Below, in pieces: positions 1-64,000 of a stretch of DNA of 64,000 nucleotides. Made by a program: the position numbers and the translations under genes. This DNA comes from Chiloscyllium plagiosum (Eukaryota), in contig NC_057749.1 in NCBI RefSeq assembly GCF_004010195.1, positions 12,788,254-12,852,253 on the forward strand, read 5' to 3'. The notes under the pieces were generated by a model, which saw nothing but the letters and a program-made list of their open reading frames with translations, was not told the DNA's origin and did no database searches. Position 1 is the stretch's first letter, and each line of letters opens with the position of its first letter.

Positions 1-90
1 CTCCTGTTCCTTGGATGCTGCCTGACCTGCGCTTTTCCAGCAACACATTTTCAGCTCTGATCTCCAGCATCTGCAGTCCTCACTTTCTTC
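1..90 (+). mobile_element. 3' end of Penelope-like element, family A (cut by window edge)
   Basis: Same sequence as the long arms at 3005-3099 and 61535-61626 (gatgctgcctgacctg...cagcatctgcagtcctcacttt). Confidence 0.8.
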
Positions 91-189
91 TAAGAAAGTA
101 CCCTCACTCAAGTGGCATCCCCCAAGCCCAGTCAGCCTGGCAAGGATGTCCACTTCCAGCAGCATACCCAGTAATTTATATGGTCTGCT

Positions 190-680
190 TGCTGCATCTT
201 CGAATGATAAAGCCAATTCTAGTGCCTGTTTGAAGTTCAGTTGGGTTTTAGCTACGAGGCACTTTTGCATAGTTACATCAGTAATCCCACAAAATAAACA
301 GTCTCTCAGCATCTTATTAAGGGTTAAACTAAAGTCCTATACCTCTGTCAGTCATCTTAACTTTGTCAAAAGCTCCAACACAGATTCCCCCAAGTTCTCA
401 AACTGCTGAGTAAAACCGATAGCATCTCAGAATTAAAGGCTGCTTGGGTCATAATCTTCCTTAACTAAATCCATCAACACTTTAAAGGTTTTAGTAGCTG
501 GTACCTTGGGAAATGTTAGGCTCCTAATATTCAAAAGAGCTGTGGGCCTACAAACTGGCATCAGAATTACTCGTCTGCCCCAATGTCATTTGCCTTGAAA
601 AGATAATGCACTCTTTCCATACACTGGGCTCAGTCTTTGACAGCAATGTTGAATGGGTCATGCTTCCCAAATAATGACAT
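190..680 (-). mobile_element. Decayed Gypsy-type gag fragment with PBS-like sequence at ~748-760
   Basis: Minus-strand translation with stops and frameshifts: MSLFGKHDPFN..ERVHYLFKANDI..DLVKEDYDPK..LRCYRFYSAV..GESV..LNKMLRDCLFCGI..MQKCL..LNFKQALELALS, typical of Gypsy gag. Confidence 0.75.
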
Positions 681-760
681 GATGGCAGAATTGCTCGACT
701 CAAAGATGACTGTTGCAAGCGAATTTCTTCAGGAGTGTCTTTCTTTTCTGTTGTTGCCAC

Positions 761-3700
761 GGAAATAACCCCGCAAATGCCAGTATTCCGTCACCAAGCC
801 AACCTTTATTTACACATGCATAGTACTTGACACAGCCAGCTCTCAGAGTGAGCAGAAACTCCAACACTTCTGTTTTTTTTATTTTATTAACCATTACAAA
901 TTACAAACAAACAAACAATTAACATAAACAGCCGTATACAAGAAACAGCCATTTACAGGGGAAGGGGGCAGCAAAGCCAGACCCCATACCCCACCATACA
1001 ACCAGTTCACAGGGAAACAAGGATGAACCTCGGATCCCACCGTACATTATCAAGAAGAAAAACAGTGAATTCAATCACATACAGACAGACAGTCCGATAA
1101 ACTGACCAATAAAACAGTGCACATAACACAGACACTCCTGGAAACCCAGCAAACCACCCACCCCTCCCACCTTCCGGCCACTCAAAGGCAGCCTGCCCCT
1201 CCGCTCCTTCCAGCTCTCGGTCTGCTCCATGCCCCTACCACTCTTGGTGTGCCATGACACACCTTCCAGCCACCTCCAGGACAGCTCATCCCCGTCCCTG
1301 GGATGATGGCGCACAGGGCAGCCCCCACGCATCTTCTGGCTCTCGGCCACTCCCACACACCTTCTGGCCACCTCCAGGACAGCCCGTCCTGATTACCCCT
1401 TCTTGGGACAACAGTGCTCAGAACAGCCTAACCCCCTTCCAGCTTTCAGGACGATTGGCATCAGGTTGGCCTATCCACCTTCCGACTCTCGGGACGGCCT
1501 ACCCACCCTCTGGCCTTCGGGGTGACAGCTTTCGGGATGACCTTTGAGCCTCCCAGCTCACAGTGAGGCCTGCCAGACTAAGGGACACATAAGACAGTGC
1601 AGGTGATAAACCCAACAAACAACAAGACAGAGTCAATTAGCAACAAACAGAGTCCCTTCTGATACAGAGTCCATTACCATAAACAGTTCTCTTCAGAATG
1701 CAGAATCCATTCCCAGGAATAGAGTCCACTCCAGGAAGCAGAGTGCATTATCAAAAACAGAGCCCACAACCAAAGGCAGCAAATGCACACCCTACAGCAA
1801 GTGTTCAATCTCCATAGAGGCCTGGTCTATCCCCAGAGAACCAGGCCCACTCACAGGAATATAGTTCATTGTAAAAAGGTGCAGTTAACAAACAGGGGAT
1901 GGTCCACTCCCGAAGGCAGCAAATGCTCACGTCCCAGCACACACATAGGTGTTCAGTATTTACAGAGGCCGAGCCCACCCACACAGGGCCAGGCCTACCC
2001 ACAGAGGGACAGTGCATCTGGAAAGGTGTATTTTCTCAAAGGGGTTCAGTCTAAACACCAAAAAAGTGAAAACAAATGTGAAAAAGAAAGAAAGCAAATG
2101 CTTACCTCCCGCATACAACCAGGTGTCAGTCTTTACAGAAGCCTAGTCTACCCATAGAAGGCCAGGCCTACCCACAGAGGAACAGTGCATCTGGAAAGGT
2201 GAAATAACTCACAGGGGTTCAGTCCAAATACCAAAAAGTGAAAACGTACAAAAATTAAAGAAAACCAAAGTGCAAGGGCTAAGCCCTGCCACAAAATCAG
2301 CATTGTCCTTTTCTCAAAGTAAAAGAGAAAAGAGTAACACACAGGCTGTAACCAGCCAGTGAAACAACAATCCCTTAATGAGGGCTGAATTACACCTGTA
2401 ACACATTGATTGTGTAGATCAGCCAGTTCAGAAATCAGTCCTCAAAGAAGAGAATACCAGTTAGCAAACTGGCTATACAGTTCAGCCAGTTAAGGAATCA
2501 GGTTCCCCAAACAAAATCAGAAACCAACAGCAGCAGTACACACTGGATGTGGGCAGCCAGCTCAGAGTCAGTCCCCTCCCTGACACAAATGGAGAGTCCT
2601 TAACACTGATCCAGCTCCTCAGGATCAGCACTCAGTGAGCAGAACCTCGGACACTCCTGTTTTTTTTATTTTATTAAACAGTACAAAATACAGTTGACAA
2701 TAAACAGAAAGATGCAGTTCACAAAAAACCCACTATATACAGGGGAAAGGGCAGAAAAGCCAAACCCCAAACCCCACCGTTCAACCAGTTTTCAGGGAGA
2801 TGAGGACAAACCTCAAGTCCCACTCCCACTCTTTACAAAGGTAACAGTAACATACAAGACAAGACAGTGCAATCAAATGAGAGACAGTGCATAGAACACA
2901 GAGCTTAAAAATATGTGTTGCTGGAAAAGCGCAGCAGGTCAGACAGCATCAAAGGAACAGGAGAATCGATGTTTCGGGCATAAGCCTTATGCCCGAAACG
3001 TCGATTCTCCTGCTCCTTTGATGCTGCCTGACCTGCTGCGCTTTTCCAGCTACACATTTTTAAGCTCTGATCTCCAGCATCTGCAGTCCTCACTTTCTCC
3101 ATAGAACACAGACCCAATATAGCTATATAAAAGAAACCTGACACCAGTCCACAGCACATACTGATCAGGCAGTCCTTGGCTAGCCTTCCTGCTGGACAGT
3201 CATCGGCTTTCCCGTCTCCGGCTGCCCTGTAAACTGACTGACCCTTTCACCTGGCCAACATTCCTACAGACCAGCCACCAGCTGTCTGGCTGTCAGCCCC
3301 TCCTGCATACTGACCAATCCTCCCCTGGTCGGCCTTCCTACGGGCTGCCGTCAGCTGCCTGGCTCAGCCTCCCCACATACTGACCAGCCTGCCCTATACC
3401 GGCTCTCCTGCGAGGATGCGATCAGTTGTCTCGCTTTGCATACTGACAGGCCCCTCCTGACACGCTTTCCTCCAGATCCTCCAGCCCCCAGCCAGCCCGT
3501 GTACTTGCTGCCCCTCCCTGACCAGCTTTCCTATGGGCATGCTATAGTCTGCCTAGCCCCCTGCCATCCGGAGTACCAACAGACCCACAATCCCAGCCAG
3601 CTTTCTCCCAGGCCGGACATCAACTCTCCAGTTTCCGGCTGCTCCACCTATTTAATAGCCCACTCTGGCCTGCATTTCAAGCACAGTTGATTACAAAACC

Positions 3701-4512
3701 CACATACATTAACAGAATTCACAAAATCCTCACAATACAGTTTCCAGTACCAAGGCAGAGTCCACTCCAACCGGCAGCAAATGCACACCCCGCAGCACAC
3801 ACACAGCTGTTCAGTCTCCATAGAGGCCCAGTCCATCCATAGAGAACCAGGCCCATACACAGGAACACGGTACATTGTGAAGGTGCAGTTAAGTCACAAG
3901 GGCTTGGTCCACTCCCGAAGGCAGAATCCACTCCAGGATGCAGCAATTGCTCACCTCCCAGCATACACACAGGTATTCAGTCTTTACAGAGGCCTAGTCA
4001 CCCCAAAGAGCCAGGCCTACCCATACAAGAACAGCTCATCTGGAAAGATGTATTTTCTCACAAGAGCTCAGTCCAAACACCAAAGTGAAAACACAAACAA
4101 AATAGAAAGAAAACCAGAGTGCAAGGGCTAAGCCCTGCCACAAAATCAGCATAGTCCTTTTCTCAAAGAGTGACACAGACTATAACTAGCCAGTGAAGCA
4201 ACTGTTCCCTAATAAGAACTGAGTTACACTTGAAACACATTGACTGTTTAAATCAGTCAGTTTAAAAATCAGTCCTCAATAAAAAGGAATACCAGTTAAC
4301 AAACTGGCTGTATGGATCAGTCAGTTTAGAGATCAGGTTCCCCAAAAACAATCAGAAACCAACAGCAGCAGTACACACTGGATGTGAGGCAGCCAGCTCA
4401 GAGTCAGTCCCCTCCCTGACACAAATGGAGAGTCCTTGACACTGATCCAACTCCCTCACAGCCAGCTCTCAGAATGAGCAGAACCTCCGACACTTCTGTT
4501 ACAATCACTACA
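761..4512 (-). mobile_element. LTR (TGTAGTG... start at 4512) expanded by two tandem ~1.8 kb poly(A)-ended units
   Basis: Abuts the PBS-like site and gag; AATAAA on minus at ~806-811; the LTR segment cagccagctctcagagtgagcagaa..acacttctgtt recurs at ~832-872, ~2630-2660 and ~4458-4500; T-tract plus ttttattaa at 873-890 and 2660-2677. Confidence 0.6.
2903..3099. mobile_element. Penelope-like family A asymmetric palindrome with 13-bp TSD
   Basis: Inverted arms pivot at ~2985; catagaacacaga duplicated at 2890-2902 and 3100-3112. Confidence 0.85.
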
Positions 4513-4829
4513 CCTGGTACCTATCCTGTCAGGAAGTGACTTGGCTTAGGCAAGCTGACATGATTATATTTTAAGATGAATTTTCTGATTACTCAGAAAC
4601 AGGGCATTTATTAGCAACATCTCTAATGTAAATAATTTACTGATTTGCTGTTCACCACCTGTCTAAAATTATATAAATATAAATTTATAGAACGCATTTC
4701 CTGGAATGATTTTTAGATAGGTATTTTAATCCTGGTGAATGTTACTTTTAGTAAGTAATAGTCAGAAGGAAGCGTGAGAAATCAAGACCAGATGTACACT
4801 GACATTCTGCCAATTTTCAAAGTGATTCA

Positions 4830-5606
4830 GAGTCTTAGAGTCATAAAGCACACAAACAGACCCTACCATCCAACTCATCCATGCCAACCAGTTCCCAAAC
4901 TAAACTAGTTCCACTTGCCTGTGCTTGGCCCATATCCCTCCAAACCCTCCCTATTCATGTAACTATCCAAATATCTTTTAAATGTTTGTAACTTTACCTG
5001 CAGCAAACATGAACCACCCTCTGGATGAAAAAGGTGCCTCCCCCCGATCCCTTTTAAGTCTTTTTCCTCTCACCTTAAAAATATGCCTGCTAGTTTTGAA
5101 TCATCCAATCTAGGGAAAAACCTTTTATTATTCACCTTATCTGTGCCCGTCATGATTTTATAAACTTCTGAGAGGTCATTCCCCCAATCTCCTGTGCTCC
5201 AGGAGACTATCAAGTCTATTCTCATAACTGAAACCCTCCAGTCCCAGCAACATCTGATAGATCTTTTCTGAACCTTCCCCAATTTAATAATGTCATTCCT
5301 ATAGAAGGATGACCAGAACTGTACACAGTACTCCAAAGGTGGCCTCACCAACATCCTGTACAACCTAAACATAACGTCCCAATTCCTACACTCAAAGGTC
5401 TGAGCAATGAAGGCAAACGTGCTAAACACCTTCTCAATCACTAAGACTATATGTGGCGCAACTTTGTATGAACAATGTACCTGAATCCCTAGCTCTGTCT
5501 GTTTGACAAGACTACTCAGGGCCCTACCATTAATGCTATAAATTCTGCACTTGTTTGTTTTCCCAAAATGCAAAACCTCACATTTATGCAAATTAAACAG
5601 CATCTG
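4830..5606 (-). mobile_element. CR1-type LINE 3' fragment
   Basis: ORF 5070..5603 with KCEVLHFGKTN and LVRPPLEYCVQFWS, the CR1 ORF2 C-terminus. Confidence 0.9.
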
Positions 5607-6565
5607 GGATGAGCATATGGTTGCTGGGTTTAATGAAAAACAGAATTAGATTAAAAAAATGGGTTTCTATGATATCTTTTGTGTTTCTTCAATACACTTA
5701 GCTTTATGCATGTTCCAGCTGCATTTTCCCAACAGGTCCAATAGTCTCTGGGTTCTGACCAAAACTACTGCTTGCCACATAATCAGTGTGCTTACTGGAA
5801 CCCATTATAAGCTGTTTGTATCTAAGTTTGCATCTAAATATGTTGACATGAAAAGAAATTGATAGTTATGAAATGATTGCACAAAGCAAAGAAAACTTTA
5901 CTTCCAGACTAGTAAAAATGTTCGATATTATAAGAATCCATAACAAAATTCCTTATTCAACTATGTCTCTCTGTTGCTGGCATTGTTTCCTAATGGATAA
6001 ATAAATATTTATTTACATCCTTAAGTTTTGCTATTAGCGACTTTGATGAAAGGAGAACACAACTGATTTCTGTTTGATTGTTGAAATTAAAGCGAATTTC
6101 AGGATTGTGCAAATCATTGAAATAAAAATCATTACAGCTTTGCAATTTTAAAGAAGCAACAATTTGTTTAGGTCCATTTTTGACAGACAAATGAGTCCAC
6201 TCAGATCCCATCTTATCTTTTACTCTTGTGATGTAAATTCTAGTTGTTCAATCCTGTTACTCAAGTTTGTAAACAGAATCTTCCTGTAGTCTGATACTGA
6301 GCTTCAGAAGCTTCCAAAGGCAGCTCAGTTGAAAGTGTGAAGCTGGTACACAGTTCCACTCTCCTATGCGTAGAGTATAATGGTCAGATCTGTTACTCAA
6401 AAGACTTACAGTTTGAAATACAAACTTACCCCAAGGCTACACTAGCTTTGCCACTTTTGCATGTATCTCATCATCAATAATTTGGAGGTGCCAGTGTTGG
6501 ACTGGGGTGGACAAAGTTAAAAATCACACAACACCAGGTTATAGTCCAACAGGTTTAATTGGAAG

Positions 6566-6600
6566 CACTAGCTTTCGGAGCACTGCTCCTTCATCAGGTG
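6566..6600 (-). ncRNA. Minimal hammerhead ribozyme motif (family B)
   Basis: Minus strand reads CAC-CTGATGA-A-GGAGC-AGT-GCTCC-GAAA-GCTA-GTG: intact core, 5-bp stem II, palindromic AGCT helix III, CAC/GTG helix I. Confidence 0.75.
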
Positions 6601-6686
6601 GTTACGTCCACAATCACCTGATGAAGGAGCGGTGCTCTGCAAGCTAGAGCTTCCAATTAAACCTGTTGGACTATAACCTGGTGTTG

Positions 6687-6842
6687 AAAATGTGTTGCTG
6701 GAAAAGCGCAGCAGGTCAGGCAGCATCCAAGGAGCAGGAGAATCGACGTTTCGGGCATGATCCCTTCTTCAGGGACCTGCTGCGCTTTTCCAGCAACACA
6801 TTTTCAGCTCTGATCTCCAGCATCTGCAGTCCTCACTTTCTC
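6687..6842. mobile_element. Penelope-like family A palindrome nested in family B, 16-bp TSD
   Basis: ctataacctggtgttg at 6671-6686 and 6843-6858; hammerhead motif on minus at 6741-6774 (CTGAAGA-AGGG-ATCATG-CCC-GAAACGTC). Confidence 0.85.
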
Positions 6843-7779
6843 CTATAACCTGGTGTTGTGTGATTTTTAACTCCCATCATCAATAGGTCAGGTCAACAAA
6901 AGTATTTCAAGGTCCATGTCCATTCTTGGCATTTCTGCTGGAGTTTTCTAATGGCAGACACAATATCAGTGATTCCTAAACCTTATCTGAAAACAAATTA
7001 ATTCTCTGGCAGCAGATCTTTGTTGAGATGTTGCACTAAGCTGTTAAGAAGATTGAGCAAAGATTTTGAATGTAATGGAGAAGAGTGAGATTCCTTTTCA
7101 GTTGTCGCAAGATCAACAAGTTTTTTCAGCATGTGCAGATGAAAAATGGAGGCATTTTTAGGATCTTGCAGTCATCATAATCAGGCACTGACTTCTAGCC
7201 TTGTAGCTTACAGCTGGGAAAGCAGCAGTTCTTGCAGCTTTGCTGCTAGACAGGAGTTTGATTGCATTTGTCTTTTGTAACAGTGTGGGAGTGTCAATAA
7301 GAGAGCAGTTGATGGAAACCTATGCCTCTCCCCCATTGATTGCTTCTTCATTGATTGATGAAGGTCACTTGAGATATATATAGCTCAGCAAGCTGTATAA
7401 ACCAAGACTGCATGGTGTGATCCAATACTGTGGTATGTACACCAAAGCTGGATACAGAGCTATATGGATCAGTAAGATCTTCTATCTCCAATCTTTATTA
7501 AACAAAATAATTTCAGCCTGTTAATTGGTTCTCATAGGTTTGTACCCATTCTCCTTATCTCTAACTGACCTTATTATTTTGAAGTTCCTCCTGCTTTCAA
7601 AACCCTTAACATCACTCTGTCTTATCAGCTGTAGATACCAGACATCACCGTTTGTTAATTCAGTTTTGGACTCCTGTTGTTCTGCATTGTTCATGGTATT
7701 GAGGGCAGAAGTCAGTTTTAAAATTAGGACTTGTGGCTTCTTGAATTGTCTTCCACTTGCCCATATTCAAAGGCCTCAA

Positions 7780-8750
7780 AATCATAGAATCCCTACAATG
7801 TAGATAGAGGCCATTTGGCCCAACCAGTCTGTACCAGCCCTCCAAGAAGCATTTCACCCAGACGTGCACCCAGCCCCATCCCTGTTTACCCTGTATTTAC
7901 CATGGCTAATCCACTTAGCCTGCACATTCCTAGACATTACTGGACAGTTATAGCATGGCCAATCCACCTAGCCTACACATCTGTGGACTGTGGATTGAAA
8001 CCCGGTGGAAACCACGCAGACACAAGGGGAGCATGCAGGCTCAAACATACAGTTATAGATTCATAGAGTCATAAACTTGTACAGCATGGAAACAGACCCT
8101 TTAGTCCAACTCATCCATGCTGACCAGATATCCTAAATTAATCTAGTGCCATTTACCAGCATTTGGCCCATGTCCCTCTAAATTTTTCCTACTCATGTAC
8201 CTATCCACATGCCTTTTAATTGTTGTAATTATACCAGCCTCTACCACTTCCTCTGGCAGCTCATTCCACACACGCACCACCGTCTGCATGAAAACGTTGT
8301 CCCTAAGGTCCCTTGAAAATCTTTCCCTTCTCACCTTAAACCTATGCCTTCTAGTTTTGGACTCCACTATCCTGGGGCAAAACACCTTGGCTATTCAATA
8401 AACCTCTATAAGGCCAATACTCAGCCTCTGACTCTGCAGGGATAATAGCTCCAGTTTATTCAGTTTCTCCCTATAGCTCAAACTCTTCAACCCCATGAAC
8501 ATCCTTGTAAATTTTTTCTGTGCCGTTTCAAGTTTAGCAACATCTTTCCTATAGCAGGGAGACTGGAAATGAGTGCAGTATTCCAAAAGTGGCCTCACCG
8601 ATGTCCTGTACAATCACAACATGACCTTCCAATGCCTATACTCAATGCACTGACCAATAAAGGCCAGTGTAGCAAACACTCCTGTCTACTTGTGACTCCA
8701 CCTTCAAGTTGACCAAGGTTAGCATCGAACCACTAACCACAGTGCCATCC
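7780..8750 (-). mobile_element. HE1/V-SINE copy split by a CR1 3' fragment (~8055-8706, minus)
   Basis: 7780-8050 matches the reverse complement of the 53740 SINE body; its tRNA-like head (cactaaccacagtgccat) lies at ~8730-8750; the intervening ORFs are CR1 ORF2 (VRPLLEYC, VVRVWNELPEEVVEA). Confidence 0.75.
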
Positions 8751-9094
8751 TCACCCAACTCAATTCCCCTAAATTCTTTAATTTCTAGTCTGTACTTGTC
8801 AAGCAATATGAGATGTTCTTTAAAGTAAAAATATGTGTAACATAAGCTATTAGGTTCATAGAACCATACAGTACAGAAGAGACCTTTGGCCCTTCAAGAC
8901 ATTGGGACAAAACCTAACTAACCACAAATCATTGCCATAAGCAAAACAATTATAAAGTAATAAGATCTCACAAATTCCAGGGATGATGGTCAGAATAATC
9001 AATTAAACATACATTAAAATTACTATTGAAAGATGATACTGAATATAAAAAACAGACTTTGCAGCTTCATAATAAAGACAAATGAATATTGTGA

Positions 9095-9858
9095 AAATAT
9101 TGGTGGAGTTGCAGACAATATAAAGATCGATAGAGTTGTGATAGTGTAGAAGGTTGTCAAAGGATACAACAGGATATAGATCAGTTGCAGAAATGGGAAG
9201 AGAAATGGCAGATGGAGTTTAATCCGTGTAAGTGTGAGGAGCTGCACTTTGGGAGATCGAATGTTCAGGAAAAGTATACAGTTAATGGCAGGATCATGAA
9301 CAGCATTGATGGACAGAAGCATTTTTGGGGTTTGTGTCCATAGCTCCCTGAAAGTGGCCATGCAAGTAGATCGGGTGGTAAAGAAGGCATATAGCAGAAA
9401 GAGGGTGCAGAAGAGTTTACTAAGATGCTGCTTGGATTTGAGGGTATGAACAATAAGGAGAGGCTAGAAAAACTGGAGTTGTTTTCTCTGGAGTGGCGGA
9501 GGCTGAGGAGAGACTTGATAGATATCTATGAAATTATGAGATGCAGAGATAGAGTTGATAGTCAGAATCTTTTTCCCAGAGTTGAAATGTCTCAAACTAG
9601 GGGACATGCATTTAAGGTGAGAGGGGTAAGTTCAAAGGAGAGTGGTAAGAGTGTGGAACACGCTACCAGGCGTAGTGGTGGACGCAGATATGATAGGGGC
9701 GTTTAGGAGGCTTTTAGATAAGCACATGAATATGCAAGGAATGGACAGATATGAACCAATGGCAGGCAGAAGAGATTAGTTTAATTTGGCATCATGTTTG
9801 GGACAACAGTATGGGCCAAAGGGCCCTTACCTCTGCTGTACAGTTCTATTTTCTATGT
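9095..9858 (+). mobile_element. CR1 LINE 3' fragment
   Basis: RLEKLELFSLEWRRLRRDLI motif and a CR1 3' tail. Confidence 0.88.
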
Positions 9859-10274
9859 AAAGTATTGATATTGGCAACAGGTTACATAGATTTTGAGTGA
9901 TTGGGTTAATTTAAGATTTCTGAGACGTGCAAGAGAATAATTACCATTATGTGTTTGTTGCACATTTTTCTCACTTCTGCATTCTAATCTGATTCAGACC
10001 AATCTATAAAAATCCTTCATGAATTGGGTTTGTGCAGTCTCAGTTTATTCGATTTTGGTATGGGCCATTTGTCAACTTCTGTCTTATAGTTTTTACCAAC
10101 ACTGAATTGACAGGCTCCTTTCAAGAGGGCATTCCACAGCAATAACAAACCACTGGTCAGTTCTGAACAACTTGTTGGCTTTACAACTTAATATAAATTA
10201 ATCTGGTTTATTCTAGAAGTTTTCAAGTATCCTTCTTTACATCAACACCGAGCTTTAATTCTGAAAGGAGGTTG

Positions 10275-10745
10275 TTGCCAGAATTGGAAAATTTGAGCTT
10301 TAGGGAGAGGCTGAACAGGTTGGGAAAAGAGCCTGGAGCTTTTCCCTGGAGCATCGGAGGACGAGGGGTGACCTTATAGAGGTTTACAAAATTATGAGGG
10401 GCTTGATAGGATAAATAGACAAAGTCTTTTCCCTGGGGTCGGGGAGTCCAGAACTAGAGGGCATAGGTTTAGGGTGAGAGGGGAAATATATAAAAGGGAT
10501 CTAAGGGGCAACTTTTTCATGCAGAGGGGGTGGTACGTGTATGGAATGAGCTGCCAAAGGAAGTGGTGGATGCTGGTACAATTGCAACATTTAAGAGGCA
10601 TTTGGATGGGTGTATGAATAGGAGAGGTTTGGAGGGATATGGGCCGGGTGCTGGCAGGTGGGACTAGATTGGGTTGGGATGTCTGGTTTGCATGGACAGG
10701 TTGGACCGAAGGGTCTGTTTCCATGCTGTACATCTCTATGACTAA
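10275..10745 (+). mobile_element. Young CR1 (HER1-like) 3' fragment
   Basis: Near-identical to 30885-31384; ends ...ctgtacatctctatgact. Confidence 0.9.
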
Positions 10746-10832
10746 CTCAAAAAGAAAATACGTTAGAGTTGGTCCAGATTACATGGTCACTGCCATTTCA
10801 AAGCCTCATTGCTTGGGGACAAAGGGGTAATT

Positions 10833-11005
10833 AACAGGGTTAATGATTTCAGTTCAGTGACCCTTCTTCAGAACTGGAGTAGGGTCTCTGGACTTGAAAC
10901 ATTAACTCTGCTTTCTCTCCACTGATGCTACTAGATCTGCTGAGTTTCTCCAGTAATTTCTGTTTTTATTTCAGACATTCAGCAAACACAGTTCTTTGTT
11001 TTACT
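10833..11005. mobile_element. Penelope-like family C palindrome remnant
   Basis: Minus arm AGTT-CTGAAGA-AGGGTCACTGAACT-GAAA; plus arm gggtctctggacttgaaacattaactctg...cagtaatttctgtttt. Confidence 0.65.
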
Positions 11006-11134
11006 TTATGAAATTAATCAGGATTCCTTCTCCACTACTGCCCAATGACTGCTAGAAAGTGTGCATGTTTAGACATCTTGTAGAACAGGATTGGAGTAAT
11101 CTGCAATAGCTGGCCAAATCTGGCAAGGGTGATG

Positions 11135-11358
11135 TAAGAAAAAGCCTTTTCATACAGCAAGTAATTAAGGTATGGAATGCACTGCCTGGAATGTGATAGA
11201 GACAGGTTTAATTGAGGTATTCAAGAAAGCATTGAATTTTTTTTTTGAAGAGTAATCATGAGCAGGGATATGGGGAAATGGCACTAGTTAATAGAATTGC
11301 TGCAGGAGTGATAGGTCGAGTGGCCTTCTTCTGCCCTGTAACAATTCTGTGATTCTGT
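11135..11358 (+). mobile_element. Old CR1 3' fragment
   Basis: gtatggaatgcactgcctg and a ..gattctgt tail. Confidence 0.65.
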
Positions 11359-12310
11359 AATCATCTAAATGAATAATGTCTGCAGAATGGTAACTCCATG
11401 GATGTTTTTTATTTCATGGTACTACTTTTGGGAAAAAAATGGAAGCACATGGGGACAGAGGAGCCAGAATAATACTGGTATAAGCAAAATGGCAATGTAA
11501 TAAAAAGTGGTAGTGTTACTGAAGTAATTTAATGATGACCCTCTCATTGTTGAAAGTTTAAGGTCAAAATACATTGGAAGTTGCAGATTCTATTTATGGA
11601 GCTGAAATGTCAAATACTTATCCTAGAACTAAATGTATATCTGAAAAAAATGCCCTTGTGTTTAAAAAGAGCGCTGTTTGTGGTTATTCTTTGATGTACA
11701 TTTGCTTTGAAAGCATGCATGCTCTGTGAATTCTCACAGTAGCTTGGTGCTGCTGCAGCTGCAAGCAGAGCCCCTTTGAGTAAGTCATAATCACTTGTTA
11801 TAAAGCACAGAACTGTTGGGCTAGCCAGAGTTGGAGTGCCTGCCATCCTCAAGTAAAGCTTTGTGATGTTGTTGATCATATTTTAATGGCACTACTGCCT
11901 AACAACCTATTTCAGTCTTTTAGACATTCGTCAGAGAAACAAATATTCTGGAGGGAAACTAGTAACTCAGGAAATAGTGAGTCATTCTATTGGGCCCATC
12001 ATAAAACAGCACTTGTACTCACTCACTATTTCTACTCTGTACAAATTCATGAATAGCAGACTGCAGCCAAATCACTGAAAATTTTTTCCATGCAAAAGAA
12101 TGAAGCCATTTTAGCAATGTAGATGATAGATCTTCTGGAAAAAGAGGGCACACATCATCTTTCTTCTTCTCTCTGGCCACCCACAGTGTATCTTTACTCA
12201 CACACTTTCACCTCTTCACCGAATCATTAGTATTCTTGTGGACTTTTTTTCTCAGACTTGCTTACTATGTCATGATATATTTTTCTCCATCTCAGGCATG
12301 AGTGCTAGCT

Positions 12311-12845
12311 TCAAAAACAGAAATTACTGGAAAAACTCAGCAGGTCTGGCAGCAACTGTGGAGAGAAATCAGAGTTAACCTTCCTTGTCCAGTAATCGTC
12401 CTTCAGAACTGGTTGCTAGCTTTTTCTTTTCCATGCAGGAGGGAGACAAAAATTTGTGTTTCTGTCCCACCTTTCACAATCATGGAACACCCTAAAGTGC
12501 TCGGTTTACTCTCAATGAAGTACTTATACTTTTGACTTATCTCAACTTGTATAATGTTCTTCTACTGTATTTCTTAATTAACTATTGTAAGGACATTCCC
12601 AAGTTTCATTCCCACCCTTTACAGAGATCACTGATCAGCATTGCACTAGGGATGTTACATTTGAACTTGGAAATAAAAATAACAAAGGAGTTAAAATTCA
12701 TCCAAAAATGATAATCTTTGCCGGAAGTGGGATTGAGGAGCTAGCAATCAAGGCTGACAAAGGGTCACTAGACTCAAAATGTTAACTCCATTTTCCTTTC
12801 TACAGATGCTGCCAGATCTGCTGAACTTCTCCAGCACTTACTGTA
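12311..12845. mobile_element. Two family C pLTR fragments in opposite orientation (12311-12411 minus, 12752-12845 plus)
   Basis: cagaaattactggaaaaactcagcaggtctggcagca..cagagttaac versus gttaactcc..cagatgctgccagatctgctgaacttctccagc. Confidence 0.6.
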
Positions 12846-13095
12846 TTGATCAAGACTAGAGTTTGGTTTTGTTGTGATACCTCCAGTGGTGGAATAGCTT
12901 TCTAAACATAAACATGAAGAGTGGTTATTTAGGCAGAGAACAACCAGTACATGCTAAACTGTACCTCAGCAACAAGTCAATTTATTGAGACATAGGAGGG
13001 AGTTGGGTACAGATTGGCAAGAAATAAATGATTTATCTTGAGCTTCATTCCTTGTGTTCATGTCTACTGATATTTTATGTTCTTGCTTGTTGCAG

Positions 13096-13259
13096 TGTCT
13101 TTCTTTGGAGACAGTTACATGGAGGTGAAGGAACGTGAAGCTTTTACCTCCAGCAGACTCTCCATGAAGTTCCTTACTAGTAAACAAAATGGGCTTCTCT
13201 TCCTGGCTTCAGGTCAAAGTGACTACCTGCTGATGGAGTTGTTTGCTGGAGTATTGCAG
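13096..13259 (+). CDS. CSPG4: CSPG4 coding exon 2 (start of laminin-G domain 1)
   Basis: ttgcag|TGTCTTTC acceptor, TTGCAG|gtacag donor; 164 bp, phase 1 to 0; encodes (V)SFFGDSYMEV...LKFLTSKQNGLLFLASGQSDYLLMELFAGVLQ-like text, resembling the NG2 N-terminus SFFGENHLEV. Confidence 0.93.
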
Positions 13260-14242
13260 GTACAGTATTCTCTGGGATAATATGTATTCAAAACAATTGT
13301 GAGGTACAGCCTTAATAAACATACTTATATACATTTATATGGATAACAAATAGAGTGAATGATTTTCACATTGGGGGAAATGTCTCTCCAAATAAATGTA
13401 CATCTGTACCTCCTTGGATGAATAGAGAAGTCTTTGTTAGCACTTTTAGCAAACAGAGATATCTTGCTTTCCTATAAATGGACCATTTGACCACCAATTA
13501 TATCCTAATCTGCAACACAAGCATTTTGTAAATTTCATGTACATCCAGAGTGGACCCATGCACTGTGAAATTCAGATTGGTGTAGATGAGTGTAGGCTGA
13601 AAAACACAGCCATACCATTCAGCTGCAAATGAATTTACTAATCAAATTTGACAGCTTGAAGTGCTGATTCTTGTATAAGTATATAGAGCTAATTTAGCAA
13701 TGACTGTTTCTTGGGCCTTCTTTGGCACCTTGGTGAATTCAGCAGAATCCCCATTTATAATGGAGTTTTCACCATAGCTACAATAACAGAGCAGGAGAAA
13801 CCACAAAGAAATACTGGGTATAGGATTTGTAAAGATTGCCTGTAACAAGCCAAATTATTTTTCCTATTTTCAAAAATATGTTCATAGCCATGTATGTTAT
13901 GATCTACTATGGATCCTATAGATTTAATTTCCTGAAGAAGATTTTTCCTGTCCCAAAAGGGAGTTGATTAAATGTCTATCCAGCAACACATCCTGATCAT
14001 CTGCTGCTTCTTAATCCATTGAGTTGATTAGTCCAGATTCCTTTTGCAGCAAGTATTCCATCAGATGATGGATTGACATGTATAATGCAACACCAATAAT
14101 GCCATACTTCTCGTTGCAGTGAAGTCCATGCACTACTTACTATAAAGCTTTAGTGTGCATCTGCCTGGTTCTTTCTCTGTCAGTCACACGCATCGCGATG
14201 CTGATCTCCTCTACATGACAGTTGCTGTTTCAGCAAACCCAT

Positions 14243-14330
14243 ACTGAAGAAAGGTTACTGGACCTGAAACATTAACTCTGATTTCTCTCCACAGACCTGC
14301 TGTGGTTTTCCAGCAATTTCATTTTTTGCT
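14243..14330 (+). mobile_element. Family C pLTR fragment starting at the hammerhead motif
   Basis: CTGAAGA-AAGGTT-ACTG-GACCT-GAAA-CATTAACT followed by the family C tail. Confidence 0.65.
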
Positions 14331-15120
14331 CAGGGATATGGATCAGCAGACAGAATTTTGACAACTGCCAAAAGATTGATGGTTGCCTTTAATGGAGAAC
14401 TGGTCATACTGAACTCTGGGATATGGTGTTAAGCTATCTGTAAATAGAATTTGTGCAAAACTGATGTCAAGAGCAAAGATACACCAAAATATCTGCAAGT
14501 TATCATAGCAGTTACTGATAGGTTGCCCCATGTAAGCAGAAGAACAAGAGCATAGGAAAGGGCTTCCCATACAGCATGGCTCCATTCAGGCACTATATCT
14601 GGATGATTGTGCTAATACCCAAATACATCAATAGGAAATTTCCCTAGTAATTTGAAAATAATTCTACCAAGAGCCTGCTGATGACATAATTAGCAGCTGA
14701 AGAAAATAAATTCCTTTATTGATGTTGATAACTGATTTTGCCTTTCAAGAGTTATCTCCAGAAAAAAATTCCATTTAATGTTTTAAGATTGCATGTTTAT
14801 TAGAGGGAGATAAATGTGATTAGGATGTGCCCACCACTGAACTAGAAACTTGGATCTGCTTGGCTATATCTAAATTCATTTTCTTGGTGCTTAGAGTGTA
14901 GGAACATGGACTCTAGTTGTAACAATGATATTTATATAAAGAGCAATAATGCCATGAGTAATTATTTATATCTAAAGTACGCTTAGAGTTATTGCAAACA
15001 ATAATATTTCCAAACTCTAATGCAGAATCCAGGTATTGCCAAGAAAAATGTCACCAACAGAAGTTTTAAGATGAAGGATCATTTATTTCTTGTGTAATCA
15101 AGGTTTTCAAGCACAAATTT

Positions 15121-15280
15121 GAGAGAGATGACTGGTGGTGGTTTAACCTGAGGGTCACCGTGCCTCAGGCAAGGGGAAGAGGTTGAGAAGGAAAGTCCTT
15201 CATGGTGACCCCAGCTGGGTGTGGGAATTGAATCCATGCTGTTGGTAGCACTCAATTATCCAGCCAACTGAGCTAACTGA
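15121..15280 (-). mobile_element. tRNA-derived SINE
   Basis: Minus strand: TAGCTCAGTTGG A-box and GATTCAATTCCC B-box-like motif, ending in a tctctctc tail. Confidence 0.6.
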
Positions 15281-15554
15281 TCTCTTAGGTAACAGGGCTG
15301 TTGATAAAGTAGTGATTATTAGGGTCAATATATTTGGACACCTTATTCCAGGTATCGTCTTTCCACGCCATTTAATACATGCACCAAAATAAATCTGTTG
15401 ATATTGAAACATTAGGTTGGAAATATTCTGTTTATTGAAGTCCCCGTGCATAGCCAATTCAACCTCAACGTTTCTGCTCTTTATTTCTGCAATATTCTGT
15501 TTCTAGCTGAGCCTTATCTCTCCTTTCTGAAGCTGCTCCGAATCTTTGGGGAAA

Positions 15555-15856
15555 CAGGTATGTAGCGATAGTGTCAATGGACTGGTAATCCAGAACCCGA
15601 GACTAAGGTTGTGAGGATGAGGGTTCAATCCCACAATGTGAGATGATAACATTTAACTGCAATAAAAAGCTAGTCTAATGGTGACTGAGTGACCATTGTC
15701 AATAGTTGTTCACTAAAGATTTTTAGGGAAGGAAATCTGCTATCCTCATCTGGTCTGGCCTACAGACAATGTGGTCACCTCTTAACTGCCCTCAAAGTAA
15801 TTAGGGATGGGCAATCAATCACTGGTTAGTGATGCTCACATCCCTTGAACAAATGA
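15555..15856 (+). mobile_element. tRNA-derived SINE with a 3' tail shared with the LINE ending at ~62792
   Basis: GGTTCAATCCC B-box; tail aattagggatgggcaat..gctcacatccc matches 62730-62780; minus copies at ~36640-36930 and ~45965-46345. Confidence 0.7.
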
Positions 15857-16111
15857 TTTTTTACGAGGATCTAAGTCTTTCCACTGAATAGACGTTTGTA
15901 CTGTTAAACTCTGCAGAACATGAAATTCCTCTTGTCAGCCATCTAATCAGTATGTTGCTTTCCTTCACTTAAGTTCACTCTGTCCTTTATTATTATTACA
16001 AGATTAATGCAACCCAACAGAACAGGGTAATGACAGTTATATGAATCTAACTGTTTCCAACCTCTGTGATTCCCTTTAAAATTGTATTTCTTGTGTGTTT
16101 TTATCTTTCAG

Positions 16112-19100
16112 GTGAAATTAGAACTTGGATCTGGAGAGACTGTATTGCATTCTCAGACTGGCCTGAAACTTAACAATCTCGTCTGGCATGATGTTTATCT
16201 TGTGTATGAGAACAAGACCCTAAGTTTGACTGTAGATGACCTCTTCACAACTTCAGTAGAAGTACTTGGCCATCTTAATAAGTTGAATGTTGATAATGGC
16301 CTGTACGTGGGTGGACCTGGGGAGGCAGAGATCCCTTACCTATCGAGGGAATCCAGTCATTTCAGAGGCTGTATTTCCAAGGCTGTGTTCAATGATTATG
16401 ACATCTTATTCTCACTTGAACCACATCGCGAATATAGAACTGTTTATGAGGTGGAGGATGGATGCAGCAATGTAATCATAGCAGGGGATGATTATCCCAG
16501 CAACTTTCTGGGACTGAAATCCTATATCTCCTTTCCGAGTTGGAATGCAAGAGAAGAGGGGACATTTGAGTGCTTTCTGAAAACGACAATTCTGCAAGCT
16601 CCGTTGCTTTATCATGCAGGATGGCAGACCGACTTTATAATCTTAGAAATTACAGATGGTCGTCTCCGTGTTTTACTTGATAATGGAGGTGGAGTTGTTC
16701 TATTAAATAATACTCATTTTGTTAGTGATGGGAAATGGCACAGTGTTAAGCTATTATTTAATACAAACTTTATAGAGATTACAGTAGATGATGAATTATC
16801 TCAAAAGCAACTGATTAACAATAAGGACGCATATTTGGATCTACGAGGGCACCTGTTCATTGGTGGAATAGACAACAAAACCTCTTTTGAATTAATTAAA
16901 CGTGGACTGTCCTATGTGTTAGTGGAAGGAACAATATCTGGCTCTTTCATTGGTTGTATTCAAAATATGCGTGTAAACTTAGAAAAGAAAAGTTTGGTAG
17001 ATGCATTAGTCACCAGGGGTATTAGTACTGTATGTGAGGATGAAGAGAGTAAAAGGATGGAGAAAAGGGAGATTAAATTTGAGGATGAAGTTTCAGCAAC
17101 ACCAGTTCCAAGTTTTCATGAGCTCCTAACCACCAATGCACCTTGTTTACTCGATAAGAACATATCTAAAGTCTTCAGTAATTTTACTAGCTTCTTGAAT
17201 CTGACACCATTAATTGTAAAAGAAGCAGGAAGGTCCACCTTGGAGCTCATTCACATTCATCCAACAATTGATCTGAGCAGGTTTGGAGTAAGAAATTCTC
17301 AAGTAGTTTTCAAAATAATTCAAGATGTAAGATATGGTACCCTGGAACTGAATATTCCAGGTGCAAAGAGTAGGAAAGCGTTCACCCTTTTAGACATAAT
17401 CAATCATCATATAACATATCAACATGATGGATCTGAAGGGTCACTTGACCAGTTAAAATTTGAAATCTCTGTTCATAGTAAAAAAGGGATCTCTAACTGT
17501 TTAAAACAGGGTCAACAATACACATTAAGTATAAATGTAATCTCTGTCAATAACCCACCAGAATTAATCTTCCCAAATGGAAATCTTATGACAATTCTTA
17601 AACATACTAGGAAAACCCTTGGTACAGATATCATTCGTATTGTAGATGTTGACAATGTTTGTTCAGAGCTAAAAATTATAATAGTTAATAGAAAGGATCC
17701 AGGTTTTGTGGAGGATTTGAGAAATCCTGGCCAGAGGATTGGAGAATTTTCATGTCAAGATCTGAAACTGGGAAATATTCGTTATGTTAATACTGGGGCC
17801 AAGGTTTCTGAATTATTGCTTCAGGTCACTGATGGGGAACAAACAAGTGACCCAACTCCTTTGAGAATAGTGGCCTTGAAACCTGATGTGCAAGTGGGCA
17901 ATAATACTGGTTTAATTCTTCCACAAGGAGGTGTCAGTCTAATCACCATCAGCAATCTGTCTGTAGAGACAAATGCAGTCAAGCAGAAGGTGGATATTTT
18001 ATATAACATTACTAAGCCATTATATTATGGTGAGGTGCAGAAATTTGATGACAATGGGGAATGGAAACCGGTGAAGATATTCCATCAGAATGATATAGAA
18101 CAGGGGTATCTTCGCTATTTCAGCACAGATCCTGAGTTTCGCAGAAACGATATAACAGAAAAACTTACATTTGCAGTGACAGCTGGACAGCAAACCCTCG
18201 AAAATAATGTTTTTTTAATAAAAATAAAGAGAGCTAAAATAACACTGCTGAAAATATCTCCAAATGAGTTAAATAATGTTAGACGAGGACAGATTACACA
18301 AAATGAACTGGAAGCTGCAATAGAAGGCCATAGGATCCCTTCTAATCTATTCAGGTACGTTATTTTAAAGTCTCCAGATAAAGGAAAGTTGCAAGTTCTG
18401 GATGAGGAGCTAAATGTTGGTTCTACCTTCACCCAAGAGGATTTAAAGCAAATAGGTCTCACTTATGAAGCAACAGTTAGAAATTCTGAGGAAACCCAAG
18501 ACAGCTTCCAGTTTCAGGTTTTTGTTGGAGACCAACACTCACCAGTATATACTTATCCAATATTGATTGGCATTGATCCAGAGGTACCAATTTTGATGAG
18601 TAAGCCATTGGTTGTGACAGAAGGAGGCACACAAACAATCACCAAAGATCAACTTTTCACTATAGGTCAGAGTACCACTGCTTTTGTGTACAATGTCACT
18701 CAGGGTCCTCAGTATGGGAAACTGATCAGGCAGCCAGACCATGAAAAATCCATCACAATCTTTACCAATGATGACATTCTGCAAGAGCAGTTAATATATA
18801 TGCATGATGACTCTGAAACTTTGGAAGACATGATTGTTTTTGTTGTTATGGAACAATCTAAAGATGATGACCCTGAGGTAGATGTGGTTCTTGGCACACT
18901 GAATATTTATATAAGACCAGTAAATGATCAGCCACCAATTCGAGTTGTGAACAAGACATTTAACGTGACATTAAATGGGCAACACTTGTTAACCACAGCT
19001 GAACTTCGTTTTCATGATGCAGACTCAGATTTTGATGATTCCCAATTGATTTATACCAAATGGGGTATCTCCAATGGTAATATTGTCTCTGCAGATGACA

Positions 19101-19669
19101 CTGCTCATGAACTTTCCCGTTTCAGTCAGGAAGACATGGAAAAAAAACAGGTGTTGTTTAAACATTACGGAGCTCAACAAGGAACATTCCAGCTACAAGT
19201 GTCTGATGGTGTGCATCAAACCAGGACTGTCTTGGAAGTTCATGCATTAGATCCATATCTGAGAATAGTCAATAATTCCATATTCTTGGTTCACCAAGGA
19301 GAAGAGTTGCCTATCCTTGGCTATCTCCTTGGTGTGGAGTCCAATATGGACATTTGGAGTGAAGAGGAAATAATATACCAGATAACATTTCAGCCTAGAC
19401 ATGGAGCAATTCTAGTAAATGGTGAACCGAATCATTCTTTCTCGCAGAAAGATATAAATAATGACCAAGTGGTTTATCGCCATGACAACAGCCAGCATTC
19501 AAGAGATTTTTTTAACTTTACGGTTGAAGTGAAAGAGATCAAGACAAAGGGAACATTTCCCATTTTAATCTTCTTGGAGAGCCATCAACACCCACCAATT
19601 GTAGTACACAATAAAAAGATCTTTGTCAACCAAGGGGAAGCAAAGAAAATTTGGAGAGATCAACTCCTT
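16112..19669 (+). CDS. CSPG4: CSPG4 coding exon 3 (giant exon: laminin-G domains and CSPG repeats)
   Basis: tttcag|GTGAAA acceptor, CTCCTT|gtaagt donor; 3558 bp open frame inside ORF 16082..19705; LamG motifs (GLYVGG, FRGCI, SDGKWHSV, LFIGG, FIGCI) and CSPG repeats (YQHDGSE, YMHDDSET, PVNDQPP). Confidence 0.97.
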
Positions 19670-20574
19670 GTAAGTATAAACTATTTAATTAATAATTCCC
19701 TCTAACTTGTACCTTTGTGAATGCACCAACTCACACTGTGGAGGAAGATTAAAGTGAGATTCGTTAAGAAGATATTCTGCCTCTTTTGAGTAACACTGAT
19801 TTATTTAAAAAGCAACTAAATTGGCAGCATTCAAATCATGCAGCTATTTTGCTAACAAAGTCCTTAAACCAAACTTGTTCAGCTTAATGCTTACGCCGAG
19901 TGATAGCTATTTCCAAAGTGAATGAAAATTGGTTACTTATGCAAAGAAGTTGATGTTTCCTTCAATAGTTCTGCTTGAAGAGATTGCTTGTGCACAAAGA
20001 TTTGTCTGTTGGAGTGATTGAATCATTTGCCTCCTCCTCCTACAGGCTGCACAATCTGTCCTGAAAGAAATTCTTGAGGTTGTTAATTACCAGCAGAGAA
20101 ACCAAATTATTTGCCTAGATTTTTTTTAAGAATTGAATTGCTGCCACCAGATGGATCTGATTGGCTACACCTGCTTTAGATCAAAGGTTAGTTTGAGAAC
20201 AGTTCACTATTAGAATTCCAAACCTCTGGTTATTTTAAGGGGCTGTCAGAAATAGCTTAAATTGCATCTGGATTAGATGACAGGAAACCCTTAAGGTGTT
20301 AATAAACAAGATTAGTCACTAGGAATAAATTGACAAGCTCTCTCCAGACAGACCCCTGGAGTTGATGAGTGCTTTAATATTATTTACTTAAGGTTGTTCA
20401 GTTAAAGTTACAATGTGTATCTAGAATTTATTTCTTAATCACAGAAGTATTGAATTTGGCCTTAGTAAACTGTTTTTACTACACTTACTTTGTTGTTGAG
20501 TTATTTGGCTTATGCAGCCAATTTTTTTTTCTTGCAAGCATTGATTTGTCTAAGCATAAAATATGTTAAGTTGT

Positions 20575-20955
20575 TGGTTAGTTCAAGCCCCATTGTACAC
20601 CTAAGCACACAATTTACACTGGCAATTCAAAGCAATCTCAGGGGAATGTTGCATCAAAGTGCTATTTTGATTGAGATATTAAAACCAGGTTGTTTGTTTG
20701 TTCAGATGTGAAACACTCCTCTGAACTATTCAAAAAGAACTTAGGCATTCTCTTGGTGTTAATGAATTAATATTCCATTAACACTCAAAACATATTAATC
20801 AGTCATTACTTTTCTGTTTGTGATATTTTGTGATAAACAAATTGACTGCCACATTTACCATCATCAGTTATCTGGGTGACTCTAGTAATGTGTTGATTGA
20901 TAAAATGCTTTGGGATAACTCACAGATATGATAAAAGTATATAAATTCAAATTTG
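20575..20955 (+). mobile_element. Highly diverged Deu-domain-like SINE
   Basis: GTTCAAGCCC B-box; central ctgtttgtgat..caaattgactgccacattt; L2-like tail gctttgggat..tatataaat. Confidence 0.45.
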
Positions 20956-22451
20956 TTTGTTCATATACCTTACCACTGTCCCAGTGTGTGGGTGCAAACC
21001 TCAAAATACATCTACTTTGGAGAATGATGGAATGCTGTGAAACTGCTGGTGTTTTAATGGTTAATGTATTTTCCCTTACTTCCAGGCTCTGATTAACAAA
21101 TATAAAACTTGAGTGTTCTTTGCTGGCTTCTCCACTCCAGTTTTAACTTCCCTGCTCTGGCTCTGTTCCTGTCAATCAAACAATTAATCTAGCTCTTCCC
21201 ATTCACGTATTTTTACGTCAACCCTGAATTTTGTTGATGATAATTAATTACACTCCAATCTGTTGGTTCAGTGTAATTAATTAACAAACTAAATTGAATT
21301 CTATTATTCTTTGTTTCTTCAATTAAATGATAAAATGTTTGCAGTCTTCCTTTATCATTAACTGCCTGCATAATAAATTCTCATGCTTCCAGCATTACAT
21401 ACAGGTACTGGAGACACATTAAAGCTGCCTTGTTAAAATTTTGCTACTATTTCCTACCATTCCCCCCTTCTTATTCCTAAGGTTTCCAGGGATAATTATG
21501 ACACCTAATATCTGCTCTAGTTGACATCAGCTGATGCAGTACAGGCATTGAATTTTGACTAAAGCTTTAACGCATTAATTACTTTTCAATAATTTTCAGG
21601 CATTATCCATTATATATTTTCATGATCCACTTTCACAATGAGTGTCAGCAACTATTTAATTAGTGAAGCTATCACATAAAGCTTAATCCCATTCTCTCTA
21701 ACGGTTAACTTTGTGATGAGGTACTCGAGCCTCTTATCCCGTTCTTATTTCGAGGGTTGCCAGGGATAATTATGACACCGAATATCTGCCCTAGTTGATG
21801 TCAGCTGCTGTAATACAGGCTTTAATTTTGACTAAAGCTTTAAACAATGTGGTTTTGTTGTAGTGATTATTAATTGAGTTATCAAGAGAATTTTACTATT
21901 AACCGTTACCGGATCCTGAAATAAATAAATAATCAGGTAAATCAGTGTCCTTTCCAATGACTTATTCCATTCTTCCATAATTTTGATTTTAGCTGGTACA
22001 AGATCATGGTTACCTAATATAGTCAATGATTTCTAGCAATTTTCTGATGGGTTTCTCAATAAATTTAGTTTAGGTTTGGTACTTTGGTTAATTAGGTAAA
22101 GAAAAGAAATGTGTACCCCATGACAGATTAGAATGTTTAACTGATCCTGAGTCCTGTAAAATAGAGAAGTAGAGACAGTGCTCCTCCACATCTGATGTTT
22201 TTCAGTCTTTAGTCTTTAGTGGCAGCTGTCTTTGTTCTTCACTCAGACTGATGTAGAGGAATTCCTGGTCTTTCTTCAAGAGGTGGTGGCTCAAGACTTT
22301 GCTTTTGCTCATATCTCCCCCTCCCCAACTATCCCTGTTGAAATACATTATTTTGGAAGCTGACCATCTCTGCCAATTCAATCATCTATCTGTAGCCTCT
22401 TGGCCATTGATCCTAGGTAGCTGCTCATGATGCCAGCTTAACTTTTGTCCC

Positions 22452-23390
22452 CATGCATACACTTAATGGTAAGGTCCGAGGGAGTGTTGCTGAACAAAGA
22501 GACCTTGGAGTGCAGGTTCATAGCTCCTTGAAATGGGAGTCGCAGGTAGATAGGATAGTGAAGAAGGCATTTGGTATACTTTCCTTTATTGGTCAGAGTA
22601 TTGAGTACAGGAGTTGGGAGGTCATGTTGCGGCTNNNNNNNNNNNNNNNNNNNNNNNNNNNNNNNNNNNNNNNNNNNNNNNNNNNNNNNNNNNNNNNNNN
22701 NNNNNNNNNNNNNNNNNNNNNNNNNNNNNNNNNNNNNNNNNNNNNNNNNNNNNNNNNNNNNNNNNNNNNNNNNNNNNNNNNNNNNNNNNNNNNNNNNNNN
22801 NNNNNNNNNNNNNNNNNNNNNNNNNNNNNNNNNNNNNNNNNNNNNNNNNNNNNNNNNNNNNNNNNNNNNNNNNNNNNNNNNNNNNNNNNNNNNNNNNNNN
22901 NNNNNNNNNNNNNNNNNNNNNNNNNNNNNNNNNNNNNNNNNNNNNNNNNNNNNNNNNNNNNNNNNNNNNNNNNNNNNNNNNNNNNNNNNNNNNNNNNNNN
23001 NNNNNNNNNNNNNNNNNNNNNNNNNNNNNNNNNNNNNNNNNNNNNNNNNNNNNNNNNNNNNNNNNNNNNNNNNNNNNNNNNNNNNNNNNNNNNNNNNNNN
23101 NNNNNNNNNNNNNNNNNNNNNNNNNNNNNNNNNNNNNNNNNNNNNNNNNNNNNNNNNNNNNNNNNNNNNNNNNNNNNNNNNNNNNNNNNNNNNNNNNNNN
23201 NNNNNNNNNNNNNNNNNNNNNNNNNNNNNNNNAGGCATTTGGATGGGTATATGAATAGGAAGGATTTGGAGGGATATGGGCCAGGTGCTGGCAAGTGGGA
23301 CTAGATTGGGTTGGGATATCTGGTCGGCATGGACAGGTTGGACTGAAGGGTCTGTTTCCATGCTGTACATCTCTATGACTCTATGACTCT
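22452..23390 (+). mobile_element. Young CR1 3' fragment spanning an N gap (22635-23232)
   Basis: EQRDLGVQVHSSLK before the gap; RHLDGYMNRK..GYGPGAGKWD after it; (ctatgact)n tail. Confidence 0.9.
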
Positions 23391-23504
23391 AAATGAGGTA
23401 TCAAACTGCACAGGAAATATCAAATATGGAATGCTCACTGGATAGGTTTAAAGGGGACCCCAATTTCCAATAAACCCTCCCTCAACTTTGCTTAATGTCT
23501 CTCA

Positions 23505-24180
23505 ATGGGATTTGAAGATTGCATCACATATAAACAGGGTGGGTAAAAGGTATGTCGCATGTTTGATCTCAATGCTCAGTTCTTTGAGAATGTTGGGACA
23601 TCATGTTGAAGTTGTACAGGACATTGGTGAGGTCTCTTCTGGAATACTGTGTCCAGTTTTGGTTGCTCAGTTATAGGAAGGATACTGTTAAGTTGGAGAG
23701 GGTTCAGAAGAGATTTACCAGGATGTTAGCAGGTATGGAAGGTTTGAGTTATAAGGAAAGGTTGGATAGGCTGGGAGTTTTTTTTTCACTGAAGCCTTGG
23801 ACATTGAGAGACCACCTTATAGAAGTTTATAAAATAATGAGGATTATAGGTAGAGTTAATGGTAGTTGAACTTTCACTAGGATGGGGGATTTCAAGACCA
23901 GAAAGCACACTTTTAAGGTGAGAGAAGAGAGATTTTTGAAAAGACATGAGGGGAAATCTTTTTTTACATAGAGGGTGGTTTGCCTGTGGAATGAACTTCT
24001 TGAGGAAGTGGTGAATGTGGGTACAAATGCAATGTTCAAAAGACATTTGGTTAAGTACATGAACAGGAAAGGTTTGGAGGGGTATGGGCCAGAGCAGGCA
24101 GCTGGGACTAGTTTAATTTGGGATGATGTTCACCATGGACTGGTTGGAAGAAAGGGGCTGTTTCCGTGCTGTATGACTCT
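23505..24180 (+). mobile_element. CR1 3' fragment
   Basis: LYRTLVRSLLEYCVQFW..LERVQKRFTRML motif. Confidence 0.88.
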
Positions 24181-25544
24181 GAGAGTGGGAGCCAGAGGTC
24201 TAAGGGTTATAATCCTGTAAGACATTTCTTGCTTCCCATCCTTCTGAGGTGGGTGATCCAATAGTATAGTGCATGTATCGATATTGTTAACTATGCAAGT
24301 GGAGATCTGCACTGTCTAATACTACCATCTGGTGGTGATGTGACACCTTTTTCTCTCTTACACTTTACAGCTGTGATATCTCGCCTTTTTGTGTATAGGA
24401 AATCTGTTTGACTACTTCCAAAATTCTTCTGTAAGATTTGATTCTGTCTCAGGATAATTGATACCACTTGCTTGGCAATCCCCACCGCTGTGAAAATGTA
24501 CTCATTACTTTTGCCTGAGGATTCAAGCTTGACCTTCTCCTTTATGTGCATATTAATGAAGTGAAACAGTTACTTGTCTTTCTTCATGCTCACTACGGAA
24601 TCTGGAATTACTTCTGAAACTTTATTGCCTCTCATTTAAATATCTTGCTTCTGGTTGTCTGTGAGAATGCAACTTAGCTTCTGCATGTCAACTATTTTAA
24701 AGCAGCTTTGTAGTCCATAGTTTGTGTCCTTAAGATTAATCCCGGGGTGAATAGGTTTACTAAGGTAAATTTAGTACTTGGAGAAATTCTCTAAGCATTA
24801 CCATACTCTTATTTAACTCCCACCTATCATCTTTTACATTTAATGTAAAATGTTCATCCTTCTGATTGTGTTAAATGGTCCATGTTGTGTAATTTCCCAT
24901 CTAATTTCTCAGTTATCAAAACGTTTCCCCTTTTTTTTCAAACTTTATTTATTTCCTTCAGCAATTAGACTGTAAAAGAGCCAGGAAGATCCAAACTTGG
25001 CACACCAAGCACATTACAACGAACAGTCATAACAACCTGCGCTTATATAAAATATAAAAAGGCATCCCAAAAGGCACCACACTAGCCATATTTGAATTCA
25101 GAGAATACATTTGATCTGATCTGGAGTTTCTGCTCCTTGTAGAACCCTATCAACATATCCTTCTAACCCTTTCTCCTTCGTATACTTGTATCGTTTTTTT
25201 ATTAACATATTTGCAGTATTCACCATGCAGTTTCCACATAATAGTAGGTTCCACATTCTCAACCCTCTCTGTGTAAAGTCTACTGAAAAACACACACACT
25301 AAAACACCTTTTCTATGTGTACCCTATTAAGTTCTTTTACATTCTTTAAAACCCCTATTGATTTCCCTTCAGTATTCTGTTTTATAATAAAAAGCAAGAC
25401 AGCCTATCCAACCTTTCCTGCTAGTTTTGGATCTAAAAGGGAAATGTTTCTTTTGCATCTCCTGCTGTCACTCTATGGATTCCACTCTATGGAACTGTGG
25501 ACTGAAACACTGAACAAAAAGAGCAACAGGAGAATTAGACTATG

Positions 25545-28080
25545 CTGGGAAGACAGGTGGCAAATAAAATTCCAAGGAAAGAAATTCAAAATGCTTCACA
25601 AAAGGGACAACACATTGAAGAACTTATTATTATTAATTAGAAGAAAATAATGTGTATGAAAAGTGACAGAGATCAAAGTGATCTTGATAGACGATAAATA
25701 AATCTATTGCAACAATCCTCGGTGGCAGAATAAAACAAAACAGATGGTGGGATGTGTTAAAAGATCAAAATTGAGCTGAACCAGTGAAATAATTCTGTCA
25801 CGTTATAAATCAGTGGTGTGACCTTGGTTGAAATACTCTGTATAGTTATGGTCTCAACAGTGATAATTTATATTTATATCACTGTGGTACAGAGAGGATA
25901 TTGCAATAATGAAAGCATACGTAAGAGAGCAGCCAGAGTGATGAGAGGAATGGAGAAACGCAGGTACTTGTTTTTGTCTGGCACGGATGGGGTGGGCCAA
26001 GGGGCCTTTTTCTGTGCTTTAGATCTCTACGGCTGTAGGTTAGGCATGTTTTTGCTTGGGAAGACAAGGCATTCCTTGATTACACTCTTTAGGATTCTAA
26101 AGGAATAGATAATGTTGACTAGGACCAGTTGTTTCACCTTGATCGATAGGTTCTTGATTTGGTAAGGGAATCAAAGGTTATAGAGAGAAGGCAGGAGAAT
26201 GGGATTGAGAAACATATCAGCCATGATCAAGAGACAGAGCACATCCAATGGGTCAACTGGCTTAATTCTGCTCCTATGTCTTATGGTCCAGGACAGAAGA
26301 TACAACCTGCTGTCAAAGGGTTGGGTAGGGCCTTGGGAGCCAAACTCCAAATCAATTGGCGGAAACGATATTTCAGTGAGCGAGAGTAGTCAGCCTATGA
26401 AAGAGACCCCTAAAAAGACAATGGAAATGGTTAGTATTGATTCATTCAAACAAAGATTAGATAGACTTCCCTCAAAATATAGGATTTTGGCATCTGGTAG
26501 ATGAGTAATTTGAAACATGAGGTGTGATTTAGAAAAACAGGTGACCTGCGGATCTAATGGTCCCAAAGCTCTCCTCCGCTGGGAGTTTATTTATCTCATG
26601 TCTAAGTCTGTTGATGGAGATCAATGACTGTTCAGTCAGTAACTCCATTAATGCATTATGTGACTAGCATGATAGCACAAGGTGAATTACATGCTACTTG
26701 GATAGTTTCCATCCAACAGCCACTATGTTCTTATTTAGCCAGTTAAAAATAGCTCAGCTATGATGTCAGGTTGAAGAATCCGAAATTGTTTACTCTGGTG
26801 AAGTAGAGTCAGGTGAGAGATTTTTTCAAGAATAAATATTATATGAATTGTATTCCAATAATCTGTTTGAGATAGTTAGAAACTTCAAAGCTGAGAACTT
26901 GGGCTGAAGCTTATACAAGGGAAGATATGTCGACAGCTTAGATTTAACTTGTTTGCACAAAGAGCAGTGAACATCTGGAATGGTGACTCTGGGGAGTGGA
27001 AGACAGAGGGTGTGGGATATTTGAAATAAAAACTTTCTGGATATTTGAGGAAGTGGGCGATTGAGATTTGGGACCGGATGGATGGAAGAAGCAGTATTTT
27101 TCATGCTCCTGTGTCCTTTTTAAAACTTTATTTTGGAAATTCAATGAATGGGATCATGATGTGTGAGATTTAACGTTTAACAGAACTTTATGAATTTATG
27201 CTTTGTGACATTTCACCAATGGTGTTAGCTGGGGCTGCAACTCTTCTTAATATCATATATAGAGGAAATTTTCTGAAAAATGTGCTGTGGTGACTGGGTA
27301 AGTTTGATATTGAGCTCAGACTGTTGAGAATGCTGACTGACTCCTGATGAATATTTCTCTCATAGCAAGTAGTAGAGCAGCAGTAAACTTGCTTGATTCA
27401 CTGAGTATCCACAAAGTACAGGCTTCCTACTGAACAGTAAAATCTCAGCAACTATGCAAATATAAGGAAATCAACTTGAAAGACTTTAAAAGCTTAAATT
27501 GTGAAAAACTACAAAGAGTCAAATTCCAATGAGACTTGGGGGTCCAGGTACGCAGATCATTAAAATCTAATTGCTTACAGACTATAGCTTAAAAGAAAAG
27601 CCAATGGAATGCTCGCCATACAAGGCTTAGAAGTTTCATTTCAATTACACAAATCCCTGGTCAAAGTGTTGTGGAACACTGTCAGCAATCCTGAGTAGAT
27701 GGAAAAGATATACTGGCCTTGGAGGAAATGCAGTGTGGGTTGACCAGCATGATACTTAGACTCCAAGGGTTAAGCCATTAAATTACAAGGAGATATTTCT
27801 CAAAAGAAGTATTGTATTTCCTGGGATTTTGGATGTTAAGATGGGAACTAATCAATATTATGAGGAAATAATAGGGCAGTTAGTAACAAAGTGTTTCCAC
27901 TGATCAGTCTGACTAGGACTAGAGGGTATGGTCTAGAACCTCCTACCAGATCTTCAAGAGTGAAGTTAGTAAGCTCTACTATGTATAGATGGTAACTGAC
28001 TCTGGGTCTATTGTTAATTTAAAATTTGAGATTGATCAATTTTTCTTAACAATGTATAAAAGGATAGGAAGCAAAAGAGC
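25545..28080 (+). mobile_element. Cluster of old, fragmented CR1 3' pieces
   Basis: Degenerate CR1 text (caggtggcaaataaaattc, gagacttgggggtccaggtacgcagatc, ggactagaggg). Confidence 0.55.
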
Positions 28081-28119
28081 AACACTGAAAAAAAACCAAT
28101 TTTCAGAAAGGTTATTTCC

Positions 28120-28380
28120 TTAGAAACTCCACAAACCAGAAAGAGGCCATTCAGCCCATTGAATCTGCATCAATCCTCTGAGGAGTATCCCACTCCATCC
28201 CACATTTACTGTGGTTAATGCACCTAGTCTGAGCAACTTTGGATTGGGAGAGGAGACTGGAGCACCTGGCAGAAACCCATGTAGACATGGGGAGAATATG
28301 CAATGTAGTCACCAAAGGCTGGAATCAAACCTGGATCCCTGGTACTATGAGGCAGCAATGCTAACCACTTTGCCACCATA
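28120..28380 (-). mobile_element. HE1/V-SINE copy (diverged)
   Basis: gaggcagcaatgctaaccactttgccacc is the reverse complement of the SINE head at 53747-53778. Confidence 0.75.
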
Positions 28381-28702
28381 TGATTGTTCGAAATTTCTCT
28401 GTCCTTTGGTAGCCATCCTTCCCTTGTCTGATAGCCTCAGTGTTTTTTGAACATTTTCCTCAGTATGTGCTACACAGGCTGACAGTCACCACACAGTCAG
28501 AGAAACTTCTGATTATTCTGATGGTTGATTGTCACTTTAAACATTTTGAAAGTGATATTTCCCTAATGCTGATTGTTTATTGAGAGCAAACATGAGACTG
28601 TCTGTTGTGGAAGCCTTGTGGATCCTCCTCTCAAATTGACACAAGAATATACGGTAAGAATTGTAAGACAAGATACTAACAAAATCCCATGGTTGATATT
28701 TA

Positions 28703-28888
28703 GAGTCATAGAGCTGTACTGCATGGTCCAACTCGTCTATGCTGACCAGGTATCCGAACCTAATCTAGTCCCATTTGTCAGTATTTGGCCAGCATCCCTC
28801 TAAACCCTTCCTGTTCATGTGTCTATCCAGATGCCTTTAAATGTGATTGTACCAGTCTCCACCATTTCCTCTGGCAGCTCATTCCATT
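28703..28888 (-). mobile_element. CR1 3' end fragment just upstream of exon 4
   Basis: gagtcatagag tail and cctctggcagctcattcca. Confidence 0.75.
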
Positions 28889-29005
28889 TGTTTGCCTTGG
28901 CCTGTAAAATCATGATGTCTATACCGGTGATTCAATTAACAACAATCAATCTATTATTTATGTTTTAACTAAGTGTGTTTTATTTTATGTGCTTTTCTTG
29001 GACAG

Positions 29006-29467
29006 GTTTCTCACAATGACAGTGTTCCATCAGATTTAATCTACACTGTGAAAACTGCTCCTGTGCATGGTCAGTTGTTCATGGTTACTGAGAGCCAACT
29101 GACTGGACAACAGAAACCCCTCAAGTCATTTTCTCAAGATGACATAAACAGAGGCAGAGTTCAATACCTTAATTCCAGATTCAGCACTCAGGGGGATGCA
29201 TTTGTTCTTGATGTTACCAATGGATTTAAAACGGTGGATGGACTAACTGTGCTGGTGGAACTCATTCCTGATGTAATTATCTTAGTGACACAGAATATCT
29301 CTGTGAAAGAAGGCGATGCACGGGTCCTCACTGGAGATATCCTAAATGTTTCCAATTATCTTACCTCATCAAATTTTGAATTTTATGTTACCAAAACTCC
29401 AAAACATGGCAGAATTGGACGACAAAGCATTGTTGAAGGAAGTGTTACATCTTTTACTATGCAAGAG
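29006..29467 (+). CDS. CSPG4: CSPG4 coding exon 4
   Basis: ggacag|GTTTCT and CAAGAG|gtagat; 462 bp, phase 0-0; VSHNDSVPSDLIYTVKTAPVHG...SFTMQE. Confidence 0.94.
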
Positions 29468-29679
29468 GTAGATTGAATGGTATTTTCTTTTGTTGGTCTC
29501 CTTTCTCTTGTCTAATTGCCCTCAGTATGTGTTATGCAGCCAACACTCGCCACCGATTTAGAGAAATCTTTATGCATACTGCCAAATGCATGTTCTGAAA
29601 AGCAGTGGGTGCCCTCAACATGCTACCCTGGGAAAGTTTAAAGTAGGCTGCATTGTTTAGTTTTGCCTAAAAATAATAC

Positions 29680-30010
29680 TAGAGATCCACAGCACAGAAA
29701 AATGCCCATCAAATCTGTGCCAGTCAAAAACAAGCTCCCAACTTTTCTAATCCTATTTTCTTGAATTTGGCCTTGTACGCCTTGGCATCACAAGTATCCA
29801 TCTAAATATTTCTGAAGAGAAGTATAATGTTATGACTTTCTGTCTCTGCTGCCGTAAAGACAGTGAGTTCCAGATTCCCTCCACCCTATGGGTTAAATTG
29901 ATTTTCCTTACATCTCCTCTAAACCTTTTGCCCATCATCTTAAACCCATGCCCTCGATCACTGATCTTTCCATCAAGGGGAAATGTTCCTTCCCGTCAAC
30001 TCTATCTATA
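29680..30010 (-). mobile_element. Old CR1 3' fragment in intron 4
   Basis: ORF 29753..29938 RFRGDVRK..THRVEGIWNSL. Confidence 0.7.
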
Positions 30011-30265
30011 TCTCTGTTCTTACTTGTCTTTTGGAACTCACCTGTTCCAACACCAACCCTCCCCTACATGAGGCACATCTGTGCTCTTTGTTCATTATAA
30101 ACAGTGGACGTATGAGTAAAATGAAAGTGCCAATGAAATGCACAAAATACCCACTGAAGTGCAGTAACTGGGTCTGTGATGTATGTGGTGTTCTATTGAT
30201 TTAAATAATTAGTTTAATGTTGCTGTGTTCTTCTTTCCTAATATTCCTTTTCTGCACATTTTTAG

Positions 30266-30442
30266 GTGGAAGAAGAAGCAGTGCTTTATTTTCATGATAA
30301 CAGTGAAACATTGATGGACAGCTTCACCGTGATTGCCAATATGTCTGAGATTGACAGACAGAGTGAGCCAAAGTCAGTTATTGTCACTGTGATCCCCGTT
30401 AATGACGAGGCTCCTGTTGTTACCATTAATACTGAATTGAAG
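30266..30442 (+). CDS. CSPG4: CSPG4 coding exon 5
   Basis: ttttag|GTGGAA and TTGAAG|gtaaca; 177 bp; VEEEAVLYFHDNSETLMDSF...PVNDEAPVVTINTELK. Confidence 0.95.
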
Positions 30443-30884
30443 GTAACAGTATAGTTTATATTCACTCCTCACTCCTAGAATGAATCTACTGGGTAATACA
30501 AATTAAAGATTTAACCACTTGTAGACCAAATATATTCACTGCAAGGAATGGCACTCTTTGCTAATACCTCCAAACTCTCCATGTTTAGGAGAGCCAAATA
30601 AGCGATTTCTAGCACTGCTACCACATACAGACTTGTGGTTTTTTTGACATTGTTAGAAGTTCCTTACATATTAGCAAAGGGATGGTTTAAGTTAAAAAGG
30701 TATCAAAATAACTTCTAACTTTGCCCAATTCAAAAGCTTTTATAAAGATCTGCTTGAATGAACATTGATTTTTTTTTTCAGGTCTAATTCAAAATAAATT
30801 AGATTTTAGCAATTATTTCATGAATTTTGCATTCATCAATATGAGAAATGAGCATAGTGCGGGATAATTTAAACTTTCCATGCC

Positions 30885-31384
30885 ACTTGAAAGGGTTCAG
30901 AAAAGATTTACAAGGATGTTGCCAGGGTTGGAGGATCTGAGCTACAGGGAGAGGCTGAACAGGCTGGGGCTGTTTTCCCTGGAGGGCCGGAGGCTGAGGG
31001 GTGACCTTATAGAGGTTTACAAAATTATGAGGGGCATGGATAGGATAAATAGACAAAGTCTTTTCCCTGAGGTCAGGGAGTCCAGAACTAGAGGGCATAG
31101 GTTTAGGGTGAGAGGGGAAAGATATAAAAGAGACCTACAGGGCAACCTTTTCACGCAGAGGGTGGTACCTGTATGGAATGAGCTGCCAGAGGAAGTGGTG
31201 GAGGCTAGTACAATTGCAACATTTAAGAGGCATTTGGATGGGTATATGAATAGGAAGAGTTTGGAGGGATACGGGCCGGGTGCTGGCAGGTGGGACTAGA
31301 TTGGGTTGGGATATCTGATTGGGATGGACGGGTTGGACCGAAGGTTCTGTTTCCATGCTGTACATCTCAATTACTCTATGACTC
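30885..31384 (+). mobile_element. Young CR1 (HER1-like) 3' fragment
   Basis: Uninterrupted ORF 30880..31299 LERVQKRFTRMLPGL..WNELPEEVVEA..GRWD. Confidence 0.92.
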
Positions 31385-31804
31385 ACTGTTTGCAGGATTG
31401 GAAGCTGGGGTGGCAACGATGCTGAGGACAGCATTTGGATTGCAATCTTTCTGTGAATGCGCAGTGGGTGGAAAGTCCTGGGACTAGAAATTGGAGATCA
31501 GAGTATACCAGCCCTGTGGAGGCCTTTGAACGACAGTGGTCTCCTTGGGGCGAAGGAACATCATAAACTCCAGAGTTGACATTCCAGTTTAATTATGATA
31601 CATTTCTGTTGACCGCTTCACTTTTGTTCTTGTTGAGGTGCACCATTCGGGCTGTCCAATTTCTTTTTAGGTTTATTTGAAATAGTAGATACTAGACCTA
31701 AACAATGAGTGGCAATGTGTCTAGGGGTGGACACTGGGTATTTTTGGGGATGGACCTTGGGTGCCAGTGTGTCTGAGGATGGGCCCTGGGTGGTTCTGGG
31801 GATG

Positions 31805-31998
31805 ATGTGGAGGTGCCAGTGTTGGACTGGGTTGGACAAGGTCAAAAATCGCATGACACCAGGATATAGTCCAATGGATTTGTTTGTAAACACAAGCTTT
31901 CGGAGTGCAGCTCCTTCATCGGGAGCAGCGCTCCAAAAACTAGTGTTTTCAAATAAATTTATTGGACTATAACCTGGTGTCGTGTGAGTTTTGATCTT
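31805..31998. mobile_element. Penelope-like family B palindrome
   Basis: Arms pivot within the hammerhead at ~31920; gttctggggatg on both sides (31793-31804, 31999-32010). Confidence 0.75.
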
Positions 31999-32029
31999 GT
32001 TCTGGGGATGAACACTAGGTGGCAGTTCA

Positions 32030-32243
32030 TTTAGGGATTGTTCAATATATCATTTCAGTTACATGACACTGTAATATTTTGCTATAAATTATGTGTCTTA
32101 TGATCTTATACTCCACAACCACCTGATGAAGGAGCATCGCGCCAAAAGCTAGTGCTTCCGGATGAACCTGTTGAACTATAATGTGGTGTTGAGTGATTTT
32201 AAACTTTGTCTACCCCAGTCCAACACCAGCTCTTCCACATCAT
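32030..32243 (+). mobile_element. Penelope-like family B 3' end
   Basis: ccacCTGATGAaggagc..aaagctagtgc at ~32119-32155; upstream part shared with 54520-54600. Confidence 0.75.
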
Positions 32244-34652
32244 TTCTGAAGATGGATACTGGATAGCCGTATGCCTGTACATAGATGTTGGGTGGGAGGT
32301 CTGGGAATTGGCAATGGGTGGCAGTGTTTCTGAGGATGGACACTGGGTGGCAGTGTTTCTGGGGATGGACACTGGGTGGCAGTGTTTCTGGGGATGGACA
32401 CTGGGTGGCAGCATTTCTGTGGATAGACACTGGGTGGCAGTGTTTCTGGGTTTGAACACGGGGCGGCAGTGTGTCTGGGGATAGACACAAGGTGGCAATT
32501 TTGATCCAGACTTTTGATCCAGATCCAGCTCACTGAATTTATTAAAAATGAAAACAGGATGAGCTGGAAATACACAGCTCAGCATCAAAGCAGATGAGAG
32601 GTAAAACCTCAGCTCTCCACAGATTATCCAAATCTGCTGAATATTTCCAGCCTTGTGTGCTTTTTATTTCAGCTTACTGTGTCATGGTATTTTGGATATG
32701 TGTCCCAATTTTGTTTTGAATTGTTTGGAAATATTGTCCTGACATGGCTGCCTGGATCCTAAGCTCTGGAATTCCACGTTTTTATTTCTTTGTCTCAGCA
32801 TCCTGACTTTACTTCCCTCAGTCACTCATTAAAAAATAAAGTTTTAATTTGCCCTGTATTTTCTCATGTAGCTCACTCACATTTTGCTTTCTAATACTCA
32901 AGTGAAGTGTCTTGGAAGCGACATTAAAGTTGTTTTACAAAAGACAGGTTGTTGTTGTTAAAGTGGCTTTTCTTTGCTAGTTTTTCATACTTCCATCTCT
33001 ATGTTCTTTGCTTGTTTAACCATCTCCTGTTCTACACTAAGCACTTTGCTGGTCACTCTTGTGCATGTGTTTATTTTGGGGTATTTGTTTCCTTTACTCT
33101 TTCCATCTTGACTTTATATAGCACCTTAATGTTTCATTTCAAATGCTAATATGACCTAGTTCTGATGCTGCATCCATGCCTGAAATGTTGATTTCTGTTC
33201 TTTCCTTCTGTCAGACCTACTAATGGTTTCAAGCATATTTTTGTTTCTCAGAGTTTCTTTCCTAATTCTTGGTAGGGAGGCAATCAAATTAATAAAAGAT
33301 ATGTATCAGATGTAGAGATTACAGTTGTGATGTCACTGCTGTATTGTGTGCTCAAGTGTAACTTAATCTCTATTAAATAGAAACTCTTTTTGAACTGATG
33401 ACTGGTGATATGTGTGTCACAATCTATCAGGTTGGAGAGAACGAGGATGCTGCTTTATCATCAGTCATTCAGAGATGAGGAAGAATTTACCAGCCTAAAA
33501 GATAGGGTCAAATCTATTAAGAATATGTACTTCAATATATTTTACTGGATTGAGAAATCGTGGAGAACAGAACTAATATTAGCTGGAGAGCTATAATCAC
33601 TGTATATTACATATTTTTTGAAGTTGTAGTCTACTACACTCTTCGCTAAGACTTCTTTCTGATTTTTGTTTCCATTATTATTTAGGGCATGCTGTTAATT
33701 AATACCCCTTTGGGACTTGCTGTGAGTTGATATTCCAAAGGGGCATAATTAATGTTCTGATGTGGCTTCTTGTCAACTACTATTTATATAATGCATTCTA
33801 TCCATTAATGATCTAACCCAATGCATATCAAATAGTATTTACTCTGGACTGGATATTATTCTTGTAACAGATAACTAACTGTACAGCCTTCTGGTTTACT
33901 GATCAGTATACTGCCTGATTTTATTCTTGCATTGTACTTCTACCAATGCAATAGTTTTCTAGTATGTTAGCTCAGTCCATTTGCTACAAGGCACTATTGC
34001 CTACTTGCCTGGATGAGTGTAACTCTAGCAAGACTCTAGAAGCATACCCCAACCATCCAGGATGAAGTACCTCACCTTGATTGTCCACTTAGTGCAATAT
34101 GCTGGAGTTGATTATCCATTAGCTCTGCTCAACCATGTTCCTCTTTCAAGTTGCGAGAGCTTTTCTCAAACTTTGTTTCTTATCTAGTTAGATGTATTCT
34201 TGTGTCTGAGGCTCTCCTCTCCATTTTAAACAGCAGGTAATGAACTGAGATACAAAGAAGAGAGGGGTTTCTATCTGACATGGTCTTGAGAGGCTAAAGG
34301 ATACATCTGAGCAAAGGATAAGGTCATTTAGGTGGAATTAGCTCAGTGGATGCTGCAGGCAGAGTCATTTTGACAAATCCATGAATTATGTAAGAATCAC
34401 TGTAATAGAGAGAGTTTTCTATATTGGGTATCTTTACAAAACCAAAGACTACTAAAACCTGTACAAATTACTGAGCAAAGGGCAGAATGGCCTATTCCTG
34501 CTCCTAAGAAATGTTTGTCATGTTTGTATGTTAGCATTTGATGATCAATTTGGGTCCCAATAATGACACAATTAATATTTGAGAATTGATAATGAGTGAA
34601 ATATACACCTTTTTCAATACTTCTAATGGCAGAAAATAATTCTTATTCTTAG

Positions 34653-34851
34653 ATGTGGGAACACAGCATTGCTGAGATCTCACAGGATTTATTGAACAGT
34701 GAGGATCCAGATACCCCTGCAGAAGAATTGATATATTCTATCAAGCCTCCATCCAATGGCCACGTGGCTCTCAAATCATCTTCGGATGACAGCATCCTGG
34801 AGTTTACCCAGGAACAGATCAACAGTGGTCAGATCATCTTTGTGCACAACG
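34653..34851 (+). CDS. CSPG4: CSPG4 coding exon 6
   Basis: tcttag|ATGTGG and CACAACG|gtaaga; 199 bp, phase 0 to 1; MWEHSIAEISQDLLNSEDPDTPAEELIYSI...FVHN. Confidence 0.95.
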
Positions 34852-35097
34852 GTAAGACGGGAGTCATGATTAGTTATTGAGCTGGTGCATCCACATGTTG
34901 CAGCCACTGAACTCATCTGGCAGTAAAACTCCATTATCACGATTCTACTTTGTGACACAATGAACAGGGCAGTAAAGCATTCATGGACAGAGAGAGAGAG
35001 AGAAAGGCAAGTACAGAGTTTGTGCAGGGTCATGCAAGGTCAGGAGATTTAGATACGAGAACAATGAGTTGGGATGGGCTGAAAGATATCTTTTTAA

Positions 35098-35960
35098 AGA
35101 GTCATAGAGATGTACAACACGGAAACAGACCCTTCGGTCCAACCTGTCCATGCCGACCAGATATCCCAACCCAATCTAGTCCCATCTGCCAGTACCCGGC
35201 CCATATCCCTCCAAACCCCTCCTATTCATATACCCATCCAAATGCCTCTGAAATGTTGCAATTGTACCAGCCTACACCACATCCTCTGGCAGCTCATTCC
35301 ATACACGTACCACCCTCTGTGTGAAAAGGTTGCCCTGTAGGTCTCTTTTATATCTTTCCCCTCTCACCCTAAACCCTAAACCTATGCCCTCTAGTTCTGG
35401 ACTCCCTGACCCCAGGGAAAAGACTTTGTCTATTTACCCTACCAATGCCCCTCATAATTTTGTAAACCTCTATAAGGTCACCCTTCAGCTTCTGATGCTC
35501 CAGGGAAAATAGCTCCAGCCTGTTCAGCCTCTCCCTGTAGCTCAAATCCTCCAACCCTGGCAACATCCTTGTAAATCTTTTCTGAACCTTTTCAAGTTTC
35601 ACANNNNNNNNNNNNNNNNNNNNNNNNNNNNNNNNNNNNNNNNNNNNNNNNNNNNNNNNNNNNNNNNNNNNNNNNNNNNNNNNNNNNNNNNNNNNNNNNN
35701 NNNNNNNNNNNNNNNNNNNNNNNNNNNNNNNNNNNNNCTAATTTTGGTGTCATCTGCAAACTTACTAGCTATAAGTTTTATGCTCACATCCAAATCATTT
35801 ATGTAAATGACAAAAAGTAGTGGACCCAGCACCGATCCTTGTGGCACTCCACTGGTCACAGGCCTCCAGTCTGAAAAACAACCCTCCACCACCACCCTCT
35901 GTCTTCTACCTTTGAGCCAGTTCTGTATCCAAATGGCTAGTTCTCCCTGTATTCCGTGAC
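35098..35960 (-). mobile_element. Young CR1 fragment spanning an N gap (35604-35737)
   Basis: [29 protein letters not shown] motifs; 3' part near-identical to the reverse complement of 30885-31384. Confidence 0.92.
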
Positions 35961-37097
35961 TTTTCCGAAGTTATTTAATCAATGCTGATCCAGAAACAGT
36001 CAGTACAGCAAACGCATTCCCAGAGTTGGAAATCTAGTTCATGTACAAACCAAGTTTATATAGCAGTTAGCATCTATGCAGTAATTGGCAACATGTAGGC
36101 AGTGGTATCACCAGTTATCCTAAAGAAGGAGCCCCTTATCGTTATGTTTCATTTGCGTCAAAGGCCTAATTTGTCTTTAAATATAAGGGGAATTTATATG
36201 CTTTTGTCAAGGCCCAGTATTGCATTGTAAAGCAAGATGACATTTATCCAGTTTGTCTCTGTATTCTAGGTAAGTCCATCAGGTACATCTTCTAGTGAGC
36301 CTACATAATCAACTGTAGACCCAGAAAATCTACCTCTTCCTAATTTGAAATAGTATATTTGAAAGTATATTTCTCACATTCTTCCAACGCCTGAATCATG
36401 TGTTTTATAATCTCTTTCTCCACCTGAATCCTGACTGTATCGAAATACAGACTCATTGCAGGGCCATCAGGCATGAACTCATTCTCCCCGGCCTTCACGT
36501 TGTGGGGGATCCCCTCCCACTTCCCCCAACCCTCCAACTCCCCAACATCCCAATCCTCTGAGAAATTACCAAACACAAGACAGTAATAAGCTCACCACCA
36601 TCTTCTCAAACAGTCCTGTAGTGCTTCTTTTCAGTGGTAATACGATATCATTCATTGGCCATTTCAGAGGACAGTTAAGAGTCAACCACATTGTTGTGAA
36701 TCTGGAGACACATGTAGGCAGATTTCTTTCTCTAAAGGACATTATTGAACCATGTGGGTTTTTCTGAGAATCCAACCTTTCATAATCATTATTAATGATA
36801 CCAGCTTTTTATTCCAGATTTATTTATTAATTGTATTTAAATCTCACCAGCAACCAGAGTGGAATCTCATGTGCATTAGTTCAAGCCTCTGGGTTACTAG
36901 TTTGTTATCATTACCCCTGTGCCATAATCCCCCAGAATGCAATTCATGAAGTAACAAACACTGAATGGATACTGTTGCATATCCAAAGGTTAATATTGTT
37001 TATACCCAGCCTATGGAAGTCAGGCATGAAACCTTGTGTTATTAAATATTAATTTTCAGATAATCTACTTTTCCCCTGGTGTCCCTTCCATTTGTAG

Positions 37098-37229
37098 GAT
37101 CATTGTCTGGAGGATTCAGCTTTGACGTGTCTGATGGAGTGAATAATGCAGCTGCACAGCTATTTACAGTCAATGCAAGACATTTGAACATCCGAATTGA
37201 AACAAAGGAACCTCTCATTATTTATCCAG
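37098..37229 (+). CDS. CSPG4: CSPG4 coding exon 7
   Basis: ttgtag|GATCAT and TATCCAG|gtatag; 132 bp, phase 1-1; GSLSGGFSFDVSDG...LIIYP. Confidence 0.94.
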
Positions 37230-37439
37230 GTATAGACATGGATTACAACAATTGGTGTCGGTTACATCGGGCACTGAGTGCATTCAGAGAGCCCTCACTG
37301 TTGCTGAGCTTATGTGAACCAGTTCAGAATCAAGGTAGGAAGGAAAATGAGATTTTCCTGTTGTGTGTGACTAGCTGGCACCAGAAACATTCAACCCAGG
37401 CCAGCTTTAAGAAACCATCCTTAAATCTCTTTCACATAC

Positions 37440-38740
37440 CTCTATCCTAGGATTATGTGGGAAGCAAGAGAGGAAATTGCAGAGCCGTTGGCAATGATCT
37501 TTTCGTCTTCACTGTCAATGGGGGTGGTACCAGGAGACTGGAGACTGGCGAATGTTGTGCCCCTGTTCAAAAAAGGGAATAGGGATAACCCCGGGAATTA
37601 CAGGCCAGTTAGTCTTACTTCGGTGGTAGGCAAAGTAATGGTAAGGGTACTGAGGGATAGGATTTGAGTATCTGGAAAGACACTGCTTGATTAGGGACAG
37701 CCAGCACGGATTTGTGAAGGGTAGGTCTTGCCTTACAAGTCTTATTGAATTCTTCGAGGAGGTGACCAAGCATGTGGATGAGGGTAGAGCAGTGGATGTA
37801 GTGTACATGGATTTCAGTAAGGCATTTGATAAGGTTCCCCATGGTAGGCCTATGTGGAAATTCAGGAGGCATGGGATAGAGGGAAACTTGGCCAATTGGA
37901 TAGAAAACTGGCTAACCGGTCGAAGTCAGAGAGTGGTGGCAGATGGTAAATATTCAGCCTGGAGCCCAGTTACAAGTGGAGTTCCGCAGGGATCAGTTCT
38001 AGGTCCTCTGCTGTTNNNNNNNNNNNNNNNNNNNNNNNNNNNNNNNNNNNNNNNNNNNNNNNNNNNNNNNNNNNNNNNNNNNNNNNNNNNNNNNNNNNNN
38101 NNNNNNNNNNNNNNNNNNNNNNNNNNNNNNNNNNNNNNNNNNNNNNNNNNNNNNNNNNNNNNNNNNNNNNNNNNNNNNNNNNNNNNNNNNNNNNNNNNNN
38201 NNNNNNNNNNNNNNNNNNNNNNNNNNNNNNNNNNNNNNNNNNNNNNNNNNNNNNNNNNNNNNNNNNNNNNNNNNNTAGGAAAGATGTGGGAGCTTTGGAG
38301 AGGTTGCAGAGAAGATTTACCAGGATGTTGCCTGGAATGGAGAGGAAGTCGTACGAGGATAGGTTGAGAGTTCTCGGCCTTTTCTCGTTGGAACGGCGAA
38401 GGATGAGGGGTGACTTGATAGAGGTTTATAAGATGATCAGAGGAATAGATAGAGTAGACAGTCAGAAACTTTTTCCCCGGGTGCAACAGAGTGTTACAAG
38501 GGGACATAAATTTAAGGTGAAGGGTGGAAGGTATAGGGGAGATATCAGGGGTGGGTTCTTTACCCAGAGAGTGGTGGGGGCATGCAATGCGCTGCCTGTA
38601 GGAGTGGTAGAGTCAGAATTTTTGGTGACCTTTAAGCGGCAATTGGATAGGTACTTGGATGGGTGCTTAAGTTAGGACAAATGTTCGGCACAACATCATG
38701 GGCTGAAGGGCCTGTTCTGTGCTGTATTGTTCTATGTTCT
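37440..38740 (+). mobile_element. CR1 ORF2 fragment spanning an N gap (38016-38275)
   Basis: WRLANVVPLFKKG..GNYRPVSLTS; QHGF; YMDFSKAFDKV; SGVPQGS. Confidence 0.92.
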
Positions 38741-38744
38741 ATAG

Positions 38745-40575
38745 TCTTTTCAAGAATAGCGTTAGCAGGTAGGATTAAGGAAAACCCTAAGGCATTCTAC
38801 ACTTATGTGAGGGACAAGAGGATGGCCAGAGTGAGGGTAGGGCCAATCAGGGATAGTGGAGTGAACTTGCACCTGGAGTCAGAGAAGGTAGGGGAGGTCC
38901 TTAATGAATAGTTTGCTTCAGTATTCACTACTGAGAGGGACCTTGACTTTGTTGAGGACAGTGTGAAACAGACTGAAATGCTAGAACTAGTTAAGATGGA
39001 GGATGTACTGAAAACATTAAAAAACATAAGAATAGATAAACCCCTGGCTAGACGGGATACACCCAAGGTTACTACAGGAAGTGAGGGAAGAGATTGCTGT
39101 GCCTTTGGTGATGATCTTTGCATCCTCGCTGTCCACCGGAGTAGTACCAAATGGAGCGTGGCAAATGGTATTCCCTTGTTCAAGAAAGGGAATGGAGATA
39201 ATCCTGGGAATTACAGACTAGTCGGTCTCACGTCTGTGGTGTGCAAAGTATTGGAGAGGATTTTGAGAGACAGGATTTATGATTACTTGGAAAATCATAG
39301 TTTGATTAGAGATAGTCAGCATGGTTTTGTGAGGGACAGGTCATGTCTCACAAGCCTTGTTGAATTCTTTGAGGATGAGACAAAGCACATTGATGAAGGT
39401 AGAGCAGTGGATGTGGTGTACATTTTAGCGAGGCATTTGATAAGGTTCCCCATGGTGGGCTCATTCAGAAAATAAGAAGGCATGGGATACAGGGAAACCT
39501 TTATCTGTCTGGATACAGAATTGGCTGGCCCATAGAAGACAGAGGGTAGTGGTAGACAGAAAGTATTCAGCCTGGAGCTCGGTGACCAGTGGTGTTCCAC
39601 AGGGATCAGTTCTGGGAACTCTGCTCTTTGTGATTTTTATAAATGACTTGGATGAGCAAGTGGAAGGGTCAGTTAGTAAGTTTGCCGATGACATAAAGGT
39701 TGGTGGAGTTGTGGATAATACGGAAGGCTATTATAGGTTGCAATGAGACCTTGACAGGATGGAGAACTGGGCTGAGAAGTGGCAGATGGAGTTCAACATA
39801 GAAAAGTGAGAAGTCATTCACTTTGGAAGGTCAAATTTGAATACAGAATACAGGGTTAAAGGCAGGATTCTTGGCAATGTGGAGGAACAGAGGGATCCTG
39901 GGGTCCATGTCCATAGATCCCTCAAAGTTGCCACCCAGGTTGATAGGGTTGTTAAGAAGCCATATGGTGTGTTGGCTTTCATTAGCAGGGGAATTGAGTT
40001 TAAGAGCACAAGTTATGCGTCAGTTCTATAGAGCCCTGGTTAGACCACACTTTGAATGTTGTGTTCAGTTCTGGTCGCCTCATTATAGGAAGGATGTGGA
40101 AGCTTTAGAGAGGGAGCAGAAGAGACTTACCAGGATGCTGCTTGGACTGGTGGGCATGTCTTATGAAGAAAGGTTGAGGGAGCTAGGGCTTTTCTCATTA
40201 GAGCGAAGAAGGATGAGAGGTGACTTGATAGAGGTGTACAAGATGTTGAGAGGCATAGATAAAGTGGATAGCCAGACTCTTTTCCCCATGGCGGAAATGT
40301 CTGTCACGAGGGGACATAATTTTAAGGAGATTGGAGGAAGGTTTAGGGGAGATGTCAGAGGTAGGTTCTTTACTCAGAGTTGTAGGTGCGTGGAATGCAC
40401 TGCCACCAGTGGTAGTAGAGTCAGAGATATTAGGGACATTTAAGCAACTCTTAGGTAGACACATGGAAGATAGTACAGTGAAGAGCATGTAGATTAGTCT
40501 GATCTTAGAGTAGGATAAAAGGCCGGCACAATATCAAGGGCCAAAGGCCTGTACTGTTCTATGTTCTATATTCTA
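38745..40575 (+). mobile_element. Second CR1 ORF2 fragment in tandem
   Basis: IKENPKAFY; RT motifs KFADD; 3' tail (gttctat)n. Confidence 0.92.
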
Positions 40576-40750
40576 AATAGCAACAGCGAGGAGATGCCTG
40601 GCCATGTGCTTGGAAGGGAGCTGGAGTACAATGCGAATGGAAGGAAGGGTTCTAGAGGAATTGAAATCACTTTTGGTTTTATAGATGAGAGGCCGGGCGA
40701 GTCCAATCAAACAAGTAAAAATAACATACCTTTCTTTTCCTGCCTTCCAG

Positions 40751-40923
40751 GAACACGCCAGCCAATCACAAGTCAGTACCTGAAAGCGACAACCAGTGAT
40801 GACAACAAAGCAAATGATTGGCCATTGACATATACAATATTGACTGCTCCAGCCCTGGGACAACTCATTAGGGTCAATGAAGGCAATGTCATAGGGAATG
40901 TTTCTAACTTCACTGAGAGAGAT
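40751..40923 (+). CDS. CSPG4: CSPG4 coding exon 8
   Basis: ttccag|GAACAC and AGAGAT|gtgagt; 173 bp, phase 1 to 0; GTRQPITSQYLKA...NFTERD. Confidence 0.94.
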
Positions 40924-41149
40924 GTGAGTGCAATCACTTGGACACGGTAATCAAACGCCTGTGGTGGTTCAATCAGTCAAAAAATCCATTACAATTCTGG
41001 AACATATACCTGATTACCTCAGTTGATGATAGCTACCAGTGTGGCTGTGACGTGCCCCCCACCCCCTCCCCAATTAATCAAATAGTCTGGCAAGTCATTC
41101 AGAATTAGCTCTGCTTCTGAAGTTGGGAAGAATTAAAGTTTTCACTTTG

Positions 41150-42355
41150 TTTGGATACAATGGGAAGAATGTTCACAGGTCCTGAACAACAACAGACATT
41201 CAGTATAAAAAGGGTGTTGGATGTTTTGAAAAGCATTAGAGTAGGCAAGTCTCCAAGACCTGATAAGACTATTTCAGAATGCTGAGGGGGGCAAATAAGG
41301 ATATTGCTGGAGCCGTTCGCAAAATCTTTGGATTTTTTTCTCACAGAAGATGTGCCCAGAGGACTGGAGAATAGTTAATGTGGTTTCTTTGTTCAAGAAG
41401 GGCAATGGGGATAATTCAGGAAATTACAGGCCAGTGAGCCTTACATCAGTGGAATCGGAAAATGATTGGACAAGATCCTTTATTGGATAGGATTAATTCA
41501 CATTTGGAAAAATATGTACTTATTAGCATGGCTTTGTATGGGGAAGGTCATGCCTCACAAACCTGACAGAGTTTTTTGAGAAAGTGACAAAGATGATTGG
41601 TGAGGGCAGGGCTGTAGATGTTGTCTACCTTTGATAAGGCCCCTTATGGCAGGTTGATACAAAAGGTGAAATTATGTTGGATCCGCAGTGAGCTGTTAAG
41701 ATGAATATAGAACTGGCTGAAAGGGTGTTTTTCTGACTGGAGATCTGTGACCACTGGTGTTCCACGTGGGTCAGTGTTGGGGCCCTGTTGGTTTATAATA
41801 TATATAAATGGTTTGGAGGCGAATGTAGGTGGCCTGATTAGTACATTTGTGGATGGCATTAAGATTTAGAAAATTGTGGATGGTGAGAAGGATTGACACA
41901 GGATCCAGCAGGATATAGATATGCTGGAAACTTGGGCTGGCAGATAGAGTTTAAGCAAGACAAATGTGGCATCAACATATAGAGGATCCTAGGCATGTAG
42001 GTCCACAGTTCCCTTAAAGTGGCAGCACAAGTGGATGAGGTGGTCAAGGCGGCACATGCATGCTTGTCTTCATTGGTCGGAGTATAAAGTATAACAATTG
42101 GCAAGTCAAGTTGCACATGTGTAGAACTTTAGTTAGGCCATATTTGGAATATTGTGTACAGTTCTGGTTGCAGCACTACCAGAAGGAGGCTTTGGAGAGG
42201 GTACAGAAATGGTTTACCAGGATGTTGCTGTTTTGGAGGGTATTAACTATGAGGAGAGTTTGGACAAACCTAGTTTGTTTTCACTTGAAAATTGAGGATG
42301 AGGGGTGACCTGATAGAATTTTACAAAGTTTGAGAGACATGGATAGAATGGATAA
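41150..42355 (+). mobile_element. Decayed CR1 ORF2 fragment
   Basis: GNYRPVSLTS-like DNA, LVRPYLEYCVQFW. Confidence 0.85.
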
Positions 42356-42359
42356 TCGG

Positions 42360-43990
42360 TCCTACCTTGTTCTCTGCTGTGTTCCTGTCTGCCCTCACTG
42401 TTTGACTTGCTCGTTTTCCCAACTGGACCAGTATCAGATTGATTGATTTATTTCCTCACTATTTACCTGGGTCCCCCCCTCCCCCTCCCCACTACCACCC
42501 CAACCTTACTAGTTTAACTCCTCCTGAGCAGCTCTAGCAAATCTCTCTGCCAGTATATTAGTCCCCTTCCAATTTAGGTGCAACCCATCCTTCTTGTACA
42601 AGTCACTTCTACCCCAAAACAGCTTCCAATGATCCAAAACTGTGAACCCATCTCTCCTGTACCAGCTCCTCAGCCACACATTCCTCTGCTCTGTCCTCCT
42701 GTTCCTACCCTCACTAGCTCATAGCACCAGGAATAATCCAAACAATACTACCCTCGAGGACCTCCTTTTTAAATTCCTGCCTAATTTTCTATATTCTCCC
42801 TTCAGAATCTCATCCTTTTCTCATGTCATTGGTTCCAATGTGTACAACAACCTCCTGCTGGTCCCTCTTCCCTTTGAGAACATTCTGTATCCTCTCTGAG
42901 ACATCCTTGATCCTGGCACCAGGGAGGTACACACCATTCTGATTTTTCGCTGCCAGTTGCAGAAACATCTGTCTGTGCCTCTGACTGGAGAGTCTCCTAT
43001 TACAATTGATCACTTGGAACCCAACGTACCTCTCATTACATTAACGCCATTCTTGGTACCCGAAACTTGGCTATTTGTGATATATGGATTAGTGGTGCTG
43101 GAAGAGCACAGCAGTTCAGGCAGCATCTGAGGAGCAGTAAAATCGACATTTCGGGCAAAAGCCCTTCATCAGGAATCTATTTGTGATATATTCCCCTGAG
43201 AGTCCACCACCCTCTACATTTTCCAAAACTGCATACTTGTTTGAAATGGGGATAGCCACAGAAGACTCCTGCACTACCTGTCTACCCCTCCTACTTTTCC
43301 TGCGTTTAACCCATCTACCTGACTGTATCTGCAGCTTTTCTCCCGTTCTATAACTGCCATCCATCACACCCCCTAGCTTCTGTAAATTCCTTACTGTCTC
43401 TAACTGCCGCTCCAACAGATTCATACGATCTGATAGGATTTGCAACCAAAAGCATTTTTTGCAGGCATAGTTATCAGTAGCATGGAAACTCTCCCTAAAC
43501 TCCCACATCTGACAAGAAGAGGATATCACTCTACTAAAGGCCATCTTTGCTTCTTCACAATCTACAGACCCAGAAAATGGACCGTCTTATTGCTGTAGAA
43601 AACCACTGCTCCAGACTAACTTAATGCTATGGCTTATATTTTTAAAATGTAATCAAGAGACAGATCTCAATAAAACATGTAATCAAGAAAGAACCACTCT
43701 GCTCACTGTTGTAGATTTACAGCAAAGCTACACTTAAAAGCTATGCACTTATGTGTTCCTGTGCTGTGAGCTTTGCCACACAGGTTCCTCCAAGGTCAGC
43801 TGTGAATTTTGCTGTTTGTTAATTTTTCCTAGATGCACTCCGATGTCCAGAGATACTTGAACTCAAACAGCAAATGCAGTAACTGTGCAGATTCACTGCT
43901 GTGTCAGACAGCAGTATCGGTTTCTTTTTCTGACCATGTGGTCAATGCCTTTGTCTGTCTTCCTCATTTTTAAAGTGCCGTTGTTTTGAT
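42360..43990 (-). mobile_element. CR1 5' region including ORF1 (zinc-finger plus SGNH esterase)
   Basis: ORF 43116..43544 SSCQMWE..YACKKC; ORF 42810..43013 LPGARIKDVSER..VVVHIGTND. Confidence 0.85.
43086..43176 (-). mobile_element. 91-bp family A pLTR insertion beginning at the hammerhead, 15-bp TSD
   Basis: ctatttgtgatatat at 43071-43085 and 43177-43191; minus strand ATTC-CTGATGA-A-GGGC-TTTT-GCCC-GAAA-TGTC-GATT. Confidence 0.85.
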
Positions 43991-46524
43991 CTTTTGTCCC
44001 CCAAAGTTCCTGCGGTACAAGGAAGAATTGATGAATTCATTGGTGCAGATCCAGATTCTGGACTTTTCAAAAGGACTGATTAACATCGGGAGATTGAACA
44101 AATTTATATCATTTTTAGAATATTGTCTGTATTTAATTTAAAATTTTGCTGCTTGTTTTAGAATTTTGTGGATTATCTCAGCTTCCATGGTACAAATTGT
44201 CAGAGCTATTATAATGGAGCAAGATGCAGCCAATGTTGTGAGAGGCCTCATCACACTATTCATTTAACTCTAGCACAAATGTTGTCAGAGCCCAAATCGC
44301 TCAGAATCCCAGTAAGATTCTGCTCATAGAGTGCAAAAACAAGGATGTTACCCAAAATATTGATAAAATACTGGTTTAGCCCCTATTGGAGCATTGTGTT
44401 CAATTCAGGCACCACACCTGAGGAAGGATGTCAAGGGTGCAAAGGAGATTTGCGATTATTGGTACCAGGTTTGCGGGACTTCAATTATGTCTGGAAGCTT
44501 GGGTTATTCTTCAAAGCAGGGAACATCAAAGGGAGATATAATAGAGGCATTCGTTGAAGAATTTTAACAGAGGAAATAAGAAGGAGGATGACAAGGAGAA
44601 ACTGTTTTCATTGACAGATAGTAAGCAGAATCACAGATTTAAAATAATTCACAAAAGAACTAGACAGGAGATGAGCAGGAACACACTCTGGTGGGCAGTT
44701 GAAGCAGATTCAATCATAACTTGCAAAAACGTAAAATCTTGAATTGAAAATAATATAATTATTGGGATCGAACAGAGAATGCAACTAGCCAGATAGTTTA
44801 TTCAGAAAACCAGCACAGGTACAGTGGACTAAATGGCCTCCTGTGTGCAGTATAATTCAAAGACTCACGGACGAGAAATAGCCACTTCGATAACATTGTG
44901 AAAGATCTGCCAATACCTTCAACAGAAAATTAGAACACAAAAAAAGATAAGCATAAATAATGCTGGAAAAAGGCTGTATAATATAATCAGAGCATTGGCT
45001 CTTTGGTTTAATGGGTTGTTGCTGAAGCATAACTTTGCAACTTGTGGTATGTGTTAGTGTCAGAGGAGATAAACGACTCCCTGAAATCGCATAGCATATA
45101 CTCCATGCTAGAGGAAAGTAATTAATATCCACGCTGCAAACAAAGTTAAATCATAGACTGCAGCGACACATCTAAAACCAGCTCAAAATGAATGGGCACA
45201 ATTACTTTATCTGTCACATCACTGCCAACCTCCTTCCCATGGTGTGAATTATTTCACAGCTCCTTTAACTCTTCACATCCTGGAAATCTTTGAAGGGACC
45301 ATGCTGTATACAAAGCCATTCACTTCTGCTTGGATTAGGCTGTCGACATTCTGTACTCGGCTTCCATTAGCTAAGGAATGGCACAGAAGGGGGACATCAA
45401 TTAGTATAAATGGTCACCTCTCCAACAGCCCTTTCCCCACTGATTGTCTCCACAGTGGGTCAAGAGGGAAATAGTCTCCTTTTGTACTTTAAACATGCAG
45501 GAGTTGACACTGAACCCCAGGTCTGCTGTACATTATCTGCTCCCTACTCCTTTGGTCTAGGTTGGTGGTTTACTGAGCTGTACATTTTGTGATTTTCAAT
45601 TAATCTCAATCTGAGTTGCAGTCAATAGAAATTTAAACAGAGATTCAGCAAAACCTTTTCCTCCCAGTCATGAGTCTTTGGAGCTCTCTTCCTGAAAACG
45701 TGGTGGTAGCAGATTCTTTGAATATTTTAAGGTAGAAGTGGATATATTATTAAGCAAAGGGGATAAGGTTTATCAGGATAGGCAGGAATGAAAATTTAAG
45801 GTTGCAATCAGACCAACCATATCTTATTGTTGGTGGAGCAGTCTCAAGGGTTTGAATGGCCTAGTCCTGTTTCTTATTTGTTATGTTCATCTCAACACAG
45901 CTTGTTACTCAGGAGGAGCAGAGCTGCACATACTTCTTCACTCACTTTAAATCCACAATTTGTTTTAGCTCCTTTATGGAATATGGGCATCACTGTTGAG
46001 GGCACTATTTGTTGTCCGTCTCTAATTGCCCTTGAATTTGGCTATTTCAGACGGCAGTTAACAGCAACAACATTGTTGTGGGCCTGGAATCACATGCATA
46101 GGTCTAAATGGTAAGACGGCAGAATGAATTCCTTAAAGAATATTAGTGACAACCACACAAGGTTTTACAACAATTGATAATTCATGATAACATTATTGAC
46201 ACTAGCCTTCAATTCCAGTTTTTTAAAAATTGTCTTTAAGTTCAATCAATAGACACAGTAAATTTTGAAATTCTATCCCAAAGAATATTAGCCTAGAATG
46301 CTGGATTACTAGTCCAGTGATGTTACCATTACACCATCACCTTCCCATAGCACAGGCTTTCAGGCAGAAGGGCAATTGGATCATTGCAATCTCATTACTA
46401 GCTCTGACACCCACACTGTTCCTATAAGAATTTCTCTGAGCAGAGATTCCTACAATCTGTGTAAAAATCTTCAAGTAGATTTTCAAAATAGAATTCGTCC
46501 CTGTACAGTAGTTAATCTCTGAAA

Positions 46525-46925
46525 CCCAGTTAGTGTCAGTATCTAGGCTCCAGGTTAGTGATAGTGACTGCAGGCCCCAGGGACTAATTTAATAATACTA
46601 ACTACACTGCAGGACCTCACAGTAAACACAGGTTCGTGGGTCTGGGCTAGTGATGATAACAAGCTGCAAGGCCTATGTTAGTGGTAGTGATCATTCTCCA
46701 GGACCTGTGTTCGCAACAATAACTGGACTGTAATGTTTGGGTCTGGGTTGGTAATGGTAGCTGGGCCTCAGTGCCTAAATCAGTAATAGAAACCAGGTTC
46801 TGGGCCTAGGCAATAGATAATAACTAGGTTCTGGGGCCCAGACTAGGATACTAACCAGGTTTTGGAGTACAAGTTAGTGATAGTAACCAGGTTATTGATA
46901 GTAACCATGCTTTGGCACCCAGGGA
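46525..46925. repeat. Degenerate tandem repeat (~30-35 bp; ttagtgatagt..ctggg motifs)
   Basis: Recurrent tagtgatagt / ggttctggg / ccaggtt words. Confidence 0.5.
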
Positions 46926-47295
46926 TGTAAGATTGACCCAGGATTTATTTAATGCAAGGTTTGATAAACATTTCTAGGCTCTGGTTTGGAGAATATGCCA
47001 TATGTGAGTCTTGGGAACCTCAGGGAGGAGAGAAGCTGCCCCATGGTCTGGCTGAGGGGAATCAAAGGGGAAGTTAGATAAACATTGAGGGAGGAATAGA
47101 GGAATGTGTTCATAAGGTTAGGATTAAAAATGATGAGAAGAGGCTTGGAGTATAAATACCAAGACAAGATGACCTGACATGGACTTTTTCCATCCTGTAA
47201 ATACTTCGCAATCATGTATAGAGTGAGGGTTTGTAACACTTAAGATAATGTCAGTGAATGGCATTCATAAGATATTCTCTCTTCTTCACTAACAG

Positions 47296-47479
47296 TTGGA
47301 ATCTGAAAATATTTTCTACCAACATAATTGGCCAAAGGAACCATTTTGGAAATGTCAGGATTCATTTGAGTTCACGGTTTCCTCTCCCCCAGTGGTGACA
47401 GAAAGGAAGACCTTCACATTATGGATTTCCTTTGAAAGGCATAGTCTTCAAAGAGGCACTCAGCTATGGCACAATAAAG
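47296..47479 (+). CDS. CSPG4: CSPG4 coding exon 9
   Basis: taacag|TTGGAA and AATAAAG|gtaaag; 184 bp, phase 0 to 1; LESENIFYQHNWPKEPFW...QLWHNK. Confidence 0.94.
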
Positions 47480-48249
47480 GTAAAGTACAATTTACACTTC
47501 AACGGTGATGCTGCCTTAATAGTAGCAGTGACTGAGCACACAGTTCAATGGGAACTTAGTCACCCTCAGCTGCTTTAGCCACATAGCCAGTGTGTTGGAC
47601 AAGGTATTCTGGTCGCCTGGTACTTTGTACCTCTGCCTGTATTCCTGTCACTGTCAAATTAAATTTGTCCAGGATAAACAGGAGTCTCCTGACACAGTGC
47701 AATTCCTCCTTGGTCTTGTAGCTCGCCATCTCCAGTCCTGTACCCCTCTCTGACATCTGCATTCCTCCAGTACCAGTCGCTTGAGAATCCATAGTTTAAT
47801 TACATTATTGGTAACTGTGCCATCAACTGACTGGGCCATAAGTTTTGGAATTCTCTCTGTAAACCTCTCTGCTTCTCTCACCACCAAACTCTTTGACCAA
47901 AACTTTGGTCTCCCATCCTAATGTCTTCTTATGTAGATCGGCATTAAATTTTGTCGGGTTGTACAAATGCAGTTTGTTGTTATCTTGACAGCATTGAGCT
48001 GCTGTCATTCCAGCCAGTTATATAGCGTAGTAGAAAATATGCACTACTTAAACAAAGCTCAGGGTCAAAACCAGGTCAGAAAGATTTCATGACAGTGAAG
48101 ACCATTTTGTCTTGCAAATACAAGTGGCTTAGACTGTGTGTCAGATCCACTGTTACTACTTGGAATAGCATGGCTGTGTTATTCTGCTGCACAACACAAG
48201 GAGATTGTTGTTTGAAGAGAAAAAAATTGATTCATATAGGTTGTTTGCA

Positions 48250-49912
48250 GGCAAAGGGATATCTGGTAAGTGGGAGGTTTTCAAAAGTGAGTTAGTAAGG
48301 GTTCAGGTCTAAGCATGTTCCTGTTAGAATGAAGGGTAAGGCTGGCAGGAGTAGGGAACCCTTGGATGACGAGAGTTATTGAGGCTCTGGTCAAGAGAAA
48401 GGAGGCAAATGACATGTATAGATCAAGTGAGTTCCTTGAGGAGTATAGAAATCGTCTGAAGATATGTAAGAGAGAAATCAGGAGCACTAAAATGGGAGAT
48501 GAGATGGCTTTGGCAGGTAAGGTAAAGGAGAATCCAAGAGATTCGACAAGTACATGAAGGGCCAAAGAGTAACTAAGGAGAGAATAGGGTCTTTTAAAGA
48601 TCAACAAGGTCATCAATGTGTGGAGCCACAAGAGATGAATGAGATCCTATATGAACATTTCTCATCAGTATTTACCATTGAGAAAGGCATGGATGCTAGG
48701 GAACTTGGGGAAATAAATAGTCATGTCTTAAAAAGAGTCCACATTACAGAAGAGGAGGTGCCGAAAGTCTTAAAACTCATTAAAGCAGGTAAATCCCTGG
48801 GACCTGATGAAGTGTATCCAGAACTTTGTGGGAGGCAGGGAGGAAATTGCAGAGCCCCAGAGATATTTGTATCATTGACAGACACAGGTGAGGTGTTCAA
48901 AGATTGGAACATGGCTAATATTGTGCCATTAATTAAGAAAGGCTGTAGGGAAATGCCTGAGAATTACAGCCAGGTGAGTCTAGCGTCTGGGGTGAGTAAG
49001 TTGTTTGAGGGGATTCTGAGAGAGAGTATCTATAGATATTTGGAGAAGCAAGGACTCATTTATGATAGTTACCATGGCTTTGTAAGTGGGAAATAATATC
49101 TCTTGAATTTGAGTTTTTTGAAGGGGTAACCAAGAAAGTAGATGAGGTCAAGCAGCAGATATTTACAAAGAATTTAGTGAGGCCTTTGACAAGGTACCAC
49201 ATGACAAGTTGTTGTGTAAGGTTTTAATCTCACGGGATCCAGGAAGTGTTAGCCAATTGGATTCAAAATTGGCTTTATGGTAGAAGACCGAGGGTGGTGG
49301 AAGGGAGTTGTTTTTTAGACTGGAGGCCTATGACCAGTGGTGTGCTGCAAGGATTTGTGCTGGGTTCACTGTTATTTGTACTTTATATAATTGATTTGGA
49401 TGAGAGTTTAGGAAGTATGTTTATTAAGTTTGTAGATGACACCAGGATTGACATTGAAGAAGGTTATCTGAGAATGCAGTGAGATCTTGATCAATTGGAC
49501 CAGTGAACTGAGGAATGGCAGGTGGAGTTTAATTTAGATAAATGTAAAGTGTTCCATTTTGGTAGGACAATTCAAGGCAGGACTTATGCAGTCAATGGTA
49601 GGGCCCTGGGGAGCGTTATAGAACAAAGAGATCTAGGGGTACAGGTTCATAGCTCCTTGAAAGTGGAGTCACAGGTAGACAGGATATGAACAATGCTTTT
49701 GGAATGCTTGCTTCCATTGGTCAGTGCATTGAGTATAGGAGTTGGGATGTCTAGTTGCATCTGTACAAGATGTTGGTGAGGCCACATTTGGAGTATTGTA
49801 CACAGTTCTGGTCGCTATACTACAGACAGGATATTATTAAACTAGAAAGAGTGCAGTAAAGATTTATTAGGATGGTACCTGGACTGGAAGGTTTGAGTTA
49901 TAAGAAGAGATT
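48250..49912 (+). mobile_element. Decayed CR1 ORF2 fragment
   Basis: KVKENPR, DWNMANIVPLIKKG, MTSGVLQGFVLGSLLF, KFVDD. Confidence 0.88.
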
Positions 49913-51260
49913 GCCTTTTGCATACAGAATGGGAATCACATGTACTCTCCTAGGTTTCAATTCACTGGATTTGGAATATTTGCATTTATCCAATTCAGGT
50001 CAATGGTTATGACATAGATGGAGGCCCTTTGGCCCCATATATCTTCAAGAGGGCTGATTAATTAATTTCATTTCCTCCTCTTTCCTTATAGTCCAAATGC
50101 TGATTTGTAGACAATTTTAAAATTTATAGCTGAATTATGGTTATATTTGATAATAGCAAATTTGATAAGCATATTACGTGTGAAAATTGAATTCAATTGT
50201 ACTGAAATATGCACCACACCAATTCATACCCATCTGTGGCAGAATAGTCTTCTATTCTGTCAGCTCCTATAATTCCTTCAATTTGAAATGGACAAAGGTA
50301 AATATTTCAGAGCAGGAAAAGGTTCTGGTAACTGAGACAGAGGAGAAAGCTTCACACTCTTGCCAATGATAGGTTTGTACAATGAATGCATTGCAAGGGT
50401 TAGGAATGTGGCTGTCTGTTGAGACCAATCCTGTGATCTGCTCAATCGTCTAGAAAGAGCATGAATCATTCCACGGTGAAGTACGGACACGTATTTGAAG
50501 ACTGCATTTCCTCTTTCACACCTTCTCTCTGTAGGTGTCAGTGATTCCAGGTATATACATTCAATAATGTAAAGGTTGAGGGTTACAGTTTGCAGGAATA
50601 TAGAACTCTGATTAATGTATTTGAGCTGTTAAATGCCAACATGCAAATTCTAGGGTTCTTGTAAATATGGTATAGTTTAGAAAGGGCAAGCACTTACTTT
50701 GCAATTGAACTAAAAACATTTGTTTAAAAAAAAACTGCCTTTAGGCAGACTCCAAGAAAACTGTTGATTTTTTGTACAGCGGTCTGTTGCATATAAATTG
50801 TGAAAGTAGAAATGATTGCTCTCTTGTACTCTCAACTAATATTGTTTTTGTGTTTTCCTCTGAGGATTAACCCTATGTTGACAATCTGTAAAAGCATAGT
50901 GCACCAAGTCCCTTCAAAATGTTAGTTATGTTGAAATGCTCCTAGTTTTTGAGGGCTCAGGATCCAGAGGTCAGTATTATAAGATTAAAATATTATAGAT
51001 TTAGGACAGACATGTTGATACACTTCCTTTGTACAGAGAGGTTGTGAGCCTGTGGATGTTCCAGTGATTGAAGAGTCAGCATTCGAAAGAGGTGATGCAG
51101 TGGTTACAGATAAAGAGCATAAAAATATATGACAAAATGAAATTTGAAAGATTTGGCTAATGCAGAGGATAAACGCTATTACGTCCAGGTTGAACTAAGG
51201 GGATGGTTAATGTGCTTTCATTTTTATGAAATTAGTAAAAAATCTTTCTTTTTGCTCCAG

Positions 51261-53191
51261 GTCTTGTACTGCCTGAAGGTCAAAGTGCAGCAATTGATCA
51301 GTCCATCTTGGATGCTTCAAATCTTCTGGCCAGTGTCCCAAAACCTCAGCAGCCTGCCTCTGATGTGATATTTGAGGTGACTGTACAGCCAGTCCATGGG
51401 TTTCTCTCATTAGCTGATGTGGGCAAGGTGCAGCACTTTACACAATCAGATTTACTAAACTATGCTCTAAAGTATACACATAGCAAACTAGGGGCTTTAA
51501 CAGATAGCTTCACATTTCAAGTGTGGTTGAGTCCAAGGAGAAAGTCACTTTCATATTCTGTAGGTGATGGATCTGTCATTGTGCTTACTGAGCTCTTCAA
51601 CATAACTGTTGTGCCAGTGAGGGATCACTCCCCACAGATTGTGACGACAGGAATGACCCTGCATGTCCTGCAAGGCTCCAGCTTTGTGCTGACTCCAGAT
51701 CACGTGAACACAGTTGACTTTGATAATTTACCAGCGGAAATTCTGTACAGTATTGTCACAGGGCCAAACAATGGCTTCTTTGTGAATCGGGTTAATGACA
51801 CAACAGCCATAAAACAGTTCACACAGGCAGATATCAATGCTGGCAGAGTGCTGTTCAAAGCAGATGGGCAGCCAGCCTCTGGCATATTCTGGTTCAGTAT
51901 CTCTGATGGGAAACATTCAGCAGTTAATGGGTCTGTCACTGTTGAAGTTATACCAGTGACTATTCATATAATCCATAACAAAGAAATTGTATTACTGCAG
52001 GGTAATGTGTCAGTGCTGATAACCAGAGAGGAACTCTTAATAAAGACCCAAGAAAATGATATTGTACTCTATAAAATAACCCAACAGCCAAGGTATGGAA
52101 GAATAATTATTAACCAGTCTGTTGTGACTGAGTTCTCCCAGAAACACATTAATAATGGAGATCTAAAATACCACATTAGAGATTTCTCTGTTTATCAAGA
52201 CAGCTTCCATTTCTTTGCAATGACCCATGAGGGAAATCTATCAGGCATTGTGAATGTTACAGTGCAGCCCCTCGTAAGAGTGGCCCAGGATCTGTCCTGG
52301 CCCAGAGGAACAACTATTCTGATTGACACAGATGTTTTGGATGCTAGTGAACTGGCCAACAAAACCCACAGCATTCCTTCCTTCAACGTTATTCAACAAC
52401 CCAGAACTGGAAAACTTGTCAAACTGCATAGACAGACTGGAGGTCAAAGTGATCTAAGGAATAACTTTACGCAGTCTGATTTAGAAGATGGTAATGTGGC
52501 AATGGAACTTTGGGATTATGGTGAGACTAGCCCTTATCCTGAAATTGATAGCTTCCAATTTCTCCTGAAAGCAGATGGAGTACCACCTGGTATAGGTACT
52601 TTTGAATTTAGGACTGTCCCATATATACCTACTCAACATTACAATGCCACATTGCTTACAGTTTCTTCCTTGAGTGGGACCAAGTTACCAGATTTCAGCA
52701 GCAGACCCACAGCTCCAAAAGGTGATAAAATGGATAAATACTCATCGACTGTAACCTGGGATCCCAGTTGGGATGGAGTTGCCAGAAGAGGCAATGTAGC
52801 AACATCAGACAACATAGCAACAGAATCCAGACCAACAGCAACTAATGAGAAGGTTCTTACATCAGCAGGGAATAATCTTACAGCGATTATTATTGCTGTC
52901 ATTTTGATCATTTTGCTGTTTCTGATTGCTGTAATAATCACAATCTATCTGACGAAACGCAACAAAACGGGCAAGCATAATGTGCAGGTACCTCCAACAA
53001 AACCTAAAAATGGTGCTGTGGAGAAAGAGACCTTTAGGAAGACAGATCATGTTCAATCTGTTCCTTTAGTGAATATCAGGCCTCTAAATGGCCTAGAAAC
53101 ACAATCTAACAGTGGGTATATTAATCCTGATGCCAAACAGTTCTGTAGGACAAGCAATCCTACTCTGAAAACTAATCAATATTGGGTGTGA
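51261..53191 (+). CDS. CSPG4: CSPG4 last coding exon (CSPG repeats, TM helix ~52877-52951, cytoplasmic tail ending QYWV*)
   Basis: ctccag|GTCTTG acceptor in frame with ORF 51308..53191; TM LTAIIIAVILIILLFLIAVIITIYL; tail KRNKTGKHNVQV...ETFRK...QFCRT...QYWV matches the NG2 cytoplasmic domain. Confidence 0.97.
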
Positions 53192-53739
53192 TCTTTGCAA
53201 TGGCTCACCCACTTCATCCCAATCTAGGAGGGTGCTTCCAGTGAGTTCATGAAAAGGTGTAATCAGACCATTATCAACACCTCATGTACTGGAGACAATA
53301 ACATTCCCATTGTCTCTCTGCTCTTGCTTCACCAAAAGTCTCAAACCCATTTGGATGGAAAACAATCCCACACAGGATGGGAACCCTGCCTTAGTTGTCT
53401 GACCATGATGTGGCTGGTCAGTGCCTTGTTGGCTCCCTGAGAAGATTTATTCTACACCTCTACAATATTAAAAAGTTTATAAAAAGTGCATAAGGATAAA
53501 ATTTATTCTGTCTTCACCAATCCTTAGATGCTGCCATGTTGTGGTACCATCATTACTGACTTATTGGTAGAGAAGATCATGAGAAGTTGGAGTTACTGTG
53601 GTGAAGATGTGTACTGGGTTATGTTTGTACCAGTCTGGAATATTATTGCAGCTTTTCTTAACAGGCCAAAGGTTATTTAATGGGACATTGGTGTAGGTCT
53701 GAATGTTTTCTACACTGTAATTAGAAACACATACACCGT

Positions 53740-54065
53740 GGGCGGCACGGTGGCACAGTGGTTAGCACTGCTGCCTCACAGCGCTTGAGACCCGGGTTCA
53801 ATTCCCGCCTCAGGCAACTGACTGTGTGGAGTTTGCACGTTCTCCCCGTGTCTGCGTGGGTTTCCTCCGGGTGCTCCGGTTTCCTCCCACAGTCCAAAAG
53901 ATGTGCAGGGTCAGGTGAATTGGCCATGCTAAATTGCCCGTAGTGTTAGGTAAGGGGTAAATGTAGGGGTATGGGTGGGTTTCGCTTCGGCGGGTCGGTG
54001 TGGACTTGTTGGGCCGAAGGGCCTGTTTCCACACTGTAATGTAATCTAATAATCTAATCTAATCT
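53740..54065 (+). mobile_element. Full-length young HE1-type V-SINE downstream of the CSPG4 stop
   Basis: GGGCGGCACGGTGGCACAGTGG A-box, GGTTCAATTCCC B-box, V-domain gtggagtttgcac..gggtttcctccgggtgctccggtttcctccca, CR1-like tail, (taatc)n end; CpG-rich. Confidence 0.92.
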
Positions 54066-54454
54066 CATAGCCTCACAGTCCCTACAGAATTTCTGTGTAA
54101 TTAACATCACCTTTTTCACTCAAAACTATTAAAGCCTGAAGAGATTTCCAGTGTCAATCAAATCAGTTCTGAATACTTTGCAGTGTTAATCAGCAGTTGG
54201 CATTTTTGGAATAGATTTTTAATTGAACTGATGATTTTTTAATTCTTGATTCTCATAAAGGACAGTGATGTAACAGTACTAAACATACTTCACTTGCCCT
54301 CCTTTCAATTGTCACTGGCTTCCTGAGTTAGACTGCCATTCAGACTAAACTGATTACCACTTTTGTTGACCTCTGTGCCAGCTTACATTGTAGCTTGTTT
54401 CTTTCCTTTAAACACTGTCCCTTTCCTTTTCGACACTATCTTTTGTCAAAACAT

Positions 54455-54710
54455 TTAAAATGATACAACACCAGGTTATAGTCCAACAGGTTTATTTGGA
54501 AGCACTAGCTTTTGGAGGGCTGTTCAATAAACCATCTCAGTTACATGACACTGTAATCTTTTGATATAAATTCTGTGTCTTATGATGTTATGCTCCACAA
54601 CCACCTGATGAAGGAGCAGCGCTCCAAAAGCTAGTGCTTCCAAATAAACCTGTTAGACTATAACCTTGTGTTGTGTCCACCCCAGTCCAACACTGGCTCC
54701 TTCACATCAT
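54455..54710. mobile_element. Penelope-like family B asymmetric palindrome
   Basis: Short minus arm 54455-54517; plus arm with ccacCTGATGAaGGAGCagcGCTCCaaaagctagtg at 54601-54636. Confidence 0.78.
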
Positions 54711-57500
54711 CAAAGTTAATGTTCCCAGTTCGAACCATCCTTCCCTCTTTAAAGTCTTTGAATCTCTTATTACCTGCTTGAAATTCTCCAACTGACCCAA
54801 GAATGTGCACCCAACAATACTCAGAGCCCACATTTCACCATTCTGAATATATTAAAATTATTCTGCATCAACAAGGATGGTGCCAAAATTCTAATTCTTT
54901 GTAACAAGAGTCTAGAAAACAGCCACTGACATCTATCAGGAAACCAACTAAAATGAACATAACTCCATAAGAAGGGATTCCTGATCTTCTAAGATATAAA
55001 ATTTGGTAGGGTGGGTCCCATCATTCAGAATTTCCACTTTGGGTGAAAATTAAATTCCCTGTTCCAATGAATCCAGTGAGCCAAGCATCCTGGAAGCTCG
55101 TCAACTCTTCTGGGAGCAGATAGGAATTTTCGTGTAAATTTACAGCAGTGATGAACGCGCAAGCCCAAGATTGTATAAAATTGGCAAATGCAATGTAAAT
55201 TTCTCTTACTGGATATAATAAAGAAATTGTTCTTGTAGCAACGTGGAACTTTTGTTCATTTACACTGACCCCTCTGAACCAAGAAGCAATCATTAAGTTC
55301 CTTCCACTGTCAATTGGTTTTGGAACCTCTTTGGTTTGGGATGGTGCCCACTCGAGATTACTATTATAGTTAAAAAAAAATGTTGTGGAGGAAGGAATGA
55401 CAGGATGAAGTTGTGATGCCCCTTTTAGTAGAAAAAGATGTCTACTCACATGCCAAACAGTTGCCTGGATGAGGTATTGAAGGACAGTCACTCAATGAAA
55501 TTTCAGAACAGACAGATTAAAATAGAAAAAAAACCCCAAAACTCCTGCAATCTTTGAGAAGGTTTCTTTTGCATAAAATGAATCAACCCGAGAACAATAC
55601 TCCGGCCGGGCGGTATCGCAGCAATAACTTTTGTATTATTGTGATAATTGACTCTAGAGTGAACACACTGAATTTAGTCTATTCTAGAAGAATGCAATAT
55701 GTCATTAAAGGGATATAGTGCCACCTGGTCCCTAAATTGGCATGAGTGTCACAGAAAATGGGAGATGTTTCAAGTGATTTGCCAACAAACTGTGGAAAAC
55801 CCTGGACAACACTAAACCTTATAATGTCTGTGCAGATCACATGGTAAATATTATCATGATGTATTAACCATCAACAGGACACCTAGAGTAGATGAAATGC
55901 ACTCTACAATCCTTGAAGGAAGTTGGTGAGAGGTGAGATTCTGATCAATATTCTATAAATGCTGGTTCAGTCTCAGGTCTGTAGCTTGATTCATGTTTAA
56001 ATAGAATTGAGATAGAACAATAAAATTGTGGAGTATTACACAAACATAATGTACAGTGTAATCTGAAGCAATCATTAGTTGGAAGAATTTAGCATTGTTT
56101 TTAAAGTAACAAATGACAGGACAGGGTGATGCAATGATCCACTATCATTTCCCTTCTTGCAGTCCTGGCTTTATATTTAGTGTGGCTGAAACAGAAGTCT
56201 CTTCTCTCTGGTTGTGTGAAATAAGTTTAGGGTGTAACATGTGCTTTCTCTCATACCCAAACTCCAACGTAGAACCAGTTGTGTACATGCACTGAGAAAG
56301 AGACATGACCATTTATCAAAACAGCAAACTCAACTAAAAATGCAAACACCCGTATATATCTATCAACTATTCAGGTGTTAACACACATGCAAGTTAACAT
56401 TGAGAGAATATCCACCTAGTTATAGAAAGAGCACATGTTGGAATACTGGACAGTAATTGGAGGCAAAATCATTTTAATTATATCTAGACTGACCTGGATT
56501 TCAGTTCTGGGCTATGGTGCAAAAGGAACTTCCTAATTCAGTGTATTGTCAACTATCAAACGCCATTATAAAACAGGGAGTAACCCTGCCTTCTTGTTGT
56601 AGCATGCACACCTTGTTTCAACATAATTACTCCAAACTTGCGGCAGTACATTAGACTCATTGATATAAACTTAACCATTAATTGTTCTACACAACTAATC
56701 CAATAACAGCTATAGGTGAGTGTATGAGAGTTACAGATGTGAGCTTTTTTATGAGGCTGCCACATCTAAAAATTCAGCTAAATGGTACTATAATGGTAAT
56801 GATAATGTTAACTGTCCTCTGAAATGGCCTAAGAGCAAACTACACTGTTATCAAGAAGATGGCCCTCCACTGGCTGCTCAAGCAATTCAGGATGGCCAAT
56901 AATAAATTAATGCAAAAAAAATTAGCATCAAGTTTACACTTTAGTAAACCTCAAGCAACTAGTTTAGTTTGATAGAGTTTGATTACATGAGGGAGCAGCT
57001 CAGCTCTATTCCAACATCTCCCAAATCCACAGTTTGCAGTAGCCAGGACAATAGCAGAAGATATACAGCAACACCATCACCTGCAAGCTACTCACCATCC
57101 TGACAGAAAACATAATTGCTGTTCCTTCAATGTCACTGGGTGAAAATGTTGGAACACCTTTCCTAAAAACATTGTGGGTGTGTTCGTGTCAGATCAGGCT
57201 CAGCAGTTCAAGGGGGCCACTTACCATAACCTTCTCAGAGCAACCTCTTTCCCCTGAGTTCTCTGTCTGAAGGTAGGTCTGACCTGTGCTCCCCTATAGG
57301 TAGAACAGAAATGAAGCCAGTGTTATTTACTCCAATCTGAATCACATCAGGAATCCAGCCAATTGAGGCAACTGGCCTGCACAGACAGATAGAGTCTATG
57401 TGGCAACAAGCACGTAGACATACATGTTGGAGCCTGGGGCTATCAATAGTGATGGTAAAGGGTCCAATTTCATTACATCACTTGGCTAACCAGGATTCAC

Positions 57501-58156
57501 CCCAAAGGAGCCTTGCACATCCACCAAAGCTTCACCTGCACTTCCTCAAATGTCATTATTGCATCCATTGCTCCCGATGCAGTCTCCTCTACATTGGGGA
57601 GACCGGATGCCTTCTCACAGAGTGCTTCAGGGAACATCTCCAGGACAGCCGCACCAATCAAACCCATCGCCCCATGGCCGAACATCTCAACTCCCCCTCC
57701 CACTCTGCTGAGGACATGCAGGTCCTGGGCCTCCTCCACCACCACTCCCTCACCATCTGATGCCTGGAGGAAGAACGCCTCATCTTCCACCTCGGGGCCC
57801 TTCAACCCCCGGGCATCAATGTGGACTTCACCAGTTTCCTCATTTCCCCTCCCCCCACCTTACCCCAGTTCCAAACTTCCAGCTCAGCACTGTCCTCATG
57901 ACCTGTCCTACCTGCCAATCTTTCTTCCCACCCATCTGCTCCACCCTCCTCTCCGACCTATCACCTTTACCCCTTCCTCCATCCACCTATTGCACTCTCA
58001 ACTACCTTCTCCCCAGGCCCACCCCCTCCCATTTATCTCTCCACCCCCGTGGCTTCTAGTCTCATTCCTGATGAAGGGCTCCTGCCTGAAACATTGATTT
58101 TTCTGCTCCTTGAATGCTGCCTGACCTGCTGTGCTTTTCCAGCACCACTCTAATCT
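57501..58156 (+). mobile_element. Penelope-like 3' fragment: GIY-YIG endonuclease end plus pLTR with hammerhead, 14-bp TSD
   Basis: HCSRCSLLYIGETG..FREHL..PMAEHLNS; CTGATGA-AGGGCTCCTGCCT-GAAAC at 58068; taaccaggattcac at 57487-57500 and 58157-58170. Confidence 0.9.
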
Positions 58157-59119
58157 TAACCAGGATTCACTCCCACTACTGCCATCTACCACTACTGTGT
58201 GTTGGAAGGGTCAACCATTTGATGCTCAGTATAATTGCTTGCATTTCAAACATGCCTTTCTTCACCGTAAGACCTGGACTGGCACTTAAACCTGGAGCTT
58301 CTCACTCAGAGGCAAAGTCACTGTGCAAAACAACCATGCCAAGAACAATTCAAGATGGGCACTAAATTTCTGGCTTGGCGAGTGACACCCTCTGGTTTGA
58401 AAAGAAACGGTACAGTTTACAGATGAAGATGTTGGAGACAGTCCATTGGCAGCAAAAGGGCAGGGCGAAGATCAGTCTGGAAGGAGTTCACTGACTATAC
58501 CCTCTTTGACCACCAGATGGTGAGTGTGATGCAGACTGGGGCTATGAGAATCACTGCCAACCCAGACGGAGATTGGACACACAGCTGAAACATTCTAATT
58601 AATATGATGACTTGTTTATTATCTTACACAATGACGGAAATTGCTGGTAGAGAATCGACAATCAATGACTACCCAGGAAGCAGGCGTAATGACATCACTC
58701 ACAGCCAATGACAAGGCCTGGTAAAGATCCAATGAAAAACCCAGAAGCTGTGAGTGCCAGGAGTGCTGTAAGGCAGCATCTCCAATAATCTTATACGTAA
58801 AAAAAAGAAAGATCTCACTGGGGAGGGGAATGCCTTCATTATATCATCCAATAGTAACACACAACTTACATACACATAAATATGATTAGGACAAGACTGG
58901 GCAAAGTCATATCTTGATGCTCTAGTTAATAACATTTATGGATTGGCCCTAGGAATCAATGTAACAGGCAAAATATCTTAATAAGCAGCCCCTCAGGATT
59001 GACTCTGAATTACAGGCAAAATAACTGCCTGTCCCATCACACACCCAAACATGTGCACTTCAAATCACAAAGTTTTTGTCCAAATTGCCACAGGATAGCA
59101 GTCAATATGGTTGCTTAGC

Positions 59120-59890
59120 TCATAAATACCCCATTCCTTATATACCTACCTCACAGATGTATCCACACCCCTCACTGTAACATTTTGATTTACCCAACAC
59201 CTCTCACTGTAACAGAGTTGAAGAATTTGGTTCTGGAAAAGCACAGCTGGTCAGACAACATCCGAGGAGCAGGGGAATCGACGTTTAGGGCATAAGCCCT
59301 TCATCAGGAATTGTAAGCCCTGATGAAGGGCTTATGCCTGAAAAATTGATTCTCCTGCTCCTTGGATGCTACCTGACCTGCTGTGCTTTTCTAGCACTAC
59401 AGTCTTGGGACTCTAATCTCCAGCATCTGCAGTCCTCGCTTTCTCCTCTTACTATAACACTCTGATATACCCCACATCCCTCACAGTAACATTCTGATAT
59501 GCCCCACACCCCTCACAGTAACATTCTCATATACCCCAAACCCCTCATAGTAACACTCATATACTCCATACCCCTCACAGTAACGCTGATTTACCCGACA
59601 TCTCTCGCTGTTACACTTTGATATACTCCACACTCCTCAATGTAACATTCTGATATACCCCACACCCCTTTCTGTAACATTCTGATTTACCCCACACCCT
59701 TCAATGTAACTCTCTGACATACCCTACATTCTTTACTGTGACACTAATATACACCTCATCCCTCATTTTAACACTCTAATATCCTCCACTCCTCTCACTA
59801 TAACACTCTGATATATCCCATATGTCTCACTATGACACTTGGGTATATTCCATACTCCTCACTATAACATTCTGATATACCCCACACCAT
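59120..59890. repeat. ~31-32 bp minisatellite (ctcactgtaacactctgatataccccacaccc); resumes at 62793-62882
   Basis: More than 15 degenerate units visible. Confidence 0.88.
59215..59445. mobile_element. Family A palindrome with back-to-back hammerhead motifs, inserted in the minisatellite
   Basis: ..gcccttcatcaggaa-ttgtaagc-cctgatgaagggc..; degenerate flanking duplication 59201-59214 / 59446-59459. Confidence 0.8.
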
Positions 59891-60551
59891 TTCTCTAACT
59901 CAACCTGATGAAGCTAGCAAACAGGACTACTTGCATGCCAAACAGCATAAGCCATAAGTGACAGACACATCTAGGTGATCCACAACAAATGGATCAGATC
60001 TAAGCTCTGCATTGCTGCCTCCTCCAGTCATGAATGGTGATGGGCAAGTAAACAACTCATTGGAGAAGGAGTCTCCACAAATAATCCTATCATCAATGGT
60101 GGAGGTGCAAAAGAGAAGGCTGAAACATTTTCAACAAACTTCAGCCAAAAGTGTCAAGTGGATGATCCATCTCGGCCTCCTCCAGTGGTCCCCAGCATCA
60201 CAGATACCAGTCTTCAGCCAATTCGATTCACTCCACGTGATGTCAACAAACGATTGGAGACAATGGATACTGCAAAGGCTATGGGCCTTGACAACATTCT
60301 GACAACAGTACTGAAGACCTGTGCTCCAGACCTTGCCTCTCCTCTACTTACAACACTAGCATCTACCCAATAATGTGGAAAATTGCCCAGGTATGTCTTG
60401 TTCACAAAAAACAGGACAAATTCTACTCAGCCAATTACCACCCCATCAGCAATAACCTGCTCACTGACACCCAGTTTGGGTTCTGCCAGGACCATTCAAG
60501 TTCCTGACCTCATTACAGCTTTGGTTCAAACATGGACAAAAGAGAAGAATT

Positions 60552-61626
60552 GAAAAATGTGTTGCTGGAAAAGCGCAGCAGGTCAGACAGCATCGAAGGA
60601 GCAGGAGAATCGACATTTCGGGCATGAGGAAGGTGTGCCAAGAAGGCTAAGATAAAAGGTAGGGAGAGGGACTAGGGGGAGGGGTGTTGGGAATGCGATA
60701 GGTGGAAGGAGGTTAAGGTGAGGGTGATAGGCCGGAGAGGGGGTGAGGGCGGAGAGGTCGGACAGAAAATTGCAGGTCAAGAAGGCGGTGCTGAGTCCGA
60801 GGACTGGGACTGAGATAAGGTGGGGGGAGGGGAAATGAAGAACCTGGAGAAATCTGCATTCATCCCTTGTGGTTGGAAGGTTCCTAGGCGGAAGATGAGG
60901 CGCTCTTCCTCCAGGCGTCATGTTGCCATGGTCTCACGATGGAGGAGGCCAAGGACCTGCATGTCCTTGGCGGAGTGTGAGGGGGAGTTAAAGTGTTCAG
61001 CCACGGGGCGGTTGGGATGGTTGGTGCGGGTGTCTCAGAGGTGTTCTCTGAAACGTTTTTTGCGGAACGTTTCAGAAAACACCTCTGGGACACCCGCACC
61101 AACCAACCCAACTGCCCCGTGGCTGAACACTTTAACTCCCCTTTCCACTCTGCCAAGGACATGCAGGTCCTTGGCCTCCTCCGTCGCCAGACCATGGCAA
61201 CATGACGCCTGGAGGAAGAGCGCCTCATCTTCCACCTAGGAACCCTCCAACCACAAGGGATGAATGCAGATTTCTCCAGCTTCCTCATTTCCCCTCCCCC
61301 CACCTTATCTCAGTCCCAACCCTCGGACTCAGCACCGCCTTCTTGACCTGCAATCTTCATCCCGCCCTCTCCGCCCCTGCCCCCTCTCTGGCCTATCACC
61401 CTCACCTTAACCTCCTTCCACCTATCGCATTCCCAACCCCCCTCCCCCAAGTCCCTCCTCCCTACCTTTTATCTTAGCCTGCTTGGCACACCTTCCTCAT
61501 TCCTGAAGAAGGGCTTATGCCCGAAATGTCGATTCTCCTGCTTCTTGGATGCTGCCTGACCTGCTGCGCTTTTCCAGCAACACATTTTTCAGCTCTGATC
61601 TTCAGCATCTGCAGTCCTCACTTTCT
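60552..61626. mobile_element. ~1.07 kb Penelope-like family A palindrome with GIY-YIG C-terminus in both arms, 15-bp TSD
   Basis: Mirror ORFs 60820..61239(+) and 60884..61303(-); centre ctgaaacgtt-ttttgcgg-aacgtttcag; caaaagagaagaatt at 60537-60551 and 61627-61641. Confidence 0.92.
61499..61534 (+). ncRNA. Minimal hammerhead ribozyme motif (family A)
   Basis: ATTC-CTGAAGA-A-GGGC-TTAT-GCCC-GAAA-TGTC-GATT. Confidence 0.65.
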
Positions 61627-63002
61627 CAAAAGAGAAGAATTCCAGAGATGAGACTGACACTCCTCTATATCAAGGCTGCATTTGACTGAGTGTGGCATCA
61701 AGGAGCCCTATCAAAACTGAAATCAATGGGCATCAGGGGGCAAACTCTCTGCTTGAGAGTCATACATGACACATAGGAAGATGGTTGGGGTTATTGGAGG
61801 TCAGTCATTTCAGCTCCAGGACATCTCTGCAGGAGTTCTTCAGAGTAGTGTCCTGGACTCAACCATTTTCAGCTGTTTCAACAATGACCTTCCCTCCATT
61901 ATAAGGTCAGAAGTTACACAATGTTCAGCACCATTCACAAATCCTCAGATACTGAAGGAATCATAAGCCCTGATGAAACATCGATTCTCCTGCTCCTCAA
62001 ATGCTGCCTAACTGGCTGTGCTTTTCCACACACCACATTGGACTAAAAACTGGCAAGTAACATTTATGCCACACAAATGCCTGGCATTGCCCATCACCAA
62101 CAAGAGACAATACAACCAATGCCTCTTGACAATCAATAGCGTTATCATTACTGAATCCCCTCTATCAACATCCTGAGGGTTACCATTGATCAGAAACTCA
62201 ACTGCACATGCCACAAGAGCTAGTCAGAGGCTAGGAATACTATAGTGAATAACCTACCTCCTAACTCCCTATTCACCATCCACTAGGCAAAAGTCAGGAG
62301 TGTGATGGAATACTCCCCACTTGCCTGGATGGGGGCAGCCTCAACAACACTCAAGAAGTCTGACACCATCCAGGACAAAGCAGCCTGCTAGATTGGCACC
62401 ACATCCACCACCTTTAATATTCAGTCACTTCACCATTCATGTTCAATAGCAGCAGTGTGTACATCCTATAAAATACACAACAGAAATTCACCAAAGATCT
62501 TCAGAATGTGCCTTCCAAACCCATGACCACCTCCATCTAGAAGGAAAGGCACACTACTACTTACAAGTTCCTCTCCAAGCCACTCACCATTCTGTCTTGG
62601 AAATATATCACCGTTCCTTCAGTACAGTTGGATCAAAATCCTGGAATTTCCTCCCTAAAGGCATTGTGTGTCAACCTGCAGCATGTGGACTGCAGCCATT
62701 CAAGAAGGCAGATCAGCACCATCTTCTCAAGGGCAATTATGGATGGACAATAAATGCTAGCAATGTCCACATCCCACAGGTGAATAAAAAAAACTCTGAG
62801 ATATCCCATATCCCTCACTGTAACACTCTGCTATAATCATCACTATAGTAATCTGAGATAGCCCACACCTCTCACTGTACATACAGATGTACCAACAATC
62901 TGATATCTCCTGTAAACCCTTGTTACCACAGTCTGCAGGTGTTAGTAAGGACTATCCTTCCTCTGTGCTGTTTAGGGCTTGTTTCAGAGACACTGAAATT
63001 TT

Positions 63003-63212
63003 TGGATGTAGATTTGCTCGCTGAGCTGGAAGTTTTCAGATGTTTCATCATCACACTAGATAACATCTTCAGTGAGTCTCCAGATGGAGCTTTATCCGGA
63101 TGATGTCACCTAGTATGGTGACGAAATGTCTGAAAGTGAACCTTCCAGGTCAGCGAGCAAACCTACATTCAGAACCTCAACCTGAGCCAGAAATCTTCTC
63201 AAAATTTGCTAT
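63003..63212. mobile_element. Penelope-like family D asymmetric palindrome, 12-bp TSD
   Basis: cactgaaatttt at 62991-63002 and 63213-63224; minus arm CTGAAGA-TGTTATCTAGTGTGATGAT-GAAAC; plus arm CGGATGA-TGTCACCTAGTATGGTGAC-GAAATGTC. Confidence 0.75.
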
Positions 63213-63360
63213 CACTGAAATTTTGTAATTTTCATGTCATATCCTATTGGCTCCTGAATGCAGAGATATCTCAGACTAAAGATTGTTGACTTTAAGCCCC
63301 TGGGCTTCAACTGATGTTCATTTTTAAACATTCTAAAACACAATGCTTAAAGCAACCTCA

Positions 63361-63483
63361 CCCTCTCTCTCACACACAAACACACACACAGACAAACACA
63401 CACACAATCCCTCTCACTCTCTCTCTCTCACACACACACACAAACACACTCTCACTCTCTCTCACACACACACACACACACAC
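63361..63483. repeat. Compound (CT)n/(CA)n microsatellite
   Basis: Alternating ctctct and cacaca tracts. Confidence 0.92.
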
Positions 63484-63789
63484 AAAAAATCAGAGGATCC
63501 TGGTTGAATTACTACCAGAAGTTGCTTCACTTTCAAAGTGGGGACAGGAAATGAGTGAAAAGTAATACAAAAACAGTAAAATAAACTGGAAAATGAGAAA
63601 CATGAGCATAAAAATGAGAAGATAGACAGAATATGGGGTTTTATAGAATATAGATGAGGAACATTAGGCTAGGTATCTCACAATAGAAAATATAGATTGT
63701 CATGATAGACTGAACAGCCTGATTCTGTTGTGTAAGGTTCTAATTATAGAATGGATTGATATTTCCACCCCAGGGGTTAAACTACAAGA

Positions 63790-64000
63790 AAAACATGACT
63801 TGTAGTCACATGAGGTTTGAACAGTTAAGAGGTGATTTGATTAAACTTTTAATGATATTATGGGTATACAGAAAGGAAAGATTGAAAAAGACATTTTGTC
63901 TGACTGGGGAACCTAGGATGCCAAGGAGAGTTGAAAAATGAGAAACAGGTTTTTTCAGGAGTGACATGGAAATATTTCTAAGCAAATGGGTTGCAGAGGT
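63790..64000 (+). mobile_element. Old CR1 3' fragment
   Basis: QLRGDLIKLLMIL-like translation. Confidence 0.55.

Follow-up and report, generated by a model that had tools for sequence, protein, structure and literature searches.

Short hammerhead-bearing fold-back repeats in a shark genome as probable insertion products of Penelope-like retrotransposons

Repeat copies in the window

The window, i.e., the whole stretch of 64,000 nucleotides analysed here (Chiloscyllium plagiosum, NC_057749.1, positions 12,788,254 to 12,852,253), holds short repeats which the first-pass annotation described as about 18 copies in four families, A to D. BLAST of family references against this 64-kb window recovered 17 of the 18, while the remaining one, a decayed A/C-like module (33155..33250, plus strand) recognised by resemblance to the eye only, gave no match at E<=0.01. 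Positions within a copy are expressed below as d, the distance from the element's 3' end, with BLAST end points good to a few nucleotides, and "the box" denotes the CUGANGA motif of the hammerhead. Target Site Duplications (TSD) were read by eye.

Family A lies mostly on the plus strand, beginning with a tail-bearing arm (1..88, d94..3, 93% to the A reference) that is cut by the window start. The fold-back at 2890..3112 (BLAST span 2899-3100) is flanked by the TSD catagaacacaga at 2890-2902 and 3100-3112, and joins an inverted arm without a tail (2903-2985) to a tail-bearing arm (2986-3099, the last 34 nt or so, 3066-3099, being the tail); its pivot, at about 2985, falls within the helix II loop, and the box is gone. 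A second fold-back (6672..6858, BLAST 6687-6843), with the 15-nt TSD tataacctggtgttg, is nested inside a family B copy and consists of a tail-less arm that keeps the box (6687-6773, d127..41) and a tail-bearing arm (6774-6843, d71..1). A third (59213..59446) sits within a 32-bp minisatellite, its inverted arm (d130..32) and direct arm (d127..1) being separated by a 7-nt spacer. Two copies are longer: the tail-less one at 57500..58148 (d684..46, TSD taaccaggattca), which carries a GIY-YIG coding remnant at 57557-57709 and a hammerhead at 58068, and the fold-back at 60540..61640 (BLAST 60551-61627, TSD aagagaagaatt), whose arms, 60551-61057 (d563..38) and 61060-61627 (d569..2), both start within the endonuclease (EN) coding region, the hammerhead lying at 61503. 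A minus-strand lone tail-less arm with an intact box and the 15-nt TSD ctatttgtgatatat (43092..43176, d130..46) and a plus-strand fragment (61974..62039, d107..43) complete the family.

The family B fold-back at 6469..6885 (minus strand, BLAST 6477-6872, TSD (c)atcatcaata) has its tail-bearing arm at the left (6480-6603) and the box in both arms, with a spacer of 20 nt, and its right arm (6612-6686 and 6859-6872) is split by the family A insertion. At 31802..31998, again on the minus strand and with the TSD gttctgggg, a tail-bearing arm (31802-31922) is followed by a partner (31922-31984) that ends by BLAST at d52 and reaches about 31998 by eye. The two plus-strand copies are a direct one of 205 nt (32038..32243, d205..2) adjoining a 29-bp tandem array, and one (54454..54710) in which an inverted arm (54454-54525, d112..42) joins a direct arm (54521-54710, d204..2).

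In family C, the plus-strand copy at 10835..11007 pivots at the box, with a short inverted arm (10835-10871, d134..98), a direct arm with a tail of about 40 nt (10869-11007) and the approximate TSD aattaa(t)cagg. The other three are tail-less: a minus-strand lone arm (12313..12410, BLAST 12313-12392) with its outer end at d41 and the TSD tgctagctt, and two plus-strand arms, at 12761..12850 (d127..39, no clear TSD) and at 14243..14327 (d135..41, beginning at the box, TSD not seen). Family D contributes one plus-strand fold-back (62991..63225, BLAST 63000-63213, TSD cactgaaatttt), in which a tail-less arm (63000-63070) precedes a tail-bearing arm (63083-63213) with a tail of about 40 nt.

The shortfall of one arm by about 30-40 nt, noted earlier for families A, B and D, was confirmed, the tail-less arm being 34-45 nt shorter than its partner in seven copies (2903, 6687, 59213, 60552, 6480, 54454 and 63003) and 52 nt shorter by BLAST at 31802. 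The pivot lies, as claimed, near the ribozyme, at or just 5' of the box. Duplications of 9-15 bp were read in 10 of the 16 window copies inspected, a set without a control. The proposed common layout of TSD, inverted arm, pivot and one-arm tail was thus seen, but three copies (43092, 57500 and 12313) are lone tail-less arms, each with a TSD of its own, and the architecture is therefore not uniform.

The pattern CTGANGA-N4-30-GAAA occurs 17 times in the window against 6.95 +/- 2.73 expected, a number reached in none of 100 shuffles. Of the 17 matches, 9 fall inside the listed copies. The palindromes said to follow GAAA were read directly: families A and D both have ACGT, family B has AGCT, and family C a decayed AACGTT. 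The hammerhead search proposed by the first-pass annotation, performed with Rfam, gave no hammerhead match, either at the gathering score or with the limit relaxed to E<=10. Nor did the four families prove unrelated, given that A and C share a block of 31-33 nt at equal distance from the 3' end (BLAST E 2e-4 to 3e-3) and have tails that resemble each other by eye.

Link to a coding element

In long genomic copies, family A continues upstream into a reverse transcriptase (RT) and then a GIY-YIG/CCHH reading frame, with the hammerhead and tail about 300 nt 3' of the GIY-YIG, which upholds the assignment of these repeats to Penelope-like elements (PLEs). The RT is matched by RVT_1 (E 2.3e-6) and shows LPKIHK and YIDD in the protein P0003. 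A C-terminal GIY-YIG with interleaved Cys/His is read in P0001 and P0002; the Pfam match is weak (E 0.041, under the curated cut-off), so that this putative assignment draws on motifs recognised by eye. In the window, tblastn detects the EN part in the copy at 57557-57709 (E 6e-22), and again around 61056, where both arms of the fold-back contain it. For family B, none of the 60 reading frames upstream of seven long copies matched RT or EN in Pfam, no RT/EN parent was found for C or D, and the putative PLE dependence of B, C and D is read from the architecture.

Genome-wide distribution of arm ends and junctions

The 31-nt tail of family A has 33,714 exact matches in the genome and none for its reversed control. 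The first 30 of these on contig 1, which represent 29 distinct loci, formed the positional sample; four loci are masked, with N directly 5' of the arm, and 25 are unmasked. The tabulation of arm ends and pivots suggested earlier yielded clustered values: the deepest 5' extent is d122-138 in 23 of the 25 unmasked loci, where the box starts at d126, and the other two extend to d203 and d256. Fold-backs account for 18 of the 29 loci. Of 30 rows, 17 had a TSD score of at least 9, compared with none of 30 controls with mismatched flanks, and among the 18 fold-backs this score was reached by 15; in 12 of these 15 the right TSD copy begins no more than 2 nt from d1, and likewise in 12 the tail-less arm begins at d35-45 (d78, d91 and d95 in the other three). 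TSDs were not seen in five of the seven unmasked single-arm copies. One fold-back (L048/L049) carries a tail on both arms, with no TSD seen, and a single sampled locus (L030) has a module followed by a truncated body.

Head-to-head junctions (box-N0-30-box) of family A number 10,873 loci, with none for the reversed control. Among the first 49, the spacer is at most 13 nt in 37, and the box variant is identical between the two arms in 48 (A/A 33, T/T 15, mixed 1).

Family B shows 2,207 head-to-head loci and none in its reversed control, and of 30 loci sampled, 15 have their end at d111-127, its box being at d121. The outer end of 14 inverted B arms lies at d34-40 in eight and at d52-61, off the tail boundary, in six. 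For family D there are 44 such loci (reversed control 0), with a spacer of 26 nt in 16 and 27 nt in 11, from which it follows that the two arms share a single stopping point, 17 nt 5' of the box, and are joined with 0 or 1 extra base. All 12 fetched D copies have the fold-back architecture; they differ in central deletions of 0-14 nt, and the TSD is legible in 11, bearing in mind that the C and D samples were picked by similarity to the window copy and are biased toward the same geometry. The claim that one geometry is common to several families stands for A, B and D, while family C fits it more thinly.

Origin of the fold-backs

The repeats of the window are probably insertion products of EN-positive Penelope-like retrotransposons, mostly dead on arrival. 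Each unit is a single insertion event inside one TSD of about 8-18 bp, in which one arm reaches the true 3' end of the element and the inverted arm starts 35-45 nt further in, without the tail. Both arms extend 5'-ward and end a few nucleotides apart, 4-17 nt upstream of the box depending on the family; they have the same sequence variant, and their head-to-head joint shows between 0 and a few bases added or overlapping.

The copied source would be the last 120-145 nt or so of the element RNA, the part with the minimal hammerhead and the region where reverse transcription starts. The PLE protein probably nicks both target strands, and from each 3'-OH reverse transcription would then begin at either of two sites within the RNA, a distal one that gives rise to the tail and a proximal one that yields the tail-less arm. 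Both cDNAs would terminate just before helix I of the hammerhead, where the RNA would have a discrete 5' end or a strong stop, and would subsequently be joined; given that the whole ribozyme is copied, the ends are presumably not set by its cleavage. Single-arm insertions, with or without the tail, may result from the same process on one strand. Long family A copies continue straight past the point where the short ones end, which calls for a separate short RNA, for a start site in an upstream copy or for a stop of the RT. A complete family A element was not seen, the coding part reading N in the two stretches retrieved for it, so the RNA start is deduced rather than observed.

The defined second priming site proposed earlier exists, discrete and 35-45 nt inside the 3' end, an idea already published for another PLE (Frangieh 2024, PMC11167929). 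This start site also weighs on a different route to the fold-backs, in which the 3' end of a single cDNA folds onto itself at a palindrome, be it helix II, ACGT/AGCT or, in D, the AAGCTT centre, and the molecule copies itself. Such self-copying, which we consider rather unlikely, would account for the one variant shared by both arms in 48 of the 49 A loci, for pivots that fall in self-complementary stretches, namely the helix II loop at 2985 and, in D, the palindromic centre, and for junctions at which the arms overlap by 0-11 nt, but it offers no reason for a stop 35-45 nt before the end. Moreover, the TSD-flanked lone tail-less arms show initiation at the inner site on its own, and two start sites are used and both strands extended in vitro (PMC11167929).

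The first-pass annotation had favoured a short RNA bounded by ribozyme cuts and mobilised as a non-autonomous, retrozyme-like unit, which now appears improbable. The prevalence of short copies (23 of the 29 A loci, with two intermediate and four masked), their discrete 5' end beside the ribozyme and the lack of coding capacity found in long B copies would suit it, as would a 2026 preprint in which non-LTR retrozymes are reported as PLE derivatives present in its one sampled Chondrichthyes genome. However, the predicted GUC/CUA cut would leave family A arms ending at d~98 and family B arms at d~92, whereas the observed ends lie 5' of the box, off the cut site, and only 4 of about 48 measured A arms end at d96-103. 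Head-to-tail arms, the arrangement needed to excise a unit RNA, occur in none of the 17 BLAST-confirmed window copies and in just 48 family A matches genome-wide, against the thousands of head-to-head loci, and a transcript through an inverted pair would have one sense ribozyme only. Both box variants are found in short copies and also in the long window copies (T at 58068, A at 61503), and no private short lineage was seen. In poly(A) single-cell reads, which test only weakly for small RNAs, no start or end point of molecules was apparent.

Inheritance from a hairpin-shaped master element, transcribed and copied whole, is very unlikely: family D matches collinearly along its full 211 nt in all 40 loci that were scored and has a spacer of 26 or 27 nt in 27 of 44 junctions, but the spacers vary between 4 and 27 nt in A and between 5 and 29 nt in B with filler that differs from locus to locus, arm pairs may be asymmetric (e.g., d129 with d80, d256 with d52), 8 of 13 aligned D copies have differing central deletions, and the TSDs adjoin the arms directly, with no transduced flank. 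MITEs of a DNA transposon with chance hammerhead-like strings are hardly credible, since, short, inverted and TSD-flanked though these units are, their arms differ by the tail of 34-45 nt, pivot and TSD length (8-18 bp) vary, and family A is continuous with the RT/GIY-YIG frame, which contradicts such an origin for A.

Comparison with known systems

In the twin priming of L1, copying of the element RNA is also primed by the 3' end of the second target strand, which leaves an inverted segment inside one TSD. The insertions that gave the window copies likewise appear to have produced an inverted segment in a single TSD by second-strand priming, but the L1 segments are different parts of one RNA, i.e., an inversion, while the two arms of the shark copies derive from one and the same region, with a fixed second start site.

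Non-LTR (animal) retrozymes are reportedly the subject of work by Cervera and de la Pena from 2020. Retrozymes are defined by tandem direct repeats with a hammerhead in each and by unit-length circular RNA (Li, Clavereau, Pollet 2026). As described there, the non-LTR forms are similarly small and devoid of coding sequence, contain a type I hammerhead and are akin to PLE terminal regions, but the units in question have inverted arms, rare head-to-tail pairs and ends off the cut site.

The minimal hammerheads of metazoan PLEs, in the passages concerned, occur mostly singly or as opposite-strand pairs, ascribed to truncated PLEs (Cervera and de la Pena 2014, PMC4209133), and this arrangement is shared here, together with the CUGANGA and GAAA core, the extra base after position 9, the G10.1-C11.1 pair and the palindromic 15.2-16.2 that replaces helix III. 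Most of our copies are decayed, and their putative ribozymes are known from sequence; those passages give no statistics of arm ends or tails.

The canonical insertion unit of EN+ PLEs, as outlined by Craig, Yushenova, Rodriguez and Arkhipova (2021, PMC8557442), comprises an inverted 5'-truncated copy and a 30-40 bp tail at one end. Strong 5' truncation, an inverted copy beside a direct one, the one-end tail, the terminal-repeat hammerhead and, shown for family A, an RT and then, at the C-terminus, a GIY-YIG EN with CCHH are common to both, although here the great majority are units of about 120-220 bp without a body, and partial tandems of the pLTR are rare (the 48 head-to-tail A matches and locus L030).

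Finally, in PAc, the Poseidon element of Anolis carolinensis, two internal RT start sites are spaced by the length of the tail, both target strands are cleaved and extended, and insertion proceeds without need for hammerhead cleavage (Frangieh 2024, PMC11167929). That work was performed in vitro and by read mapping in a lizard, whereas ours concerns genomic copies in a cartilaginous fish, and its main text describes neither the discrete 5' stop ahead of helix I nor the head-to-head joint. The likeness extends to the two start sites spaced by the tail, the use of both target strands, a start region about 90-115 nt 3' of the hammerhead, and a copied unit that retains the whole ribozyme, as expected if cleavage is unneeded. 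Given this, the odd shape of the repeats, with one arm 35-45 bases shorter and both stopping before the ribozyme, fits the copying mechanism published for the lizard element: their kind is already known, as a published PLE signature, and the members are new.

Family copies and hammerhead motifs in the window

Four families of short hammerhead-bearing Penelope-like elements (PLEs), named A to D, had been listed with 18 copies in the window, and 17 of these were matched by BLAST of the family references, whereas the copy near 33155 gave no match at E<=0.01 and resembles the A/C module by eye only. Families A and C can no longer be called unrelated, as they were in the first-pass annotation, since a block of 31-33 nt is common to both (E 2e-4 to 3e-3) and is equally far from the 3' end in each. 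In what follows, d denotes the distance from the element 3' end, and the CUGANGA of the hammerhead is referred to as the box.

A fold-back, in which a tail-less inverted arm is joined head to head to a tail-bearing direct arm within one Target Site Duplication (TSD), the tail being the last ~35-45 nt, is formed by family A at 2903-3099, with a TSD of 13 nt, an inverted left arm that lacks the last ~34 nt of the right arm, and a pivot in the helix II loop. Another fold-back of family A, at 6687-6843 and nested in a fold-back of family B, has a 15-nt TSD and is asymmetric, its tail-less arm running from d41 to d127 and its tail-bearing arm from d71 to d1. By eye, TSDs of 9-15 bp were recognised in 10 of the 16 window copies inspected, and three of these 10 are single tail-less arms with a TSD of their own (43092, 57500 and 12313).

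The motif CTGANGA-N4-30-GAAA occurs 17 times in the window, against 6.95 +/- 2.73 expected, a number reached by none of 100 shuffles, and nine of the 17 matches fall inside listed copies. A search of the window with the Rfam covariance models returned no hammerhead match at the gathering score or at E<=10; these models presumably contain helix III, which is absent from the minimal motifs. Read directly, the features of the minimal hammerhead (CUGANGA, GAAA, and H17 other than G) are present in A (61503, 43149), in B (6573, minus strand) and in the genome copies of D, and the hammerhead of C is decayed (14244, 10847).

Helix II stays paired although its sequence differs between the families (A, GGGC/GCCC; B, GGAGC/GCUCC; D, GUUACC/GGUGAC). 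The motifs also have one base added after position 9, a pair formed by G10.1 and C11.1, and a palindromic 15.2-16.2 (ACGU, AGCU) that replaces helix III. These same features are listed for the minimal hammerheads of PLEs in the available text of Cervera and de la Pena (2014, PMC4209133), where the pairing of such motifs on opposite strands is also noted and single motifs are ascribed to truncated PLEs. Thermodynamic co-folding of the hammerhead segments favoured dimers over two monomers, and did not reproduce the hammerhead dimer.

The fold-back hairpins are also a likely source of false miRNA annotation. Matches to plant or animal miRNA models at 60996-61128, 31834-32002 and 59256-59372 (MIR8670 with 75.9 bits vs a gathering score of 150, MIR869, mir-680) are below threshold in Rfam, and were rejected as artefacts of these hairpins.

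Genome-wide geometry of the arms

The pivots and arm ends are clustered far from randomly across the genome, so that the main observation of the first-pass annotation stands. In the assembly searched (3.56 Gb), the exact 31-nt tail of family A has 33,714 matches, against 0 for the reversed control. The sample consisted of the first 30 tail matches along contig 1, or 29 loci, because two rows represent the same locus. At four loci the arm is directly preceded on its 5' side by N, which mimics 5' truncation and renders them uninformative, leaving 25. The deepest 5' extent lies at d122-138 in 23 of the 25, the other two reaching d203 and d256, and the box starts at d126.

Fold-backs make up 18 of the 29 sampled A loci. 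A TSD score of at least 9 was obtained in 17 of the 30 rows vs none of 30 controls with mismatched flanks, and was reached by 15 of the 18 fold-backs and by two of seven unmasked single-arm copies. The right copy of the TSD begins no more than 2 nt from d1 in 12 of the 15 TSD-bounded fold-backs. For the tail-less arm, the start falls at d35-45 in 12 of the 15, and the three remaining ones begin at d78, d91 and d95. One A locus with the tail on both arms (L048/L049) is an exception to this pattern. The start of the tail-less arm bears out the defined second-strand priming site that had been proposed from the sequence, a site which is already in print, because two adjacent internal start sites of reverse transcription were shown by Frangieh et al. 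(2024, PMC11167929).

Head-to-head pairs, searched as box-N0-30-box, number 10,873 loci in A, 2,207 in B and 44 in D, with 0 in the reversed control in each case. Among the first 49 such loci of A, the spacer is 13 nt or shorter in 37, and the box variant of one arm is identical to that of the other in 48 (A/A in 33, T/T in 15, mixed in one), where ~21 mixed loci would be expected if the arms were drawn at random from the two box variants.

The sample of family B consisted of 30 loci anchored on the tail, in which the 5' end lies at d111-127 in 15 (the box being at d121), is longer in eight (d147 to >d700) and shorter in seven. Among 14 inverted arms of B, the outer end is at d34-40 in eight and at d52-61 in six, and a TSD score of at least 9 was found in 8/30 rows vs 0/30 controls. 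In family C, 11 of 40 scored matches end at the tail boundary, and three adjacent inverted pairs were found.

Of the 44 head-to-head loci of family D, 16 have a spacer of 26 nt and 11 a spacer of 27 nt, and therefore both arms end at one nucleotide, 17 nt before the box, with 0 or 1 added base. The architecture is common to all 12 fetched D copies, which rank highest in BLAST similarity to the entire unit of the window and are thus biased toward its shape; the TSD is readable in 11 of them, and the central deletions (0-14 nt) differ between copies. The reverse matches of D end at ~165-176 of 211 nt.

A proposed dual-priming origin and its alternatives

Direct observations on the genomic copies comprise the positions where the arms end, their TSDs and tail, and the presence of the same variant in both arms. 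The shared variant, together with the single TSD, shows one event from one template lineage. The most probable mechanism would have both target strands prime reverse transcription, one at a distal RNA site and the other at a proximal site. Both cDNAs would then extend to a discrete 5' end of the RNA, or stop just before helix I, and the two cDNAs would finally be joined head to head.

Ahead of the box, the distance to the arm ends is ~4 nt for A, 7-12 nt for B and 17 nt for D. The long A copies continue through the 5' end point of the short ones, which calls for one of three explanations of the stop: a short RNA of its own, transcription that begins at the head of a module upstream, or a block to the reverse transcriptase. 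Tentatively, and with rather more doubt than confidence, we suggest that most insertions were templated by a discrete short RNA of ~125-145 nt, or up to a fixed run-off point, with the 5' end at the first nucleotides of helix I. The ribozyme-headed 3' module would, on this same doubtful proposal, be the minimal mobilisable PLE unit, the two cDNAs having been made from two nicked strands at two fixed RNA sites and joined blunt with 0 or 1 untemplated base. If this were true, tens of thousands of events in the genome would form a natural record of the two start sites of reverse transcription and of the RNA 5' end, and a transcription start or processing step would be positioned by the fold of the ribozyme rather than by its cleavage.

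It is possible, on the other hand, that the fold-backs arose from a single cDNA that snapped back at a palindrome, an explanation which gives no account of an arm ending 35-45 nt short, nor of the single tail-less arms. A hairpin master copy, inherited whole, is an alternative against which the variable spacers and the asymmetric arm pairs provide evidence.

A ribozyme-bounded RNA mobilised as a retrozyme-like unit, as had been proposed in the first-pass annotation, is not supported. Non-LTR retrozymes are described, in the available text of a preprint by Li et al. (2026), as derived from PLE terminal regions and as present in the one Chondrichthyes genome sampled, and are defined there by direct repeats in tandem, each carrying a type I hammerhead. 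In the window, head-to-tail arms are found in none of the 17 BLAST-confirmed copies, and genome-wide the head-to-tail arrangement of A (tail-N1-40-box) has 48 matches against the 10,873 head-to-head loci; this disproportion, together with inverted arms that would yield a transcript with one sense ribozyme, speaks against such an RNA. With the predicted cut, what is left would end at d~98 for A and d~92 for B, whereas ends at d96-103 occur in only four of ~48 A arms, so that at the DNA level the arms do not end at the cut site; they end 5' of the catalytic box, and therefore the copied unit retains the whole ribozyme.

One partial tandem was found, at locus L030, where an A module (d134..1) is followed, 1 nt after its tail, by a PLE body that matches 1967-2298 of another locus, L097, at 82%. 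This pseudo-LTR-like case is the sole one among the sampled tail-anchored loci, the downstream flanks of which were checked.

In raw reads of a poly(A) single-cell library (window 59100-61700), the A module is covered on both strands, and loose read ends pile up at 61499 (the 5' boundary of the unit), 61588 (near the tail boundary) and 61627 (the 3' end). A fraction of 0.94 of the placed reads continues into unlike sequence, and these reads therefore come from other copies inside other transcripts. Discrete molecule starts or ends were not found in these reads, which belong to a library blind to small RNAs.

Finally, the reading as MITEs or fold-back DNA transposons does not agree with arms that are unequal by the tail, TSDs of 8-18 bp and a variable pivot. 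With regard to annotation, the tens of thousands of hairpin repeats of ~130-220 bp in this genome are PLE products rather than MITEs, miRNA precursors or retrozymes.

Search for a coding parent of the families

In two long copies of family A, a reverse transcriptase (RT) is followed by a GIY..YIG stretch with Cys/His; after another ~300 nt comes the hammerhead, and ~97 nt then remain before the end. The genome contains more than 5,000 candidate relatives of the 435 nt that lie upstream of the hammerhead in the long copy of the window. The RT was recognised at 6562-7350 of one locus (L021; Pfam RVT_1, E 2.3e-6), with the motifs LPKIHK and YIDD, and a stretch at 5619-6377 of another (L022) ends, by eye, in GIY..YIG with interleaved Cys and His, its Pfam GIY-YIG match being weak and below the cut-off (E 0.041). 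In the window, tblastn located the endonuclease (EN) part at 57557-57709 (E 6e-22), and the fold-back at 60551-61627 has it in each of its arms (~61056-61202).

The possibility, raised in the first-pass annotation, that the families are unlinked to GIY-YIG reading frames thus falls for A, because tblastn places the EN part in window copies of the family, and RT and EN lie upstream in the long copies. Judged by these encoded motifs, a parent with RT and, C-terminally, a GIY-YIG/CCHH endonuclease can be assigned to family A only. A search of the RT piece in a protein atlas returned eukaryotic RVT_1-type clusters only, a result to be read as a lead rather than a test.

A search for full-length A elements with the RT protein gave 58,488 candidates, 145 of which were scored, and the fetched stretches were N over the coding part; the "open frames" of 988-2008 aa that emerged from it were rejected as artefacts of N. 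Runs of N lie on retroelement coding regions elsewhere as well, both in the window, where the three runs (22635-23232, 35604-35737 and 38016-38275) comprise 992 N, and at other loci (L032, L033, L034, L046, L096 and L097).

For family B, Pfam matches to RT or EN were found in none of 60 ORFs upstream of seven long copies, and a tblastn search with the A proteins yielded nothing beyond a neighbouring, unrelated fragment of EN at locus L072. Older B copies of 350 to >650 nt, 72-82% alike, have no recognisable coding capacity (L062, L063, L068, L069, L078 and L083), and some long B copies have an inverted arm and a TSD of their own. The longer B element may be genuinely non-coding.

Genomic surroundings

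Long open exons on the forward strand, at 16070-19705 and 51239-53191, encode Laminin G and CSPG-type Cadherin_3 repeats (E 1e-83 and 7e-48), and the window lies inside a CSPG4/FRAS-like host gene, with the repeats in its introns. A minisatellite of ~15 units of 32 bp occupies 59163-59933, with a family A fold-back inserted at 59213-59446, the TSD of which is indistinguishable from the repeat period, and a 29-bp tandem array of ~7 units (32271-32502) adjoins a B copy. PLEs are reported to favour microsatellite targets in the available text of Craig et al. (2021, PMC8557442).

An unrelated dispersed block of 66 nt is present seven times (9482-9547, 10340-10405, 23783-23848, 30973-31038, 38382-38447, 40192-40257 and 42277-42342), inside longer repeats of up to ~300 nt, and an RVT_1 fragment at 37654-38367 adjoins one copy. 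This repeat probably represents the 3' portion of a LINE family.

Comparison with known Penelope-like elements

The mechanism of PLE integration is still poorly known, and the sole biochemical study found was performed in vitro on one lizard element. In that study, the protein of the lizard Poseidon element cleaves and extends both target strands, and reverse transcription begins at two adjacent internal RNA sites, the spacing of which corresponds to the tail, in a start region ~90-115 nt 3' of the hammerhead; ribozyme mutants were inserted normally (Frangieh et al. 2024, PMC11167929). In the literature searched, no paper on these elements in sharks was found beyond a 2017 review, and no statement of a sharp common 5' stop before helix I, a near-blunt head-to-head joint or same-lineage arms was found in the available portions of the published texts. 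What the present families add to the published text is a sharp stop of both cDNAs just ahead of the ribozyme, their head-to-head joining, and the origin of both arms in one template lineage, a combination which argues that hammerhead cleavage is not what defines the copied unit.

According to the available text of Craig et al. (2021, PMC8557442), PLE insertions are 5'-truncated, often with an adjacent inverted 5'-truncated copy, and bear a tail of 30-40 bp at one end. The same inverted 5'-truncated copy inside one TSD is found here (in A, 18 of 29 loci are fold-backs, 15 of the 18 with a TSD), and the tail at one end is seen in A, B, C and D. The insertions are thus of a known kind, to which the shark families contribute new members and useful statistics from the genome, in agreement with the in vitro model already published, and they constitute independent genomic support for two internal start sites of reverse transcription and for the use of both target strands.
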